A stretch of DNA of 64,000 nucleotides, taken from the NCBI GenBank assembly GCA_008632985.1, contig QPGO01000264.1:1-64000 (forward strand), in the 5' to 3' direction. Under the pieces are notes generated by a model. That model saw nothing but the letters and a program-made list of their open reading frames with translations. It was not told the origin of the DNA and did not search any database. Positions 1-64,000 of the stretch are shown here, one piece after another (the stretch's first letter is position 1; each line of letters opens with the position of its first letter). Source of the stretch: Psammoneis japonica. Taxonomy: Eukaryota. Both the position numbers and the translations under genes were made by a program.

Positions 1-1869
1 TGGAGTGCAGCTTTGCAAGATGGCACCTTGAAATTGTTTGAAATCTGAGTGATGATGACGGCATTGACTTTGTGTCATTCTTGGTTGATTCTGAGGAGAT
101 TGTGGCTCTGAGATTGGCAACGGTTCATGCAACACTGCTGTTGATGGATTTGCTGTCACCCACTTGGACAAAGAAGTGTTTGATTGCAACCTGCCGGTTG
201 ATGTCAAACCCTTTGTTTCTGAGCAGCCAGCTGACGGGGAAGTGCTCAGACACCGTCAAACCCCAAAATTGCTGCAATCGACTTTCAAGGGTTCAATGAC
301 CGACTGAGCCAGTGCAGTTGGAGGCACATCTGGTGTTTTAGAGGGCAACTTGTCAAATGAAAAGGGCGGTGGTGGTGGCGGCACATCTGCTCTTGCTCCC
401 GCATTGACAGCTGGGGCCACTGTGGGAGTGGTTCTTCTTGTTGGGGCACTGGTTGTGTGACAATGCTGTTCCCCATCAATCGCTGCTTTTGTCATGAAGT
501 TGATGACTCTGGTGCAATCGACCGAAACATGGAACCCGTCGAAGACCAGGACTGACAGGAAAGCTGGGAGGAAGCGACAGAAGTGAGCCCTGACAAAACC
601 AAACAGCAACAAAAGTTAGAACAGAAGCAAACACACACATGACATCTGCACGGCACCAACACATGCGCGCCATGCTTGTCCTGGGTCCGTCCTGCCTTGC
701 CGCTTGCCACACACAACCTCGCTAAAGGACACAACCACCATGACCAACGACAGCAGCAATCGTGATCAGTGGCTTGCCCAGATCAAGAAAAGTGTCAAAA
801 GAGAGGTTGGAGACCAGTGGAGTGAAGACAGCTGCTGGACGGAATTTGTGGAGGATGTGGCGTGGTGTGGCTCCACACTGAGGAGAACGATGTTGATGCG
901 ATTGACGCTTCTGCGGGTCTCATCGTCATCTGATGTCTGTCGCTGGAAGTCCTCCCAACAGCAAAGCATTCAACAGAAAACTCAAGGCATGAGGCGTGCC
1001 TCCCATCGTCTGCAACCTTTTGTTCAACGAGTGCGTCGCTCCACATCTGCAACCGCAGCAAGATGGTGAGTTGCTTTTCTCGTGTTTTTGAGTTCAATGT
1101 GTTTTTTGAACATGGAAATGAGTCGTCATTCTTTTGTTGAAAGTGTCTTGGAGTGCTTTTTGTTGTGGTTGCTGCCACGTTGTCGAGTCGATGTTCAGCG
1201 TTGTTGGCAATCGTCCAGCTGCGTAGGTGGCTCTTTGTAAATCATGCAGGAAATGCACTGGAATTTGTGCAGAATCCTGTGATGACACAACTCCATTTCT
1301 GTGACGACAAGCAGAAATGCACGGTGATCCTGGCGCACATTGCATGACGACACAAAACAGTGAATCCTCTGCATTTGCTTCACTCAACAAGCCGATGCGA
1401 GAAACGATTCAACATTGACTTTACATCGTTGACGATGTCAGAAGAAGCAGCCGATCCTTCTGAGCCACAGCCTCCAATGGTGCACCAAGGCACAGATCAA
1501 GCTGCATTGCCATCAGATCTGTTGCAGCAGCAAGGAAGAATGGGACAGGGAGAGCAGCATCAAGCACTGCAACACAAGCACCCATGTCACGAAACGCGCC
1601 GGCAGCCAGTGGCAAATCCGCATGCAGCCAATCCAAAAAAAAGAGTGCGCCACATTCAATGTTCTTCTCTGAAAAGTGCACACAGCAAAAGAGAGGTAAG
1701 AGAAAATCCAAAAATGGACAAAAACCTCCTTCTGAGATTTGTCTGTTGTTTGGTGCTCCATTCTCACATCTTGCACATTTCAATTTTTGTTCTCATTGGA
1801 CAGATTGAAGAGCACTTTTGGAAAAGTCTTTGTGCAAGTGGCAGACGAGGTTGCCCTCCTCTCTAAATT

Positions 1870-2180
1870 CTGTGGGCCAGGCGGTGTGGGAGTCGGCCGC
1901 GTGGCAGCAGCTGGGCGGTGCAGGAGGCGGCGGCGTTGGAGCAGCTGCCAGGCGGCGAGGCAGTGGTGCAGCAGTCGGTTTGCTGGAGCAGCGAGTTTGC
2001 GCGGGGGGTGGGTGGCATTGGAGCAGCTGTGCAGTGTGGCAGTTGGTGGCATTGGAGCAGCTGGGTGATGCAGGAATCAGCAGCCTTTGATCAGCCACCG
2101 GCAGTCAGCGTGGTGGGGTCAGTGGCATGGCAATGGTCGGCGGCGTGGCAGTCAGCGGCGCTGCAGCAATGGCCATTGTA
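1870..2180. repeat. Low-complexity GCAGC/GGTGGCATTGGAGCAGCTG repeat tract
   Basis: Recurrent ggcattggagcagctg and gcagcag units; Pro/Ala-rich if read on the minus strand; flanked by similar gtgcaa.tggcagacgaggttgc motifs near 1833 and 2255. Confidence 0.5.
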
Positions 2181-3788
2181 GGAGCCGACAGGTGGGGTGG
2201 TGCATTGCTTTACATGCAATTGTGTGACAATCCACCGTTTCTGGGAAAGTCGGGGTGCAACTGGCAGACGAGGTTGCTCTCGTCTTTGAAAAGTGTCGCC
2301 AGGTGATTCTTCACCTCAGAAAGAGGACAAACAGGAGTGTGGTGCAATCAGACAAACAGAGTCATGAATTGGAATCTTCAGTTTCTCCCTGGTGGACAGC
2401 ATTCTAGCTGGCCACTTTAAAATGAAGATGGCTGTGTTGCACTTTCAGTCTTTCCACTTCTGTTGGAAACGGCTTCAAAGAGTGTTTCAAAAGATTGAGA
2501 CACACTGATGTCAAAAGCTGACACAGAAATCGGTCGAGTGGGGTGACATTGTCTTGGTGCACTTGTCAGAAAAATGTGGCATGCAACACAACAGCATTTT
2601 GGCAGGAGAGGTTCAGCGGCAAAATGGGTTCGGCTGATTTTTACACGGTGAAGCGCGGGAAAACCGAGAAAAATGCTGTTTCGCGTTCTCTCCAACTAGA
2701 GGGTCAGTTGACATGGTCAACACCTTGTTGGAGATGTGAGAGCTTCTTCTGTTGACATCGGTCACTGTTGGCATCATGAAAGCCGTGATGACATTCCAAA
2801 AATGCAAACGAGTCATCCACACGAAAAATTCGAAAATTTTTGGTCGTTGCTGTTCGTCTGGCCATCGCACGTGCGCTTTGAAGTCACTGCAAGCCCTCTC
2901 TCTCACTCCCCTCCTTTGTGAGAGATTTCGGCATGTGGGAAGAATGAAAGAGGTGGCCACCGGAGGCGGCCCAGAAGAATGAACTGAAAAGGAGAAAAGG
3001 AGAAGAGAGAGAGGCAAAGAAGGAAAAAGGAGAAAAAGAGAAGACGCTGTGGGGCTGTCAACTTGCGGCCCTTGGCTGGGCTTCTGCCTGCAAAGCAGCT
3101 TGTCTGTGACTTGAGGTGCTGCGGTTTTACATGCTTGGCAGCAAAGCTCCCACAGCGTGCTGGAGAACTGTGGAGTTGTGCCAGTCTGTGGCACAGCTTG
3201 ACAGCGGCATCTTTTGTGAGGAGTGCTTTGCTGCCAGCCCATCATGGCTTTTTGGGCAGCTTGTTTTCCAAGCCTTGCCCTGCCAGCTTGGTGGCCACTG
3301 CCGCGGATCTATGTCTTCTTTGTTCTCCAAAATTCAGTGCACACTTTGGCGGGTTTGGCCCCAGCACTGTGTCCAAACAATTCTCTGAAGTTTCCAAGTG
3401 AGAAAACGCAGTGTCTCATCCTCTTTAAAAGATCTTCACAAAGATCCCTGGCAACAAGCACTGGCCTTCCCCACCCATGCTGTCAGAAGTGCCTGCCTTG
3501 ACAAATTCACAGCATCTCTCCCAAAGCATCTGTGGATGCTGCACCCAAATTTTGGCCCCATGCATCACAAAATCTTGAGAGAATTTGCAAGATCCACCCC
3601 ATCACGCACCACCACCTTTGGGTTTCCAGTGCAGCCACGGCTTCTGCAGCAGGCTGTTAACAAACATGCAAAGCAAGTTCCCACTGGGACCTCAAATTGA
3701 CCTGCAGCCTTCTTCATTCCGGCTGCACCCCTGCTTGAATTCTGGGTGGCCAGCTGAGCAAAACCTGGCTCTGTCTCTGTGTTTCTCA

Positions 3789-4184
3789 GACGGGTTCCAG
3801 TCCCAGGTGGGACTTTTTGTGACATTGGGCCCGTAGAATTCTACGTGCGAGCTCCGTAGTAAAATTATTAAGCAATGGACACATGAATGATCGCCAACAG
3901 AAAAAGAGGCAATTTTGCGAACGCATCTCCTCCTCCACACTTGAAGTACATTCTTTACAGTATGCCCGGGTACATTCTTCAGACATTAAAGAATGTGCCC
4001 AGCGCATTTTTATTGTCTTAAATGTAGATAACAGAAAGCCTTTGGCTTCGCAAAACAGGCAGTGTGGAACAAATTTTTATAATAGAACACGTAGAAATGT
4101 ACGTGCAAAACATACGACGGATGATAAAAAATAATTGTGTCACAGTTCAGTAGTGCGAGGTCCCACCTAGAGCTGGAACGCGTC
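3789..4184. mobile_element. Young MITE (about 396 bp), 4-bp TSD, possibly Sola-like
   Basis: Imperfect TIRs GACGGGTTCCAGTCCCAGGTGGGAC (3789-3813) and GTCCCACCTAGAGCTGGAACGCGTC (4160-4184); CTCA on both flanks (3785-3788, 4185-4188); interior retains TpA; decayed relative at about 44050-44290. Confidence 0.8.
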
Positions 4185-4594
4185 CTCAGTCCATGTTTCT
4201 GGCTTTGTCACATGTGGTGCAAAGTGCCCTCTCAGGAAAATGCTTGCAGTTGTGCTTGCCCAATGCTGTCCCATCAGCCAGTGCCTTGTGGCGCAGCCCA
4301 GTGCTTTGCTTGCCAGCTCTCCACTGCAAGCTCCTTGTGGCTGGTCTGGTGTCTTCAAGAAGCAAACCACACACCCCATTCTTGCCCAAAGAGGGGGGGG
4401 GGGGGGCAATCAGACCGATGCACATGCCTGAAAGACACCCTGTGTCATCAGGAGGTTCCACGATGAAAACGAGTGAGACGAATGAACAACACAACATCAG
4501 CTGCAACGTGTAAAGTGGGAGCGAGATTTTGCGAGCGGTTGTCTGTTGTCTTGGTTGTTGCGAGTGTTGCGCGAAGTCTTGTTGATGTCGAATC

Positions 4595-4765
4595 TACGCC
4601 ACAACATGCTGACTTTGTACGCCACAAAACTTCAAAAATTTATTGCTTTTGTGCTGGGTCTACGCCACCAGGCGCATGTAGAATCTCACATCAAAATCAC
4701 GTACGCCACTGTGGTACAAAATTTGTGTACACCCTGAACCATTCTACGCCACTCTAGTGGCGTAG
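4595..4765. promoter_or_regulatory. Phased TACGCCAC motif array ending in a hairpin
   Basis: TACGCCAC at 4595, 4618, 4661, 4702, 4745; CTACGCCACT-CT-AGTGGCGTAG inverted repeat at 4744-4765; upstream of the CRN-like gene; function inferred only. Confidence 0.4.
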
Positions 4766-5140
4766 GCTCTGGTATGTTTTTTATACTTCTGACTTGAATT
4801 TTTCCGTTGTGATTTTTCCTCTTCCTTTTTCTTCATAAACTCGGAGCCTACGTGACCGGACATGTGCCGTGTTGTTGTTGTGTGTGATGATCTCACATTG
4901 ATGAATGTTGACTTGCAATACGAGTCCTGACTGCCACCACGGCATACCTGAGTGTTGGGGTGCGTTGCTCTTCTCGTGTGCTCCTTCAAGATGTTCTTCG
5001 AATTTTTGTACGGAACTGGTTCCTTTTATTTTGTCAGACTTTTCAAAAGTTCTTGGAGTGCCTTTTCATTCGTCGCAGCGTGTTCAGTGTGTGCGCTTTG
5101 ATGTGTCCTTATGTTTTCCATTTGTTGGTTTTACAACTAG

Positions 5141-7207
5141 AACTGCTGCAGCAGCAACGAGAAAACAGGGAACGTGTTCAGCAGTGGCAGCAAAATAAAA
5201 GATCCATCGAGGGTAGTGGCAGTGACGGCGGTGTCGAACCACCACTGAAAAGGAGAATTGCATCCGGCGAAGACATGTCTTTTGTGGGTCTCCCCGACGG
5301 GGAACTTGATAGAGAAGTGTTGAAGTTTTCTCATCAAATTGCCGATGGGGAAATTAAATGCATCTTTGAGCGACAGCGCTTTATACCCCTCAAACAAAAA
5401 ATGGAGAGCGTTTTGTCCCAAGAAAAAGGCACCACACGTAAATGGAGCAGCGCCATCGTAACGGGAACGTCGGGCATAGGGAAGACTTGTTTTAGGCACT
5501 ACCTCGCCCACCAGCTGGTAACCGACGACGGGGAACTTGATAGAGAAGTGTTGAAGTTTTCTCATCAAATTGCCGATGGGGAAATTAAATGCATCTTTGA
5601 GCGACAGTGCTTTATACCCCTCAAACAAAAAATGGAGAGCGTTTTGTCCCAAGAAAAAGGCACCACACGTAAATGGAGCAGCGCCATCGTAACGGGAACG
5701 TCGGGCATGGGGAAGACTTGTTTTAGGTGCTACCTCGCCCACCAGCTGGCAACCGAGGGGAAAATTGTTGCTTACAACTACAGGAACCAAAGTCGCATGG
5801 TGTTCGCCCCATCCGTGGCGGAATTAAGACAAAAAGAAAAGGACGAAGAACAGGCTAAGAAGAAAGCCAATGAAAAGGCACAAGAAGCAGAGAAGGGAGA
5901 TGGCGACAACAGACCATATATACTCAGTTTGTTAGACCAATACCAGCAGGGTAACCTAGCGCCGATGGAGGGCGAAACGGAAGTTCAGCGCAACGCCTCA
6001 CATTAGTGGGGCACAGTTGAGAAGAGCAGCGAGTTCTGGACAAAATTACTCGAAAACGAGGAAACGTGGCTACTGGTTGACCTTCACCTTGGAGACCCAT
6101 ACGAGGATGGACGGCCGCCGTGTAAAATTGTCCTTGCCAGCACGCTACGTAAGGGAAACTGGCCTGATCTGAACTCGGGTGGTGGCAGACTGTCTAAAAC
6201 GCTTTATATGCCGCCGCCGTCATTGTCGGAATTGAAAGAAATTAAAGTTGCATTGAGCCTACCGCTCGACGATGACGACATCGAAAGGCGCTTCGCAGCT
6301 TTTGGTGGATCCGCTAGATTTGTGTTTCACGAAGGGGCGGAGCAGAAAGTTGAAGAGGCGTTTCAGGAGAATGGTTTGAAGAGTGTGCTGGATCCTAACA
6401 CTGAACATCCTGTCATGGCCAGTACGCTCGTGCACATTGTAGCTGATGAGAATTTCGAAAAGGTGGGGCGGAAATGGGCATCGCAGGAAATCGCAGAACG
6501 TGCTGTGGATGCATTGATCGATTCGAGAGAAGCGTGTGAAAAGCTATGGTTGGAGGCCACACAGGGCAGTACTGGTAAGCATATAAGGGGAGCGCGGGGG
6601 ATTTTCGCTGAGCGGCTGTGGCATCGTGCTGTGAAGAACGACAAGCAAGTTCGTTTGAAGGCGCTTGAAAATGGGAAGAAATCAACAGTGAACGTGATGA
6701 GGCTTGCAAAATCGTTTCATCGAACACGTCGATTTTCGAAGACAGATCTCTCGGATTTGACGAATATGGCTGTCGGCCAGTATGGTCTACCCGACAATGA
6801 CCAGTTACCCGCTGTAGATGCGATAGCTGTCTTGAATCATATGCCGTGGAAGTCCAAAAGCGATGAGGATGAAGTTACTCCTTCCGAAGATGAGAAGAAA
6901 CGTAAACAGAGGGAGTAGGGGTTGTGTTGGTATCATGCTGCAGATGGCAATTGGTGGAGATCACAAGCGTGCACAGGGGCAGACCTTGGTTGATATCGAC
7001 AAAAAGATGGGCCAACTTGTCTATGGTTACACTGCTGGCGAAGCCGGGTCGCCATTATACTTGATCTATGTTACGGAATCCGCCGACGGTTGGTCTTACC
7101 ACCCGTACGTAACAAAGGAGAACAAGTCTTACCAACCTGGAAAAATGCCCCGGCTTTTGAACAAGATCCAGCAGTTTGCAATGTCCTTCCCAAAGCTGAC
7201 TGATTAA
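5141..7207 (+). pseudogene. Crinkler/RHS-like P-loop NTPase plus restriction-endonuclease-fold protein, interrupted
   Basis: Walker A AIVTGTSGIGKT, Walker B-like TWLLVD (same frame, after TAG 6004-6006), LYMPPPSLSEL...IERRFAAFGGSARFVF, then LPAVDAIA and MLQMAIGGDH typical of CR-NTPase+REase proteins; one in-frame stop and a frame change near 6900-6920; probable splice acceptor at 5140; true start unknown. Confidence 0.7.
5296..5757 (+). repeat. 231-bp (77-codon) in-frame tandem duplication covering Walker A
   Basis: 5296-5526 and 5527-5757 are identical apart from 5 internal substitutions and the final junction base. Confidence 0.97.
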
Positions 7208-8056
7208 ATTTCTATCCACATCTTGCCTCAAATTCTAACCTCATGGACTGCGCCTTTCAGACAAGGCAGCAAATTAAAACTGCCTCCAGTTCATTTCGAT
7301 ACCTAGCTAGAGGTTCATTCTCCTTGGTCTCTCATATTATTTGTCGAGGAGGCACTCGCTGAATAATACTGCCAGCGGTGCTTATCCGTCAAGGCTGAAT
7401 CCTTCTTTCCAGACACCGCTCGAGCGAACATAGTAGTGAACATGCACTTGCTATTATTTCCAATTGCTTGATGGAGATGTAGGCGTCTTTGCATCTTGTT
7501 ATCTCTCAAGTGCGACTAAATTCACACATTCAATTCAACATCAGGTCGAGCACGCCATTGAAGTGATCAAACTGGGCTCTACATATATGATGGCTAAAAG
7601 CATGCTTTCAACACATTAGTGTAAGTTGCTCTCCTTTCTGTTGACCTCTGAGCTCCTGCCGTCCGAGTGTTCTCTTGTCGTGATGGTCGCTGTGTGAGCC
7701 CTATACGACGTGTGAGGCTTGTGGAGGATGCATTACTCACCAGCAAACCAGAGGAAGCCATGCGACAGCGAGACGAAAGATGTGTTGGTGCTCACGTGCA
7801 TGGTGATGGCATTGTAGTTGGAGCTGACCAGGGACATAAACATTGGGTCAACATGCTGTGCTGATGGAGAGGGATTGCGCGCAGTGCATTTTAATTGGCG
7901 TTCTCCATGTTGTGGCTGACGTCACAGTGCTTTCCATTTGGCTGTCTTTTTGCCACAGTTGTGTCTCCAACTGTCACTCTCCATCAGGCAAGCAACCCTT
8001 TTCTGCCAATGAGGGAGACAAAGATTCCTCTCTCTTGGCCACTCGTTGTCATCAAA

Positions 8057-11000
8057 ATGGCAGGTGGTTGGGGTGGAAAACGAGCTGGAGCTGGAGCTCC
8101 TGCAATGGCTGCTCGCCGCAAGGCGCCAGTGTCTGGCTCCAACGTTTTAACAAACTGTTTTGTTCCCGTCAACAACAACAACGCGGACGACGATGATGAC
8201 AGCATGGACAATGCTGCAGCACCAGAGGAGCACACAAACATTGGGGCAACTGCTTCAGCGGCTCAAAACAATGTCGATGATGCGGGCAGGGACATCCAGA
8301 ATGACAGCAACAACGACGACGAAGCAAGTCAATCATCAGAATTTGAGGCTCCTCAAGAATCACAGCCATGGTGGGTGCTGCACAACATGACGACAGATCC
8401 ATCAGAGCAAAATGACGAGAACAACTTCAAGTTTCTGGCATCCTTCGAGAATGCATGGAAAACATTGACCAGAGTCAAGCTGCAAAAAATGTCAGGAGAG
8501 GCTTCCTGTGGTCAAAAGGAAAAGATTTCATTCCTCAACAAGACGCAATGCCTGGCACTGTTGGAGATGCGTGGAAGCTGTTTTGCGAGTGTGATGTCTT
8601 TAATTGGCGACCGGATGTCATGATTCCTGGGTGGAAACCAAAGTGCATGTCGGGGTGCAATGGCATGGGCTGCATTGGCATCAACGTCCACGATCGCGAC
8701 CCCAGATTTGTGTGTGGTGTGCCCAAGAACTGCATTTTGAATTCGCCAATCCAATGGATCTGCCACGAATGTAAAAAGACAAATGGGGATGAGGCAGCCA
8801 ATGGCATTCTAAAAGACCAGAGGCGGCAGCACATGTTCAGCTCCCATCATCCGGCAGCACTCTTGCAATTGGAAGCGAATTTCCCTGGGGAGTTCCATTT
8901 GTTCCCTTGCTGCCTTGGTTGGAGAAGCGGAGTCAACAAAATGTTAATGGAGTGGATGTTTGAATGTGCTGACAAGGGAATGGGCCCTTCGGCTGTTCGA
9001 GGGGTCACAGAAACAATTCAATGGCACCACCACAATTGTTGCGAGGTGCTGTTTGACAAATTCTTGGTGAACCATCTCAATCAGCCTCTTCCCGCCAATG
9101 GCCATGCAAACTGGAAGGCACTGGCACAGGACCTCAAGCCTTTCCCGGAATGTGACTCAAATGACAGTTGTGACCATGCTCCAAATGAAAAGTTGTTGAT
9201 TGAAATGCACTGTGAGATCACGACGGACAACCGTGACTGGATCGATTCCATGCACGCTTGACGGTTGTGTGCAAGTGAGATTGTGGCGCTTGATGCATCA
9301 CACAAGGTGCCAAAGTGGCCAGCAGATTGGAAGGGGCAGCAGATGCATGAGACTTTGATCACTGGAAAGAATGAGTGCTTTGAATCCATGATGGCCTTTT
9401 TTGCTCTTGCCGACAACCACGTTGAGGTTCAGTTGGCATTTTCACAGCTTGTGTCGCAAGGCTTCAATCCAGATTTCACCTTCACTGATGCACCAGCACG
9501 AGACCGAAGGATGCTCAAGGAAGCTTCAGAATCACTGCGCCGGGGGGCATCTGGTGCAACACAGTTTTTGATTGCTGCTGAAAATGGCAAGCTTCCAATT
9601 CCAGAACTTCGAGGCAAGCCGGAGCACCTTGACTCAAGTGAGAATGCCATTGCTGCAATGAATGTCCTTGAAAATGAAGTGCAGAAAAGCAATGCTGCCA
9701 GCACCATTTCTCTTGACATTGAGCACAGTGTCTTTCAGGATGGCACAAGGAACACCACTTTGGTTGTCACACTTGGGTCTGTTGCATGTGTCCCAACATT
9801 CTTGTGATTCATTTGGCAAAGATTCAAAACAAGCAAGAGATTATTTCATGCTTGCAAAGTCTCTTGTCATGTGACGACATCATTTTTGTTGGGAGCAACA
9901 TCAGGAATGATCTCACTGCCCTGAAGAAGGACTTCCCTCATGCTGGTTTTGTGATGAAGAACTCGAGAAATCTCGGATTGATGGTGGTGTGCCAAGGACT
10001 CGTTCAACATGCAAAGGGACAGCATGGACTTGATGCACTTTCGGCACTTCCATTGAAGCAGTTCCTGCCGTAGCCCGCTCTTTGTGCTTCTGACATTTGG
10101 GACAAACCAGGGGAGCCAGCAGATGATGCCATGCACTGTTGCTCTAGAGATTGCGAAGCAGGTGCGCAAGTGTGCGAGATTCTGAAAAATTTGCCAGATC
10201 TTTCTATTCGTCCAATGAAAGCTGAGCTTGCAGTGGGATTGGATGTGGAGATTCTTTCATGCCGGAAGACATGTGTGGAACCAATTGCACGGAGCAGGAT
10301 CATTCAGGTTTCAGGCCAAACGGCAGCAGGAACAGAGCTCACTGATGCAAAAGTTCTGCTGGAGGTTGCAGAAGTGTTTGAGCCGGACTCGTGCTTGCTC
10401 TTCACACAGGTCGGGAACAGGTGTTGCAAATGCAATGGTCTTCAGCACAAGATTCGGCACCAAAGGTCGTGGGATCTTCGAACATTCTGAGATGCTGCAA
10501 AGGTTGTGGGTGGGACAGTTGTCACAGTTGAAGAATGCAAACGTCTTCGGGATTGTGTTGATGCACAAGAAGGAGGCGGGAATGAGCCGGATGGTGGACA
10601 AGGAGGGAAAGATGGAGAAAAATCGAATCAAGGAGAAGAAAGAACGTTGAACGAACAGTTTGACTGTGAGTGTGGCGAAGGTGAAGAATCCTTTTGCCCT
10701 GAAAATGATGAGATGCCAGATGATGAGCCTGACAACAATGACCGGGAGTCCACCATTGACATTGATGAGAAATCTTTGGAATGCTTGGATCCAATTCTTG
10801 ATGAGGAGGAAATTGATTGTAGCCCTGAAGAGATGCCTCCCATTCTGGAACAGTTTCCTGTCGATGATGAAGAGAGCCTAACACCAATCCAGGACACAAA
10901 CCGAGTCACAATTGGTGGGGTCGTTCGATCTTTGCTTGATGCCGCTGATGAGCTTGCAGCTCAATCAAACGTCAGTGATGCAACAAATCTTGCTGATGCA

Positions 11001-12524
11001 GTCAACAAAGCAGACATTTTATCAAGAGTGCTGGGTGATGCTTTCCATTTCATGAGACGAGTGAGGGCACCTGTTCATCATGATTGGAAAGCTGCCTTTT
11101 TCTCTGCTCTTTGAGACTCAACATTCACCCATGACTGCGATGATGAAAAGGAAGTGACTGCAGTGTTTTTGAGGAAAGGGAAAACATGGGAGCAAGCCAT
11201 CAACCACAGCTTTGGCTGTGTTGCTGAACGAGTCCAAAGAATCATGCCATGTTCAAATGTCCTGTGCAGTCAAGTCAAAGTTGTGTTTGAGCATTTTCAA
11301 GACAAGGTGGACTCAAAGACTCAGAAGCCGCTGTTCAACTTGCAGGCTGGAGCTGAAGCTGATCAAGTGCTTGAAGCTTTGTCACATGGTGAGCCATCTG
11401 ATCCTCAAGGTGTGTCTTTCTATGCTCCCATTCCAGATGCAAGTGGTGAGCCAAAGACCAACAAAGATGGGTTGCAGCTGTGGCATTGTTTCCAAGGTGC
11501 TGGGGCAGCCGAGTCGAGGCATTCGCAGCACACGAGGTCATTTGGTCAAGTCCGTGTGGGACCCACATGCTCGGTGTCAGTTCTTTTGAATCACCATCAT
11601 CGGCAAAGTTGGCATGCATCCAAGAACCACCGACCCGGGTTCCCAAAGATGCATCATCACAACACTTTTTTGGCAGACACAAAAAATGAGCTGCATCAAC
11701 GAATCCATGGAAGCCCCAAATGCACTGGTTGGGCAGCGCATGAAGAGATCAAGCCGTCGTGGTGATTCATGGCATGCTTGATGGACTCAGACCTGCCGCA
11801 CACACCAGTTGCCTGCAAGAGTGAGCAGCTGCTGTTCAAGACACTGCTTGAAAGATTGATTCGAGATGGACACTCCCTCAATGCACAAGAAACATTTCAA
11901 ATCATGTGTGAGATTTGGAGTCGAGACTTTGTGAAGGTCCTGCCTCAGTTGGAAAAGGGTCAAGAAGTCACCACATTTCCAAAGTGTGTTGGTCACTTGA
12001 TTGCTTGCTGTGAAAAGTGGCGAGTCAATGTCAACAAAGCTGCAGCAATTAGAGAAGCAGCAAAGGATGAAGCTCTGCAGGCGTTGAAGTGCAACAAGGG
12101 CATTTGAGCTCCCAAGCCATTTCAAGCGGAACCTCTGCACAGGCAAAAAACACCAGAACCAGAGGATGAATCATTCTCTCTAGATCCGAATGATGGTGAA
12201 GCTCAAGTTGCAGTTGACATGCCAGCAGAGGCTCCTGCGGCGGCAACTGTGGCAGAGGCTCCCAAGGCAGAAGCTGCAGCATGAGCGTGTGCTTCCAGAA
12301 CTTCCGCCACACTTTTGACAGCACCATTGCCCATGGCACAACTTGTTCCATTCCAACATCAACAATGCCCATTTCCTGTCATGTGTCCTCAACACCAACA
12401 ACTGCCAAGATTTCTCCCGCCTGACTTTTTTCCTGCCAAGAAACGATCAAAAATGGTGTGTCTGAAATGCCACGACCCCCGGTGCATGGCTCCACATGCT
12501 CCTGGGGCGTGCAGTGAAGGCTGA
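8057..12524 (+). pseudogene. Dada-like DDE transposase with inserted DEDDy 3'-5' exonuclease, degenerate
   Basis: Across frames: WICHEC zinc motif, VALDASHKV (D1), FTFTD (D2), exonuclease motifs ISLDIEH / FVGSNIRNDL / HCCSRDCEA, VLGDAFHFM (DxxH), EPSDPQGVSFY, HCFQGAGAAESRH (E); many stops, frameshifts and Y->C/H changes. Confidence 0.7.
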
Positions 12525-12554
12525 GGTGAAACAGCATGTGAACTCTGTTTCAGG

Positions 12555-12686
12555 TTGTGTCCACATTTCTTTCCTTCTCTTCTTCTTTTCTCTTTCATTT
12601 CCTTCTCTCTCTTTTCCCTTGCTGTTTTCCTCTTCTTCCGCGCTTCGCGCCAATCAAGTGCACGCTCCAGCAGCATGGAATCTTTG
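12555..12686 (+). mobile_element. Probable 3' terminus of the Dada-like element (pyrimidine tract plus terminal motif)
   Basis: CT-rich tract then CGCTCCAGCAGCATGGAATCTTTG-CC, same spacing as CGCTCCAGTAACATGGTATAAAAA-CC at 24833-24858. Confidence 0.55.
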
Positions 12687-13188
12687 CCAGACAGGATGTC
12701 CCACGTGGTGCAAACCCGATGGCGGCTTCGCGGCATGATTTTATTTGTTTGGCCACTTTGGCCATGCAAACGCTCGAAGTGACTTTGACATGTAAATCCC
12801 CGTGATCGGCCAAACACAGGGGAAATGCAGAAAGCATTCCAACGCTGCAACACAACAAAACGCACGAGTCTGTCTTGCATCCGAAGACAGTGCTGCACCC
12901 CAATCAAGGAAAACATGGCCGATCATCACCACGCATGCAACTGTGGTTACAAGGAATGTTCTGCTGTTGGATTTCAGCTTCAGATGCATCTCACAAGTGA
13001 AGAAGGGAACAAAGCACAACATGATGTTTGGGCGGATGCACCATGCCAATTCTCGTTCGACCCCGAGAAAAGCACTGTCAACAAATGGTTGCTTGTTCTT
13101 TCATCTGCGCACTGCTCACCTGGTGTCATGCAGCATCGCCAAACATCACTTCCCACGGGCGCTTCTTGAGAACCGCGGCACACACAAC

Positions 13189-16100
13189 ATGAGCAGCCAC
13201 ACCAAGTTGTTGATGCCTCGTGTGGCAAAGCGGACAGCAGACACAGATGATGGGAGGGCAAGGATCATGGAGGAATGTAATGCAGTGAGGGCAACCATCA
13301 AAGGAGCAGGAAAAACATTGGATGCAGAAGTGCTTGTGCTGTTTCATCATGCTCTTGAGTTAGAAGGCACCAACAAGGATGACACACGAATTGCACAAGC
13401 TCCTCTTGTGTCTGTTGGAGAAGCCAGCAAGCACCTTTTCTCTGGCAAGGAAGCTGATGCAGCACACAGGAATCGTGCCAACAAGCGTGCTGCTGCAATG
13501 CAAACTCCTGTCATTGATTCAAAGAAGCGTCGCGCTGCAATTGGTGAGCATGATGGCACTGCTGGTGGCAGCATGGTTTGTGACAGCACTGCTGGCAGCA
13601 GCATTGACACCACAAGTTCTGACGGAAAGCCGTCCATCACAGCAGCCACCATGACACCCGTTGTGCCCTCTTCCATTGCACCCGCCATGACACCAATGGA
13701 AAAATCAGGTGGTGCTGCTGGTGGCAGCATTGATCATGACGGTGCTGCTGGCAGTGGTGCTGTTGACGCCCCAAGTTCCGATGGAAAGCCGTCCATCACG
13801 GCAGCCGTTGTGACACCCGTTGTGCCCTCTTCCATCGCACCAGCCATCACACCAATGGAAAAAGCAGAGGAAGAAATGATGAGGAAGACGCCCTTCCCGA
13901 ATTAGTGGAAAGATGCCAGCCGAAAAGATCTTCCCCATCTGCCGCAACTCGGGTGAGTTCGAATCTCACAGCTGTGCCGGGCATTTCACCACTGCCTGTG
14001 GGCTCCCCTGACAATGTGCCAAGTGTCAAACAGCGCCATGACACCATGTGGTTGAAATTTGAAAGCTGCAATGGGGTGCTTGACAAATTGGAATCCCACA
14101 CAAATTTCAGAAGTTCTGTCCGATTGTTGCAAAAGCGCCATTTGAATTTTGACTGTGTGGAGCTTTCAAATGGGTCACATCTTTGTCCATGTGCTTGCAG
14201 TGCAAGCAGGGATGGTGATTCAAACAAACCTTGTAAAGGATGTTAGATTTTGAAACGCAGGAGCAAACTGGCTTCGGAAGCAGGCGGCAACGGAGTGCAC
14301 TCCGACAATTGCATGAACCTTCGGAACAACACATTGACAAACAAAATGAGGAAGGACAAAAGGAATCCCAAGCAAAGCTCACCTGCAACCACCATGTCTC
14401 CCGGCACAATGACCAAAGAGATTGAAAGGCTTCGAGCAAAGAGCTGCAATGACAGCTGACGGATCAAGCGATTGAAAGAAAAGCTGGAGAAGAAGAAGAT
14501 TGAAATTAATCTAGATGAGCATGAAGGTTTTGCCAAAGTGATCAAACAAGCAATGGAGCATTTCTCCAGAAACAAAGAAGCTGCCAGGCAGCTCATCATA
14601 AAATGCTTGCTTGAGGCCTCAGCAGAAGGGGAGTTCACGTCCACTGAGCAAGAGCAAAAGGATTGTGCAGAATTGCTTTCTAGAGAAACAGAAAACATGT
14701 CATTGGTGATGAAAGGAAAGGAGAAGCAGGTCAGGTTCTTGCCCAAATTGTGCAACATGGCGATCAACCTGTGGCTTCAGAGCAACAGAGGTCATGAAGA
14801 TTTTTGAAAAAACTCAATGGTCTGTCTTCCATCCATCACCCAACTCAGACACTACAAACAAGGATTTGCCATGCATGAGGGCAAGGCTCCTCAAGTTTGC
14901 TGCAGTGCAATTGACAACATTTTCAAGAACAAGCCAGCTGCCAATTGGGTTGGTCACCTTGAGTTTGACAAAATCAAGCTCCAGTCTGACTTTGTTTGGA
15001 ACTCCCGGGATGAAACGATTGTTGGCTTCTGTGGTGTGAGCAACTCAATTTCTTCTAAGAGCAGCTTGTTGAGATGATTTTGTCCAACTCTGATGGCGGC
15101 CCTGGGGATGCCAGTGAGGCTGAGGCAGCTTCTGGTGGTGCTGCAGGTGAGGCACGAGTTGACGAGGGCATGGACGATGACGAAGCGGGGGTCAATGAAG
15201 GCACGGATGGCACCCAAAAAGACAATGGTGCAAAGACAAAAGAGGGAATTTATGCAAATCAATGGCGCTTTAGATCAATCCATGGGGACACACACAATGC
15301 CGAGTGCTTTTTCAACAAAGGCAACCTCGACGGGGAAGAACATCACCACCTGCTATGAAATGGTTGGCATCAAAGTTTTTGGAGCTGTCTGCAATGGTGG
15401 AGGCGGCAACACTGGCTTGCTTTGGCTGCTGAGGGATGGAAAGTCGATTGAAAGTGACGATTTGTGGCTGGAAGAACTGGTCACGTTCAAGCATCCCGTG
15501 GACCCTGAGAGGTCACTTGTCATGTGGAACTGCTCAACACACAATTTCAAAGCAATGCAAAACAACCTCTGGCGAAGCAGACAGGGTGGAACACGAAATT
15601 TCACCAAGGGAGGGGACGGCACGTTCTTTGGTTGGGGGCAAATCAAAGCTTGCCATGACAGGGACGAAGCAAGGGAAAAGGCAGGGGGGCACTCAAGTCT
15701 GGGCTGACTCATCAAGTGGTCAACATTGACAGGCACACAAAGATGAATGCATCCCATGCAAAGGCAGTGTTCTTGGAAGAGACGTTGTCAGAGATGGTTG
15801 CTCATTGTGCGCGTGAACTGGGTTGCGTTCACTCACTCGGAGAGAAGACTTTTGACTGGGACTCAGGACGAGCTCACAAACCGCATGTTGAAAAAATGAA
15901 GGAACTCGCGAGGCAAGGGGCTGACAAGTCAGAGGTCCAATGCACTCTGGCTTGCGCAGAGTGCATTGCCAATGTTCACTCAATCTTCATCGCCCGACTG
16001 ATGAACAAAAAGTGGAAGACATCACTTGCAAGCACAGACAAAGATGAGCAGTCCATGAAAGATGCGCTGCAGTGTTTTGCTGATTGGATGGAAGAGAAGT

Positions 16101-17720
16101 CATTGCACAAGGGTGAGGAAGGCAAAGCCTGGAAAAAACACATGTTGGCAGACAAGACATGGCTCAACTTGCGAGTCAGAGCATGCGGTTTTTTCTGCTG
16201 TGCAAGAACCGTCCTCAATCTGCCCAACGGACCAAAGTTTGTGGCGGCACTTCACTCTGACTAGTCAGACATTGAGTCCCTCTTTTCTGGGACGCGCCGC
16301 ATGGGAGGTGACACCACAAGCAAATGCTGCACTGCCGTTTCATCCCTCAATGCCATCACCACCACCCAAGCCAAGAAAGGAAACAAGTGCCACCCAGTTG
16401 ACAACATGTCTCATGAAGAAAAACAAAAAGAAGACTCCAACCCAGTGGTGGGTGCCAATTTAAAACGATGTCAGCAAAAAGTGGACTCTTGGCACCGGCC
16501 AAAGGGGGACTCATGGTGCAGTGCGGATGAGCAAAGTGCAGATGAGCCCAGTTCCTCAACTCGGCCACAAACAGCAGTGAGGCAAAGGGGGGTGCAGAGG
16601 AAGAGTGTCATTGGCCAAATGGCTGGCCCATTCTTGAAGAGATGGTGTTGGAAAATGGAACATTGTTGGATGAGCTGTTGGAGGATGACAGCACGTTTCG
16701 TGAGTTCTCGATCCTGTCAGTCAACACGGATTTAGAAAGAGAGTTTCAGAACTTGCACGAGGGAATGGACAAGGATGGATTCAACCAGTGGGCAATGAAC
16801 ATGACGGAACTTGCATTCGCCATGTTCGACATCTCTTCCAGCTGTGCCAAGCAAAACCATCGTCGCAACTTCTGGCACCACATTTGGCAGAAGCACGGAA
16901 GCCATTCCATCATAGATTCAGCTGACGAGAGGCCACGGCGGATGCTAAAATCCATTCTGTTTCAATTGCATGCTCAGAGGATGCTTGATGAATGGGTGCC
17001 AAAGGCTCTTGACATTCTAAAACAGAAACTCCTTGACAGACAGTCAAGAGGGCTGGTTGCAAACCAGCCAACTCCCACTTCTGTCGACACGGCAAAATGG
17101 CTCTCTGCTGCCGCAGACACAAACAGATTTGTGGGGGGCACCCTTTACAACATGAAATCAAAGCACTGCACTGATGATGAGGCAGACAAAGAGGGTGGCA
17201 ATGATGGAGGGAATGCACAGAGCATCTCAAAGCTAAAGATTCTGTGCCAAATGAGTGCAACGGAGGAGGACATCGTGAGCGACGAGGTGCATTTGGAAAG
17301 ACATTGTTGCACGGAAGATCGCTTCTTCAACAAAGGGCAACTTGCATTGATGCACCCAAAATTTGTCATGCTTGCACACGAGACAGTGCATGAAGTTGCT
17401 GCGTTCATTGACGAGAGCAAAGTGTCAGAGAGACGAAACACAGTTGCCAAGGAAACACGAGAACACGCAATGGCCAACATGCCACGATGGGCTCAGACGT
17501 TTCAGCGACTCACCGGAGAAGCAAATGAGAAGAAGACTGGCTCCATGCTGAAGGAGTTGGTTGTAAAGACCATTCATGCTTGAATTGCTTTTGCTCTCAA
17601 GCGGTGTTGCTTGCTAAATTTCCAGCGCGGAGGCAAGAAAGAAAGCTCTGCGGCATTTAGACAAGAGCCAAAAGGAAAGGTCAAGGCTGTGGAGGCAAAA
17701 TCCAAGCCAAAGAAATGGAA
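13189..17720 (+). pseudogene. P-element/THAP9-family transposase, degenerate
   Basis: CLPSITQL, HLEFDKIKLQSDFVWNSRDETIVGF, AVCNGGGGN, CSTHNFKAMQNNL, DRHTKMNASHAKAVF, DIESLFSGTRRMGG; frameshifts and stops; 159-bp internal repeat at about 13545-13862. Confidence 0.7.
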
Positions 17721-18749
17721 CTCAAGTGTCAGACTTTAAAACAAGTGGCACTTGTTACACTGCTGCGATGACAAGACAAGTGAGACGTGCCAAAAGTGAA
17801 GAAGCAAATTCGATGTCTCTCAGGTGCGGCACTGTGCAGCAGGAACCTGGAACAAACAACAACGCATCTCAAATGTCAGCGTTGAAACAGGTGCAATTGT
17901 TTGCGACATGGAAACAAAAAGATGCATCACACACACACCATGAATGAAAGAAGAACGAGTCCAAGACTGATGCTTCCGGCTCGACAACCCAACGGCACCT
18001 TCAATCGATTCTGAACCAAAGTCCAAGCAACGCTCCAACTGGACCTGACGACACTGAAACGAGGAACATGCTGAAACAAGGGACATCTGCCCAACATTGA
18101 CATGTTCATGGCCGTGGTCTCGAGAGGTAGATTTATGTCGCAAGAAACTGCCAAATTGATGAAGATTGTTTGCAGCACCCAGCAATGCTCAGAATGGAGT
18201 GCTGCACTGCTTGCTCATGCATCGCGTTTTCGCGCCACCCACGGACTTAAATGCACCCAACGCTGACACAAAACAGAGTCAGCAATCACAGCAACAGACT
18301 CACAGTGAGCGCCAAATGCAATGAAACTGCTCAAGAGCAACAAAGCTGCCCCTCATGGAAAAACAACAAGGTTGCCATGCGGAAAAAAAAAACAAACCAG
18401 CAAACCAAAAAACAAGATGCAGCAGGCGACAAAATTGCACTTGCGTTGATTCCTTCCGGCATCAATCTTTCACAACGCCATTGCGGCTTTCAGAAGTGGA
18501 GATGCATTTGATGTGGTGTGGCACCGTTGAGTGTGAAGGGCGTCTTTCAACAGCAAATGCGGTTGTGTGTCGGGAAAACGCCGCAATCGCGCGCGAAACG
18601 TGCCAGGACAGACGCTGTGGAATTGGTGTCATTCCTGCAGATGTTGACAATGAACACTTTGTAGACTCCAGCAGATGAGAATAAACACACATTATTTTTA
18701 TCGCCACTTCTGCTGATGTCATCGCCAGTTTGCTGATGTCATCACCAAT

Positions 18750-18950
18750 CATGCTCAAATCATCGCCAATCGTGCTCAAAAGTGCTCACAAGTGCGCAAA
18801 TGTGCTCAAAAGTGCTCAAAAGTGCTCAAATGCTGCTCAAATGCTCAAATGTGCTCAAATGTGCTCAAATGCTGCTCAAATGCTGCTCAAATGCTCAAAT
18901 GCTCAAATGATGCTCAAATGATGCTGCTCGTGCTCAAATGCTGCTCAAAC
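18750..18950 (+). repeat. TGCTCAAA minisatellite (8-11 bp units); further patches at 19160-19213, 19522-19575, 20597-20700, 20910-20963
   Basis: Directly visible tandem tgctcaaa / tgtgctcaaa / tgctgctcaaa units. Confidence 0.95.
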
Positions 18951-19213
18951 AACAAGAACTCTCCTTGACACGGCGATGCCGAACGAAGAAGAAGCAAGGC
19001 CAAGTGCATCTCACTGAGCAGTGCAGTGCAGCCTGTTTCATCTTTACTTCAAATCAATCCAGCTAGCCAGTGGAGCAGCTCTCAGTGGCAGCAGCAGTGG
19101 TGCCGGCACAACAACTCGGTTTTCACTTGGCTCGCGCAAGTTGATCACTTTTTGGATCATGTGCTCAAATGCACGTGCTCAAATGTGCTCAAATTGCTCA
19201 CGCGTGCTCAAAT

Positions 19214-19521
19214 GAGACTGTCCAGATAGAAAGGCACACCCACACGCTCACGAGCTCCCAAAACATTTGTTGAGAAAAAGTGCACAGAGCACATTCGTGC
19301 ACCAAACATTTTTTTCTCATGCACAGACATGTTTTGTTGCCAACTGTCATTTCCGTTGAGATGTTTTGTCCGCCTTTATCAACAGAGAAATGTGAATCAA
19401 CAAACAACACATGCATGGCTGGAAAGCGCTCGACGAGAGCTTTCGATCGGTGTGCATGCCTGAAAATCAACCATGGGAGCTGTTTCGAGCTCCGGGTGTG
19501 CCTTTCTATCTGGCCAGTCTC
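19214..19521. mobile_element. MITE (308 bp), Sola-like
   Basis: 28-bp TIR GAGACTG(T/G)CCAGATAGAAAGGCACACCC; AAAT on both flanks (19210-19213, 19522-19525); GAG...CTC ends and a 4-bp TSD fit the Sola superfamily. Confidence 0.8.
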
Positions 19522-20141
19522 AAATGTGCTAAAAAGTGCTCAAATGTGCTCAAATGGGCTCAAAAGTGCTCAAAAGAATCGCCAAAATTGTTGGTGATCG
19601 AAATGAGCAGGGTCGGCGGTTGAAATGAGTTCAGTTGGCGAACATCTGTTGTTCATGCGTAGATGCACATAAGATTTTCATGTTAAAATCACAAATGAAT
19701 TTACCAGCTGCATGCATGCACGCATGTGATAAATTGTGACATCTGTCCTGGCACGTTTCGCGTGCAATCACGGCGTCTTCCGGTGGGTGGGAGTGATGTG
19801 ATGCGTTGTGTTTTTGTTCTGCTTCCCCCACGTTTGGCCCATCACGGGGATTGTCGTGTAAAAAGTCACTTCGACCTTTTGCATGGCCAAATAAATGAAA
19901 TCATGCCACGAAGTTGCCAAAGCTCAAGTGGCCACCTCGTGGCCGTGAGACATCCCGTCTGAATGTCATTTGTGTCCCTGGAGCTGACGTGTGACGTGTG
20001 CTGTAGAGAACAAAAACACAATGCCGTCTCCATCCACCCTTGGGGCTCACAGTGCATGTCACTGGATCTTTTGCTCGAGTTCTCGCAGTCTCGCATGTGA
20101 CTTTTGCACCAGCAGAGTCATCGTGCGCGGCACAAAAGACG

Positions 20142-21441
20142 CGCCAACATTCTTCTCACAAGAGGAAGCAAATGTCACATTTTCTGGTGTCGATCAAAGT
20201 CATCTCCTTGTTGATGGTGTCGCACAAGTTTTCCTGTGTCAACCCAATCGCAACGACCTTTCGACCTTTCAACAATGACAAGCAACAATGCCACCTGGAA
20301 GAAAGGCAGGCTCAAAAGACAAGAAGCCAAGGAAAAAACGGTGCTCCTTGACTGATGAACAGAGAGCTGAGCGGAACAGGAAAATTGCAGAGACGAAAGC
20401 ACGAAAGGCCCGAGAGGCTCGTCAGTGCTCATGGTGCACCGGTGTCAAAATGTCGGACTGCCTCCTGTCAGAATGCTGCCACCAACACAACCATTGCAGC
20501 TCCAAAAGCCAATGCAAAGGCTTTCCAAGGACAGGACATTTTGACACGTGGTTGATTGACAAGCTGCAGCTGCTTGTCGAGCACAACCATGGTGTCAAAT
20601 GCTCAAATGTGCTCAAATGTGCTCAAATGCTGCTCAAATGCTGCTCAAATGCTCAAATGATGCTCAAATGATGCTGCTCGTGCTCAAATGCTGCTCAAAC
20701 AACAAGGACTCTCCTTGACATGGCGATGCCGAACGAAGAAGAAGCAAGGCCAAGTGCATCTCACTGAGCAGTGCAGTGCAGCCTGTTTCATCTTTACTTC
20801 AAATCAATCTAGCTAGCCAGTGGAGCAGCTCTCAGTGGCAGCAGCAGTGGTGCCGGCACAACAACTCGGTTTTCACTTGGCTCGCGCAAGTTGATCACTT
20901 TTTGGATCGTGTGCTCAAATGCACGTGCTCAAATGTGCTCAAATTGCTCACGCGTGCTCAAATGAGACTGGCCAGATAGAAAGGCACGCCAACATTCTTC
21001 TCACAAGAGGAAGCAAATGTCACATTTTCTGGTGTCGATCAAAGTCATCTCCTTGTTGATGGTGTCGCACAAGTTTTCCTGTGTCAACCCAATCGCAACG
21101 ACCTTTCGACCTTTCAACAATGACAAGCAACAATGCCACCTGGAAGAAAGGCAGGCTCAAAAGACAAGAAGCCAAGGAAAAAACGGTGCTCCTTGACTGA
21201 TGAACAGAGAGCTGAGCGGAACAGGAAAATTGCAGAGACGAAAGCACGAAAGGCCCGAGAGGCTCGTCAGTGCTCATGGTGCACCGGTGTCAAAATGTCG
21301 GACTGCCTCCTGTCAGAATGCCACCACCGACACAACCATCGCAGCTCCAAAAGCCAATGCAAAGGCTTTCCAAGGACAGGACATTTTGACACGTGGTTGA
21401 TTGACAAGCTGCAGCTGCTTGTCGAGCACAACCATGGTGTC
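20142..21441 (+). repeat. Complex duplication: 20142-20596 repeated at 20987-21441, separated by a copy of about 18840-19236
   Basis: Near-identical sequence at offsets of 845 bp and 1750 bp. Confidence 0.95.
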
Positions 21442-22242
21442 CTCCTGCACCTGGGATGGACGAACTCGAGCAACTGCAAGTCGACTCCCAAGAGCTTCGA
21501 CACAACACCATTGCAAAACCTTGAGCTGCACCGGGCTGTTGAGACCATCCAGCTGGAGGTCGCCAATGGGAAAGACAATGGCACAACAGTGAGACTCACT
21601 CGAGAGCAAGCATGCCTTGCAAACGCAATGAACTCCACACTGCCACACTTGCCTGTTTGCGGCATCAACGAGATGAAACTCTTTGCCAAGCTCATTCCTG
21701 AATTTCCCTTTGACGCCTGTCCATTCAGTCTTGAGTGAGTGAAACACTGCAATGGGGCAACAATGTTCCCCAAACTTGTTGTCCATTTACAAATGTGTTT
21801 CGAAAGGTGGAAATGAAATCAAAACGCAAAGGATGCTGTTGGAGCCACAAAAACGGCATTTGACGTGCTTGCTGCATTGAACCACACCCTGTGCCCACCA
21901 ACAATGGCCAAGGATTTGACAGGAAACAATGGGCAATCCTCGCCCATGACAAACCAATGGCCAACCCCGCCAGCTCCTCGTGTGCTGGAACCGCCTTTGC
22001 CAATGGCCTGCCACAACCACCAAGTGACTGTTGTTGGTGGCACTGAGCAAACTGTGACAAACAATGCAAGAAGGAGAAAAGGTGAGCGCAGCACTGATGT
22101 GCGAAAATTAAAGAAAAGACGTTGCATGCGCTGTGTTCAATTCAAAGCCGAAGACAAGGTGATGAAGTGTCGAGGGCGGCATGCCAACATGGGACGAGAC
22201 AAATGCAAGAACTGTGATGAAAATGGAAGCCCAATCATTTGA
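21133..22242 (+). pseudogene. Internally deleted Dada-like transposase (N-terminus fused to the post-catalytic C-terminus)
   Basis: MPPGRKAGSKDKKPRKKR joined to LLSECHHRHNHR...GHFDTWLIDKLQLLVEHNHGV...RLTREQACLANAM, plus terminal RRCMRC...KCRGRH...KC; colinear with the 48625-50849 minus-strand copy. Confidence 0.75.
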
Positions 22243-22259
22243 GAACAGTGGCGTGCAAA

Positions 22260-22728
22260 CCACATGCCTTGTGTGCACTGCAATTGTGTGACAGCACGTC
22301 TTCATGGCAGTGGAGGATCATTTTTTCCCAACGATGACTGTCGCCAAGGTCAAATGCTGATTCACCCTGTCACGGCAGCAGCGTGCACTCAAAAGCCAGA
22401 TGATTCAGGCTGTGATGAGCACACTCGTACAATGTTGCCCTTGAAACTGTGTTGGGCGATGACCATTTGGAAGGCTCAAGGACAAACCATCAAGTCCCAT
22501 TTTGTCATCGATTTGTCCAACCATGAGAAGGAGCACGGTTTGACCCACACTGCTTTTTCCCGAGCCCAACCCCTTTCAGATGTTGGATTGGTCGACGGTG
22601 TTCCTTCCTGTTGTCAAAGCCATGGAATGCCAAGGATGGCCATGTTTGAAACTCTTGAGTCCAGTCCTGCAGTTGTTTCCGACCAGTTTTCACAATGGAT
22701 CTCGCTCAAAGGCAAGAACTCAGCGTGA
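22260..22728 (+). pseudogene. PIF1-family helicase C-terminal fragment (Helitron RepHel-like)
   Basis: RTMLPLKLCWAMTIWKAQGQT...VIDLSNHEKEHGLTHTAFSRA, matching PIF1 motifs V-VI with Y->H in the GLxYxAxSR motif. Confidence 0.8.
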
Positions 22729-25258
22729 CTGCAGTCGTGAACCACCAAAGCAGCAATCAAGCTAGCCCAATGCCCAAGCCAGCAGCTCTTGGGACAACTT
22801 TAGAACAAGAAACAAGGTGCAAGACATTGGCTGAATCCACACATTTTGAAAACACACAACACGCTCCATGCCGCCTTTGAGGGCAGGCGAGCCCCATCCA
22901 ACTGAGATTCGGGTTGTGGCACGTCGAGTGGCACCCCCTTCCTTGGAGGTGCCACTCTCAGTCTTGCCGGGGAGCAACTCCTTGGCTCTCATGGGCCATC
23001 TTGCAGAAAAAAATTGCCGAGGAGCCGCTGCAGTCAGCTGCCTTGGCACAGTTGCTGCTCACAGTCATTGGAGACGAGAGCAACCTCGTCTGCCCTTCAT
23101 GTCCGGACTTTCCCAAAAGTGGCAGATTGCAGATTTTTTAAAACAAAGGGTGCTCCTCACCCTCAGACCACTCCATGCAATGTTCAATGCTGGTGTCCAC
23201 TTGAGCCACCCAGCACAGTGTGCATGGCATCAACTTCTGACATGACATGGTGTCAACTGCACAGCCGCCCCACATGACACAGTGTCAACTTGAGCCACCC
23301 CACATGATGCAGCATGTTCCTGCAGAAGTGTGGACAAAGATCAAAGCAAAGCAAGTGGAGAAGATCCAAAAACACACATTCAATCAAATGCCGTGCTGTG
23401 ATGCACTCACCGAGAATGTGCCAATGAAGAAACACATTTCGGGTTCAGAGGATGTTTTCATCAGCTTTTGTCAGTGATCAGGAATCGGATTGACACAAGC
23501 AGCTCTGATGGTGTCAACACAAAGTCAAAAATGCTCATTTTTGGCAGTGACAGCCATGGTTGCTGATGTTCCGTGTTGATGATGGTTGTGTGGTTGCAGA
23601 AACGGCTGTTTCAGAAAGCTCTCACGGTGTTTTGCCACGCGGGCAAAAGACGTAGAATCATCAAGGCTTCCTCCATGCGGTCCCTGGCATGGAACTCACC
23701 TGCGTGGTCCCTGGCATGAAACTTGCGGTGAGCAATGAGTTGTGAGTTGGAGAATTTATGACGTCATGCTTGCGTCGCGTTTGCTTGATGCTCCGAATGG
23801 TCTGTCCCTCAACAGCCTCGCCAAAAGCTAAACGCGCCCTTCGAAGTGCACGATTTTTTGCTCAAGGTTCACTTCTGATTGGCTGAGGAGAACTTCAACT
23901 CACATCTTTTGCTCAGTTTCTCTCGTAAATGTCCAGTGCAGTGCCAGCAAAAAACCGAATTGAGCCCTCATGACAAACTGAGCCCTTGTCCACCCCTGTG
24001 TTGAATCGATTGACAAAATGATGAAAAAACCAAGTGTTCAAACAGTTGTTGTTGCCACGACAATCTTCAATCACTGCTGCTTCTGACAACATGTTTGAAT
24101 TTGGGTGTTTCAGTTTTCTCCGGCTTCCCGTTGCCGTCGAACACAGTCGTTTGTGTTTTTTAAGCAAAAACGAGATTCAACAATTCTCGCGCAATTTTTT
24201 TGTCAAGACACGAACATCGCATGTCATCACTCCTCCATGCCACTTGCTGCACCCCAGAGCATGTTGAATTTTTTCTGGTGCTTGACACGCAGAAATCTGC
24301 AGGGGCACCAAATTGAGTCATTGCGGGAAAAAGGTGCAACTTTTGAAGCTGGGTCAAGCCAACCCCAAGCCCTTTTCACAACCACCAACCATGATCAAAG
24401 AACTTGTTTAGAGATGATGAAAAGCCAGGAAATGACAAGAAATGGTCAGTTTGAGGCCAATGTTGTGAGGCAAAAAATGGCGATTCAACATGTGGCAAAA
24501 ACAAGGACTCAATTCGGTTTTTTACTGGTGGGGCCCCATGTCATCTTTACACAGCTCATTCTGGTAGAACGAAACACGTAGGAACCTCGAGCTCCAAAAG
24601 CACATCTAAAATGCATCTAAAAAATGATTGCGAGCTCCGAAGCAAAAGCGCTTCTAAAATAGGAGTGTCAAAAGCTGCCGCAAATGTGAAGAAATCGCGG
24701 CGCTTTTTCCAACGTTTTAGTGGAATCAGAAACAAGGGAGTCTCTTTTGCCTTTTTCTCTCTTTTTTTCTTTTCCTTCTTCTTTCTTTCTTTCTCTTTTT
24801 TCTCCTCCTCTTCCTTCTTTTGGTCTAAAATGCGCTCCAGTAACATGGTATAAAAACCACCCTTCGCGCATCCCCGCAAAACTTCAAATTTGTCGCAAAC
24901 TTTATTTGTCACGCAGCATTCGGAGTAGATTGAGGGATCTCTTCCATACTTCTAGAGCGCCGCCTGCCTTGATAATGCCGACAGCGTTTGCACTGACTTT
25001 CTATCATGAATAAGGTTGACCGTTATTACGTCTTGGACTTCCAATATTTTTCTGAATGGATGGTATATCTCATAAATGAAGCATCTTCTGATTTTGATGC
25101 TACTGTATAGCTCTCCTTCTCCATCGCTTCGTCCATTCCTTTTCGTTGCTGCAGAATGCCGTGGCTTTCGTTGCTTCTTGCTGCAAATCAATGAGCTTCA
25201 CAGTCTTTACGATTTGCGGGTCTCTTGCTGCTCAACGATTTTCACGTTTGCGCTCCAA

Positions 25259-25888
25259 CTAGCTCTCTTTCAATCCCTTAAAAGACTTTATATCTTCCCC
25301 ATTGATCGTGCGCTGTTCATCTGGTATAAAAATAGGTCCGGCAGCTTTGAGAATGGCGTTCCACTCGAGATATCCAACGAAAACCACAGTGAGACCAACA
25401 ACCATGGCTGGAATTGCATATTGTTCTGGTATTTGATTGGCAACAAATAGAACACTGTCTATAGAAAAGAGGACGATGGCAGCCAACAATGCCTGGAAGG
25501 CACGTATTCGTTGGTTCTGCGTGCGCTCCATAAAAATTCGATATTAAAGATCCTTATCAAGACCAATGGCTGTCTTTCCGTACAAGGAAACAGATGCAAA
25601 TATCAATGTGCAGTACAGACCAAGGAGTGCTGCCAAAGAACTGTCTACCAAGGAAGCTTGACCCAAAATGTGGTCCACTACGGGCGTCCCATCAAGGTTG
25701 TATTACGAAAAATCATGATTTGTCATGGCCTCAACCGACGACGTCGAGACTAACGTGCTCACAAAGACGTACGGCTCGAAATCGCTCAAACGGAGAGTGG
25801 TTCGCTCGATGTCCTCCAAGACTTCCAACTCGTCTTCCAAGTCACTAAACACACACTCTGCATCTTCTTGATGTTGCGGTTGGACCAT
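25259..25888 (-). pseudogene. Multi-pass membrane protein of a diatom-type uncharacterised family, two in-frame TAA
   Basis: One frame MVQPQH...FEPYVFVSTLVS...LLGLYCTLIFASVSLYGKTAIGLDKDL*YRIFMERTQNQRIRAFQALL...LKES; stops at 25703-25705 and 25544-25546; several hydrophobic segments; normal TpA and Tyr content. Confidence 0.65.
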
Positions 25889-26144
25889 ACCCTGGAGCTT
25901 TGAATCTCGGATCTCGGCTAAAAAGACACTGCTTCACTCAGTGGGATTGTTCGCCAATTTAAATAGTGAGATCTATATTTGTCGTGACTCCCAGTCAACA
26001 GGGGGCCATTGATCGCCTCGCTAAACCTGTCTGCATCAAATCGGCAGGTTTAGTTGACGGGGAGGGAAAACCAGTGCCGAGATAAGATGGAACGGCCAAC
26101 CGTGGTGATCTCATCGCGACGACGACTCATCTGTGTTGGGCGAA

Positions 26145-27509
26145 GCTGTGAGCTGTTGGAAAGTTTGTGGTCGCTCGCGCAGTGATGCTGAGCCACCGTC
26201 CTGGCCATTGCATTTCATTCAAACGTTGTTGCAAAACTTGCTGAAACATGCATTTTGCTGAAACATGTTTCAGCAAAATCTGCTGAAACATGATGGTCCT
26301 GTTTGAGCAATTTTACTGCAACTGTGGTGGCGTTTTGCTCGTGCTCGTCTGTGAAACGACCGACAAACGTGCAACACCCAAACCCCGTCCACCATCGCAC
26401 GCCCATTGGGGCCCCACCCGACGAACGTTGAAAGCTGCCGTTGCAACGTCGACGGCTGCATGGCCCTCTCAACAAGCACGACAATCATCCCAAATGCAAA
26501 ATCCAATTGCAAAATCCAGCTGCACAATCAAATCGCGCACACTCGAATTGGTGCATTGGTGCATTGGTGCATTCTCACCTTTCTTGCATCTGAAATGGGT
26601 GCTGCAGCATGACACGAGCAATGAAGTTTTTCATCACGGCGATTGGTGTTCGGTGCACACATCGTGCACCGGAGGCATGTGGAATCCTGCAGGCAAAGCA
26701 GTTGATGGCCGTCATTTTTCTGAAAAGTCTTGGTGGATGTGCGCTGTGTTTTTTGATGCCTGTTTCACCTCCACAGCTGCGTGAGTGGCCCACGTCAATG
26801 AGCACAGCACAGTGCAGTGTCCAAACAAAAGATTCCAGCAGAATGAGGTGAGAAAAACCCTGAAAAAGAGGAAAAACACTTTGCTGCAGTGATTTTCCAT
26901 CGTGCCAAGGCCATTGTCGACTGCACGGTGACTGGGGTGCATCATCGCAGCACAGCATTGACGCAGCAGACTAACCAAAATGAGGGCTGCTTGAGCATTT
27001 TACTTTTGCAGCAATTCATTTGCTTTGAGCCTTGCCAAGGCACACTCAAAGGCACCAACTGCAATGGCAAGCTTGTGCTTCAATGTGCTGTGTGTTCATG
27101 AGCAGAGTTGGCGCCTGCAACATGGGCGGCATTTTTTTTCGTTCAGAAACTGAGCCACACATCGACACTCAATTTTGCTTGTTGCATTTTTCAGCAAAAT
27201 TTGCTGAAACATGGCATGTTTCAGCAATTGCTGAAACATTCAGCAGATTTCAGAAATTGCTGAAACATGCATTTTTGGTGATGCGCAACTCAGCTTTTGC
27301 TGAAACATGCAGCAAACGCAGGACTGAAATGCGTTTTTTAGTTGTGAGCATTGGCAACACTTGCAGCCGGGGTTTGCTCATTTCTGTTGAAATCGTGCGA
27401 TGTCACGTGTTTCAGCAGCTTGCCCGGATGGTGCTGTGAGCTGTTGGAAAGCACATGGTTGCTCGCGCAGTGATGCTGAGCCACCATCCTGGCCATTGCA
27501 TTTCATTCA
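26145..27509. mobile_element. About 1.2-kb segment with GCTGAAACATG motif clusters between 77-bp direct repeats
   Basis: 26145-26221 matches 27433-27509; GCTGAAACA/TGTTTCAGC clustered at 26240-26292 and 27190-27420. Confidence 0.6.
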
Positions 27510-28085
27510 TGCGTTGTTGCCTGTCACTGCTTGTTGGCTTTTCAACATGACACAAGATTGTGGCTTTGCCATTTTTTCCTGTTGCTTTGTGTTTGATGGT
27601 GATGAGTGCCTGCGAGGACTGCAAAGAGACGTCTGCAATCACATGTCACCACCGTGCTTCTTCCAAAAAGCGTTTTGATGTCACCATTGAGAAGCCACTG
27701 TTTGACTTCATGACTGTCAAGCCACACATTCAACAGAAGCAGATCAGAGCATGGTGGCAGCTGAGTTTCTCAGGTGACAGAAAATGAAGTTTGCTGGGGT
27801 GGAAGAAAACAACAACTCCTTGCTGCTGTCTGAACAGCAGATGAGTCTCCGTGCAGAGACCGTCACAGGAGCCGAAAGACTGGTGTCATGATGTCAGCAC
27901 TGCTGTCATTGTTCTTGTGAACCATGTGGTTCAAAAGCAAACTGCATCGTGCACTGCATGTGGAACTGAGAGCACACACAATTGTGTGTGACAAACTGAA
28001 ATCTTGTTCAAATCCTGTCACTCCCCAGTTTGCTTGAGGGGTCAACAGCAACAGATTCAAGGTCAGATTGCTCAAAGCTTCGGGA

Positions 28086-29280
28086 TCAAAGTTCCAAAAA
28101 CATCAGGGGACGAAGGAAGTTCCAGACCTGAGAGTGTCCCCAGTGCTTGCTGAGAATGTCAGCTGGGTTGCGGGAACCTTCGATGAAATGAAACTTGAGG
28201 AAACCAGAAGCAATTGCCTTGCGCACAAGGTGGAACAAGAGGTCGGTGTGTCGCTTGTGTAACTTGGAGTGTGGGATGGTGGCACCATCCACAACCGACT
28301 TGTTGTCCCCGAACATGTGACATGTTTCACGAATGGGGATGCAGAGGTGACGCAAGGTGATGCACAGATCAATGATCTGCTCTGCACAAGTCCTGGTGGC
28401 AACGAGACATGCCTTGTGTCTGCCGTCGTGCTTCACGTCACAAACCAAGTGCACGCAGATCTTCTTGTGTCCTGGTGGCATGTTGGAGTCCTTGCAGTGC
28501 CTGCAATCATGGGAGACTTTGCACTCATTGAGTTGATTCATCTCGAGGTCTCCGTTGCATCTCCCCACTTGCGGCTGCCATGGCACTTGTCAAGGGCCAG
28601 AGCATGCCTGCAGTCATGCGGCACTTTGCATGTGGGAGGAGCACAGCTTGGCTCTGTTGGCCATGTGGAACAGCTTCTTCTGGCACAGAGCTGTTGGCAG
28701 AAATTGCTTCCATCCATCAGTTTTGAGGAGTCCGTGTTCACATGCATGGATGGCAAAGGTTGTGGGGTCATCCTTGGCAATGATGGCTGGGGGATCAGAC
28801 ATGATCTCGTTGCTTTCCCAGTCAAGCATGACATTGCACAGTGGCTTGATCCTTTCCAGGAGGGATTGTGAGGTCTCAACAGTCCTTCATGCGACACGGT
28901 GCATCAGAATTTCCTGACAGTGACATCATCTTCTTCTTGCTCTGTGTGGTTGATGACACATTGCAGACAAGGATTTCTTCACACTCATTGTTGTTGATGG
29001 AGCAGATGAACTTGACGAGTTCAGGGTTGTCGCCAATCTCCCAGTCGTGATCTTTGACGGCTTTGACGATGCAAGCTTGGTGGTGCCATCCATCCTCTCG
29101 TGGCTTCATGAGGAAGGTGCATCCAACCACAATCTCAGGGTCAAAGACTGGCATCTTGGGCATCCTGATCTCATCCCCATCTGACAAATCCAATGAATCC
29201 GGTGGATCTTCAGAGCCGTGGCGGGATTTGATGATGGGTGCAGCAGTCTCCCCATCAGGAGGATCAAGATGCAAGATGCA
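28086..29280 (-). mobile_element. CoDi-type Copia pol fragment, internally deleted
   Basis: IIAKDDPTTFAIHACEHGLLKTDGWKQF; RT start PPGHKKICVHLVCDVKHDGRHKACLVA fused directly to RNase H EQIIDL...MFGDNKSVV...NPADILSKHWGHSQVW. Confidence 0.85.
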
Positions 29281-30579
29281 AGTTGCGCATCGATGGCACG
29301 TCGGTGGCGGAGCCAGGCAAGGACTTGGATCTGGGAGGTTTCTTGCCAGACCGGGCAGAGGGAGGTTGGTCGGGCAACAGGAGGCGTTGGAGGTTGCTGG
29401 GTGGCAAAGGCTTTTGCCTTGTCAAGTGCACCAGGATGGGGTTGTCATCCGTCCTGTTGCAGCATCATCAAACATGGGTGAATGATCAAAATGATCCACA
29501 ATGTGTGTGGGCTGATTGGCGCCACTCCAACAAAACGGCAAACCATTCAGATGAGCTGTTGCAACATCACCAACAGGGTGCTTGGCTGAGACAAAAACCA
29601 CTGGAAACATCATCTGTGGACAGTGGTGCAGTTGGTCAGAAGTGATCCCTGGCTGGGACAGAACAAGGGGGAGACAATGGAACAAAAAGATGAGGTCATC
29701 AGAGTCTTGCATTGTTGGCTGCAATGAATCACTGCCAAACTCTTCAATGCTGCATGGCTGGCTCTGCTTGCTCCTCTGTTTGAGTGCTGCAAAAGTTGCC
29801 TTTCTTCTCCAGCCCCCACATTGCAGTTTCACCAACTTCAACCCTCCTCTCAAAGTGCTCCTTTTGTGCTTGAGCATTGTCCACTAACAAGAGGGGCTCA
29901 TTGACACTGTCAGCAGGTGCAAAAGCAACAAGATGGCCATCTGGCGCTGAAAACTCATCTCAATTGCTTCTGGTCAAACAACTTCTTCTGTGTTGTGTCA
30001 GCTGTGAGTGCACAAGACACAAGGATGTGTCATGAAGATGCTGCAATGTCGTGTCAAGGGCCTGCCAATGCCGTGCATCTTGCACTCAACTCTGGATGCT
30101 CTGAGGATCAGAGGGGCATGTTTGTTTCTCTCTGCACAGGTTGAGGACAAACAAGAAGTCAATCAGATTGTGTGAGGCATCTGACAGCCAACATCTCAAG
30201 TTTTTGTGGCTGCTTTGAATTTGCACCTGGACATGCTGCAAAAGAGATTGCAATGTGCACATGGAGAGAAAGTGCCCATTTCAGACTTCATTTAGAAGGT
30301 CTGCCATCCATTGCACTCAGCCACAAAAGCAAAGTTGAAATGCCAGTCAAATGCCTTGCAATGCCAGTTCACAATGGACTCAATCAAGAGAAGGACAATC
30401 ATGGCATGTGAAGCACAGTGTCCACAGCAAGCAGAAAAATCAGCAAAGAAGCCCACCAGTCCTCCTGCCTTTGCAATTTTCTCATTGCATGGTCAAGCAC
30501 ACCTTTGCATGGCAACTCCTCAGTCACTGGGTCAGCTTTCTGTGCCATCAAACAACACTTGATGAGTCCTTTGGGACAC

Positions 30580-31035
30580 GTCCTTCCATGTTGAGATGAT
30601 GGTCAGATGCGGTCAATCTTCAGATTGCAGTGACCCACTTGGTGCAGCAGGACCAGCACTGTCTTGGCACATTTGTGCACCTCATTGTCAATCAAACTTT
30701 GCATTTCAGCTTGCAGGTTGAAGCTTTGGTCAGGTTCTGCCATGGACTGCAAGGCACAGTCACACCTTGTTTAACAACCCTGTGCTCCTCACACATTTCC
30801 TTGGTGCATCTGTTGGTCATTTCCGGTGCACCATCAGACACGACTTCCTGTGGTGCACCCACACAATGAATGAAGGACACCATTGCATTTGGGTGATCAC
30901 CCTCTGACTTCCAAGGGTGAAAATGGTCACAGCCACACCCATCAGTGATGACAGGGCCACTGGTGTCCCCACAAATGGGCTTTGCTTTGGAGAACATGTG
31001 GTCCATGCAGGAGTGGTCCTTCACATTGGGTGAAA
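30580..31035 (-). mobile_element. CoDi-type Copia integrase fragment
   Basis: TDGCGCDHFHPWKSEGDH...GAPQEVVSDGAPE...TVPCSPWQNL. Confidence 0.7.
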
Positions 31036-31039
31036 CAAG

Positions 31040-32640
31040 GCAGAAAAGTTCCACCGGCAGTGTGGCAAATGAAGCGAAAGCAAGACATGATCACTGGGAA
31101 AGTGAAGAAGTGGAAAGCGCGATTGAACACAGATGGCTCAAGAATGAGAAAAGGAAGGGACTGCAACAAGATGCACATGCCAGTTGCATCAAGAAACTCA
31201 ATGCAGCTGCTGCTTGCCCTTGCAGGGGCACATGGTTGGCACTCAAAGCAACTGGACTGCACTCTTGCCTTTCCCCAAGCACCAGTCAAAAAGGATCTGC
31301 ACATGAAGATCCCTTCTGGATTTGAGCCAGAAGGCGCAAACACAAAATGTTTGTTTCGTCTTGCACTTGCATTGAAATGTGCATGGACAGAAGCAGGCTG
31401 GGAGAGTCTGGAACAAGCATCTGGTGGACAAGCTGGTCAACAAGTTTGGTCATCAGCAGTCCAAGGTCAACCAGTGTGTGTTTCATCAAGGGAAAACCAT
31501 GTGTCTCTTGTGCACGGATGATTCGAAGCCTGTGGGTCCTGACGAATTGGAGATCGACAAGATCATCAAGGACATCAAGCAAGCAAAGCTCAACATTGAA
31601 GTGGAAGGTGACATTCAAGATTTCCTTGGCATTGACATCACCAGGATGAGCAGATTTTGCAGGACCTGCAATTGAACAACCCGAACACGGTTGGGAAGGA
31701 CATGCCAGCTGCATCTTCCAAGCTGCTGTCCAGGCATTCAGACTTGGCACCGTTTGACAACTCTTTCAATTGCCGGTCAATCATCAGTGAGCTCAACCAT
31801 CTGGAGAAATGCACATGAAGCGACATTGCATGCATTGCCCACCAATGCGCAAGGTTCACTGCGAATCCAAAGGCAGAGCATGGGCAAGCCATGTGGTGGT
31901 TGGGCAGATGCCTGCATGCCACACGAGACAAATGCACTGTCCTGTGACCAGACTCCAAAAGGGATCTGGAAGTGTGTGCAGACACAGATTTTAGTGGAAA
32001 CTAGGACACCAAGGAAGCAGGTCACGACAGAGACACTGCATGATCATGTCACGGCTACATCATCATGTGTGCTGGTTGCCTGATTTTATGGAAGTCGCAA
32101 CCACAGACCAAAATCACATTGTCAACTGCAGAGAGTGAGCACACAGGCTTGTTGCATGCATTGAGAGAGGCCATTCCCATGATGGAAATGCCAAAAGAAT
32201 TGAAATTGCGAGGCTTTCCCATCAGTGCAACTGCTGCGGAGATGCGCTGCAAAGTGTTTGAGGACAACAGTGGTGCGCTGGAGATGGCAAAGGTGCACAA
32301 GTGCAGGCCACGCACAAAGCACCTCAATGTGAAGCTGCACCACTTTTGCAATTGCATCAGTTGGAAAGAAACAACAACTCATTCCATTGACACTGCTGCT
32401 CAATTGGCCGATCATCTGACTAAAGCAATCAACTTGGACGTTTTGATGCAGTTGCAACCAAGAGCAATGGGATGGCAGGAGTCAACAGTTTTTGAATTGG
32501 ATTTGGCGTGCAACAATCTGAACAACATTTTCAGCATGCGTGAGATCAGAATGAGAGGGAGTGTGAAGACATCACATTTCACACGTCATGACATTGTGGC
32601 TCACTGTCCTAAAAACAACCTGGAAACGTCACTCATTTGA
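31040..32640 (+). mobile_element. Copia RT-RNase H fragment with PPT and probable start of a 3' LTR
   Basis: AVWQMKRK...KWKARLNTDGS, QLDCTLAFPQAP, HGQKQAGRVWN, LLCTDDS (YxDD), LSTAESEH, VFEDNSGALE, QLADHLTK; GAGAGGGAG (32553-32561) followed by TG. Confidence 0.85.
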
Positions 32641-33169
32641 GAAAAGCTCAGAGCCTCACATCTCCTCACAAAATTTGACTGCAGCTGTCATTGCAACACC
32701 TTTGATCACCCCATGCGCACCAGTTGTCACTGGCTGTTGCCACTTGATCTGCCATTGAGCATTTCAACAAATTCTACGTGGCAATGCACGGAGAAATTTA
32801 CAAAAGTTTTTTTTGCATCCGACGTCAATTGCTTGGCCATCATCTCTCACCAGGGCAGCAGGGCAATTCTACAATGCACACTCTTGTCGAATGTCATGGG
32901 CCCACAAGCTCTCATTCATGACAAGAGAAAGGGGGTTCATGCAGTTAAGAGAGAACATGAACACAGAATTGGGTTTCGTGCACGAATTCGCAGAGAGCAA
33001 CCAAGCACGGAAGTTGAATCGTTTTTGGCACTTGGTGTTCATGTCATGGCAGGCTTGGAATGTCGCCAGTGCCTGATTTGGTTTAGTTTGGTTGGTGTTC
33101 ACACACAATGACATTTTGGCTTGGCTTGTCCTTGTGGTTGGTGTGTTGCAGCCTGATGGCAGCAAAGGG

Positions 33170-34640
33170 ACAGACCAGCTCCATCTCCCCAATGGGGACA
33201 AGGAAATTCATGGTCCCCTGATGCAACGGCAAGTTGCTCTCACAATGGCAACACCAAACCTCGCATTGACAAATCCCCAAACTTCTGAACATGGCTTTTC
33301 CCACTTGGCAGAAACTTTGGAGTCCGTTGGTTGAAAGGTGTCTTGAGCCTTGTTTCAGACTGGGCCATCACACGACGCTGCGATGGGCACAAAAAGGTGG
33401 CATTGTTCAAGGAATGGCTTGAAGCATTTCTGCTTTTCTCCTTCTTTTGGTTTGCTGGAACCTGTTCTGAAGTCTGTGACAGACAAGATGCTGCATCAGC
33501 TTTGGCAACTGTTGTGTCCACGACAGCGCCCATCATCCATTCATGGAATCCTTGGGCTGGAACATCTCTTTGGTTGCCATCTTTCAACTTGATGTTGGTG
33601 GTTGCAGACTGTGGGCTGTCAGACTGACTGCTGGCACCTGAACTTCTAAAGGTGTGAACAGGATTGATTGGGGGGGGTGTCCCACACCACTGTGGAGGGC
33701 TTGAGAGCAAGAGACAACAGGTGGCTGAGCTTGCCCCATCCATGTTTTGTTGTGTCGGGAAATGACCAGGCCACCCTTTTTGTGCTGAAAGGCTTGCTGA
33801 ATGGAGAGTTTGCCGCCACATCCATCACAAGCCTTGGACAGGTCAGGGAGCTCTTTGCCACAGTGCAAAAAGAGGGTGCATCTCACAACTTGTGACGTGA
33901 GAGTTCAGCCCCATTCAATGCCAATGGGTGCATGGACAACCAAGCACCTTTTTGGTGCCATGCTTGAGTGCATGGGCTTGCATGGTGGTTGGATTCTGGA
34001 GGATGGATTTGAGGGCATCCTCATGTGATTCAGCCTTTCTCTCAGCTGCTGTGCTCATCACCTTGCACATCATGTCCTTGTGGACCACCATGGTAAATTT
34101 GGAGCAGCCGTGAGGTGAGTCAATCACTTGGGAGCATGTGAGAGTGCTTGCTTTGAAGTTTTGTTTCACTGACTCTTTTGAACACGATTGGAAGGGTGGA
34201 CAGAGCCAGCCTCAGATCGTCACGCCCACCAAACATTTGCCAAGAAGTGTGGGTGGGAATTGGTGCTTGACTGCATCTTCCATGTTTGCAAATGTTTCAC
34301 TGCAGTCTTCAACTGCTCAATGCATGTGTGGCCACTCATGCTGCAGTGACTTCTGCAGACCTGCACGAGCAGTCTGAGGGTGGCAAGTGACTGTCTTGGT
34401 TTGCCCTTGAAATGCAAAAGGTCCACTTCTGTGCTTTTTGATCTGCCCAGCTGTCAAAGGCTTCCTTCTTGCCATTGAAGGCCTCTTGGATGCCGACTGC
34501 CAGTTTTGATGGTGAAACCAAGGTCTCCACACAGGTCTTGGTGTTTTCCAGAGTCCGTTCTGGGACAAAAAGAACATTCTTGGAGTTGTTGGCTGGGTGG
34601 CAGAGCTGTGTCTGGAGCCTTTGGCTTGCACAGCAAGAAA
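33170..34640 (-). mobile_element. CRE-like non-LTR retrotransposon 3' part (RT end, zinc knuckle, restriction-like endonuclease)
   Basis: GFTIKTGSRH, AGLQKSLQHEW, LPDLSKACDGCGGKLSIQQAFQHKKGGLVISRHN, QRDVPAQGF...VVDTTVAKADAASC, AKWEKPCSEVWGFVNARFGVAIVRAT. Confidence 0.75.
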
Positions 34641-37118
34641 AAAGTCCCGCAGGATCTTGAACTTTGTTGTTTTGCCTTGTCACTCACATTTTGCATGCAG
34701 TCATTTGTCGCAAATTAGAAAGGGACAACGTAAAAAAAACATCAATGAGGACAGTCAATGACAGAAAACATCTTCTTAGAAAATGGCGATGTGCTGCTTT
34801 TGGCCCCTGGTTGTGCCATGATGTGACACTCTTTTGTCGCACTGTTTTCAGAAAGATCCTGTTGAGCTTCTGACCAATGCCAGCAGATGGGGTTTGCGTG
34901 TTGCTCAAACAACAGGAAACCACTCTTGAAAGCTGCTGCTTGCTCCTTTTGGAAATTGAAAAAAATGACTTTCTTCCCTGGACAAGAGAGAGTAGAAAAG
35001 ACGTGCCAGTCACCACGTTCTGCAGACACCAGAGAGTGCAAACAAACAAAAAGTGTCAAGCGTTGTTGAGCAAAGTGCCCAACAATTGCACCACCAAATG
35101 CCACCCAGAGCTGGATGGAGCACGCCTTTGGGCAGTGCACACCAGACAAGGAGAAAGGATGTCTCTTGTGTGTGAGAACACAGACAGAGCTGCAAGAGCC
35201 CACACAGCAACAAAGGCAAAGGATTGACTTGTGCAGCCAATTGTGGGTGATGGCTGCTGCTCTGGCTTGCACTCTCCAACCTGGGTGCTCCCTGTCTTTT
35301 TCCCTGGAGACAGCAGGCCACTGGGCAGCTGGTTCAGAGGACAGATTCCAATGGAGAGTCAGTTTTTGGCTTGCCCGCTCATCAGGTGTTGGGTGCAAGA
35401 TCTTTTGGTTGTGCTGTGTTGCTGGCATTGTTTGATGGATGCTCCAGGTGTTTGGTTTTAGATCAGTGTGCTCTGTGGGACAGCATCATGTCCATCTGTC
35501 CTCCCATCCCTCATGGCATCAATTGTGTTGCAAGAAGTTTGGTCGTGCTTTCAAGTCCAGAAACAAGTCAGTTGCATGTTGTTTTCCCTCTCACAGCTCA
35601 CAGGATGCACCTGCAATTGCACCACACTTTGGACCACCCTGCCTTCAATTGCAGCACAACAATCTCCTTGCAAGCAGATGGGGCCAAGGGCTGGTCATCT
35701 TCAGCTGCCACCCATGCGCTGGCTGCAAAAGATTCTCTGGCATCTGCTGGAAGTTGGTGCAGCAGCAGATCTTGCACTTGCTTGGGGTGCACTTTGCTGG
35801 CCAAGAGCAAGGTTGGCTTGCCAACCATGGGATGTGTTGTTCCTTTTGCAACAACTTGCTTTTTTGTGTTTGTTGTTGCAAATGGCTGTGCGTGCCTGCT
35901 TTTGCTGCTGTCCATCTTGGCAGTCATCTTGGAGACCTCTTGCATGGCTTGTTCCTGGTGCCCTCCAAGCAGGGTCTTGCCAAACAAACTCTTGATGAAC
36001 AGCACCTGGCGCTTGTTGCACAGAAGTCAATGATCTGAATTGCTGTGGTTTTTCAAGCCTCTTGCTGCTTGCTGGCAGCCCACCCATCATGTGAACTCAC
36101 AATGTGAGGACATTGGGGAGTCATCTGAGAAAGCCCAAAGAAGCAGCTTCACAAGGGCTTGTCAAAAGGAAACTGGCAGTGGCCACCACTGAGCTTAAGC
36201 TCAAGAGCACATTGTTCAAATGTTGTTCCAAAATGTGGCAAGATGTGGGTTTTCTCCGGGGGGCAAAGTGCTGCATGTTGTGAGTGATTTTGCAGAGATT
36301 GGTTGGTTCTGCGATTCTTGGGCTCATGTGTCCTGTGGATGGTGCAGTCATTTTTTGTGCAATTGCAGCTCCCTTTGGTGTTGACCCTTTTGCCCACAAG
36401 CCCATCATGTTGCTGGCCCACAATGTTGAGCTCTGCCAACAGAGCAGTTGCACCCTGCCGGTCCTTTCCAGTTGATTGTTGACCATGAGACCAGATTTCA
36501 TCATTTGGCAAGTGCTTTGCCTGCAATGGATTCTCAAGCTGATGCTGCCACTTGTGTGTCAGTCCAATCTGTGGCAAAAGATGTTTCAAGTGGATCTTGT
36601 CAGCTTTTCCATGTCCTGTCTGTCTGCAAGGAAGTGTTGGAAAATGCAGGAGGAGGGGCGGTCTCTCATGTCAATCAGCACCATCCTCATCAATGACTGG
36701 CATGACTCTTTGGATGACAGAAGAACGTTGAACAATCACACACATGAAACTGGCTCTGTCCTTGGCTTGTTCATTGAGCACACTGAGAGTCACAAAATTC
36801 AGCCACAAGGATTCAAGCCACACACTTTCTCTCTTTCAAACCATGTGCAAGGATGGGTCTGAGATTTCATGTGGCGATGCATGATGTGAACACGGAAATG
36901 GAGCATGACAAAGCCAATTGACCCCACAATTCAATGCAAGACAGCCAGTTCAACAGTCTTGGCATGTGGCCCTTGGGCAAAGCATTGCCACCAGCAGGAA
37001 CAGCCCCAGTTGGAAACCTCTGGGCACTTTGCAATGCAGAATGCCGGGACAGACAAGCAGCTTTGAATGATGTCAGAACAACATTTTGCATGAAAAGATT
37101 GGCACTGTTGTGACATTT

Positions 37119-38294
37119 TTATTCAGGTGGGCCAATTTTGATTGAACATTTGGCAAGACATCCAGTTTGAAGAACAAAGCACCAGTTGCCAATTTCAAAT
37201 CTACCTTCTGGGCAATCAATGTCCAGCTGGCAGGGCCACCCTCGCTCTGGATTTTTCAGGTTTTGGGCACCCAAGAGTTGTCCTCCGAAACGAATGGCCA
37301 TCTTGCCAATCATTTCTGAAAAACCGTGCGTGCTGAGCACAAATCTCACTGCATGCACCATGAAACAAAAGTCTTGATTGGGGTGTTTTCCTTTGATTTG
37401 GTGTCCTGCCTCTGTGAGTCCTCTGGAGAGACAGTGTGCACAAAGTTTGCTCTGTTGCCACATTGCCACTTTGTGGGAGCCCCCCATGAGCTGGATGGTT
37501 TTGATGTCGTTGCCAGAATCCATGGCATTTTTGAACATGTCAATGCAGTCATAGACACTGAAAACAGTCTTGACCAGGCCACAATTTGGATGACCAGTGT
37601 GGCCGCCATGCAGCAGCAAATAAGAAGCATTGGCTTCAGTGCTTTGGTTGAGTTGCTTGGAGCATTCAATGACATCACCGAGCTGCAAATGAATCACCAA
37701 ATCATCCGACCCTGGTGTGTGGAAACTGTGTTGTTTTTCTTCCTTGATGACATGAAAGATTTGCTCCACAATGTCAAAATTTTCTTTGCTTTGTTGTTCT
37801 TTAATTCTTGATTGATTTGGCTTGCTGCATTGAGCCATGTCCCCGCACATGCCAGCTGTGGCATCCAAAGACGTCAAGTTGGGCAAACAGCCACCATTCT
37901 CGTCCAATGGCGTGTTGTTGCAGGTGGAGCACTGTCCAATGCAGTCACCGAGATGATGTGTGCTTCCCTGAAAGCTTTTCCCCTTGAACAGAGGATCACG
38001 GGGACTCCCATTGGCACCACGCTTGAGAATGCCCGCAAAGGGTTTGCACAGATTCTTGTCATTTTTCACCTCTGCGATGCACAGCTCGAGCCACTCTGGT
38101 GTTGGTCGAGGAGGCATTTTGATTGGAGATGGGGTTGTTGCAGTTGTTGTTGTCTGTGTCTGGGTCTCTTTGATGACAATGAGATTTGTGGGACTGAGAC
38201 TTGTGGGTGAGACGGTCGGACTGGGGTTTGAATGTGATGCATTGGTGCGCGACCAGGGAGCAGCACCAGGAGGAGAAAGCGGGCTGGAAGTCAC
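37119..38294 (-). pseudogene. Degenerate coding sequence of unknown family
   Basis: 391-codon frame with protein-like composition and a Ser/Pro/Thr-rich N-terminus, very few Tyr; no motif recognised; probably continues in broken frames toward 35000. Confidence 0.35.
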
Positions 38295-38564
38295 ATTCTC
38301 AACAGAAACCGAAACATCTTCCCTTTCATCACTTTGGGTTCACAATGATTGGAGGCGCAGTCGCAGGTGCAGTCGCAGTCACAAGTCTTCTTGAGACCGG
38401 GTCAGATGTGCCCCCAACACAAGCACGAACAGACAGCAAAAGTCAACGATTTTTGAATGGAGGTTCATGGTGACACCATCTCTTCTCAGATCAGAGAAAA
38501 ATTTGTGTTTTGCATTTTTTTGCTGTGTGTCTGGCAGAGTGGTGCACTGCAGGATGTTGAGTGT

Positions 38565-39212
38565 GCGTGCACACATTCATTTCATCTGACGAATTCATCG
38601 CAATGCATGCTTAGAGCATGTTTGTAAACATTTGTTTTCGTCTGATGAATTCATCGCAATGTGTGCTTTGAGTGTGCACACAAACATTCATTTTTGTCTG
38701 ACGAATTCATCGAAATGTGCGCATGCAGCACACACACAAACATTCATTTTCGTCTGACAAATTCATCGCAATGTGCACTGAGAGCACACACACAAACATC
38801 CATTTTCGTCTGATGAATTCATCGCAATGTGCATTTGGAGCACATGTGCAAACATTCATTTTCATCTGATGAGTTCATTGCAATGTGTGCATGGAGCACG
38901 ATCACAAACACTCATTTTTGTCTGACGAATTCATCGCAATGCACACTTAGAGCATGCATGCAAACATTGATTTTCGTCTGACAAATTCATCGCAATGTGT
39001 GTTTGGAGTGCGCACACATGCATTTGTTTTTGTCCATCAAATTCATGGTTTTTATCAGTGCATTTTCTGTGTAGAATCTAAGCACATTGCCTTTCGCTCG
39101 ATCCGTGGGAGCTCAAGCGCAACGCAGACAGCCATGAACAACGGAAAAGGGAAAAGGGCGTTTGCCTTTTTAGACCACCTGGAATGTCGCCACTGCAGCA
39201 ATCATGTCGAGC
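38565..39212 (+). repeat. 56-bp satellite array (9 units) plus conserved tail
   Basis: (G/A)A(A/G)TTCAT core at 38591, 38647, 38703, 38759, 38815, 38871, 38927, 38983, 39039; tail GAATCTAAGCACATTGCCTTTC...GGAAAAGGGAAAAGGGC. Confidence 0.95.
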
Positions 39213-39459
39213 GACAGCGCTCAATGCAATGTCAACAAAAGTGACAATGAGACGTTGTCACACCCGCAGTTGACCATCAAGAGCAGCAGCATTTGCTTCA
39301 TCCATCTCTGCAAAGCACTCCACAACAAGCTCGATTCGGTTTGACGGGTGGGATGATCTGTCACCACCATTGTGCTGCCTTGGAAATGAAGCATGAGGGC
39401 ATGACAAAGAAAAAGGATCCACAACTCTCTAGACCCTCCGGTGGAGGAGTTGGATCCTG

Positions 39460-39685
39460 AATGCAGCAAATGCATTTGCATCGCCAAAAGACAAAGCAAG
39501 GTGGTTGGGTGGTGGATTCATTGCTGGGATGCCACGCACATGACAGAGAATGGAGAGAGAGTCAAAGTGTGCGCTGTTCTGTGTTCTGTTTCACTCTCTT
39601 CTTTCACTGATGTTTTCGTTCTGATGCCCTGCTGCTTGCCCGATGTGCACAGCACTCTGCAGCAGTCATTCGCCATGGCCCCTGT
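39460..39685 (+). repeat. Dispersed repeat, second copy at about 44295-44517
   Basis: AAAGACAAAGCAAGG(T/C)GGTTGGGTGGT...GAGAATGGAGAGAGAG...CCCTGCTGCTTGCCC shared; both copies lie downstream of a 56-bp array plus tail. Confidence 0.85.
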
Positions 39686-40280
39686 GTGGTGAACAATGGT
39701 GCATCATTTTGGGCATTGCCTGGAGCTGCTCATGATGGCGGGGCATTGGAAAATGGTTTTGATGAGCTTCACAACAGTTGCAAAGAACTGCTTGAGTTAC
39801 GAGCCTTTGAGAGACAGGTCTCCACTCCTTGATGCATCCCACAAGGCTCTGAGCTGCAGGAAAACTCGTGTGCTCTTGCTTGTTCACCGCTCAAGGATGT
39901 CTTTGACTGGAATTTTTTTGGGAGTTTTTGTCATTTCTTGCACTGGTGTTCATTTTTGTCCATGGCACCTGTTGTTGCATCACAAGACTGGCTTTTGCCA
40001 TCTCTCTGCAGTGGCAGAAGACAGGTCAACAGCGCAATTCGCAGACCTGCTCTTTTGCATTAAAGAGAATCACGAGCTTGTGCCACATTGTTTGGAGCTC
40101 AACATCCAATGTCCTGTGCACGACTTCAACTCAGATGGTCCACTGAGTGGCCACACAGCCCAGACAATGCAACTCCTCTTCTCGATTGGGTCCTTGGTTA
40201 GAATCTTGTTTCAACTTCCATCAGCATGAGTTGAACTCTTGAGTTGACAAAGTTGGCCAACCAAGAACCCGGAACACAGT

Positions 40281-41750
40281 CTAACACCCTCGCCAACTCA
40301 CAATTGTCCAAAAAGCACAACAAGGCAATTGATGCATGCTGGACAAATCTGCCAATTGCTCGTTCCATTCCTCTGCAGCTGGGAATGTGCCGTCACAGTC
40401 TCCGTCATGATCACATTGAATGTCGGCAAACAGCATTGTCAACATCACCAAGAGCATTTGCAGAGGCATGCATCCAATGCCAAGCTTGCCTTGGAAAACA
40501 GCATCTCGAGCAGTGGCAAGTGCAGAGCGAATCCATTTTCCAACAGAAGCGCTGCTTCCATCACCAAAGAATGACTCACACAGCGCCTTGCCTTCTGGAA
40601 CTTGGGACTGAGAATGCACCAAGAGAGCTTCTTGCACAATTGCATCCTTGTCCATGGATCCTTGTCCATGTTGCAACTTAAAGGGGTCAAGGCATGCAGA
40701 CAAGGCAGATGCATTGGCAAGAGCCAAATTGATGCCTTGCCCAGAAACACCACCGGTGGCATGAGCTGCATCTCCACAGAGCACTGGGTTTTTGTGGTGG
40801 CAGGCATTGCACCACACTGATGCTTGAGATGCTTCTTGTCTGGACAGCTGACTGACAACTTTGTTCAGGTCAATGCCATCAAGCAAAGGGTGTTGCTCAA
40901 TGACACCCAAATCTTGAGGGTTCTTGGTGAATGTTGGATGATCCTCTTGTCTGACAGCAAACAAGATGCAACCTCCTCCATTTTGAGTTGGTTCCACAAA
41001 GGTGGTGACTCCACCCTTTTTTGGCAACGACAAGGAAACAGAGGTCGGATCTAGCATCGGCAGAATGCTGGCACACCAACAAACTTTGAGTTGTCATCAA
41101 AGGGACCCAATTTTTTAGACCTGTCTGTGTCGGCTTGACTCAAAACACACACAATTTCATTTCCAGATCGACTCATTCAACAATGGCATTAAATTCAATC
41201 AAGCACCTGTTGCCATTCTTGTGTCATTCTTCGAGTTGTTCCAAGAGTGCAGAGCACAAATCAGTTTGATCAAGCAGCAGTGATGGCTCAATGGCTTGCT
41301 GTTCTTGTCCTGTTTTGCTCCATCCAGTGCAAATTGTTTGATCAGATGTCCTTTTTCTTTAACTGCATTCCACACTGCGTTGCCAGCTTGACAAATTGCA
41401 GTTCAGCCTTGGGTTCCAATTCCCAGAGCATGAGCTCTGTTGCTTTCACCACCACCACCACCACTTTCCACCAGTCTTCTTACATCATTTTTTCTCTCCA
41501 TGATTGACGCAGAATGTCCTTGCTCCAATGACAAATGTGCCAAGAGCAAACCTGACAGACCACCACCAACAATGGCAACCTTGAGCGAGGTTGGATTTCC
41601 ATTGTCTCCATCAGTCTTGTCAGGTGTGGCGTCAAGTTGAATTTGCATCTTTTTTCCAAGAAAAGGAGCAAGAACTCCAAATGAGCAAAGTCTGATGAAA
41701 CAAGAGGGACAGGACAATGAGCGCCAATTGCCGTCACTTTAAACTCATCA
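40281..41750 (-). pseudogene. FAD-dependent monooxygenase (FAD_binding_3, kynurenine 3-monooxygenase-like), degenerate
   Basis: KVAIVGGGLSGLLLA (GxGxxG), IMER, RAHALGIG, VLCGDAAHATGGVSGQGINLALANA; frameshifts; no Tyr in either long frame. Confidence 0.8.
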
Positions 41751-42354
41751 TGGCCGACACTTCCGTGCTGTTTTCATCACACAAGATCTGAGAAAAAAGA
41801 TCATTGGAAGATGCACAGACACGGCGCAAGCTGGGCTTTGCTTTTCTGTTTGCTTGCTTGAACAAAACTTGAAAAGCTCTGTGTCAACAATGAGTCACCC
41901 AACTGATGAGTTGGACATTGCGAGAGCCACCAGAAGGAATCCCCAACAGCAATCCCTTCTCATTCCACTCACAGTTCCTTTGAACACCAAGTCATCACCA
42001 CAAGCTCTGGATCTTGCATGCCTGATCATTTTCTGGCATGCAATCCGCAATCTGCCATGCTGAGGACTCATCATGGCTCAGCACTGGGCACTGACTTGAG
42101 CACATCTTGGCCACAAATCACAGCCAATGTGCCCTTGCGGGAAGCGCTGTGCAGGTGCAATGGCCAGACATCACTCACTTCCATCAAAATGTCAAGCTGA
42201 GTGAGTTTCATCACATGTTCCATGTGTCTTCCCACAATTTCTGACTTAAATGTGCAGGATCTGGCACAAATTCCTTGAATCTTCCTGTTTGCGACGGCCA
42301 TCCCAACCCTGCCAGACTGTCGCACAAAACCAAGAATTCATTTTGAGCTGGTCA

Positions 42355-43530
42355 GAGCGTGTGTGTGCACATTTGTTTTCGTTTGTTGAGTTCATTGCAA
42401 TTTGTGTTCAGAGCACGTGTGCAAACATTCATTTTTGTCCATCAAATTCATTGCAATGTACATTGAGAGCACGGATGTGCACATTTGTTTTCGTTCATCG
42501 AATTCATTGCAATGTGTGCTTAGAGCATGCTCACAAACATTCAATTCCGTCCATCGAATTCATCGCAATGTGCGTTTGGAGTGCAAACACAAACATTTGT
42601 TTTCGTCCATCAAATTCTTTGCAGTGCATGTTTGGAGCATGGATGTGCACTTTTTTTTCGTTTGTCAAATTCATCATTTTTGTCAGTGCACTTTCTGCAT
42701 GGAATCTAAGCACATTGCCTTTCACATGATCCATGGGGGTGCAAGCACAATGCGGACAGCCATGAACAATGGAAAAGGGAAAAGGGCATTTGTCTTTTTA
42801 GACTGCCTGGAACATCATTGAAGTCATTGCAATGTGCATTCAGAGCATGCATGTAAACATGTGCTTTCATCTGTCAAATTCATTGCAATGTGCATTCAGA
42901 GAACAGACGTGCACATTTGTTTTTGTCTGTCAAATTCATTGCAACACACACTCAGAGCACAGGTGCAAACATGGATTTTCGTCTGTCGAATTCATTGCAA
43001 TGCACGTTTGGAGCACGTGTGCAGACATTTGTTTTTGTCTGTTGAATTCATGCACACATTAATTTTCATTTGTCAAATTCATCACAATGCACGTTCAGAG
43101 CAAGTGTGCAAACATTTGTTTTCATCCATCAAATTCATTGCAATGTGCACTGAGATCACTGATGTGCACATTTGTTTTCGTCTGTCAAATTCATCACAAT
43201 GAGCATTTAGAGCACGCACACAAACATGCATTTTCATCTGTCAAATTCACCACAATGTGCACTTGGAGCACGCATGCAAACATTGATTTTCGTCTGACAA
43301 ATTTGTTGCAACATGCGTTTGGAGTGCGTGTGCAAACATTTGTTTTCGTTTGTCGAATTCATCATTTTTGTCAGCACATTTTCTGCATGGAATCTAAGCA
43401 CATTGCCTTTCGCGCGATCCGTGGGAGTGCAAGTGCAATGTGGACAGCCATGAACAACGGAAAAGGGAAAAGGGCATTTCCTTTTTAGACTGCCTTGAAC
43501 ATCACTGCTGCTGCAATCATGTTGAGCTGG
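42355..43530 (+). repeat. Two more 56-bp satellite arrays, each with the same tail
   Basis: About 6 units 42355-42680 plus tail to about 42815; about 10 units 42820-43365 plus tail to about 43530. Confidence 0.92.
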
Positions 43531-43989
43531 AGTGCATCAATCTGCAGTTTGAGCACTTTGCCAAAAATGCCGCATGGCTTGCATTTGTGACTGCACAACA
43601 AAAGCACAAGACAACAATCAACTCACCAGTTTTCGCAGTCAACCATGCTTCCATTCACTGTCTGAAACTGCAGATTGTGGTCAATCAGAGTTGTTCACTG
43701 CACCAACCGGCGTCGTCATTGTTTGACAAAAGCCATTGAAAATGGGAGATGAGTGCACCATGGTGTGTTGCCCATTTTTTTGTTGCGGCGATTGTCTGCG
43801 TCTGGTGCATGGCTCCTTGCATCCCCGCATGCAGAAGGCACAGAGGTGCACAAGAAGGGAAGCACAGGGAATTGCCAACACACCAATTTGCTTTCATGGG
43901 CTGAGCATGCATGCAACGAGGTGGCATTTGCGGCAATTCCCCAGGAAATCATGATTCCCATGGAAGACAGGCTGGGTGGCATTTTTTTT

Positions 43990-44290
43990 TACATTGGGCC
44001 CGCAGAATTCTATGTGCGAGCTCCTCAGCACAAGAGTTTGGTTGATGGGATGGGTTCCAGCCCCAGGTGGGACTTTTTGTGACAACTGGCCCACAGAATT
44101 CTACGTGCGAGCTCTGTGGCAACATTGTGCAGTGATTAAAATGCAAATGATTGCCAACAGAAAAAGAGGCAATTTTGCAAATGCATCTCCTCCTCCACAC
44201 TTGAAGTGCATTGTTTGCATTGTGCCCGGGTGTGCACTCATGTTGTCATGAGTGCAGAAAATGAAAAGCCTTTGGCTTCGAAAAACATGC
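43990..44290 (+). mobile_element. Old, mutated partial copy of the 3789-4184 MITE family
   Basis: GGGTTCCAGCCCCAGGTGGGACTTTTTGTGACA...AGAATTCTACGTGCGAGCTC...GCCAACAGAAAAAGAGGCAATTTTGC...CATCTCCTCCTCCACACTTGAAGT...GAAAGCC/GAAAAGCCTTTGGCTTCG. Confidence 0.85.
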
Positions 44291-44770
44291 CTGAGTGCAG
44301 CACATGCATTTGTGTTGCCCAAAGACAAAGCAAGGCGGTTGGGTGGTAGATTTGTTGCTGGGATGCCGCACACATGATGGAGAATGGAGAGAGAGTTGAA
44401 GCATGCATTGTTCCATGCTCCACTTCAATCTCTTCTTTCACCAACATTTTCGTTCTGACACCCTGCTGCTTGCCCAACATGCGCAGTGCTCTCTGGCAGT
44501 CATTCACTGTGATCCCAATGGTTGTTGAGGGTCAACACTTTGACAGCTTGGTTTGGTGTCATCGGGCTGTGGCTGACCCTCGACTGCTGCATGCAGAACC
44601 CGCATCTTCCCATCACTTTTTGGAAGTTTGGTGCTGGCACCCAAGCAAAAAGAAAGCAATCTTCATTCCACTGCAGCAGCAACACTCCCTGCAATGAACG
44701 GCACTGAATGCAAGGTGAGAGGTGCTGCACTTTGCACAGTCCAAACTTGCTTCATCATTGTCGGGGAGGG

Positions 44771-46623
44771 TTTTTATGCCATGGTGTTGGAGCACATTTT
44801 AGAGTGGGAGGGAAGAGAGGAGGAGAAAAAAAGAAAGAAAAAGAAAGAAGAGAAAAGGAAAGAGAAAGAGGGAGAGAAGAGACTCTGCTTTTTCTTCCAG
44901 CAACAAAGGCACTCAAAAGCATTTGTTTTGTGGATGTCAGCATCACACTTCTAACCTCCATTTTAGAAGCTCTTTTGCTCAGGAGCTTGAGACTGTTTTG
45001 GATGTTTGTGGAAGCAGCTTTGGAGCTCAAAGTTCAGCACGTGTGTGGGGCTGCCAGAAAATCGTGTGTGCAATTTGTGCGGAGCCATGCGCACCAGAAT
45101 TGAGCAAAAAAGGCTTTCGTCACTTCCTTTCAGCCAATCAGAGCCCAGTCTGAGTAAAAGATGTTTCCCCTCAGCCAATCAGAAGTCATCATGTCTGCCA
45201 CACGTCAGTTTGAGCCTGGAGTGACCTTGCTTGTGCCAGTTGTTCAATTTTTTGTGTAAATTCATTTGCATCTGAAGACAAAGTTTAAACTCAGCATTGC
45301 TCTCATCACTTTCAAGAAGCAAACAGCAAACCATCACCATCATCATCTTCATTGTTTGGGTGTTGCTGCAATCTGGAATGCCTCCATTTCCAGTGGACTG
45401 AAGTGGAGGCATGATGTGTCATTGCAACAATGATTCAATGATGGCAATGGAGCTGTGGTGCATTGTTGTCTTTGATGAACAACACGTGGCCGATTGACAT
45501 GTTGCATGTTTTTTTTTTCTCTCCTTGTTTTCCCGTTGTGTGCTGTCACATTTTCTGAATTGTCTGTTGAACCTTTTTCTCTGCAGCACCCCAACAATTT
45601 CTTTTCAGCTCTTGCCAAAATGCCACATGTGTCCCAGGAAAGCACTTTTGGTGCTTCTTTGCTTCGAAATGGCAGACGATTTTGGCAGCATGTGATGCCG
45701 GCACGGTGGAGAGAGTGTTGCCAGCAACAACTTGCCTGATGAACCACAAGAGATCTCACGGATGATGCACATTCAAGCCACAGTCAATTGATGTGACTGA
45801 TGAAAGAAAGCATTTTGGAATCTTCTTGTGACCAGAGAATGGCAAGACAACTCGACCAAAGATGGTGTGGTTCTCTGTGTCCACATGTTTTCCCTGCAAC
45901 AGCAGTTTTTTGCTCATGCCACATCCTTGCAAGGAAGCAAAGATGGACATTGCACCCAGCCAGCGTGTTCCAGACAATGTTCAAAGTGATGGATTGCCAA
46001 GGTGAGGCTTGTTCTACAGCAAGTCAAAGTGAATTTCCGGTTTGGCCTCATTTGCTGCAGTTTTCTAAAATTCTTGGTGTGCTTGCAAACATGACTGGTG
46101 CACTCCAGGAAAAACCCACACACTGGGGTTCAAGCTCTCAAGCAAAAGATCCAGCAGCATGAACTGTGAGCCTTCAGCAATGCTTTTTCTCCCCCCGCTT
46201 TTGTCAACGTGGGAATCAGCATCATGTGCACCATTTCATCATGCAAATTTTTGCTGCATCATGGTCGCCACCAGCATGTCACAATGGAGGGAAGTTTTGT
46301 GTTTGCTTGGATCTGCTCTCTTCCATCCCACAGAACCCATGACGGCCACTCTGAAAATGTGGTCCACCCTTGTCACAATTTGGTTTGTTTTGAACAGTCT
46401 CCTCACTTGGTTTGTTTTTTCTAATTTTGTGGTGCATTGATCTCACCGCTGAAAGATTTGTTGCTGACGCAAGCATGAGAGGTTAATTTTGGAGCTTCTG
46501 ATTGGCTGAATCCATGCATTTTTTAACAACTGTGCAGTTTTTGCATGAGCCTCTCAAAGCAAATTCCACATGCATGAGTGTGAGCTCTCATTCAAAAGAT
46601 CCAGCAACATGTGTCATGAGCCC
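44771..46623 (-). mobile_element. Non-autonomous Dada-like element(s)
   Basis: 3'-type end at 44771 (TTTTTATGCCATGGTGTTGGAGCACATTTTAGA plus purine tract, homologous to 24570-24856); 5'-type ends at 46172 and 46623 (AAAAGATCCAGCA(A/G)CAT...TGAGCC). Confidence 0.65.
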
Positions 46624-47127
46624 AGACTGGTTTTTGTGCCATGTTGCTGGAGTGCATTTTAGACCAAGAGGGAAGAGAGAAGGAGAAAAAGGAAAGAAAA
46701 AGAAAGAAGGGAAAAGAAAAGAGAAAAAAGAGAAAAGAGACTCTGCTGTTTCCCGCTGCAACAAAAGCATTCAAAAATGCTTTGTTTTGTGGACACTGGC
46801 ATTCCATTTTCAAATTTTAGGTCAATTGTGGAGCTCAACCTGAGTCCACAATGTTTTTTCTACAAGAAATGCGCGTGTGCCTTTGCACCAGAGAATGTGT
46901 GGGGAACTGATTGAAAAACTGCATCACGCACATCCCCTCAGCCAATCAGAGCCAAGCATTTTTTAAAAATTGTGTCACACCTTCAATGGGGCTTGTCCTT
47001 TGGGATTCCTTGTTCCTTTTTTTGCCTCATGACCCTGACTCACATGGCTCCCAATGAACACACAAATTTTAATCCCAACCCACATTGGCGCCATTGGATG
47101 TTGAACATGCAAGTTAAGTTCAAATGT

Positions 47128-47433
47128 CAGTTTTTCATGTCACTAACTGCAGGCATTCAACACACATTTTTCATCCACATTTGAGATGTTCCATGTGTTT
47201 TTTGTGGTCCTGCATGACCTGAGAATCTCCCTCGTGAGAATCATCACAAAAACCAGGCCATGACAGCGGCAACAGGTGGCCAGTTTTTCACATCACTAAC
47301 TTCAGGCATTCAACACACGTTTTTTATCTACATTTAAGATGTTCCATGTTTTTTTTACAGTCCTGCACGAGCTGAGAATCTCCCTCATGAGAATCATCAC
47401 AAAAACCAGGCCATGACAGTGGCAACAGGCAGT
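47128..47433 (+). repeat. 153-bp tandem duplication
   Basis: 47128-47280 versus 47281-47433. Confidence 0.92.
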
Positions 47434-48624
47434 GTCAGATGTTGTCACCAATGCGGTTGCCACCAACATTCCCACTGCAGCACACCTGACATTTTGTTCT
47501 GATGAGTGCATCAATGAAAAGAGAGGTGAGGTTTTAAATCAAAAAATGGACACCAACTGCCATGCATGATTGTGCTGTCACTCAAGCCTGTTGTCTTCAC
47601 TGCTTTCATTGACATTTTTGTTCTTTCTCGACAGATTCAAGAGCACCCAGCCCACCCTTTTTGTGGCAGCCTACAATCACATGGAACACAAAGATTCTGT
47701 CACATTGAAGTTTGCAGAGGTGTCACTTGGTTTGGTTGCAGCGCACATGGCATTCACTGCTCATGAGCATGTCTTTGGCGAGCTTTTTCACTGCTGATTT
47801 TGTTGCCCATTTTGTGATGTTCATGTTCAGCCTCATCAACCATCAGCCAAATTTCTGTGTCAGACATGCTGTTGTTTGTTGGGAACCAAGTTGGATTTGT
47901 GGTCTTCCTTGATTTGGTGGAGAGGTGTTCTTGGCACTGAATGTGGCATCATTTTTGCTCCTTTCTTCCTGTCAATCAATCCATTTCAGGAAACCTGTCA
48001 CTCGATTTGGGTGCAACCTAAACCATGGTGAGTGCAGCATGTGAGCATGTCCATTGTGGCCTTTTGCTGTTTTTGCAGTTGGCCAAACATCTTGTTGCAC
48101 TTGTGTCCATTCTTGCCAACCTGTTGTTGCACCGCGTTTCTATGTCAGACAAGTTTTTGATTGATGGGGGAGCAAATGGGATCTGTGACATTCCTTGGTG
48201 TTTAGGAGAAATGTCACTTGATTCAATGGCGGTGTGTCACACAATCTGCATCAGGGTGAGTGCCACTCACGAGCCTGTCTGTCACTGCCGCATTTGCTGC
48301 TGATGTTGTTTGCTGTGGCATCTGTCTTGCAACGCTCACGTCCAGCCTTGTGAGCATGTTGACATGCCTGCAGACAGTGAGTTGGATCAGTGGCATGTCC
48401 TGAGCAGCTGCCATTGCACCACAGTTTTTTGTCTTCTTGACTTGAGTGCAGCAACCACTTGTGGTGCATCTCTCTTGAGTTCCCATCATTCTTGAATTTT
48501 GTTCATTGCTGACTTGCATTTCTCCCACTGTTTGTCACGTCAATGAGCGCTGTTGGACTTGAGAGTGACAATGCTGCATTGCATGGCATGTGCATTGCCA
48601 ATCTGTCTCTCTTGTGCTGGTTTT

Positions 48625-50849
48625 AAGTGCGTGGAGTCCCGCTGGCATTGATGCACTTGCATTTCTCTCTTTCCACCCTGGGATGTTGGCCTTTGCAAAC
48701 AAGGGCCTTTTCCCCTTGGAATTCAATGCAGTGCATGCAATGGTGCCCACTTTGTTTTGTGGTGGGTGCTGTGCGGGATGTGTCAGCATCCCTCCGACAA
48801 TCACTCGCTTCTCAGTGTGACGAGCTTGCTGCAATGTGATGTCAAGAGCGTGGGATGCCAATGGTGTGGGCCAATGCCTGCATGGGGATGGTTGAGATGG
48901 GTTTTCAATTGTGGCTGCACCTGCCCATGGTGCCTTGTTGTTGTCGTCAAGGATTTCTGTTTGGACATTGCTTGAGTTTTCGTTGGTTGTGTTGGGTGGC
49001 ATGGCAAGATTCAAGTTTGCGAGTGCTTCAAAAACATTTCTTGCACCTTGAACCGCATCTTTGGTTCTTTGTCCACTCAAGAAAGAATTTTGCTGCATTG
49101 CAAGGGGCCTCCAGGCAAAACCTGGAGAATGTTCTCATCTCATCCAAGCCATGACAAGGCAAGAATGGAAGCTTTGCTCCCATGGCTGCTGCAAGACATG
49201 CTTGGTCCCTTGTGAGTCTCACTTTTCTCTCCTTGCCCAGCTTGCCCTTGTCACTCTTAGTCCAAATGTCTGCTGGTGTTGCTTCAACGGCAAGTGCCAG
49301 CTCCTGATTGTGCAATGGTGCGGCATCAAAGCTCTCTGGTGTGTCTTTGCAATCACTTGCATTTCTCCATTGAGGGTGCAAGATGACACCATGGTTGTCT
49401 TGAACAAGGAGTTGCAACCGGTCCACCAGCCACGTGTTGAAATGGCCAAAAACGGGGAAGCCCTGTTGCCATCATTCTGAGCTCAAATGATTGCAATGAT
49501 GCCTGCATTCACTCAGAAGAGTGTCCAACATTTCTGTGCCACAGCACCACATCCCAAATGTTGTTGCCATCTGCTTGTGAATTGACTCCACATCACTTGT
49601 TCCCCGGTTGCAGTGCAGCAGATGCACTCCATGTTCATTCTTCATTGGCTCTCCCAACTTGTTGAAGAAAAGCATGTAAAATTGCACTCCTTGAGGGTTG
49701 GACATGTGTCCTGTGAGCATGTCTCAGAGCACGCCATTTGCTTTCTTCCAATTTGCCTTGTTGAAAAGGGGTTTGCCAGTCCAGCTGTCTGTGTTTCTTC
49801 TGGCAGAGGCACAGTTGGATCTCCTGCAGTTGCATTGGTGATGGTTTTCTCATTTGATGCATTCCCGGCAGCACCTCTTGGCATGCAACTCAACAAGCAA
49901 TTTGGAAAGCACCTCTGGCTGCAATCCTTTGGCACGCAGCAAGCACATGAGGTCAAGCATGGATTCTTTGTCGACCCCGGCTTTGTGAGTCAGGAAGGTG
50001 GGAAACTCATCACTGCATCCAAAAGGCAACATTTCATTGGAGGTTGGGTTGTGTCCCACGAAGGTGGGCTGCAGAATGTCATCACCCTGTTTCCATTTTG
50101 CCTTGCATTCATGGCAACAGCACATCATGGCACAGTGGCACAAATTAAGGGCAACTGCTCATTGTGCATGATGATTTGTTTGATGCCCATGCAGGCCAAC
50201 ACGGTCATTCATCTTGCACTGGGGACAACACGGAGCAGCCTCCAGACCCCACCTGAATTGTGGAAGCAACACAAGCACATCTGGGTGGTGCGACCTTTCT
50301 CCACAGTCAACGCCAAGCTTCTTGCAAATCTTGTGTGCACTGATGGCAGGAATCATGCAGTCACATTTCTTCAGATGCTCCAAAAGCCACCTTGTGTTCA
50401 GAGCACCGCCAAAGTTTCCAGTCGTCTCTGCCCTCAGTCAACCTTGTGTGGCTCTCAGGTGTTGAGTCATGACCCCCCCCAGGTCCGCTTGTGTCATTTT
50501 CTTGACCATCACTTGACGCTTCATTGAAGGGTTTGTCATCAGTGTGACCCAGCTCTGCCACGAATTGAGGCAAATCAAGCTCCACTGAAGCAACAAAATC
50601 CTCATTTTCTTCTTGCTCCTGTTGTTGGCAATCCTGTCCATTTTCCTCCTGCTTCTCCTCCTGTTCATTTGTGGTGCCTGAAGTTCTCACAGTGCCACTG
50701 TTCAGAGCCGTCTTCATGGCTTCATGCCCCTGTTGTGCCTTCTTGGCTGCCATCTTGCTGTTCCTTTCCTCTTTCTCTTCCAAAGTCAAAGAGCGCCACT
50801 TCTTTCTTGGGGTTTTGTCCCTTGACCCTTTCTTTCTGCCTGGCGGCAT
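48625..50849 (-). pseudogene. Dada-like transposase remnant
   Basis: MPPGRKKGSRDKTPRKK, PCCPQCK, CHECK, FPTFLTHKAGVD, GHMSNPQGVQFY, LLHCNRGTSDVESIHKQM, DRLQLLVQDNHGV, RLTRDQACLAAAMG; the D1/D2/DxxH region is missing. Confidence 0.75.
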
Positions 50850-51699
50850 GTGATTGTTCAAGATGTCAACAATGTGGTGTGCATGGCCAATGATGTGTTG
50901 TTGTGTTGTCGGCCAGTGTCTCGTCTCCGCACTTGGTTTGCTTTTTGATTTTATGATGCATTGATCTCACCTCTGAAAGATTCATTGCTGACGCAAGCGT
51001 GAGTGCTTGACTTTGGAGCTTCTGATTGGCTGAATCCATGCATTTTTAAAAAACCGCGCAGTTTTTGCATGAGCCTCTCAGTGCAAATTCTGTGTGTGCG
51101 AGTGCAAGCTCTCGTTTAAAAGATCCAGCAACGTGTGCCATGAGCAGGTGACCATGAGCCTGGCTGGAGCAGACACTGCTTGGCTGGCTCCAGATTGACG
51201 CCTTGGGTGAGGACAGAGGATCAGATGGTGCATTGACTTCTTTGGGCTACGATGAATTCAATTTCAGCGCACTGTGATCAACCGACTGGATGACCATCAT
51301 TTCTCAACCACAGCAGACAGCAGATGTTGTTGACAATGCTGTGACGGTCAATGTCATGTGTCACAAGCTCAAGAGAATTGTCTTGATGACCTGTTGAAAG
51401 GAACAGTGTGGGGACAACAAGAACAAGAAAGGATTCAATGCCGTCAAGCCCAGTTCAGTCAAGCTTCTTTGCCTGGAGAACAAATCGAGTGCCAATGTCA
51501 ACTTTGTCACATGCCACTGGGAAGAGTTGTGCACCCACGTGACAGACCTCATCCAGTTGACATGCCCCAAGAAAGGGCTGCGTGCCAATGAGCTTGACTT
51601 CAAGAAGCAAACATGTGGCAACATGAAATGTGCTTGTTGCGACAAAGACTTGAGAACATGCCATTCCTGCTGCTTGATCAACACTGTGTGATTTGACAA

Positions 51700-51910
51700 C
51701 ACATTGAAAACTTGTTGGAAGAACAAGCCAAGTGCAGGCATGCACAAGCTTGCATGCATGTTGACAACATGTTGGAAGAAGGAGTCGAGCGCATGCATGC
51801 ACAAGCTCACATGCACGTTGACAACATGTTGGAAGAACAAGCCAAACGCAGACGTGTGCAAACTCGAAGGCATGTCAATGACATGCCAGCAGAACAAGTC
51901 AAGCGATGCA
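51700..51910 (+). repeat. 57-bp (19-codon) degenerate coding-type repeat
   Basis: GTTGGAAGAA at 51714, 51771, 51828; translates MLEEQAKCRHAQACMHVDN-like units. Confidence 0.75.
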
Positions 51911-53189
51911 ATGATCGAGATCTGATGCATTAACTTGCTCACTGAATTGCAGTGCAATGTGCTTTCCATGTCAGTTTGTTTCTCTTTCACAACTGGAGCT
52001 GTCCATTTGTTTCACAAACATTGTGCATGGATGAGCAGGGCTGCATGCTTGGTGGCAGTGACTGGCAGAAAGGATCCATCAACCGCTCCTCTGCTTGACT
52101 TTCACAACAACACAAGATCTGAAGATTGTTTGCCATTCACTTGATGCTGTCACAACAAATTTGATGAGTTGTGCTGCACTGCACTTCTTCAATTGCTTCA
52201 TCATTTGAAGACAAGCAGAGAACACAGCCTTTCCATCATTTTGACCAAGACCAAGCATTTCTTCAATGGCTTCAATGATCAAAATGGCAGCAACCTGGAT
52301 CTCTCCTTCACTTGATTCATCATTGCTGAAAACAGTCCAGCAATGGCGGACTTCGTTCATGCCCTGGGCCACCCCTTCCTCGACAATGTGCTCTTGCAGA
52401 CAACCTTCAAACACCGCACAGATGACGGCATGACAAGGATCTTCATCATCCTTTTGAGTTCATGTTTTCTGATTGCAAAAAGCTTTGAGACAAATTTGCC
52501 ACTTGATTTTCTTTTGTGGAACAATGCAAGACATCCAATGCATCAGATTGATCAACCACTGCTGGAATCTGAGCCATCCGAATCTGAGTTGACATTCCAA
52601 TTGCTGTGTTTCTAATGTGCAGACAGATGTCAGGTGTTGCTTGATCAGCTGCATTGAAAAACATGCTGAAGACATTTTCCGTGAAGTCTGGATTGTTGCC
52701 TGGCCAATCAAACTCCATTTCCAGCTGCGCGCATTTCAACAAATGAAAGTTTGTGCCACATTGTGCAATTTGCCTGCAGTTCTCTTGTGCCTCAGTGGCA
52801 TTTTCTGCATCTGCAGCATTGCGCAATCAAACTGCCAATCTTTTAATGTCATCAAAAATGAACTCGAGCCCACAAATGGTTCCATGACAGATCATTTGTG
52901 GTCACCCAATCAATGTCGTCCATGGTGTTGTTGATTGTGTGAACATTGTGAGCATCAAGTGTTCTCATTCTGCGGCAGAGTTGATGCAAAATTCAGGTTG
53001 TACAATGGCCCACAGTTTTGAAGATTTGCATCAAAAAATCTGGAACAAACAATGACCTTAACACTTTGATGTTTGAGTGAAGATTTTTTGTTCAAAAATT
53101 TAAAATGAATGAACTGGTCATTGCGATTCAAAATTGACAGTGTCTCAAATGTTCAAATTTTAAAATTTTTGAGAAAATTGATGATCAAG

Positions 53190-53420
53190 TGAAATCAGGA
53201 GCATTGGATGTAGTTTTGCCGTGCTCTGCAAGTGAGGCACTGGCACACACGCTGACGTGTCTCATCGGAGGGAGGCAACAAGGGGCAGCAAAGCAATCGT
53301 CGGTCACTTGTTGTTGCCATTGTGTGATGACAAGCCTCTGGAAGTGTCTTGTTGATTGTTGCATCACTGCACCACTGGGACTGTGAGTGGCTGAGCCCAT
53401 CTGGCAGCTGGATTTACTCG
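53190..53420 (+). repeat. 5' LTR (shared portion, 231 bp)
   Basis: TGAAATCAGG...GATTTACTCG aligns without gaps to 59601-59831; true right end uncertain. Confidence 0.92.
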
Positions 53421-53710
53421 CTTTGTCAGAGCCAAGTCACAACTCAAGTTTGGTGCATTGAAATGTGATGAACAACAATTTGTTGATGGTCGTGTCATTG
53501 TGGCATGGTTGCAATGATGATTGTCAACCGACCGAAGGGTGCACAGTGTTTGTTGTCACCTGGCATCAGTGCATGCACAAGCAGTGAGGAGACAAGGCCA
53601 GTCTCCATGCTTCTAGAGGATGCGTGTCATCTTCAACACGTTGAGGCACATTTGTTTGTAACATGCACCTTCTAACATGTCTTGCTTGATTCCGTGTCAC
53701 AGGCATTGCC

Positions 53711-55135
53711 ATGATGGCTGCTCCTCCGGATCCAATTGAGACTGCTCTTGATTGGATTGGATTTGACAATCCAGATTGTCGAGCCTTGCTCATGGCGGAT
53801 TTTGCAACTTTTTGAGATTTTGAAGACCTCAAGGAGAGTGACATTGACACACTCGCAGCTTCTCATGCAAGGAGGATGGTTGCTGAAGGGCGCATTCACT
53901 TTGGACTAGCTTGCACTCGCCATCTCAAAGCTCTGATCCATTGGGTCCAGGATTTTTACCATGTGAGTGAGATCCCCACTCTTGGGGGATTAGATGAAGC
54001 AGTCTTCCGTTCGCAGCTGCAAATGGCACTCAATTGGGCTGAGATTCGCTCTCAGCAGAAAGACACGGCAGACTCTCTTGGCAAAGAAGCGTCACCTGGA
54101 ATGTTGGAGAATGAGAAAGGATGGGTGAAGTGGGGCACAGGCCCAACGAACATGCCAGGCATTGTGCTCGGAGTGTCCGGCGTGCCACTTGTTCATTGCA
54201 TTCGTTCAAATGATGACCCTGAACCTGATGGTCACAACACTTTTGTCCAGAAGTGTGTTGCTTGTGCGCCACTCCACTGTCCTGCTTTTGAAGCAGATGC
54301 TCGCACTGTTCATCTGTTGATCAAGTCCCTTGCTGTGGGGATGCCAAGTGAGCAATGGTTGAAAGACCACAAGAGTGAGCAGAATGGTCGTGTGGACTGT
54401 CAAGCTCTTTGCGATCATTGCCAGGGAGAGGGCAACTTGTCGCGCCGCATTTCTGAGGCTGAGAATTTAGAGAAAACACTCCATTGCAAGAGTGAACGCG
54501 CTGTGGCTTTTGAGTTGTTTGTCAACAAGCTCCAAGAAATGTTTGACATTTTTGAGGAGAATGATGAGCCCAAGACTGAAGCCCAGAAACTGCGCATCCT
54601 GTTTGAGAAGACGCAGCATCAACAGCTTCAGAGCATTGTTGAGACCTTGAAGGCACAAAATGAGTTCGGAGGAGGCATCTCATTTACCACGGCGGCCAAT
54701 CACCTGGCGGCTAAGGCAGCTGCTCTTCTAGAGACAGTCATGCATCGCTGTGCAATCGCTTCAGTCACCTCTGGAGGAGGGAAAGAAGGCAACATCCACA
54801 ATGCTGATGGAACCATTGACACGGGTTTCCACAAGAATTGGCATCAGCTGAGCAAGGAGGACAAGCAGAAGGTTTGCAACGAGCGTGCACGTCCAGGTGT
54901 CAACAAGAAACCTGGGAATCCAAAATGTTGCGCTGCATCTGTCAAGTTGCTTGAGAAGAAGAATCTGAAGCTGTCGTTGCAGCTTGAGGAAGTGAGCCGT
55001 AAAATCTTCGCTCTGAATGCAAGCACCAACTCTGATTCTGGTGAAGGCGATTCAGGAGCTGACGGGAAAGGCAAGGACAATGCCGGAGATGCTTTTGGAG
55101 GTTGCAGTGAGAAACGTGGAGCTGGACGTCAATGA
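53711..55135 (+). pseudogene. gag: Copia Gag, degenerate
   Basis: LDWIGF...FEDLKESDI, LKALIHWVQDF, GVSGVPLVHCIR, FEADARTVH, HCKSERAVAFE; one internal TGA. Confidence 0.85.
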
Positions 55136-55174
55136 CTCCCAAGCTGGACTCTGCTCTGCAGCATTGTCAACCTT

Positions 55175-58100
55175 GTGTTGTGGCCACTGCACTGGGGCAG
55201 GGGTCAGTCATGTTCATCATGCAAGGATTCAACGTGCCAAGACAGTCAGCGCATCTACGAGATCACTGCCTCAACGAGGTGTGTCTCTGCCACTCGATCC
55301 AATTCACGAAACACTCACATCCAAGACATGAATCAGGTAAAGCATGGGTGTCTTGAATTGGATTTGCATGCTGATGCTGCTGTTTTTGGTCAAAACTTTA
55401 CCCTCTCAGGTCACTCTGGACGAGAATGCGACGTGTCACCCTGCAATGAGGGATGCGAGTCCATCAAGAGTGTCCCGACAGCTTTGGCGGCCATGGCGTG
55501 GATGTCAACAGCTGTGGGAGCAACACACATCCTGGTTTTTCATGAGGGCACGTGGATGGCTGATTCCATGGAGCACTTGCTGTTGAACCCCAATCAGTTG
55601 CGACACTTTGGTGCATGAGTTCAGGGTGACCCCTGTTCTGAGTCGCCTCTGCATGTTCTCACGGAGGACAAGTCATTTGTGTTACCTCTGGAGGTGATGG
55701 GGACCAGCATCATTGTGGCAACCCGGACTCCTGCAGATCAGGAGCTCCAGGAGTGCCCGCACATCCAGATGACCTCCCAACAACCTTGGGATCCACATGC
55801 CGTCAAGTTTAAACAGCCCAGAACTTGACGATCTGTGGAGGAGGAAATGGAGTTGATTCGGTCTGTGGCAAGCATTCAAACCAACATGACGCATGAATTC
55901 AGTGAAGATCCTGCTTGTGGCAACCCTCAGTCTGGGGACCACCATGACAGGAGATTCATTTATGGTGTTGACCAAGTTCAATCAAGATTGGTGGCAGCAG
56001 TTAGAGCAGACTCAGATGCACAGATTTCTGCCATCGAGACAATTGGTGAGGAACCTGAGGACGTGGCTCATCCAAAGACTTTCATGTCAAAGGAGAGACA
56101 CAGCAACATTGCTGCAGCTGACTTGAGTGAGCGTTGGTGCATTGGATTGAAACAAGCAGCTGCTGCACTGAAGAAGACCACTCAGAGGCTAGCACAGTCA
56201 GCGTTGATGCTGTTGGGCAGGCGTCACCAAGCCAATCGGATGTTCACAAAACCAAGATTACGTGGTGAATGGGCAACCGACACTTGTGGACGGAAAAGTG
56301 GTTTCGTTGGAGGGCAATTGATGCGCCCAGATCTTCATGAACAAGAAGCACTTTGCTGCGATCCATCCCATGGACAAGAAGAGTAAAGCTGGTGAAGCTC
56401 TCAAGACATTCTGCCAAGAATTTAGTGTTCCGGAGAAGCTTGCAATGGATGGTTCTAAGGAACAGACCAAACCTGGCACTGAGTTCATGAAGACAGTCCA
56501 AAAGGAGGGCAATGATCATCATGTCATTGAGCCTGACAGGCACAATCAGAATCCTGTGGAAGGAGTCGTCCGTGAGGTTCGACGCAAGTGGTTTTGCATC
56601 ATGGTGAAGAAGCAAGTGCCGAGGAGACTTTGGGATCACGGACTTGTGTGGAGCTGCAAGACAATGTCTAGGACATTTCTGAGGGCTCATCACTTGGATG
56701 CTGGAGTGCCACTTGAAGATGTTCTCGGCAAGACTCTCTGAATGTCTTGACTTTGGGTTCTGTGACTGGGTCTGGTGCAGGGAGAATGCGGGACTTGGAG
56801 ACGAGAAACCAGGCAGATGGCTTGGTGTCTCTCACAGAACGGGGAGTCTCATGTCGCACCACATTTTGACAGCAAACGGCAGCGTCATCTCAAGGACATC
56901 TGTTCATTGGGTCACCAATTTAGAGGCCGCTGCACAAGGCAAAGTTCAACAGTTTTGATGAGGAAATCAAGCGCTGCATGAAGGAACAAGATTTTCCGGA
57001 GGACAAGGAATGCAAGATCAGTCCCAAAGACTGGAAGGACTGCCTTGGTTATGATGATGAATTCCTCGACGAATGCGACCGCGTCATGTCTTCGGAGGAG
57101 GCATTGGATGAGGATGACAACAAGAAAGACAAGGAAGCCTCACCGGAGGCAGCCGACTGGGGATGTCTCAATGTGGAAGTTGCTCTTCCTAGAGATGACA
57201 ATGGCCCCAAGTTTGCACGTGTTGCCAAGAGGTTGAGGGATGCCAATGGCATCCCAATTGGTGCAGCCAACAACAATCCCATCCTGGACACTCGAATGCA
57301 TCAGCTGGAGTGCCCTGATGGTCGCGCTGCTGCACCATCTGCCAACTCCATTGCCATGAACATGCATGCACAGATTGATGAGGATGGGAATCGACATGTT
57401 CCATTTGACGAGATTGTAGATCATCGCACAAATGGGGACATTCCAGATGCCACATTCTTTGAAACTGAGCAAGGCGTGCAGAAGCGGTGCAAGACCACGA
57501 AGGGATGGGAGCTTTTGTTTCAATGGAAGGATGGCAGCATGACTTGGATTGACCTCAAGGATGCTGAGGAAGGCTTCCCGGCACAGGTTGCTGAGTTTGC
57601 TGTTCAGCGCAAGATCTCACAGGAGTCAGCGTTTGCTTGGTGGGTTCCTCACGTTGTCAGGACACGCATGCGTTCCACAGCAAAAGTCAAGTCGAAGCAT
57701 TGGTTGTGAACCCACAAGTTCGGCATGCGGATTCTGAAGAGTGTCAAGGAGGCATTAGAACTTGATCATGCAAATGGCAACACCCTGTGGTGGGACGCTG
57801 TTTGCATGGAGATGAAGAACGTTTGAGTTGTGTTCGAGAAGTTTGATGGTGAACCAGAAGACATGGCGCCTGGCTTCCAGGAGGTGAAGTGCCACGTGAC
57901 ATTCGACATCAAGATGGGAGAAAACTTCTGCCACAAATGTCGAATGGTGGCTGGGGGACACACTGCTGAGGCTCCCACCACAATCACCTGCTCCTCTGTT
58001 GTCTCTAGGGACTCAGTGAGGATCGCGCTTGCGCTTGCCGTGCTCAATGACTCACAAGTGTTTGCATGTGACATCCAGAATGCCTGCCTCACTGCCCCTT

Positions 58101-59413
58101 GCAGGGAGAAGATTTGGACCCATGCAGGTTCAGAGTTTGGCGAGGATGAAGGTTGCATCATGATTGCAGTCAGGGGACTTTACAGGTTGAAGAGTTCCGG
58201 AGCAGCACTCAGAGCCTTCCCAGTGGAGAAGCTTTGTGATTTGGGGTGCAAGCCAAGCAAGGCCGATCCTGATGTGTGGATGCGACCTGCGGTGAAACCT
58301 GATGGATTCGAGCACTACGAACGTGTTTTAGTTTGTGTTGATGATGTGCTGTCGATCAGCCATGAACCCCTGAAAACAATGGATGGCATCAGGTCCAAGT
58401 TCAAGCTCAAGGGTGACAAGGCAGCTGAACCCGATTCTTGCCTCGGGGCTGCTCTTTCCAAGATGGATTTGGCGGATGGCACCACTTGTTGGACCATGTC
58501 GGCGGAGAAGCATTGCAAGGCCACTGTCCAGAATGTTGAAGACAAGCTTGGCAAGGAAGGCAAGCAATCACCTGGCAAGGCAACTGCCCCTTTGAGCAGT
58601 GGACACAAGCCTGAGTTGGACACAATGGGCGAGTTAGATGCCGCGGGACTTGACTGTCACCAAGAGCTGATTGGCGTGTTGGTTTGGATTGTGGAACTTG
58701 GTAGAGTGGACATTCATCTGGAAGTTTTGTTGATGTCTGCCCACCTTGCTCTGCCCTGACTTGGTCATCTGGAACAGGTGCTGCATGTCTTTGCATGTCT
58801 CAAACATGTTCCGAGGCACCGAGTGGCATTTGACCCAACTCATCCCATGATTGATGAGCGGCGATTTGTCAAGCATGACTGGCATGACTTCTGCCGTGAC
58901 GCGGAGGAGGCCATTCCGTCTAATGCACCACCAGCTCGAGGTGACACAGTGTCAACACATTGTTTTGTGGATGACAACCATGCTGGCAATGTTGCCAATC
59001 GTCGCAGCCATGCAGGTGTTTTGACATTCCTTTGTCAGGCACCCATTGTCTGGCACTCAAAACGTCAGAATGCTGTGGAGGCAAGCACCTTTGGAGCTGA
59101 GATCGTTGCCCTCATGAATGCCATTGAGCTCATTGAAGGGCTGCGTTGCAAGCTGCGAATGTTTGGGGTTCCGATTGAAGGTCCTACAAATGTCTTCTGT
59201 GACAATGAGGCCGTGTGCAAGAACTGCTCTGTTCCTGAGTCTACACTCAAGAAGAAGCATCATTCCATTGCGCACCACCACAACCACAAAGCTGTTGCTG
59301 CGGGGACTGTTGGGATTGCAAAGGAAGACACTGAAACCAATCTTTCGGATTTGTTCACAAAAGTCATGGCATCAGTGAGAAGGAACTTTCTGTTGGACAA
59401 GTTCACGCATTGA
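55175..59413 (+). pseudogene. pol: Copia Pol (protease, integrase, RT, RNase H), degenerate
   Basis: ELDLHADAAVFG; PEKLAMDGSKEQ...EPDRHNQNPVEG; FDIKMGENF...RMVAGGH, CDIQNACL, LVCVDDVL; VWHSKRQN, FCDNEAVCKN, NLSDLFTK; several TGA stops and frameshifts. Confidence 0.92.
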
Positions 59414-59600
59414 GTTTGAGTTTGCTGTTTGAGCGGCGGTGACTTTCTTCCCTGGTGAGGGTTTGCACCATGCTCTGGCAGTGGTGATTTTTCCCCAGTG
59501 AGGGTTTGCACCATGCATCATTGTCACGTTTGTTGTCGATTCAGCTTAGAGTCGAGTTGTCCCTGTCAAGACTTGCTGGGAACATTTCGAGGGGACCGAG

Positions 59601-59831
59601 TGAAATCAGGAGCATTGGATGTAGCTTTGCCATGCTCTGCAAGTGAGGCGCTGGCACGCACGCTGATGTGTCTCATCGGAGGGAGGCAACGAGGGGCAGC
59701 GAAGCAATCGTCGGTCACTTGTTGTTGCCGTTGTGCAATGACAAGCCTCTAGAAGCATCTTGTTGATTGTTGCATCACTGTGCCACTGAGACTGTGAGCA
59801 GCTGAGCCTGTCTGGCAGCTGGATTTACTCG
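59601..59831 (+). repeat. 3' LTR
   Basis: Matches 53190-53420 and follows the PPT. Confidence 0.92.
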
Positions 59832-59839
59832 TGATTGAA

Positions 59840-61289
59840 TGGTCCATCAACTGTTGATCAACTGTCTGACAACCGCCAAATCACAAAGGCAGACATTGAC
59901 AGCAAACACAAGCTTTGCAATGAGCATGGTCAGATGCACGTGATGCCATGTGGCAATCTCTTTCTGTCAAAGACAATGGAGAGAGAACTTGTGCCCTTCT
60001 TTGTTCAACTCTTTGATCTGTGTGTGTTGTGTGATTGGCAAACTGCACTTGAATGCATTGTGAAACTGCCCCTTCTCTCTTCCTCAAAATTGATTCAAGA
60101 GTGCGGCATCCCATGTCTGGCTTGACATGTCCACATTGTGCATGCATGTTGGGCGCAATTGCTGGGCAATTTGTGATTGAAATTGTCAAAGCTGTTCCTG
60201 CGGTTGCTTCCATTTGCAGCAAATCTGGTTTTTCTCCCATTGACTTTACGTTGTTGCATGGACATCATTGTCCTGCATCTGTTTTGCTCAACAGGATGAT
60301 TGAAGAGGGGTTCATGTCTGAGAATGGTCCTGACATGAGGCAAGGAGTTGTCTCTAAACTCAGCTTGACAAGTGGTGCTTGCATGTTTTTGCACGCAAAT
60401 GCATTGAGCACATTCTGTCAAAATTGCTCTGTGGAGATTGACTTGGCATGTGATCTTGTGTGGACAGGAGAAACAACTCTTGATCATCTGTTTGAATTTG
60501 GTTTCAGAGATCATGACAACCGTGATTGGACAAAGAGATCCACCAACTTTTGTGGTGGAAGTCATCATCACAAGGATGTCAATGACCCTTTCTTTCAAAT
60601 GACATTGTCCATGCTGTTGACTTCTTTCTGTCATGGGACAACGGAGCTTGCAAGAGCCAGAAACTCTTTCTCACCATCACCACCAGACGGCACCACCTTT
60701 CAACCACTGCATGCATTGGCGGGAATGGAGAACCCACCTCTTGCCATTGCGTTTGTTTCTACATGGCTTGCCACAATTTTGCATGAAAACCTGCGATGCT
60801 TTGGGAAATGTGCCAGCTCACATTGCGTGCTCAGTTTCACCCCCAAGAAAACAGTGTTTTGAGCCATTTTGTGTTTGCAATCTTTGGAACAGAAATGACA
60901 ATGTTTGCAACAATGACAACAACTTGTGACATTGTGGCCATTGCAAGCATCCCATTGAAAGCTTGTTGAAGACCAACAAATCATTGGCATCATCCCCAAA
61001 TGAGAACGGCATGTTTCCTGTGCAGATGGAAATCAATTCTGGATGAAATTGGCATCAGGGCATTGATTTGCCATGCAAAAGCAACCCCAATGCACTCAAC
61101 ATTGTTGATCCATTGACAAAGCTGCCACTTGCATTTCATGCAGCTGACGAAAAGGGCAGATCACCTGTTGCTGTCATTTGCAAATTGATGTGGAACAATC
61201 TGAGTGCCCTTGTTGGAGGACAAGAATCATCTGCTGAAGAAGCAATTTGTCAACCAATCAAGCACACTGGGGTTTCTCCCCAGTGTTGA
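59840..61289 (+). pseudogene. Ankyrin-like repeat protein of diatom type, degenerate
   Basis: RHPMSGLTCPHCAC; C-terminal GMFPVQMEINSG*NWHQG...PNALNIVDPLTKLPLAFHAA...VICKLM resembles the terminal ankyrin-like module of diatom proteins. Confidence 0.45.
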
Positions 61290-62399
61290 CAAGCTTTTGT
61301 GCAAAGCTTTGATTTGACAACACAATCTAACTTCAGGTTGGACCATGCTTTTTGAAGGTCAATGTGATGAAGACTGAGTGTTGCAGCTTGGATTCAATGA
61401 GGAAGGCCAGATGAAATTGACCAAAAGGTCCTGGCAGATTTGGTCAAAGATGTTGATTCAGTGACTCTTGCTGCAATTGGATTTGGTCTGATTGCCTTTG
61501 ACTTTTTCATCCTGGTGAGTGCTGGAGATGGAGGAATGTCAGGGCTTGTGACACAAACCATCAACGCTGCAAGCTAAAACAAGCAAATGAATCAGGGTGA
61601 TGATCAAGACAAACTTGCACGTGCCAGCAAACCAAGGAGGTTTGACCATGATGATGTCTCACCTGGATCAAGAAGCTTCTTTGATGACCTTGATGACATG
61701 ACATGCAACACCCTGTGAAACGATCAAAGCTGACCCCAGATGCCATTGAACGAGTGCATCGCATCAGCTGCAAATCATTGCCACATGTCCTTCACGCCAT
61801 TTGATCTCTTGACAATGGAGTGTTTGAAAGCAGCTGTGGCCACTCATTGCTGAAGTGAGAATCTCATGCTGGCACAACAAAATTGTGCAGTCTCACGTGG
61901 CAAACATTCTGTTTGCAATGTCTGGACTGCACAAGGCATTGCTCAGGCTCTGCCACACAAGCTGGAAAGGTCTGATCAACCCATCTGCTCAGTTGAACAC
62001 TTCCACTCAACTCAAAGATGCAATGCAAAGTGAGAGGGACACCACATGGGAGGCACCAGTGCAGTCTGTCCAGCACCAATTTGAGTTTGTCATTTGCAGC
62101 AGGCACCAGTGTGGTTTTGAAATTTTTGTTGCCCAGCCAGGTTGAAGACATCTTCTTCCATCTCATTTGACAATCTTGAGACTGCCATGGCCAGGTTGAA
62201 GACATCTTCCATCTCACTTGGCAGTCTCAAGACTGCCACAGTCTGCAACAAGAAACCTCCGTTTTCTCACCATGGTGAGCAAGCTGCAAAGGGAAGAAGA
62301 TGACAGGTGTTGCACAGAGATTTACCTTTTTCTGCACCAACCTCATTCTTGCAATGCTTGCACGAGGCTCAAGGCTCTCCTTTGAAGGAAAGGAAAAGG

Positions 62400-63935
62400 A
62401 AAGACCCATTTCTTTGTCTTGTCATGGAAGCAAACTGGCTCAAATCTTCTTTGTGGGATCTTGCGCCATCATCCAGAAATTGCAATGCACAACGAGCTGT
62501 TCAACCCAACTGACATCTTTGTGCATTGTCCATCAATCACGAGGCATGTTGGTGAAGACCCAAATGACAAGGGCTTGCAATGGACTCACCTTGCTCGGGA
62601 TCTCTGCCCAGATGGAATTCTGGAGCACATTTGGACCGGCAAGTGTGCCAGCAGCAAAGAAATCAAGGAAGGAGCAAGGCTGTAGAACTCAAGTCATTTC
62701 CCAACAACTGGCCTGGCAAGAATGAAGACATCTGGAGAACGTCAATCTTGGAAAACCACTGCATCAAAAAGATCATGCTGTGCCAAGAAGATGAGCTTGC
62801 AGTCTTCATTTTGATGCCACGTGCAGAAAAGAATGGACCCTGCATGAGACTCTCAAGCACCCCAAAGGTCTCAAGGTTCACACAGACCCAGCGTGCTTTC
62901 AGGCATTTGTCAACAACTGCAGAGACACCTTTCAATGCAAGCACAAGTCTCCAACAGAAAAACGTGATGCTTTCCAAATCAATTGTGAGCAGATTGTAGA
63001 AGAAGAGCACTTTGATGAAAATGTCTGGCCTCTTCTCTGGCACTTCTTAGAAGTTGATGACAGTGCAACACCAAAGCGGCTCAAGGAGATTGTGGGGTAA
63101 GCTGATGATGACAAGAACCCATCAGAAATCATTTCAAGCTGTGAAGAACTCAAGTTCTGCTTCCGACATGCCAACATGATGCCTTTTCTACATGGGCATC
63201 AAGCACGATGTCTTCTGCATTCAACAAATCTGCTGGCAAGGTGAAGGCTGCTGGAGATCATCTGCTCAAGAAGGCAAGCTTCACAGTCGTTGGACAATTC
63301 TCCTCCCCATTTGCTCTAGAAGGACTCAAAGCAACACCAACAGGGTTTTGCACCGGGATGCGATCATCACCAACTTCAAAGCCAACCGGCTTTTCGAACT
63401 TGTGAGTTCCTCTCAACACTCAGTGGTGGACACTTTTGCAGAAGGTGAATGTTGGGTGCACCTTGAAAACTTTGCCTCTTCCCTGAAGGAAACTTGTTCT
63501 TCCCAGAAGCTCAAAGACACAGTGTGCGTCATTGGAATTGACGTGGACAACAAGATCTTAATTTCAAATCATGCAAAACATCAGATCAGCGACGTGCTTT
63601 GTCCATGCAAGGTTGTTTTTGTTTCCATCTCTGCCATCATGTGCTGTCATGTCTGCAGGATTTGGAGCCACCTGGTGAGCAACACTGGTCAACATGGCAA
63701 CTTTGTTGTGCTTTTTGGCGATGACATTGTTTTGGAAACAAAAGGATGGCAAGACAGAGTTGAGGCACGTTTCCACAAGATTGCAGTTCAAACAGGATTG
63801 CCCTTTGGTGCTGCGCACATCACTCTAAATGACAAGTCATTTCCCAGCTTTCCCACCTTTCCTGCTGTCCATCGATGGTGCATCAACCACTTTGACCACC
63901 TGTTGCTGAAGCAGCTCATGAGTCAGGGAGCAGAG
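62400..63935 (+). pseudogene. Sulfotransferase (Stf0-like) followed by a GT-A glycosyltransferase-like domain, degenerate
   Basis: KQTGSNLLCGILRHHPEIAMHNELFNP, KAVELKSF, KKIML; then CVIGIDVD, FVVLFGDDIVLETKGW, GLPFGAAHITLNDKSFPSFPTFPAVHRW; stops and frameshifts. Confidence 0.65.
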
Positions 63936-64000
63936 GTGCACAAATCGTCTGTTGTTGTTCGCACACGTGCATTCGCACACTCAGCGCGTGCACGAACGAC

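Follow-up and report, generated by a model that had tools for sequence, protein, structure and literature searches.

The window, by which we mean the whole stretch of 64,000 nucleotides that was analysed, is very probably a silent block of transposons and satellites; this reading goes together with that of a DNA-level hypermutation discussed below. Almost all TA dinucleotides of this transposon-rich stretch have been turned into TG or CA, while the adjoining genes are spared. The following features were delineated (the strand is given where one is assigned).

1..3780: TA-erased repeat block (3-15 TA/kb)
3781..4190, forward strand: young, TA-rich, very-high-copy MITE with TIRs of ~30 bp, nested in TA-free DNA (based on TA, depth and end sequences)
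4191..4594: remnant of a TA-free repeat, separating the MITE from the gene island (a single TA; depth ~1,188)
4595..7892, forward strand: TA-normal island 1 with a single-copy P-loop (STAND/NACHT-like) NTPase gene (based on composition, Pfam and depth)
7893..24408: TA-erased block (16.5 kb) in which unclassified repeats, satellites of 10 bp and duplicates of 99% occur (based on composition)
22309..22602, forward strand: PIF1/Helitron-type helicase fragment, TA-erased (based on homologues and PF05970)
24409..26083: TA-normal island 2, GC 0.43-0.44 (TA sites from 24409 to 26083)
26084..64000: TA-erased block of 38 kb, up to the end of the window (all 38 1-kb windows of 26001-64000 lie within both thresholds given below)
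30952..31518, forward strand: RT fragment of a second Copia element (RVT_2, E 7e-16), with CTDD replacing YTDD at 31511
38513..39148: 56-bp satellite array (a second array is at 42310-43408)
44049..44231, forward strand: old, TA-erased MITE copy (83% identity to 3789-3971)
53183..53420, forward strand: Copia 5' LTR, pairing with 59594-59831
55271..59410, forward strand: Copia pol, split into four frame segments that comprise 1,378 codons with 7 stops, Tyr 0.29% (based on homologue comparison)
59594..59831, forward strand: Copia 3' LTR, pairing with 53183-53420

Island 1 (TA o/e 0.5-0.6, CpG o/e 0.7-1.06, read depth 27-29) carries the NTPase in two ORFs (4912-6003 and 6007-6915) with P-loop Pfam matches; its homologues have 532-584 aa and show 63-69% identity. 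For island 2 (24409-26083), a long ORF, an Rfam match and a tRNA were sought, and none was found. A mild shortage of TpA is general, with o/e values of 0.5-0.7 in the islands and in related loci.

Base composition and read support

The TpA o/e of the window is 0.114 (489 TA in 64,000 bases). The values for other dinucleotides are 1.69 for CA, 1.65 for TG, 0.46 for CG, 1.21 for AA, 1.24 for TT and 0.89 for AT. In the preliminary description, TpA had been considered nearly absent outside a few patches, and this holds: the three TA-normal patches (5,197 bp) have 41.2 TA/kb, compared to 4.7 TA/kb in the remaining 58,803 bp. Its by-eye counts of 35 TA in 53711-59413 and 12 TA in 6001-6300 proved to be exact. 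A rho(TA) of at most 0.43 combined with a rho(CA+TG) of at least 1.52 is found in 57 of the 64 1-kb windows, the seven others being those of 3001-8000 and 24001-26000; the median TA o/e of the erased 57 kb is 0.07. The edges are sharp, with TA density switching within ~100-300 bp at gene borders. At the right edge of island 1, the TA at 7892 is followed by the next only at 8148, and there is only one TA (4511) between 4168 and 4595.

CpG decay accompanies the loss of TpA, as had been noted, and is reflected in the low CG o/e and in CpG-type transitions in the Copia spectrum (see below). The o/e values of TA show a weak correlation with those of CpG in the 57 TA-poor windows (Spearman 0.37, p 0.004). 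Six windows have retained a CpG o/e of at least 0.6 despite a TA o/e of at most 0.1, which indicates that TpA was lost faster than CpG.

The pattern is also present in contigs assembled from reads. A public sequencing run (X1, no platform on record) was used, which may stem from the same sample as the assembly and thus is not fully independent. Of the eight contig pieces listed out of 3017, six match with 0 differences at a depth of 27.5-31.9. Four exact matches lie wholly in TA-poor DNA (1-547, 1800-2327, 8898-9391 and 16419-17097), and another (5679-8134) crosses the boundary from the TA-normal island into TA-poor DNA. TA-poor stretches are thus reproduced exactly at ~30x, the same depth as that of the TA-normal gene, and an error of consensus building or polishing is ruled out by these exact matches.

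Targets, sequence context and strands of the TpA loss

The Copia element is the most informative. Conserved columns were defined by 40 intact homologues, out of 120 among the matches listed. The window has 36 codons at which Tyr is conserved, and these now code for His (16), Cys (16), Phe (3) and Tyr (1), compared to 634 of 792 other conserved residues being retained. The proposed conversion of Tyr to both Cys and His within one ORF is thus confirmed, and the motifs that had been pointed out are present (CVDD at 58334, CTDD at 31511, WHSKRQ at 59051 and GLTH at 22537); a further CTDD was detected at 17167. Relatives are not devoid of Tyr: 79 related loci from metagenomes retain it in 1708 of 2122 such columns, with His and Cys together in 58. 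The median TA o/e of 80 such loci is 0.665, so that TpA scarcity is not intrinsic to this Copia family; TpA is normal in these metagenome relatives, with the exception of one contig that bears the signature of the window.

The inferred substitutions are concentrated at TpA rather than in other A/T contexts. Of 38 A>G changes, 31 follow a T and 3 follow an A; of 30 T>C changes, 28 precede an A and 2 are elsewhere. CpG-type changes are also seen, with 25 G>A (17 after C) and 14 C>T (12 before G). Transversions of all kinds sum to 33. TpA has become TG in 31 cases and CA in 28, so both strands are hit equally, and the two outcomes are not clustered along the element (36 runs, 30.4 expected, z 1.47). 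Tyr to Arg, the product of a double hit, is absent among the 36 conserved Tyr columns, which argues for a single hit per TpA site. The two LTRs differ, over 242 aligned columns, by 5 TG/CA doubles, 8 CpG-type singles, 1 TA/TG pair and ~5 others. The doubles indicate that mutation occurred after insertion and at the DNA level; some of them could derive from CpG ancestors.

In Copia pol, 26 TpA remain where ~203 are expected (about 87% lost), and the loss depends on the neighbouring bases. RTAY has vanished (0 observed, 69.7 expected), mixed contexts are strongly reduced (13 observed, 97.1 expected) and YTAR is best preserved (13 observed, 35.8 expected) (p 5e-6). TAY (which is RTA on the opposite strand) was lost ~3-4 times faster than TAR, as calculated from baselines that are small (5.2 kb of islands) or stem from one Copia family. 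An unrelated metagenome contig (L039) shows the same TpA signature (TA o/e 0.24, CpG o/e 0.86), and its contexts rank in the same order as those of Copia pol (p 2e-9). From this contig, TpA loss and CpG decay look separable.

Sequences other than retrotransposons are affected as well. Four column pairs of the 56-bp satellite are confined to TG and CA among the four YR dinucleotides; CG persists in four others. Among the 13 homologues of the PIF1 fragment, PF05970 occurs in 10 and Helitron_like_N additionally in one; the sole conserved Tyr column of the fragment (1/1) is His, in the GLTH motif. The duplicates in 7893..24408, which are young (99%), differ nearly solely at CpG- and TpA-type sites. 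It had been claimed that all element classes are affected. This could be substantiated for one Copia and one PIF1-type fragment by the polarity of changes and for satellites and a MITE copy by composition; non-LTR and DDE elements were not located in the window. A DNA-level process, as opposed to RNA editing, fits the TA-poor state of the satellite, the MITE copy and the PIF1 fragment.

The young MITE has 28 TA (sites 3834 to 4168) in the midst of an erased block. Its depth is 95,195 (bin 3601-4200), with ~29 for single-copy DNA, and is thus roughly 3,000-fold. A joint of 3780 to 4185 shows that copies of the flank without the MITE exist. Positions that are TA in this MITE align to TG or CA in the old copy (44049..44231). 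It follows that the process is episodic or does not simply act on whole domains, unless the MITE was inserted very recently.

Relation to known mutational systems

In the preliminary description, no account of such a process in diatoms was known. The process has been described: for the chlorarachniophyte Bigelowiella natans, hypermutation of TpA to TpG or CpA was measured by means of mutation-accumulation lines (Mettrop et al., bioRxiv 10.64898/2026.01.13.699255). According to this preprint, 231 of 302 de novo mutations fell into two integrated viral regions; all but one of these were A>G or T>C, all of which are stated to be on TpA. The rate was ~6e-7 per site per generation, about 1000-fold over background. 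The authors propose an ADAT2-like DNA adenine deaminase, by homology only, and cite activity on DNA for the ADAT2 of amphioxus and, with cytosine as the target, for that of trypanosomes.

The signature in the window is of the B. natans type, and the 2026 preprint on that other alga is its sole earlier description. In both cases, A>G and T>C at TpA lead to TpG or CpA depending on the strand, the action is local with neighbouring host DNA being spared, and a lasting footprint is left in which TpA is low and CpA+TpG is high. RT and DDE-type sequences are hit in B. natans, and RT sequences are hit here too. In the window, A:T transitions fall on TpA, mobile DNA is hit and the single-copy NTPase gene is spared. 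An indirect hint at a raised rate comes from the Copia element, which has lost about 87% of its TpA although its LTRs differ at only ~5 of 242 columns once CpG- and TpA-type sites are set aside. Activity in B. natans is apparently non-constitutive, and the pristine MITE hints at the same here. In the window, erasure is saturated and extends over several repeat classes, with an extended sequence context. The B. natans footprint is mild in the values given by the preprint, with a rho(TpA) of 0.45 in the NCLDV region (median o/e 0.07 here) and 124 clusters, each defined as at least 3 consecutive 1-kb windows (57 of 64 kb erased here). Its targets are integrated single-copy DNA viruses rather than transposons and satellites. 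An excess of C>T is absent from its hypermutable regions, whereas CpG decay is prominent here, which leaves room for a link between CpG decay and TpA erasure in the window. The main text of the preprint reports neither an extended TAY context nor an absence of strand tracts nor a one-hit rule.

Fungal RIP likewise introduces irreversible, dinucleotide-specific transitions on both strands of repeated or foreign DNA and disables transposons. It converts, however, CpA to TpA (C>T) and yields AT-rich DNA, whereas TpA is destroyed here and GC rises. RIP also depends on duplication, yet the MITE with ~3,000-fold depth is untouched and its older copy is erased. RIP was rejected on these values (TA o/e 0.114, CA/TG 1.65-1.69) and on the direction of change. 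Deamination of 5-methylcytosine at CpG has the same products (TpG and CpA) in the same blocks but cannot remove TpA and is slower here than the TpA loss. AID/APOBEC and ADAR share the principle of a deaminase-type innate defence that leaves clusters of context-specific transitions in foreign sequences. APOBEC, however, converts C to U on single-stranded DNA, leaving strand-coherent G>A tracts, and ADAR works on dsRNA, whereas A:T pairs in DNA are changed here, equally on both strands and unclustered.

Candidate mechanisms and meaning

We consider it very likely that the window underwent a DNA-level hypermutation aimed at TpA, on both strands of silent repeats. The previously suggested dedicated A:T->G:C mutator of repeat DNA, which spares genes, is upheld by the polarity, the context, the equality of strands and the changes in non-retroelement DNA. 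The responsible agent would be an enzyme that is brought to silenced or foreign DNA. Each TpA was changed a single time through a transition on one of the two strands, with TpG and CpA as equally frequent results; the product is no longer a target, hence there is no second hit. Conversions are mutually independent along the DNA and halt within ~100-300 bp of gene edges. Ordinary CpG decay, also to TpG or CpA, proceeds in parallel at a slower pace and feeds the same TG/CA excess.

TadA/ADAT enzymes read U33-A34 in tRNA, the natural substrate being A34 after U33, and bacterial tRNA-Arg provides a TAC context. By analogy, the chemistry favoured here is a deamination of adenine to hypoxanthine by an enzyme of this type that would read the preceding T, a possibility that we take seriously but would stop short of calling probable. 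Like TadA, ADAT2-ADAT3 and the base editors derived from them, the process causes A>G with T (or U) directly 5' of the target, and the TAY preference appears to resemble the TAC context of the TadA substrate. The known natural enzymes, in contrast, act on tRNA. A deaminase gene of the TadA/ADAT type (HxE/PCxxC) was not found within the 64-kb window.

In 5fU, a base that pairs with G, an oxidative route to the same outcome can be envisaged. A TET/JBP-type dioxygenase would oxidise the T of TpA in silenced repeats to 5hmU or 5fU, resulting in T>C by mispairing with G or by faulty repair. T>C cannot be separated by sequence from A>G on the opposite strand, and strand symmetry fits either. A TET/JBP homologue produces 5hmU in dinoflagellates, where this base marks transposons, and earlier work places it preferentially in TA and TC (PMC11572971). 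This TA-plus-TC preference is not seen here, with only 2 of 30 T>C changes outside TpA, and the B. natans preprint, the sole direct study, favours a deaminase, by homology only; we consider oxidation unlikely. The preliminary description had alternatively invoked patch repair at T:G mismatches of deaminated 5mCpG, in which an error-prone Pol eta-type polymerase (Y family) would write A>G at nearby WA, the motif of Pol eta. CpG decay in the same blocks and the weak correlation of TA with CpG (Spearman 0.37) would agree with this. However, an A precedes the changed base in only 3 of 38 A>G changes, and AA is over-represented (o/e 1.21). TA was erased before CpG in six windows, L039 lost TA at a CpG o/e of 0.86, and C>T is absent from the hypermutable regions reported for B. 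natans. Such repair is therefore not supported and is very improbable.

RNA editing of element transcripts by an ADAR- or ADAT-like enzyme, fixed by reverse transcription, would suit a case in which the best-studied element is a retrotransposon, and ADAR usually prefers a U before the edited A (bioRxiv 10.64898/2026.01.13.699255). Yet sense and antisense changes are equal (31 and 28), the Copia LTRs differ from each other, the satellite, the MITE copy and the fragment of a PIF1-type DNA element are TA-poor too, and the targets reported for B. natans are integrated single-copy DNA viruses; RNA editing is hardly credible. A technical artefact of sequencing, library or assembly, such as misreading of a modified base at TpA, gains some room from the missing platform record of X1 and from its possible origin in the assembly's own sample. 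It is nevertheless highly improbable: the k-mer contigs from X1 have 0 differences in TA-poor stretches at the ~30x seen in the TA-normal gene, misreading on both strands would mix CA and TG at a site where the calls are clean, the pattern ends abruptly at the borders of genes and of the MITE, with exactly one change per site, and an unrelated metagenome contig has the same signature. Finally, the elements might have been poor in TpA from the outset or have lost it through selection or GC-biased gene conversion, with no mutator involved. The mild TpA under-representation (o/e 0.5-0.7 in islands and related loci) is in line with this, but conserved, catalytically needed Tyr residues have turned into His or Cys and relatives retain Tyr (1708 of 2122 columns), and AA (1.21), TT (1.24) and AT (0.89) are not depleted as biased gene conversion would require. 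We attach practically no weight to it.

Erasure of TpA destroys Tyr codons (including catalytic ones), the stop codons TAA and TAG, TATA boxes and AATAAA signals, and elements are permanently disabled. It is tempting to speculate that the lineage of the window is other than Bigelowiella and that TpA erasure is a widespread genome defence of protists; this wider reading is tentative and, in our view, rather doubtful. It is supported by the Copia family, of which members are often met with in metagenomes of marine and fresh waters, and by the scar in the unrelated contig L039. If it is true, a natural enzyme would turn A:T into G:C at the TpA of chromosomal dsDNA, with a TAY preference and a single hit per site; it would be a natural A-to-G DNA editor brought to silenced DNA and would mirror fungal RIP in the opposite direction.

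Extent and direction of the TpA loss

The window contains 489 TA dinucleotides, against about 4,300 predicted from base composition (observed/expected ratio, o/e, 0.114). CA (o/e 1.69) and TG (o/e 1.65) are in excess, and CG (o/e 0.46) is depleted. We regard AA (1.21), TT (1.24) and AT (0.89) as at or above expectation. Three patches have a normal TA content:

3781-4190: MITE (410 bp)
4595-7892: gene island (3.3 kb)
24409-26083: second island (1.7 kb)

These carry 41.2 TA per kb, compared to 4.7 per kb in the other 58.8 kb, and the median TpA o/e of the TpA-poor part is 0.07. With the thresholds of Mettrop et al. (bioRxiv 10.64898/2026.01.13.699255, April 2026; rho(TA)<=0.43, rho(CA+TG)>=1.52), 57 of the 64 1-kb windows count as depleted in TpA and enriched in CpA+TpG. 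Borders are sharp: the last TA of the gene island is at 7892 and the next one at 8148, while the TAs of the MITE span 3834-4168 and its flanks are TA-free on both sides. The TpA erasure is confirmed as real. The preliminary description had noted the near-absence of TpA outside a few patches, and its hand counts and peptide motifs proved exact on recount.

The direction of change can be read from a Copia element (LTRs 53183-53420 and 59594-59831), which is referred to as the window Copia. Its pol (55271-59410, forward strand) aligns over the full length to intact metagenome polyproteins of about 1,400 aa (55-66% identity). As the baseline for polarity, 40 of the 120 listed homologues were used, restricted to columns with at least 70% agreement. 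The 36 conserved Tyr columns now hold His (16), Cys (16), Phe (3) and Tyr (1). Other conserved residues are retained in 634 of 792 cases (Trp 25/25, Phe 33/38). The Tyr content is 0.29%, compared to 2.7-4.6% among the 120 listed homologues. The underlying base changes are summarised below.

Base spectrum of the window Copia pol (amino-acid changes explicable by one base change; 34 multi-step and 19 ambiguous columns excluded)
Change; count; context
A>G; 38; 31 after T
T>C; 30; 28 before A
G>A; 25; 17 after C
C>T; 14; 12 before G
All transversions; 33; -

This context-specific spectrum implies that two processes act, TpA to TpG/CpA and CpG to TpG/CpA. The preliminary description had attributed the decay of Tyr to TpA changes, which would be raised over other A/T contexts and accompanied by CpG decay. 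All of this is borne out, with 32 of the 36 Tyr columns now His or Cys. Its alternative, relatives that already lack TpA and Tyr, is ruled out: the median TA o/e across 80 metagenome loci of the same Copia family is 0.665, and 79 of these loci retain Tyr at 1708 of 2122 conserved positions (His plus Cys, 58). The family is thus not inherently TpA-poor. The remaining locus is the following:

L039, 1-4947: metagenome contig with a Copia of another lineage, carrying the Tyr to His/Cys scar with the same context hierarchy

L039 has a TA o/e of 0.24 and a CpG o/e of 0.86; its 35 conserved Tyr columns hold Tyr 4, Cys 17, His 12 and Phe 2. It is only 55% identical to the window Copia; at least one further public sequence thus bears the same scar, and there CpG is not lost. 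Another related locus, L028, has a mild excess of His or Cys (6, compared to 27 Tyr, at 36 columns).

Strand symmetry, sequence context and pace

The 59 polarised hits in the window Copia comprise 31 TG and 28 CA outcomes, which form 36 runs (30.4 expected, z 1.47); window-wide totals are 6748 TG and 6573 CA. Neither the Copia hits nor these totals show a transcription-strand or replication-strand bias, or processive stretches. Tyr to Arg changes (TAY to CGY) are absent from the conserved Tyr columns of the window Copia. The conversion product is therefore no longer a substrate, and each site is hit once. The flanking bases matter, as tabulated below.

Remaining TpA by context, observed/expected (baseline: the 79 related Copia loci, taken as unmutated)
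DNA; RTAY; mixed; YTAR; p
Window Copia pol; 0/69.7; 13/97.1; 13/35.8; 5e-6
L039; 5/83.3; 31/116; 29/42.8; 2e-9
TA-poor DNA, entire window; 3/~987; 120/~1374; 145/~507; -

The preferred target is TAY (RTA on the opposite strand) over TAR. An additive model, in which the contribution of each strand is set by the base 3' of the A, fits the ten palindrome-collapsed contexts reasonably well; its relative rates (about T 2.2, C 2.0, G 0.75, A 0.54) are our own arithmetic on small baselines and are rough. How TAA ranks relative to TAG is not the same in the window and in L039.

In the window Copia, about 87% of TpA is lost (26 remaining, about 203 expected). CpG- and TpA-type sites aside, only some 5 of 242 columns differ between the two LTRs, and six 1-kb windows combine a CpG o/e of at least 0.6 with a TA o/e of at most 0.1. 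TpA loss thus outpaces methyl-CpG decay.

Affected repeats, spared patches and read support

The process acted on DNA, once the elements had inserted, as a TpA-specific, strand-symmetric, single-hit and locally bounded transition. The LTR pair differs by five TG/CA doubles and one TA/TG. The doubles do not prove TA ancestors, because CpG ancestors yield the same picture and could account for some of them; by our own rough estimate they still outnumber what is expected from CpG. Non-retro DNA is also affected. In a 56-bp satellite, TG and CA are the sole YR dinucleotides of the four at some column pairs, and others retain CG. Positions that are TA in the young MITE read TG or CA in an old copy. 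In a PIF1/Helitron-type fragment, of which only 98 residues align, the single conserved Tyr column is now His. Two duplicate pairs differ almost exclusively at CpG- or TpA-type sites:

18918-19214 with 20668-20964: duplicate pair, about 99% identical
20161-20566 with 21006-21411: duplicate pair, about 99% identical

The recently duplicated segment also contains short satellite arrays whose unit is 10-11 bp (18772-18949, 19519-19574, 20600-20699).

A Pfam search of 100 stop-to-stop ORFs gave two RVT_2 matches, one match to P-loop families and a FAD_binding_3 match below threshold; it did not locate the non-LTR elements, DDE elements and "host-type genes" of the preliminary description. A 439-aa open frame (53816-55132, forward strand) separates the Copia pol from the 5' LTR. 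It has no Pfam match and lies outside the polyprotein homologues, which begin at 55271. This frame may represent gag, or else a nested sequence.

The MITE is bounded by terminal inverted repeats about 30 bp long. In the public sequencing run X1, its word depth is 95,195, compared to about 29 for single-copy DNA; the element has roughly 3,000 copies. This copy is pristine despite such an extreme depth, so that plain repeat induction does not describe the process. X1 also contains flanking-repeat copies that lack the MITE insert (joint 3780 to 4185). The gene island has long, intron-free ORFs and contains a single-copy gene:

4912-6915, forward strand: gene for a P-loop NTPase; weak Pfam matches to nSTAND/NACHT/AAA

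An internal tandem duplication of 231 bp (5295-5756, 97-98% identical) doubles its Walker-A region, and an in-frame stop is found at 6004-6006. Metagenome homologues have 532-584 aa (63-69% identity). The gene is possibly a STAND-type defence gene, or else a pseudogene. The second island is AT-richer (GC 0.43-0.44); scans for ORFs, Rfam families and tRNAs returned no long ORF, Rfam match or tRNA.

Run X1 contains 82% of the sampled words from 1-10000; its platform is not recorded and it is possibly the assembly's own sample, so that a match is no independent replicate. Among the 8 X1 contig pieces listed of 3017, 6 are identical to the window (depth 27.5-31.9). Four of these six are in TA-poor DNA, and one spans the border at 7892. 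Because these pieces show zero differences, polishing or consensus error is excluded, which had been the concern of the preliminary description. Two other runs, X2 and X3, contain next to none of the stretch. A modified base misread at TpA should give mixed CA and TG calls per site. Clean alternatives are seen instead, and we consider this artefact extremely improbable.

Candidate mechanism and the Bigelowiella natans precedent

The core reading of the preliminary description, a TpA-directed mutator on repeat DNA, agrees with the Copia spectrum, the involvement of both strands and the several repeat classes affected. The responsible enzyme would be recruited to silenced or foreign DNA. As its chemistry we tentatively favour adenine deamination at TpA by a TadA/ADAT-type enzyme. 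TadA/ADAT enzymes recognise a U directly 5' of the A that they deaminate (U33-A34 in tRNA; UAC in bacterial tRNA-Arg). Reading of a 5' U fits the TA target and the TAY preference. Removal of TpA would destroy Tyr codons, TAA and TAG stops, TATA boxes and AATAAA signals.

Thymine oxidation, by which a TET/JBP enzyme would make 5hmU or 5fU at TpA, is unlikely. Dinoflagellates offer a precedent, as their transposons are marked by 5hmU, with a reported TA and TC preference (PMC11572971), but no TC effect is seen in the window. Patch repair by Pol eta, which the preliminary description had offered as an alternative, is disfavoured, since A precedes the changed base in only 3 of the 38 A>G cases and there is no depletion of AA. 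RNA editing fixed by reverse transcription, which that description had already set aside for a DNA-level process, is disfavoured as well: both strands are hit alike, the LTRs differ from each other, and non-retro DNA is affected. That TpA is the only A/T dinucleotide lost speaks against biased gene conversion, and the destruction of catalytic residues against selection.

A full-text literature search returned a single description of TpA hypermutation, that of Mettrop et al. in Bigelowiella natans. According to this preprint, 231 of 302 new point mutations in 15 mutation-accumulation lines fell into two integrated viral regions, a giant virus (186 kb) and a virophage (25 kb). With one exception, those were A>G or T>C, and the paper states that every such change was TpA to TpG or CpA. 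Per site and generation, the rate was estimated at about 6e-7, about 1000x that of the rest of the genome, and hypermutation was seen in some lines only. The genome has 124 clusters of TpA-poor, CpA+TpG-rich windows, and RT and DDE domains are enriched in TpA-poor coding sequences. The authors propose an ADAT2-like DNA adenine deaminase, from homology alone. The main text of the preprint mentions neither diatoms nor "context" or "trinucleotide". A term search of a diatom TE preprint (10.1101/2025.10.24.684338) gave no mention of TpA, dinucleotide, hypermutation, RIP or deaminase.

The window carries the same signature, here saturated: in B. natans there is a modest footprint on two integrated viruses, whereas 58 kb of repeats are erased here. 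Two observations argue weakly for a host other than B. natans, namely how large the erased block is in comparison to those of the preprint, and the long ORFs of the island gene, which lack introns although B. natans is intron-rich. The preliminary description knew of no such report in diatoms; the process itself was first reported in 2026, in B. natans. The window is a further, much more extreme instance and not a new category. The new descriptive details concern context, symmetry, the restriction to a single hit per site, how the speed compares with that of CpG decay, and target range.

In the window, TpA hypermutation has run to completion, with retrotransposon, helicase-fragment, MITE and satellite sequence erased. 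Any candidate enzyme must reproduce TAY > TAR, equal action on both strands, absence of tracts, one hit per site and sharp borders. If the host is a tractable alga other than B. natans, this enzyme becomes findable. It would be of interest to genome-defence biology and base-editing technology, because a natural editor of A:T pairs in chromosomal DNA is not known to us.

In such DNA, TE dating, gene callers and the annotation of repeats can be expected to fail, owing to Tyr-free proteins, TGA-only stops and inflated divergence. Since TAA and TAG have been lost from the TA-poor DNA, nearly all of its stop codons are TGA, which results in long stop-to-stop frames on both strands. There are 105 of at least 130 aa, few of them matched by Pfam, and they would mislead gene callers and repeat annotators.

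Follow-up and report, generated by a model that had tools for sequence, protein, structure and literature searches.

The window analysed here, 64,000 nucleotides from Psammoneis japonica, contains at 53186-59831 a dead Ty1/copia retrotransposon with paired 235-bp LTRs and an intact 4-bp target duplication, and the question it raises is which process could make the two LTRs of one element differ almost only at CG and TA-type steps. In a gapless comparison (offset 6411), 21 of the 235 positions differ (8.9%), all by transitions, comprising five TG/CA doublets, eight CG-type changes, one TA-type change and two background changes. The 20 transitions without indels listed in the preliminary description are all reproduced, as are their classes (seven CG versus CA/TG, five TG/CA doublets, one TA versus TG and two others); the LTR length given there, 231 bp, is corrected to 235 bp, which adds the eighth CG difference, at 53187. 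Because random single transitions fall into the CG-type or TA-type class 51% of the time anyway, most of the signal lies in the doublets: when 21 transitions were placed at random 200,000 times, no set contained five (maximum, four), and two or fewer background changes among 21 random transitions have P = 0.00016. Of the 193 sites that lie outside CG/TA-class dinucleotides, only 2 distinguish the LTRs (1.0%), compared with 8.9% over all sites, in agreement with the earlier view of a young element whose age LTR dating overestimates, naive dating being approximately ninefold too old for this element.

The features of the element are collected in Table 1. Six of the eight CG losses sit in the 5' LTR, every one of them CG -> CA. 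The primer-binding-site-like motif, a putative match to initiator tRNA, carries within its first six bases TA in 8, TG in 20, CA in 8 and another reading in 1 of 37 elements. The gag-region frame has no Pfam match, and the broken pol pieces have no integrase Pfam match; of 552 columns conserved in outside polyproteins, 539 can be aligned with the element, and homologues carry PF07727. Identity of the C-terminal pol piece to RVT_2-bearing polyproteins elsewhere is at most 71%. Both flanks are TA-poor (TA o/e 0.12 and 0.00), and the erasure of both LTRs fits this state.

Table 1. Coordinates of the element and its surroundings in the window
Feature	Positions	Strand	Remarks
TA-erased, CG-depleted block enclosing the element	26001..64000	.	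TA o/e 0.02-0.12 per 2 kb
Target-site duplication TGAT, left copy	53182..53185	.	identical to right copy
5' LTR	53186..53420	+	235 bp; starts CA where the 3' LTR has CG; 2 TA remain
TG/CA doublet sites, five	53325, 53345, 53370, 53388, 53398 (span 53325..53399)	.	
Primer-binding-site-like motif	53421..53436	+	directly 3' of the 5' LTR; TA step now TG
gag-region reading frame	53816..55135	+	439 aa stop to stop; presumed gag, from position
pol region	55136..59413	+	interrupted by stops and frame changes
Copia-type reverse transcriptase piece	57827..58759	+	Pfam RVT_2, E 1.4e-8
C-terminal pol piece	58760..59413	+	putative RNase H, from position
Purine-rich tract	59583..59596	+	precedes the 3' LTR; common to related elements
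3' LTR	59597..59831	+	235 bp; CG...CG termini; 3 TA remain
Target-site duplication TGAT, right copy	59832..59835	.	

With respect to the origin of the doublets, related LTRs read TA, TG or CA, and never CG, at 53345, 53388 and 53398, which assigns three of the five directly; the other two are not alignable, because the candidates scored include no close sibling of the element (internal identity at best 74-77%, LTR identity approximately 60%). A census of LTRs covered 61 stretches, of which 12 had no LTR pair (several of them covered the wrong side of the element) and 9 more were partial, nested or non-LTR, leaving 40 pairs. In these pairs TA-type changes predominate, with 257 single TA changes, 97 doublets, 88 CG changes, 40 other transitions, 25 transversions and not a single TA/CG mismatch. 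Among 78 sibling LTR doublets from 29 elements, 62 fall at columns with TA and without CG, 3 at columns with both, 13 at columns with neither and none at CG-only columns, which contradicts the possibility, raised at the outset, that all doublets trace to CG and no TpA was lost.

The polyproteins record the same direction of change, with Cys or His at 21 of the 24 outgroup-conserved tyrosine positions of the window element and at 294 of 383 conserved tyrosine positions across 17 copies; most conserved tyrosines are lost in every copy examined, and other conserved residues are mostly retained (in the window element, 442 of 515). The element has a TA o/e of 0.11 and gene-type flanks one of 0.60, and the loss of TA is near saturation. 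Change is fastest at TAY (1038, against 603 at TAR), none of the 44 TAs surviving in the window element is RTAY, both strands are affected equally (567 versus 555), and change at CA is not elevated (2-3 per 1000 copy-sites). We furthermore observe TA versus CA mismatches within the target duplications of loci L035 and L104, and between 26 sibling copies the choice of TG or CA agrees at only 0.47-0.72 of sites. The copies were altered independently, on both strands and after insertion, which bears out the earlier claim that the LTR differences arose in place. A search for strand-coordinated bursts gave no strand clustering (p = 0.44), with one outlier, L101 (2 versus 16). Loss of TA runs at 68-235 times background, a historical ratio that saturation makes a lower bound, and CG change at 15-29 times background; the CG component is a separate, slower process, consistent with ordinary methyl-C decay.

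The elevated, context-specific rate of the preliminary description is upheld as an elevation, while a uniform steady rate is not, since the TA effect is a regional on/off state. Three of the 40 LTR pairs lacked definable ends and were dropped from the flank analysis; of the remaining 37, 20 are one-sided, a single LTR holding 192 of their 197 TA losses, and in 19 of these 20 the TA-richer of the two flanks lies next to the spared LTR (thresholds for one-sided pairs and for "rich" flanks were chosen after data inspection). One-sided elements include those at G000:C21:162299-168822 and G000:C154:136578-143412. TA is kept at 146 of 158 sites in the first 100 bp and declines to background by about 400-500 bp, and CG loss is likewise lower beside TA-rich flanks (10/253) than beside TA-poor ones (89/557; p = 2e-7). 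Each LTR is thus either almost wholly TA-erased or spared, with the flank deciding, so that position shapes LTR identity no less than age does. At L096, for example, the LTRs are 99% identical and the interior is already erased (TA o/e 0.21, CG o/e 0.98). TA-rich flanks with Tyr-normal frames adjoin erased elements, large blocks outside these elements are likewise TA-erased, and a hemizygous insertion is already TA-erased. No extension of erasure from the element to adjoining DNA was seen at L095, the sole locus tested, which has an empty allele; its TA-poor flank is a single contig at two-allele depth with no differences, and its gene-side flank shows one difference. Silicon-transporter copies that are 99% alike, and may be alleles, retain a TA o/e of 0.45. 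Matches to silicon transporters in the genome, which mark the host as a diatom, number 24.

We consider it somewhat more probable than the alternatives combined that TA is converted to TG or CA in place, on both strands and within sharply bounded regions that leave out DNA adjoining gene-type sequence, and that the agent is likely an adenine deaminase of the host at work on silenced chromatin, itself likely CG-methylated. Over many cell divisions such an enzyme would deaminate A to inosine, which would be read as G and then be fixed through replication or repair. Once the first strand is fixed the site would no longer be TA, and this would be why TA never proceeds to CG; two erased LTRs, each picking TG or CA at random, would show approximately half of their former TA sites as doublets. 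We infer a methylated domain as the target because CG loss, a proxy for methylation, is lower in just those LTRs that are spared; the CG losses themselves would be ordinary 5-methylcytosine deamination. The loss of conserved tyrosines would inactivate each copy. Two observations count against a deaminase. The natural deaminases of the TadA-type fold known to us require a single-stranded substrate, at odds with the absent strand clustering. TadA-type editors also edit CA (PMC12528748), where change is not elevated here, although an engineered TadA variant described in the same article has a YAY > YAR hierarchy that resembles the preference for TAY.

A search confined to TadA-fold deaminases gave no convincing mutator. 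The families show no expansion (9 PF00383 and 5 PF14437 matches), and a chromatin-reading domain is absent from all 8 frames that were scanned. The genes, which include a bacterial-type TadA homologue (G000:C38) and further small deaminases, look ordinary; the genome also has 27 C5-methylase matches.

Sequence alone cannot separate A-to-G from T-to-C at TA, and every positional result would fit equally well if the same regional, in-place process worked by chemistry on methylated adenine or modified thymine at TpA in silenced DNA, with later deamination or mispairing. The strict dinucleotide specificity and palindromic-step symmetry suit a base-marking enzyme, and one gene, G000:C79, fuses a guanine-deaminase-like domain to a thymine-dioxygenase-like 2OG-dioxygenase domain; the best solved relatives of this fusion have free bases or small molecules as substrates, however, and we regard a modified base as a rather unlikely starting point. 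Error-prone gap filling of the polymerase eta type, in which repair of T:G mismatches left by methyl-C decay mutates neighbouring A:T pairs, would explain why TA loss and CG loss co-localise and would dispense with a new enzyme. Polymerase eta mutates AA as well as TA, and this joint signature is absent, as AA -> AG (45/11,766 copy-sites, 3.8 per 1000) stays near the GA level (34/12,527, 2.7 per 1000) while 75-86% of TA is lost; TA loss moreover far exceeds CG loss, as in the interior of L096, which makes such repair quite improbable.

CpG decay alone, with each doublet a CG -> TG in one LTR and a CG -> CA in the other, draws on the excess of CG -> TG/CA in transposons that is indeed seen here, on the 8 of 13 CG-class sites that differ in the window pair and on our estimate that up to about one of its five doublets could derive from CG. 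As the sole cause it is refuted, and keeps next to no probability, given the lack of CG-only columns among the sibling doublets, the Tyr -> Cys/His pattern and the TA deficit relative to gene-type flanks. Editing of RNA or of reverse-transcription products before insertion, ADAR- or APOBEC-like, might seem attractive because retroviral editing can affect one LTR only. ADAR also prefers a 5' U, as stated in a passage of preprint 10.64898/2026.01.13.699255. Neither the expected one-strand bias nor confinement to the transcribed element is found here: the strands are affected equally, the spared LTR may be either one, as set by the flank, large erased blocks exist outside these elements, and target duplications, which never pass through RNA, are changed. 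Pre-insertion editing is largely refuted by the dependence on the flank and by the changed target duplications, and we assign it a very low probability. A base-calling or assembly artefact is, finally, exceedingly improbable: X1 contigs of 2.4 and 3.2 kb, covering 51012-53408 and 59296-62495, match both LTR regions with 0 differing letters (X1 may be the run, and the source sample, used for the assembly), X1 contigs show TG/CA doublets between sibling copies, and Tyr erosion appears likewise in ENA, JGI and Logan assemblies.

Among known systems, the closest precedent for in-place loss of TpA is the TpA-restricted hypermutation of integrated viral DNA in Bigelowiella natans (Mettrop et al., bioRxiv 10.64898/2026.01.13.699255, 2026 preprint), so far reported only in that one unrelated alga. 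As far as the accessible text of the preprint goes, A-deamination is proposed, low-TpA coding sequences are enriched for transposon domains, and the activity is ongoing, intermittent and approximately 1000 times background. In both cases TpA on either strand turns into TpG or CpA and host genes are spared, the change keeping to regions that are foreign or silent, with silence presumed for the genome studied here. The rhizarian case, as described there, concerns two viral regions with partial depletion (Rho 0.45) and mutation-accumulation lines, whereas here, in a diatom, retrotransposons and much repeat DNA are near saturation (o/e 0.02-0.25), TAY is preferred, boundaries cut inside elements, gene-facing LTRs are spared and CG loss is co-localised.

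The RIP of ascomycetes changes C to T and creates TpA, is premeiotic and dependent on RID/DNMT4, and is triggered by sequence duplication. The process observed here has the opposite chemistry, destroying TpA, and mixes changes of both strands within one LTR. That gene-facing LTRs are spared, though they are the most repeated parts, and that near-identical silicon-transporter copies keep TA argue against pure homology sensing. What RIP shares with it, going by portions of PMC9998398 and preprint 10.64898/2026.01.13.699255, is the inactivation of transposons in place by dense, dinucleotide-specific transitions. In diatoms, DNMT5 methylates CG in transposon islands of a genome described as otherwise unmethylated in the accessible text of Hoguin et al. 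(PMC9998398); such islands, if the methylation we propose here is correct, would yield CG loss and sharp block structure, but account only for C -> T at CG and not for TA loss. Taken further, and with confidence that falls somewhat short of even, we propose a reverse-RIP defence in diatoms and probably other microbial eukaryotes, in which a natural adenine deaminase of chromosomal DNA, acting at TAY and guided by silenced chromatin and not by homology, would halt some two nucleosomes before gene-type DNA is reached and would remove the tyrosines of transposons. This defence would be widespread and one and the same with the system of Bigelowiella.

Nine copia proteins with eroded tyrosines, drawn from other datasets, suggest that the process is not confined to this genome. 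Among full-length homologues 0 of 62 are Tyr-eroded, and among metagenome loci of close outside relatives 0 of 27 are TA-erased (o/e 0.53-1.06). A search for an unedited source copy, made with a Tyr-normal query from outside, gave none with 106 of 1221 candidates scored; the eroded copies already described again took the first ranks, with at most 65% identity among the top matches. No report of diatom TpA loss was found in the literature searched, most subscription journals lying outside its coverage, and the terms "TpA", "dinucleotide" and "RIP" do not occur in the main text of a recent preprint on the dating of diatom transposons (10.1101/2025.10.24.684338). If our reading is correct, targeted TpA hypermutation would be known from a second lineage, and for the first time from one in which it saturates transposons genome-wide, pointing to a novel DNA adenine-editing or base-marking activity of interest for genome defence and base editing. 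LTR dating fails in two ways, through the inflated divergence seen in this element and through the dependence of identity on what each end faces, and the spared and erased LTRs of one element form a built-in control for the chromatin mark that licenses mutation.

The element resembles the CoDi Ty1/copia elements of diatoms (Maumus et al., PMC2806351) in its size (CoDi, 5.2-8.1 kb), short LTRs, copia-type reverse transcriptase and diatom host. In that article CoDi LTR identity is 94-100% and TG/CA termini are missing in only 3 of 26 families, whereas the element in the window has CG...CG termini and an LTR identity of 91%, below the CoDi range.

The window element, a Ty1/copia element of 6,646 bp, has a direct repeat (offset 6411), a TGAT target duplication, a broken pol region with an RVT_2 match, and a primer-binding-like motif and purine tract that are common to related elements. 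The 91-Mb genome contains at least 152 matches to its C-terminal pol piece, yet the best copies of the element among the candidates scored are only ~75% identical. We also find 24 silicon-transporter matches in this genome, on which basis the host is treated as a diatom. A gapless comparison of the two repeats recovers all 20 differences of the preliminary description; the LTR length of 231 bp given there is revised to 235 bp, and with corrected ends the pair differs by 21 transitions, comprising 5 doublets (TG in one LTR versus CA in the other), 8 CG-type changes, 1 TA-type change, and 2 others. The pair differs at 8 of 13 dinucleotides of the CG class and at 6 of the 8 visible ones of the TA class, versus 2 of 193 other sites. 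Since half of random single transitions would also score as CG-type or TA-type, most of the signal is held by the doublets, and five doublets were reached in none of 200,000 random placements. Contigs of the short-read run X1 cover the 3' LTR fully and the 5' LTR nearly fully, with no differing letters. The 5' LTR, which now starts with CA, shows six CG losses, every one of them from CG to CA; numbers are small, but the run is confined to one strand.

With respect to the direction of change, an origin of all doublets from CG without TpA loss, named in the preliminary description as the outcome that would speak against it, is contradicted by Tyr codon changes and by sibling LTR columns. At columns where 85% or more of 62 aligned full-length outside homologues agree, the window element has Cys or His codons at 21 of 24 Tyr positions and keeps 442 of 515 other residues; in 17 pooled copies, conserved Tyr has become Cys or His in 294 of 383 cases (codons TGC, CAC, CAT, and TGT), and Leu, Ile, and Val changes obey the same rule (CCA, TCA, ACA, ATG, and GCA). 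Among 78 LTR doublets from four families, the sibling column holds TA without CG in 62, both in 3, neither in 13, and CG only in none. Assignment of the window's own five doublets through family members succeeded for three, where relatives carry TA, TG, or CA and never CG; the other two are unalignable.

As had been proposed, the comparison was extended to further LTR pairs of the genome. Repeat pairs were present in 49 of 61 stretches examined, and 40 of these qualified as LTR pairs (7,991 columns), with 133 TA/TG, 124 TA/CA, and 97 doublets, alongside 88 CG-type differences, 40 further transitions, and 25 transversions; TA/CG was absent. Single TA changes are unevenly split between LTRs, with 20 of 37 end-defined pairs being one-sided (at least 5 TA lost versus the partner; 192 versus 5 losses in sum), and the TA-richer flank adjoins the spared LTR, the end keeping TA, in 19 of these 20, the exception having both flanks rich. 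LTRs are TA-rich in 21 of 22 cases next to a TA-rich flank versus 4 of 52 next to a TA-poor flank (P = 2e-13, with flank thresholds set after the data were viewed). On the rich-flank side, TA is retained at 43/45 and 103/113 copy-sites in the first 100 bp, at about half at 200 to 300 bp, and at background level by 400 to 500 bp; this gradient was looked for and not found on the TA-poor side. Interiors are erased in all 37 elements (TA o/e 0.07 to 0.25), and still so at loci L096 and L105, which have rich flanks at both LTRs and LTRs 98 to 99% identical. The window pair shows doublets because both its flanks are poor and both LTRs erased; TA o/e is 0.11 throughout the window, two islands excepted, versus 0.60 in gene-type flanks elsewhere. 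Spared LTRs also lost fewer CGs (10/253, versus 89/557 beside TA-poor flanks). In the 5 kb on either side of ten elements, long frames with 2 to 5% Tyr lie in TA-rich stretches, which give way abruptly to TA-poor blocks, mostly CG-poor too. Across loci L031 to L119, in most copia families of the genome the termini are CG...CG and the target duplications 4 bp long, and about half of the elements lie at a junction of an erased block and gene-type DNA.

The in-place origin of LTR differences, assumed in the preliminary description, is upheld by two elements with a TA versus CA mismatch inside the target duplications, as well as by sibling copies, which agree on TG or CA at only 0.47 to 0.72 of sites (26 copies); parents therefore had TA at most sites, and copies changed individually. 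TA loss is post-insertion and separate in each copy. At locus L095, a contig joins across the element, which places the insertion on a single homologue, and yet the interior TA o/e is already 0.19. Because the two alleles are nearly alike in the L095 flanks, the TA-poor flank is older than the insertion, and the flank on the gene side escaped invasion. Per-base loss relative to background is 15 to 29 times for CG and 68 to 235 times for TA, the latter being a lower bound because most sites are saturated.

Loss depends on context. In columns selected as variable, which biases the levels, TA is kept at 0.00 to 0.10 where both strands read TAY (ATAT, ATAC/GTAT, GTAC) and at 0.33 to 0.48 where neither does (CTAG, CTAA/TTAG, TTAA). 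Where just one strand reads TAY, that strand changed in 1038 cases versus 603 for the other, and palindromic contexts are even (567 versus 555). RTAY makes up 0 of 44 remaining TAs in the window element versus 392 of 1,249 in gene-type flanks; AA was examined and is not a target. Strand clustering inside LTRs was not detected (P = 0.44), with one outlier, the 3' LTR of L101 (G000:C84), the sole strongly strand-biased LTR of the census (16 TA to TG versus 2 TA to CA).

The TpA-loss signal is real and of a kind described once before: a preprint on B. natans gives the identical substitution and proposes A-deamination as its cause (10.64898/2026.01.13.699255). Our literature search found no diatom report of such loss. 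RIP has a similar effect and the opposite substitution; the process here departs from it in direction and, as far as tested, in homology triggering. We are highly confident that the loss is regional, strand-symmetric, and post-insertion. The affected region would be silenced chromatin, because diatom genomes hold CG-methylated transposon islands (PMC9998398), and CG decay tracks the same edges. Within such a region, A may, less certainly, be deaminated to inosine. Given a regional process, we lean toward direct adenine deamination, whose main rival is a modified A or T base; an engineered TadA variant has the order YAY > YAR (PMC12528748), as in the TAY preference here. Searches of the genome for two deaminase families gave 9 (PF00383) and 5 (PF14437) matches, among them a TadA homologue of bacterial type and a fusion of a deaminase with a 2-oxoglutarate dioxygenase, neither of which is marked as the mutator; the fusion at L125 probably serves base salvage. 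C5-methyltransferase copies at L193, L194, L195, and L202 (G000:C301, C297, C28) are TA-erased and nearly Tyr-free, with intact copies elsewhere.

Beyond this genome, erosion is absent from close relatives, with none of 27 metagenome loci and none of 62 long homologues showing it. Among 149 scorable library representatives, 9 carry Cys/His in place of 58 to 92% of conserved Tyr; in 138 the share is below 20%. These nine, from ENA, JGI, and Logan assemblies, are 44 to 58% identical to the best own-genome copies retrieved; three, compared with the whole genome, reach only 44 to 53% among scored candidates. P0314, a polyprotein of 1,377 aa, has no Tyr, and its cluster siblings differ via Cys/His swaps. 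Judging from sequence, the same process likely acts in other organisms.

Features of the window, the L125 fusion, and Tyr-eroded outside proteins
Feature	Location or identifiers	Remarks
5' LTR	53186-53420	235 bp, CG...CG termini
3' LTR	59597-59831	235 bp, CG...CG termini
TA-rich island	4601-8000	P-loop NTPase-like frames 4912-6006, 6007-6918
Second TA-rich island	24401-26000	sharp edges, without long frame
Repeat pair	39456-39682 / 44290-44516	14 TG/CA doublets
Repeat pair	46418-46621 / 50942-51145	5 TG/CA doublets
56-bp tandem arrays	38513-39148, 42310-43408	
GCTCAAAT-rich repeats	18768-21279	inside recent duplication, ~99% identical
Deaminase/oxygenase fusion	L125:313-1785 (G000:C79)	one frame: guanine-deaminase-like domain and thymine-dioxygenase-like 2-oxoglutarate oxygenase
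Tyr to Cys/His copia proteins, other assemblies	P0314, P0269, P0188, P0232, P0235, P0247, P0266, P0292, P0213, P0172	

Elsewhere in the window, the two further repeat pairs, spaced ~4.5 to 4.8 kb, are possibly older LTR pairs. Single-copy depth in run X1 is ~30 to 35 at 48000-64000 versus 52 to 61 in the flanks of L095, and a second allele was not seen in that interval, so the window contig may lie on one homologue only. In the first TA-rich island, a 231-bp stretch is duplicated in tandem (5295/5526); its copies are distinguished by 1 doublet, 2 TA changes, and 1 CG change, which resembles editing at an early, light stage.
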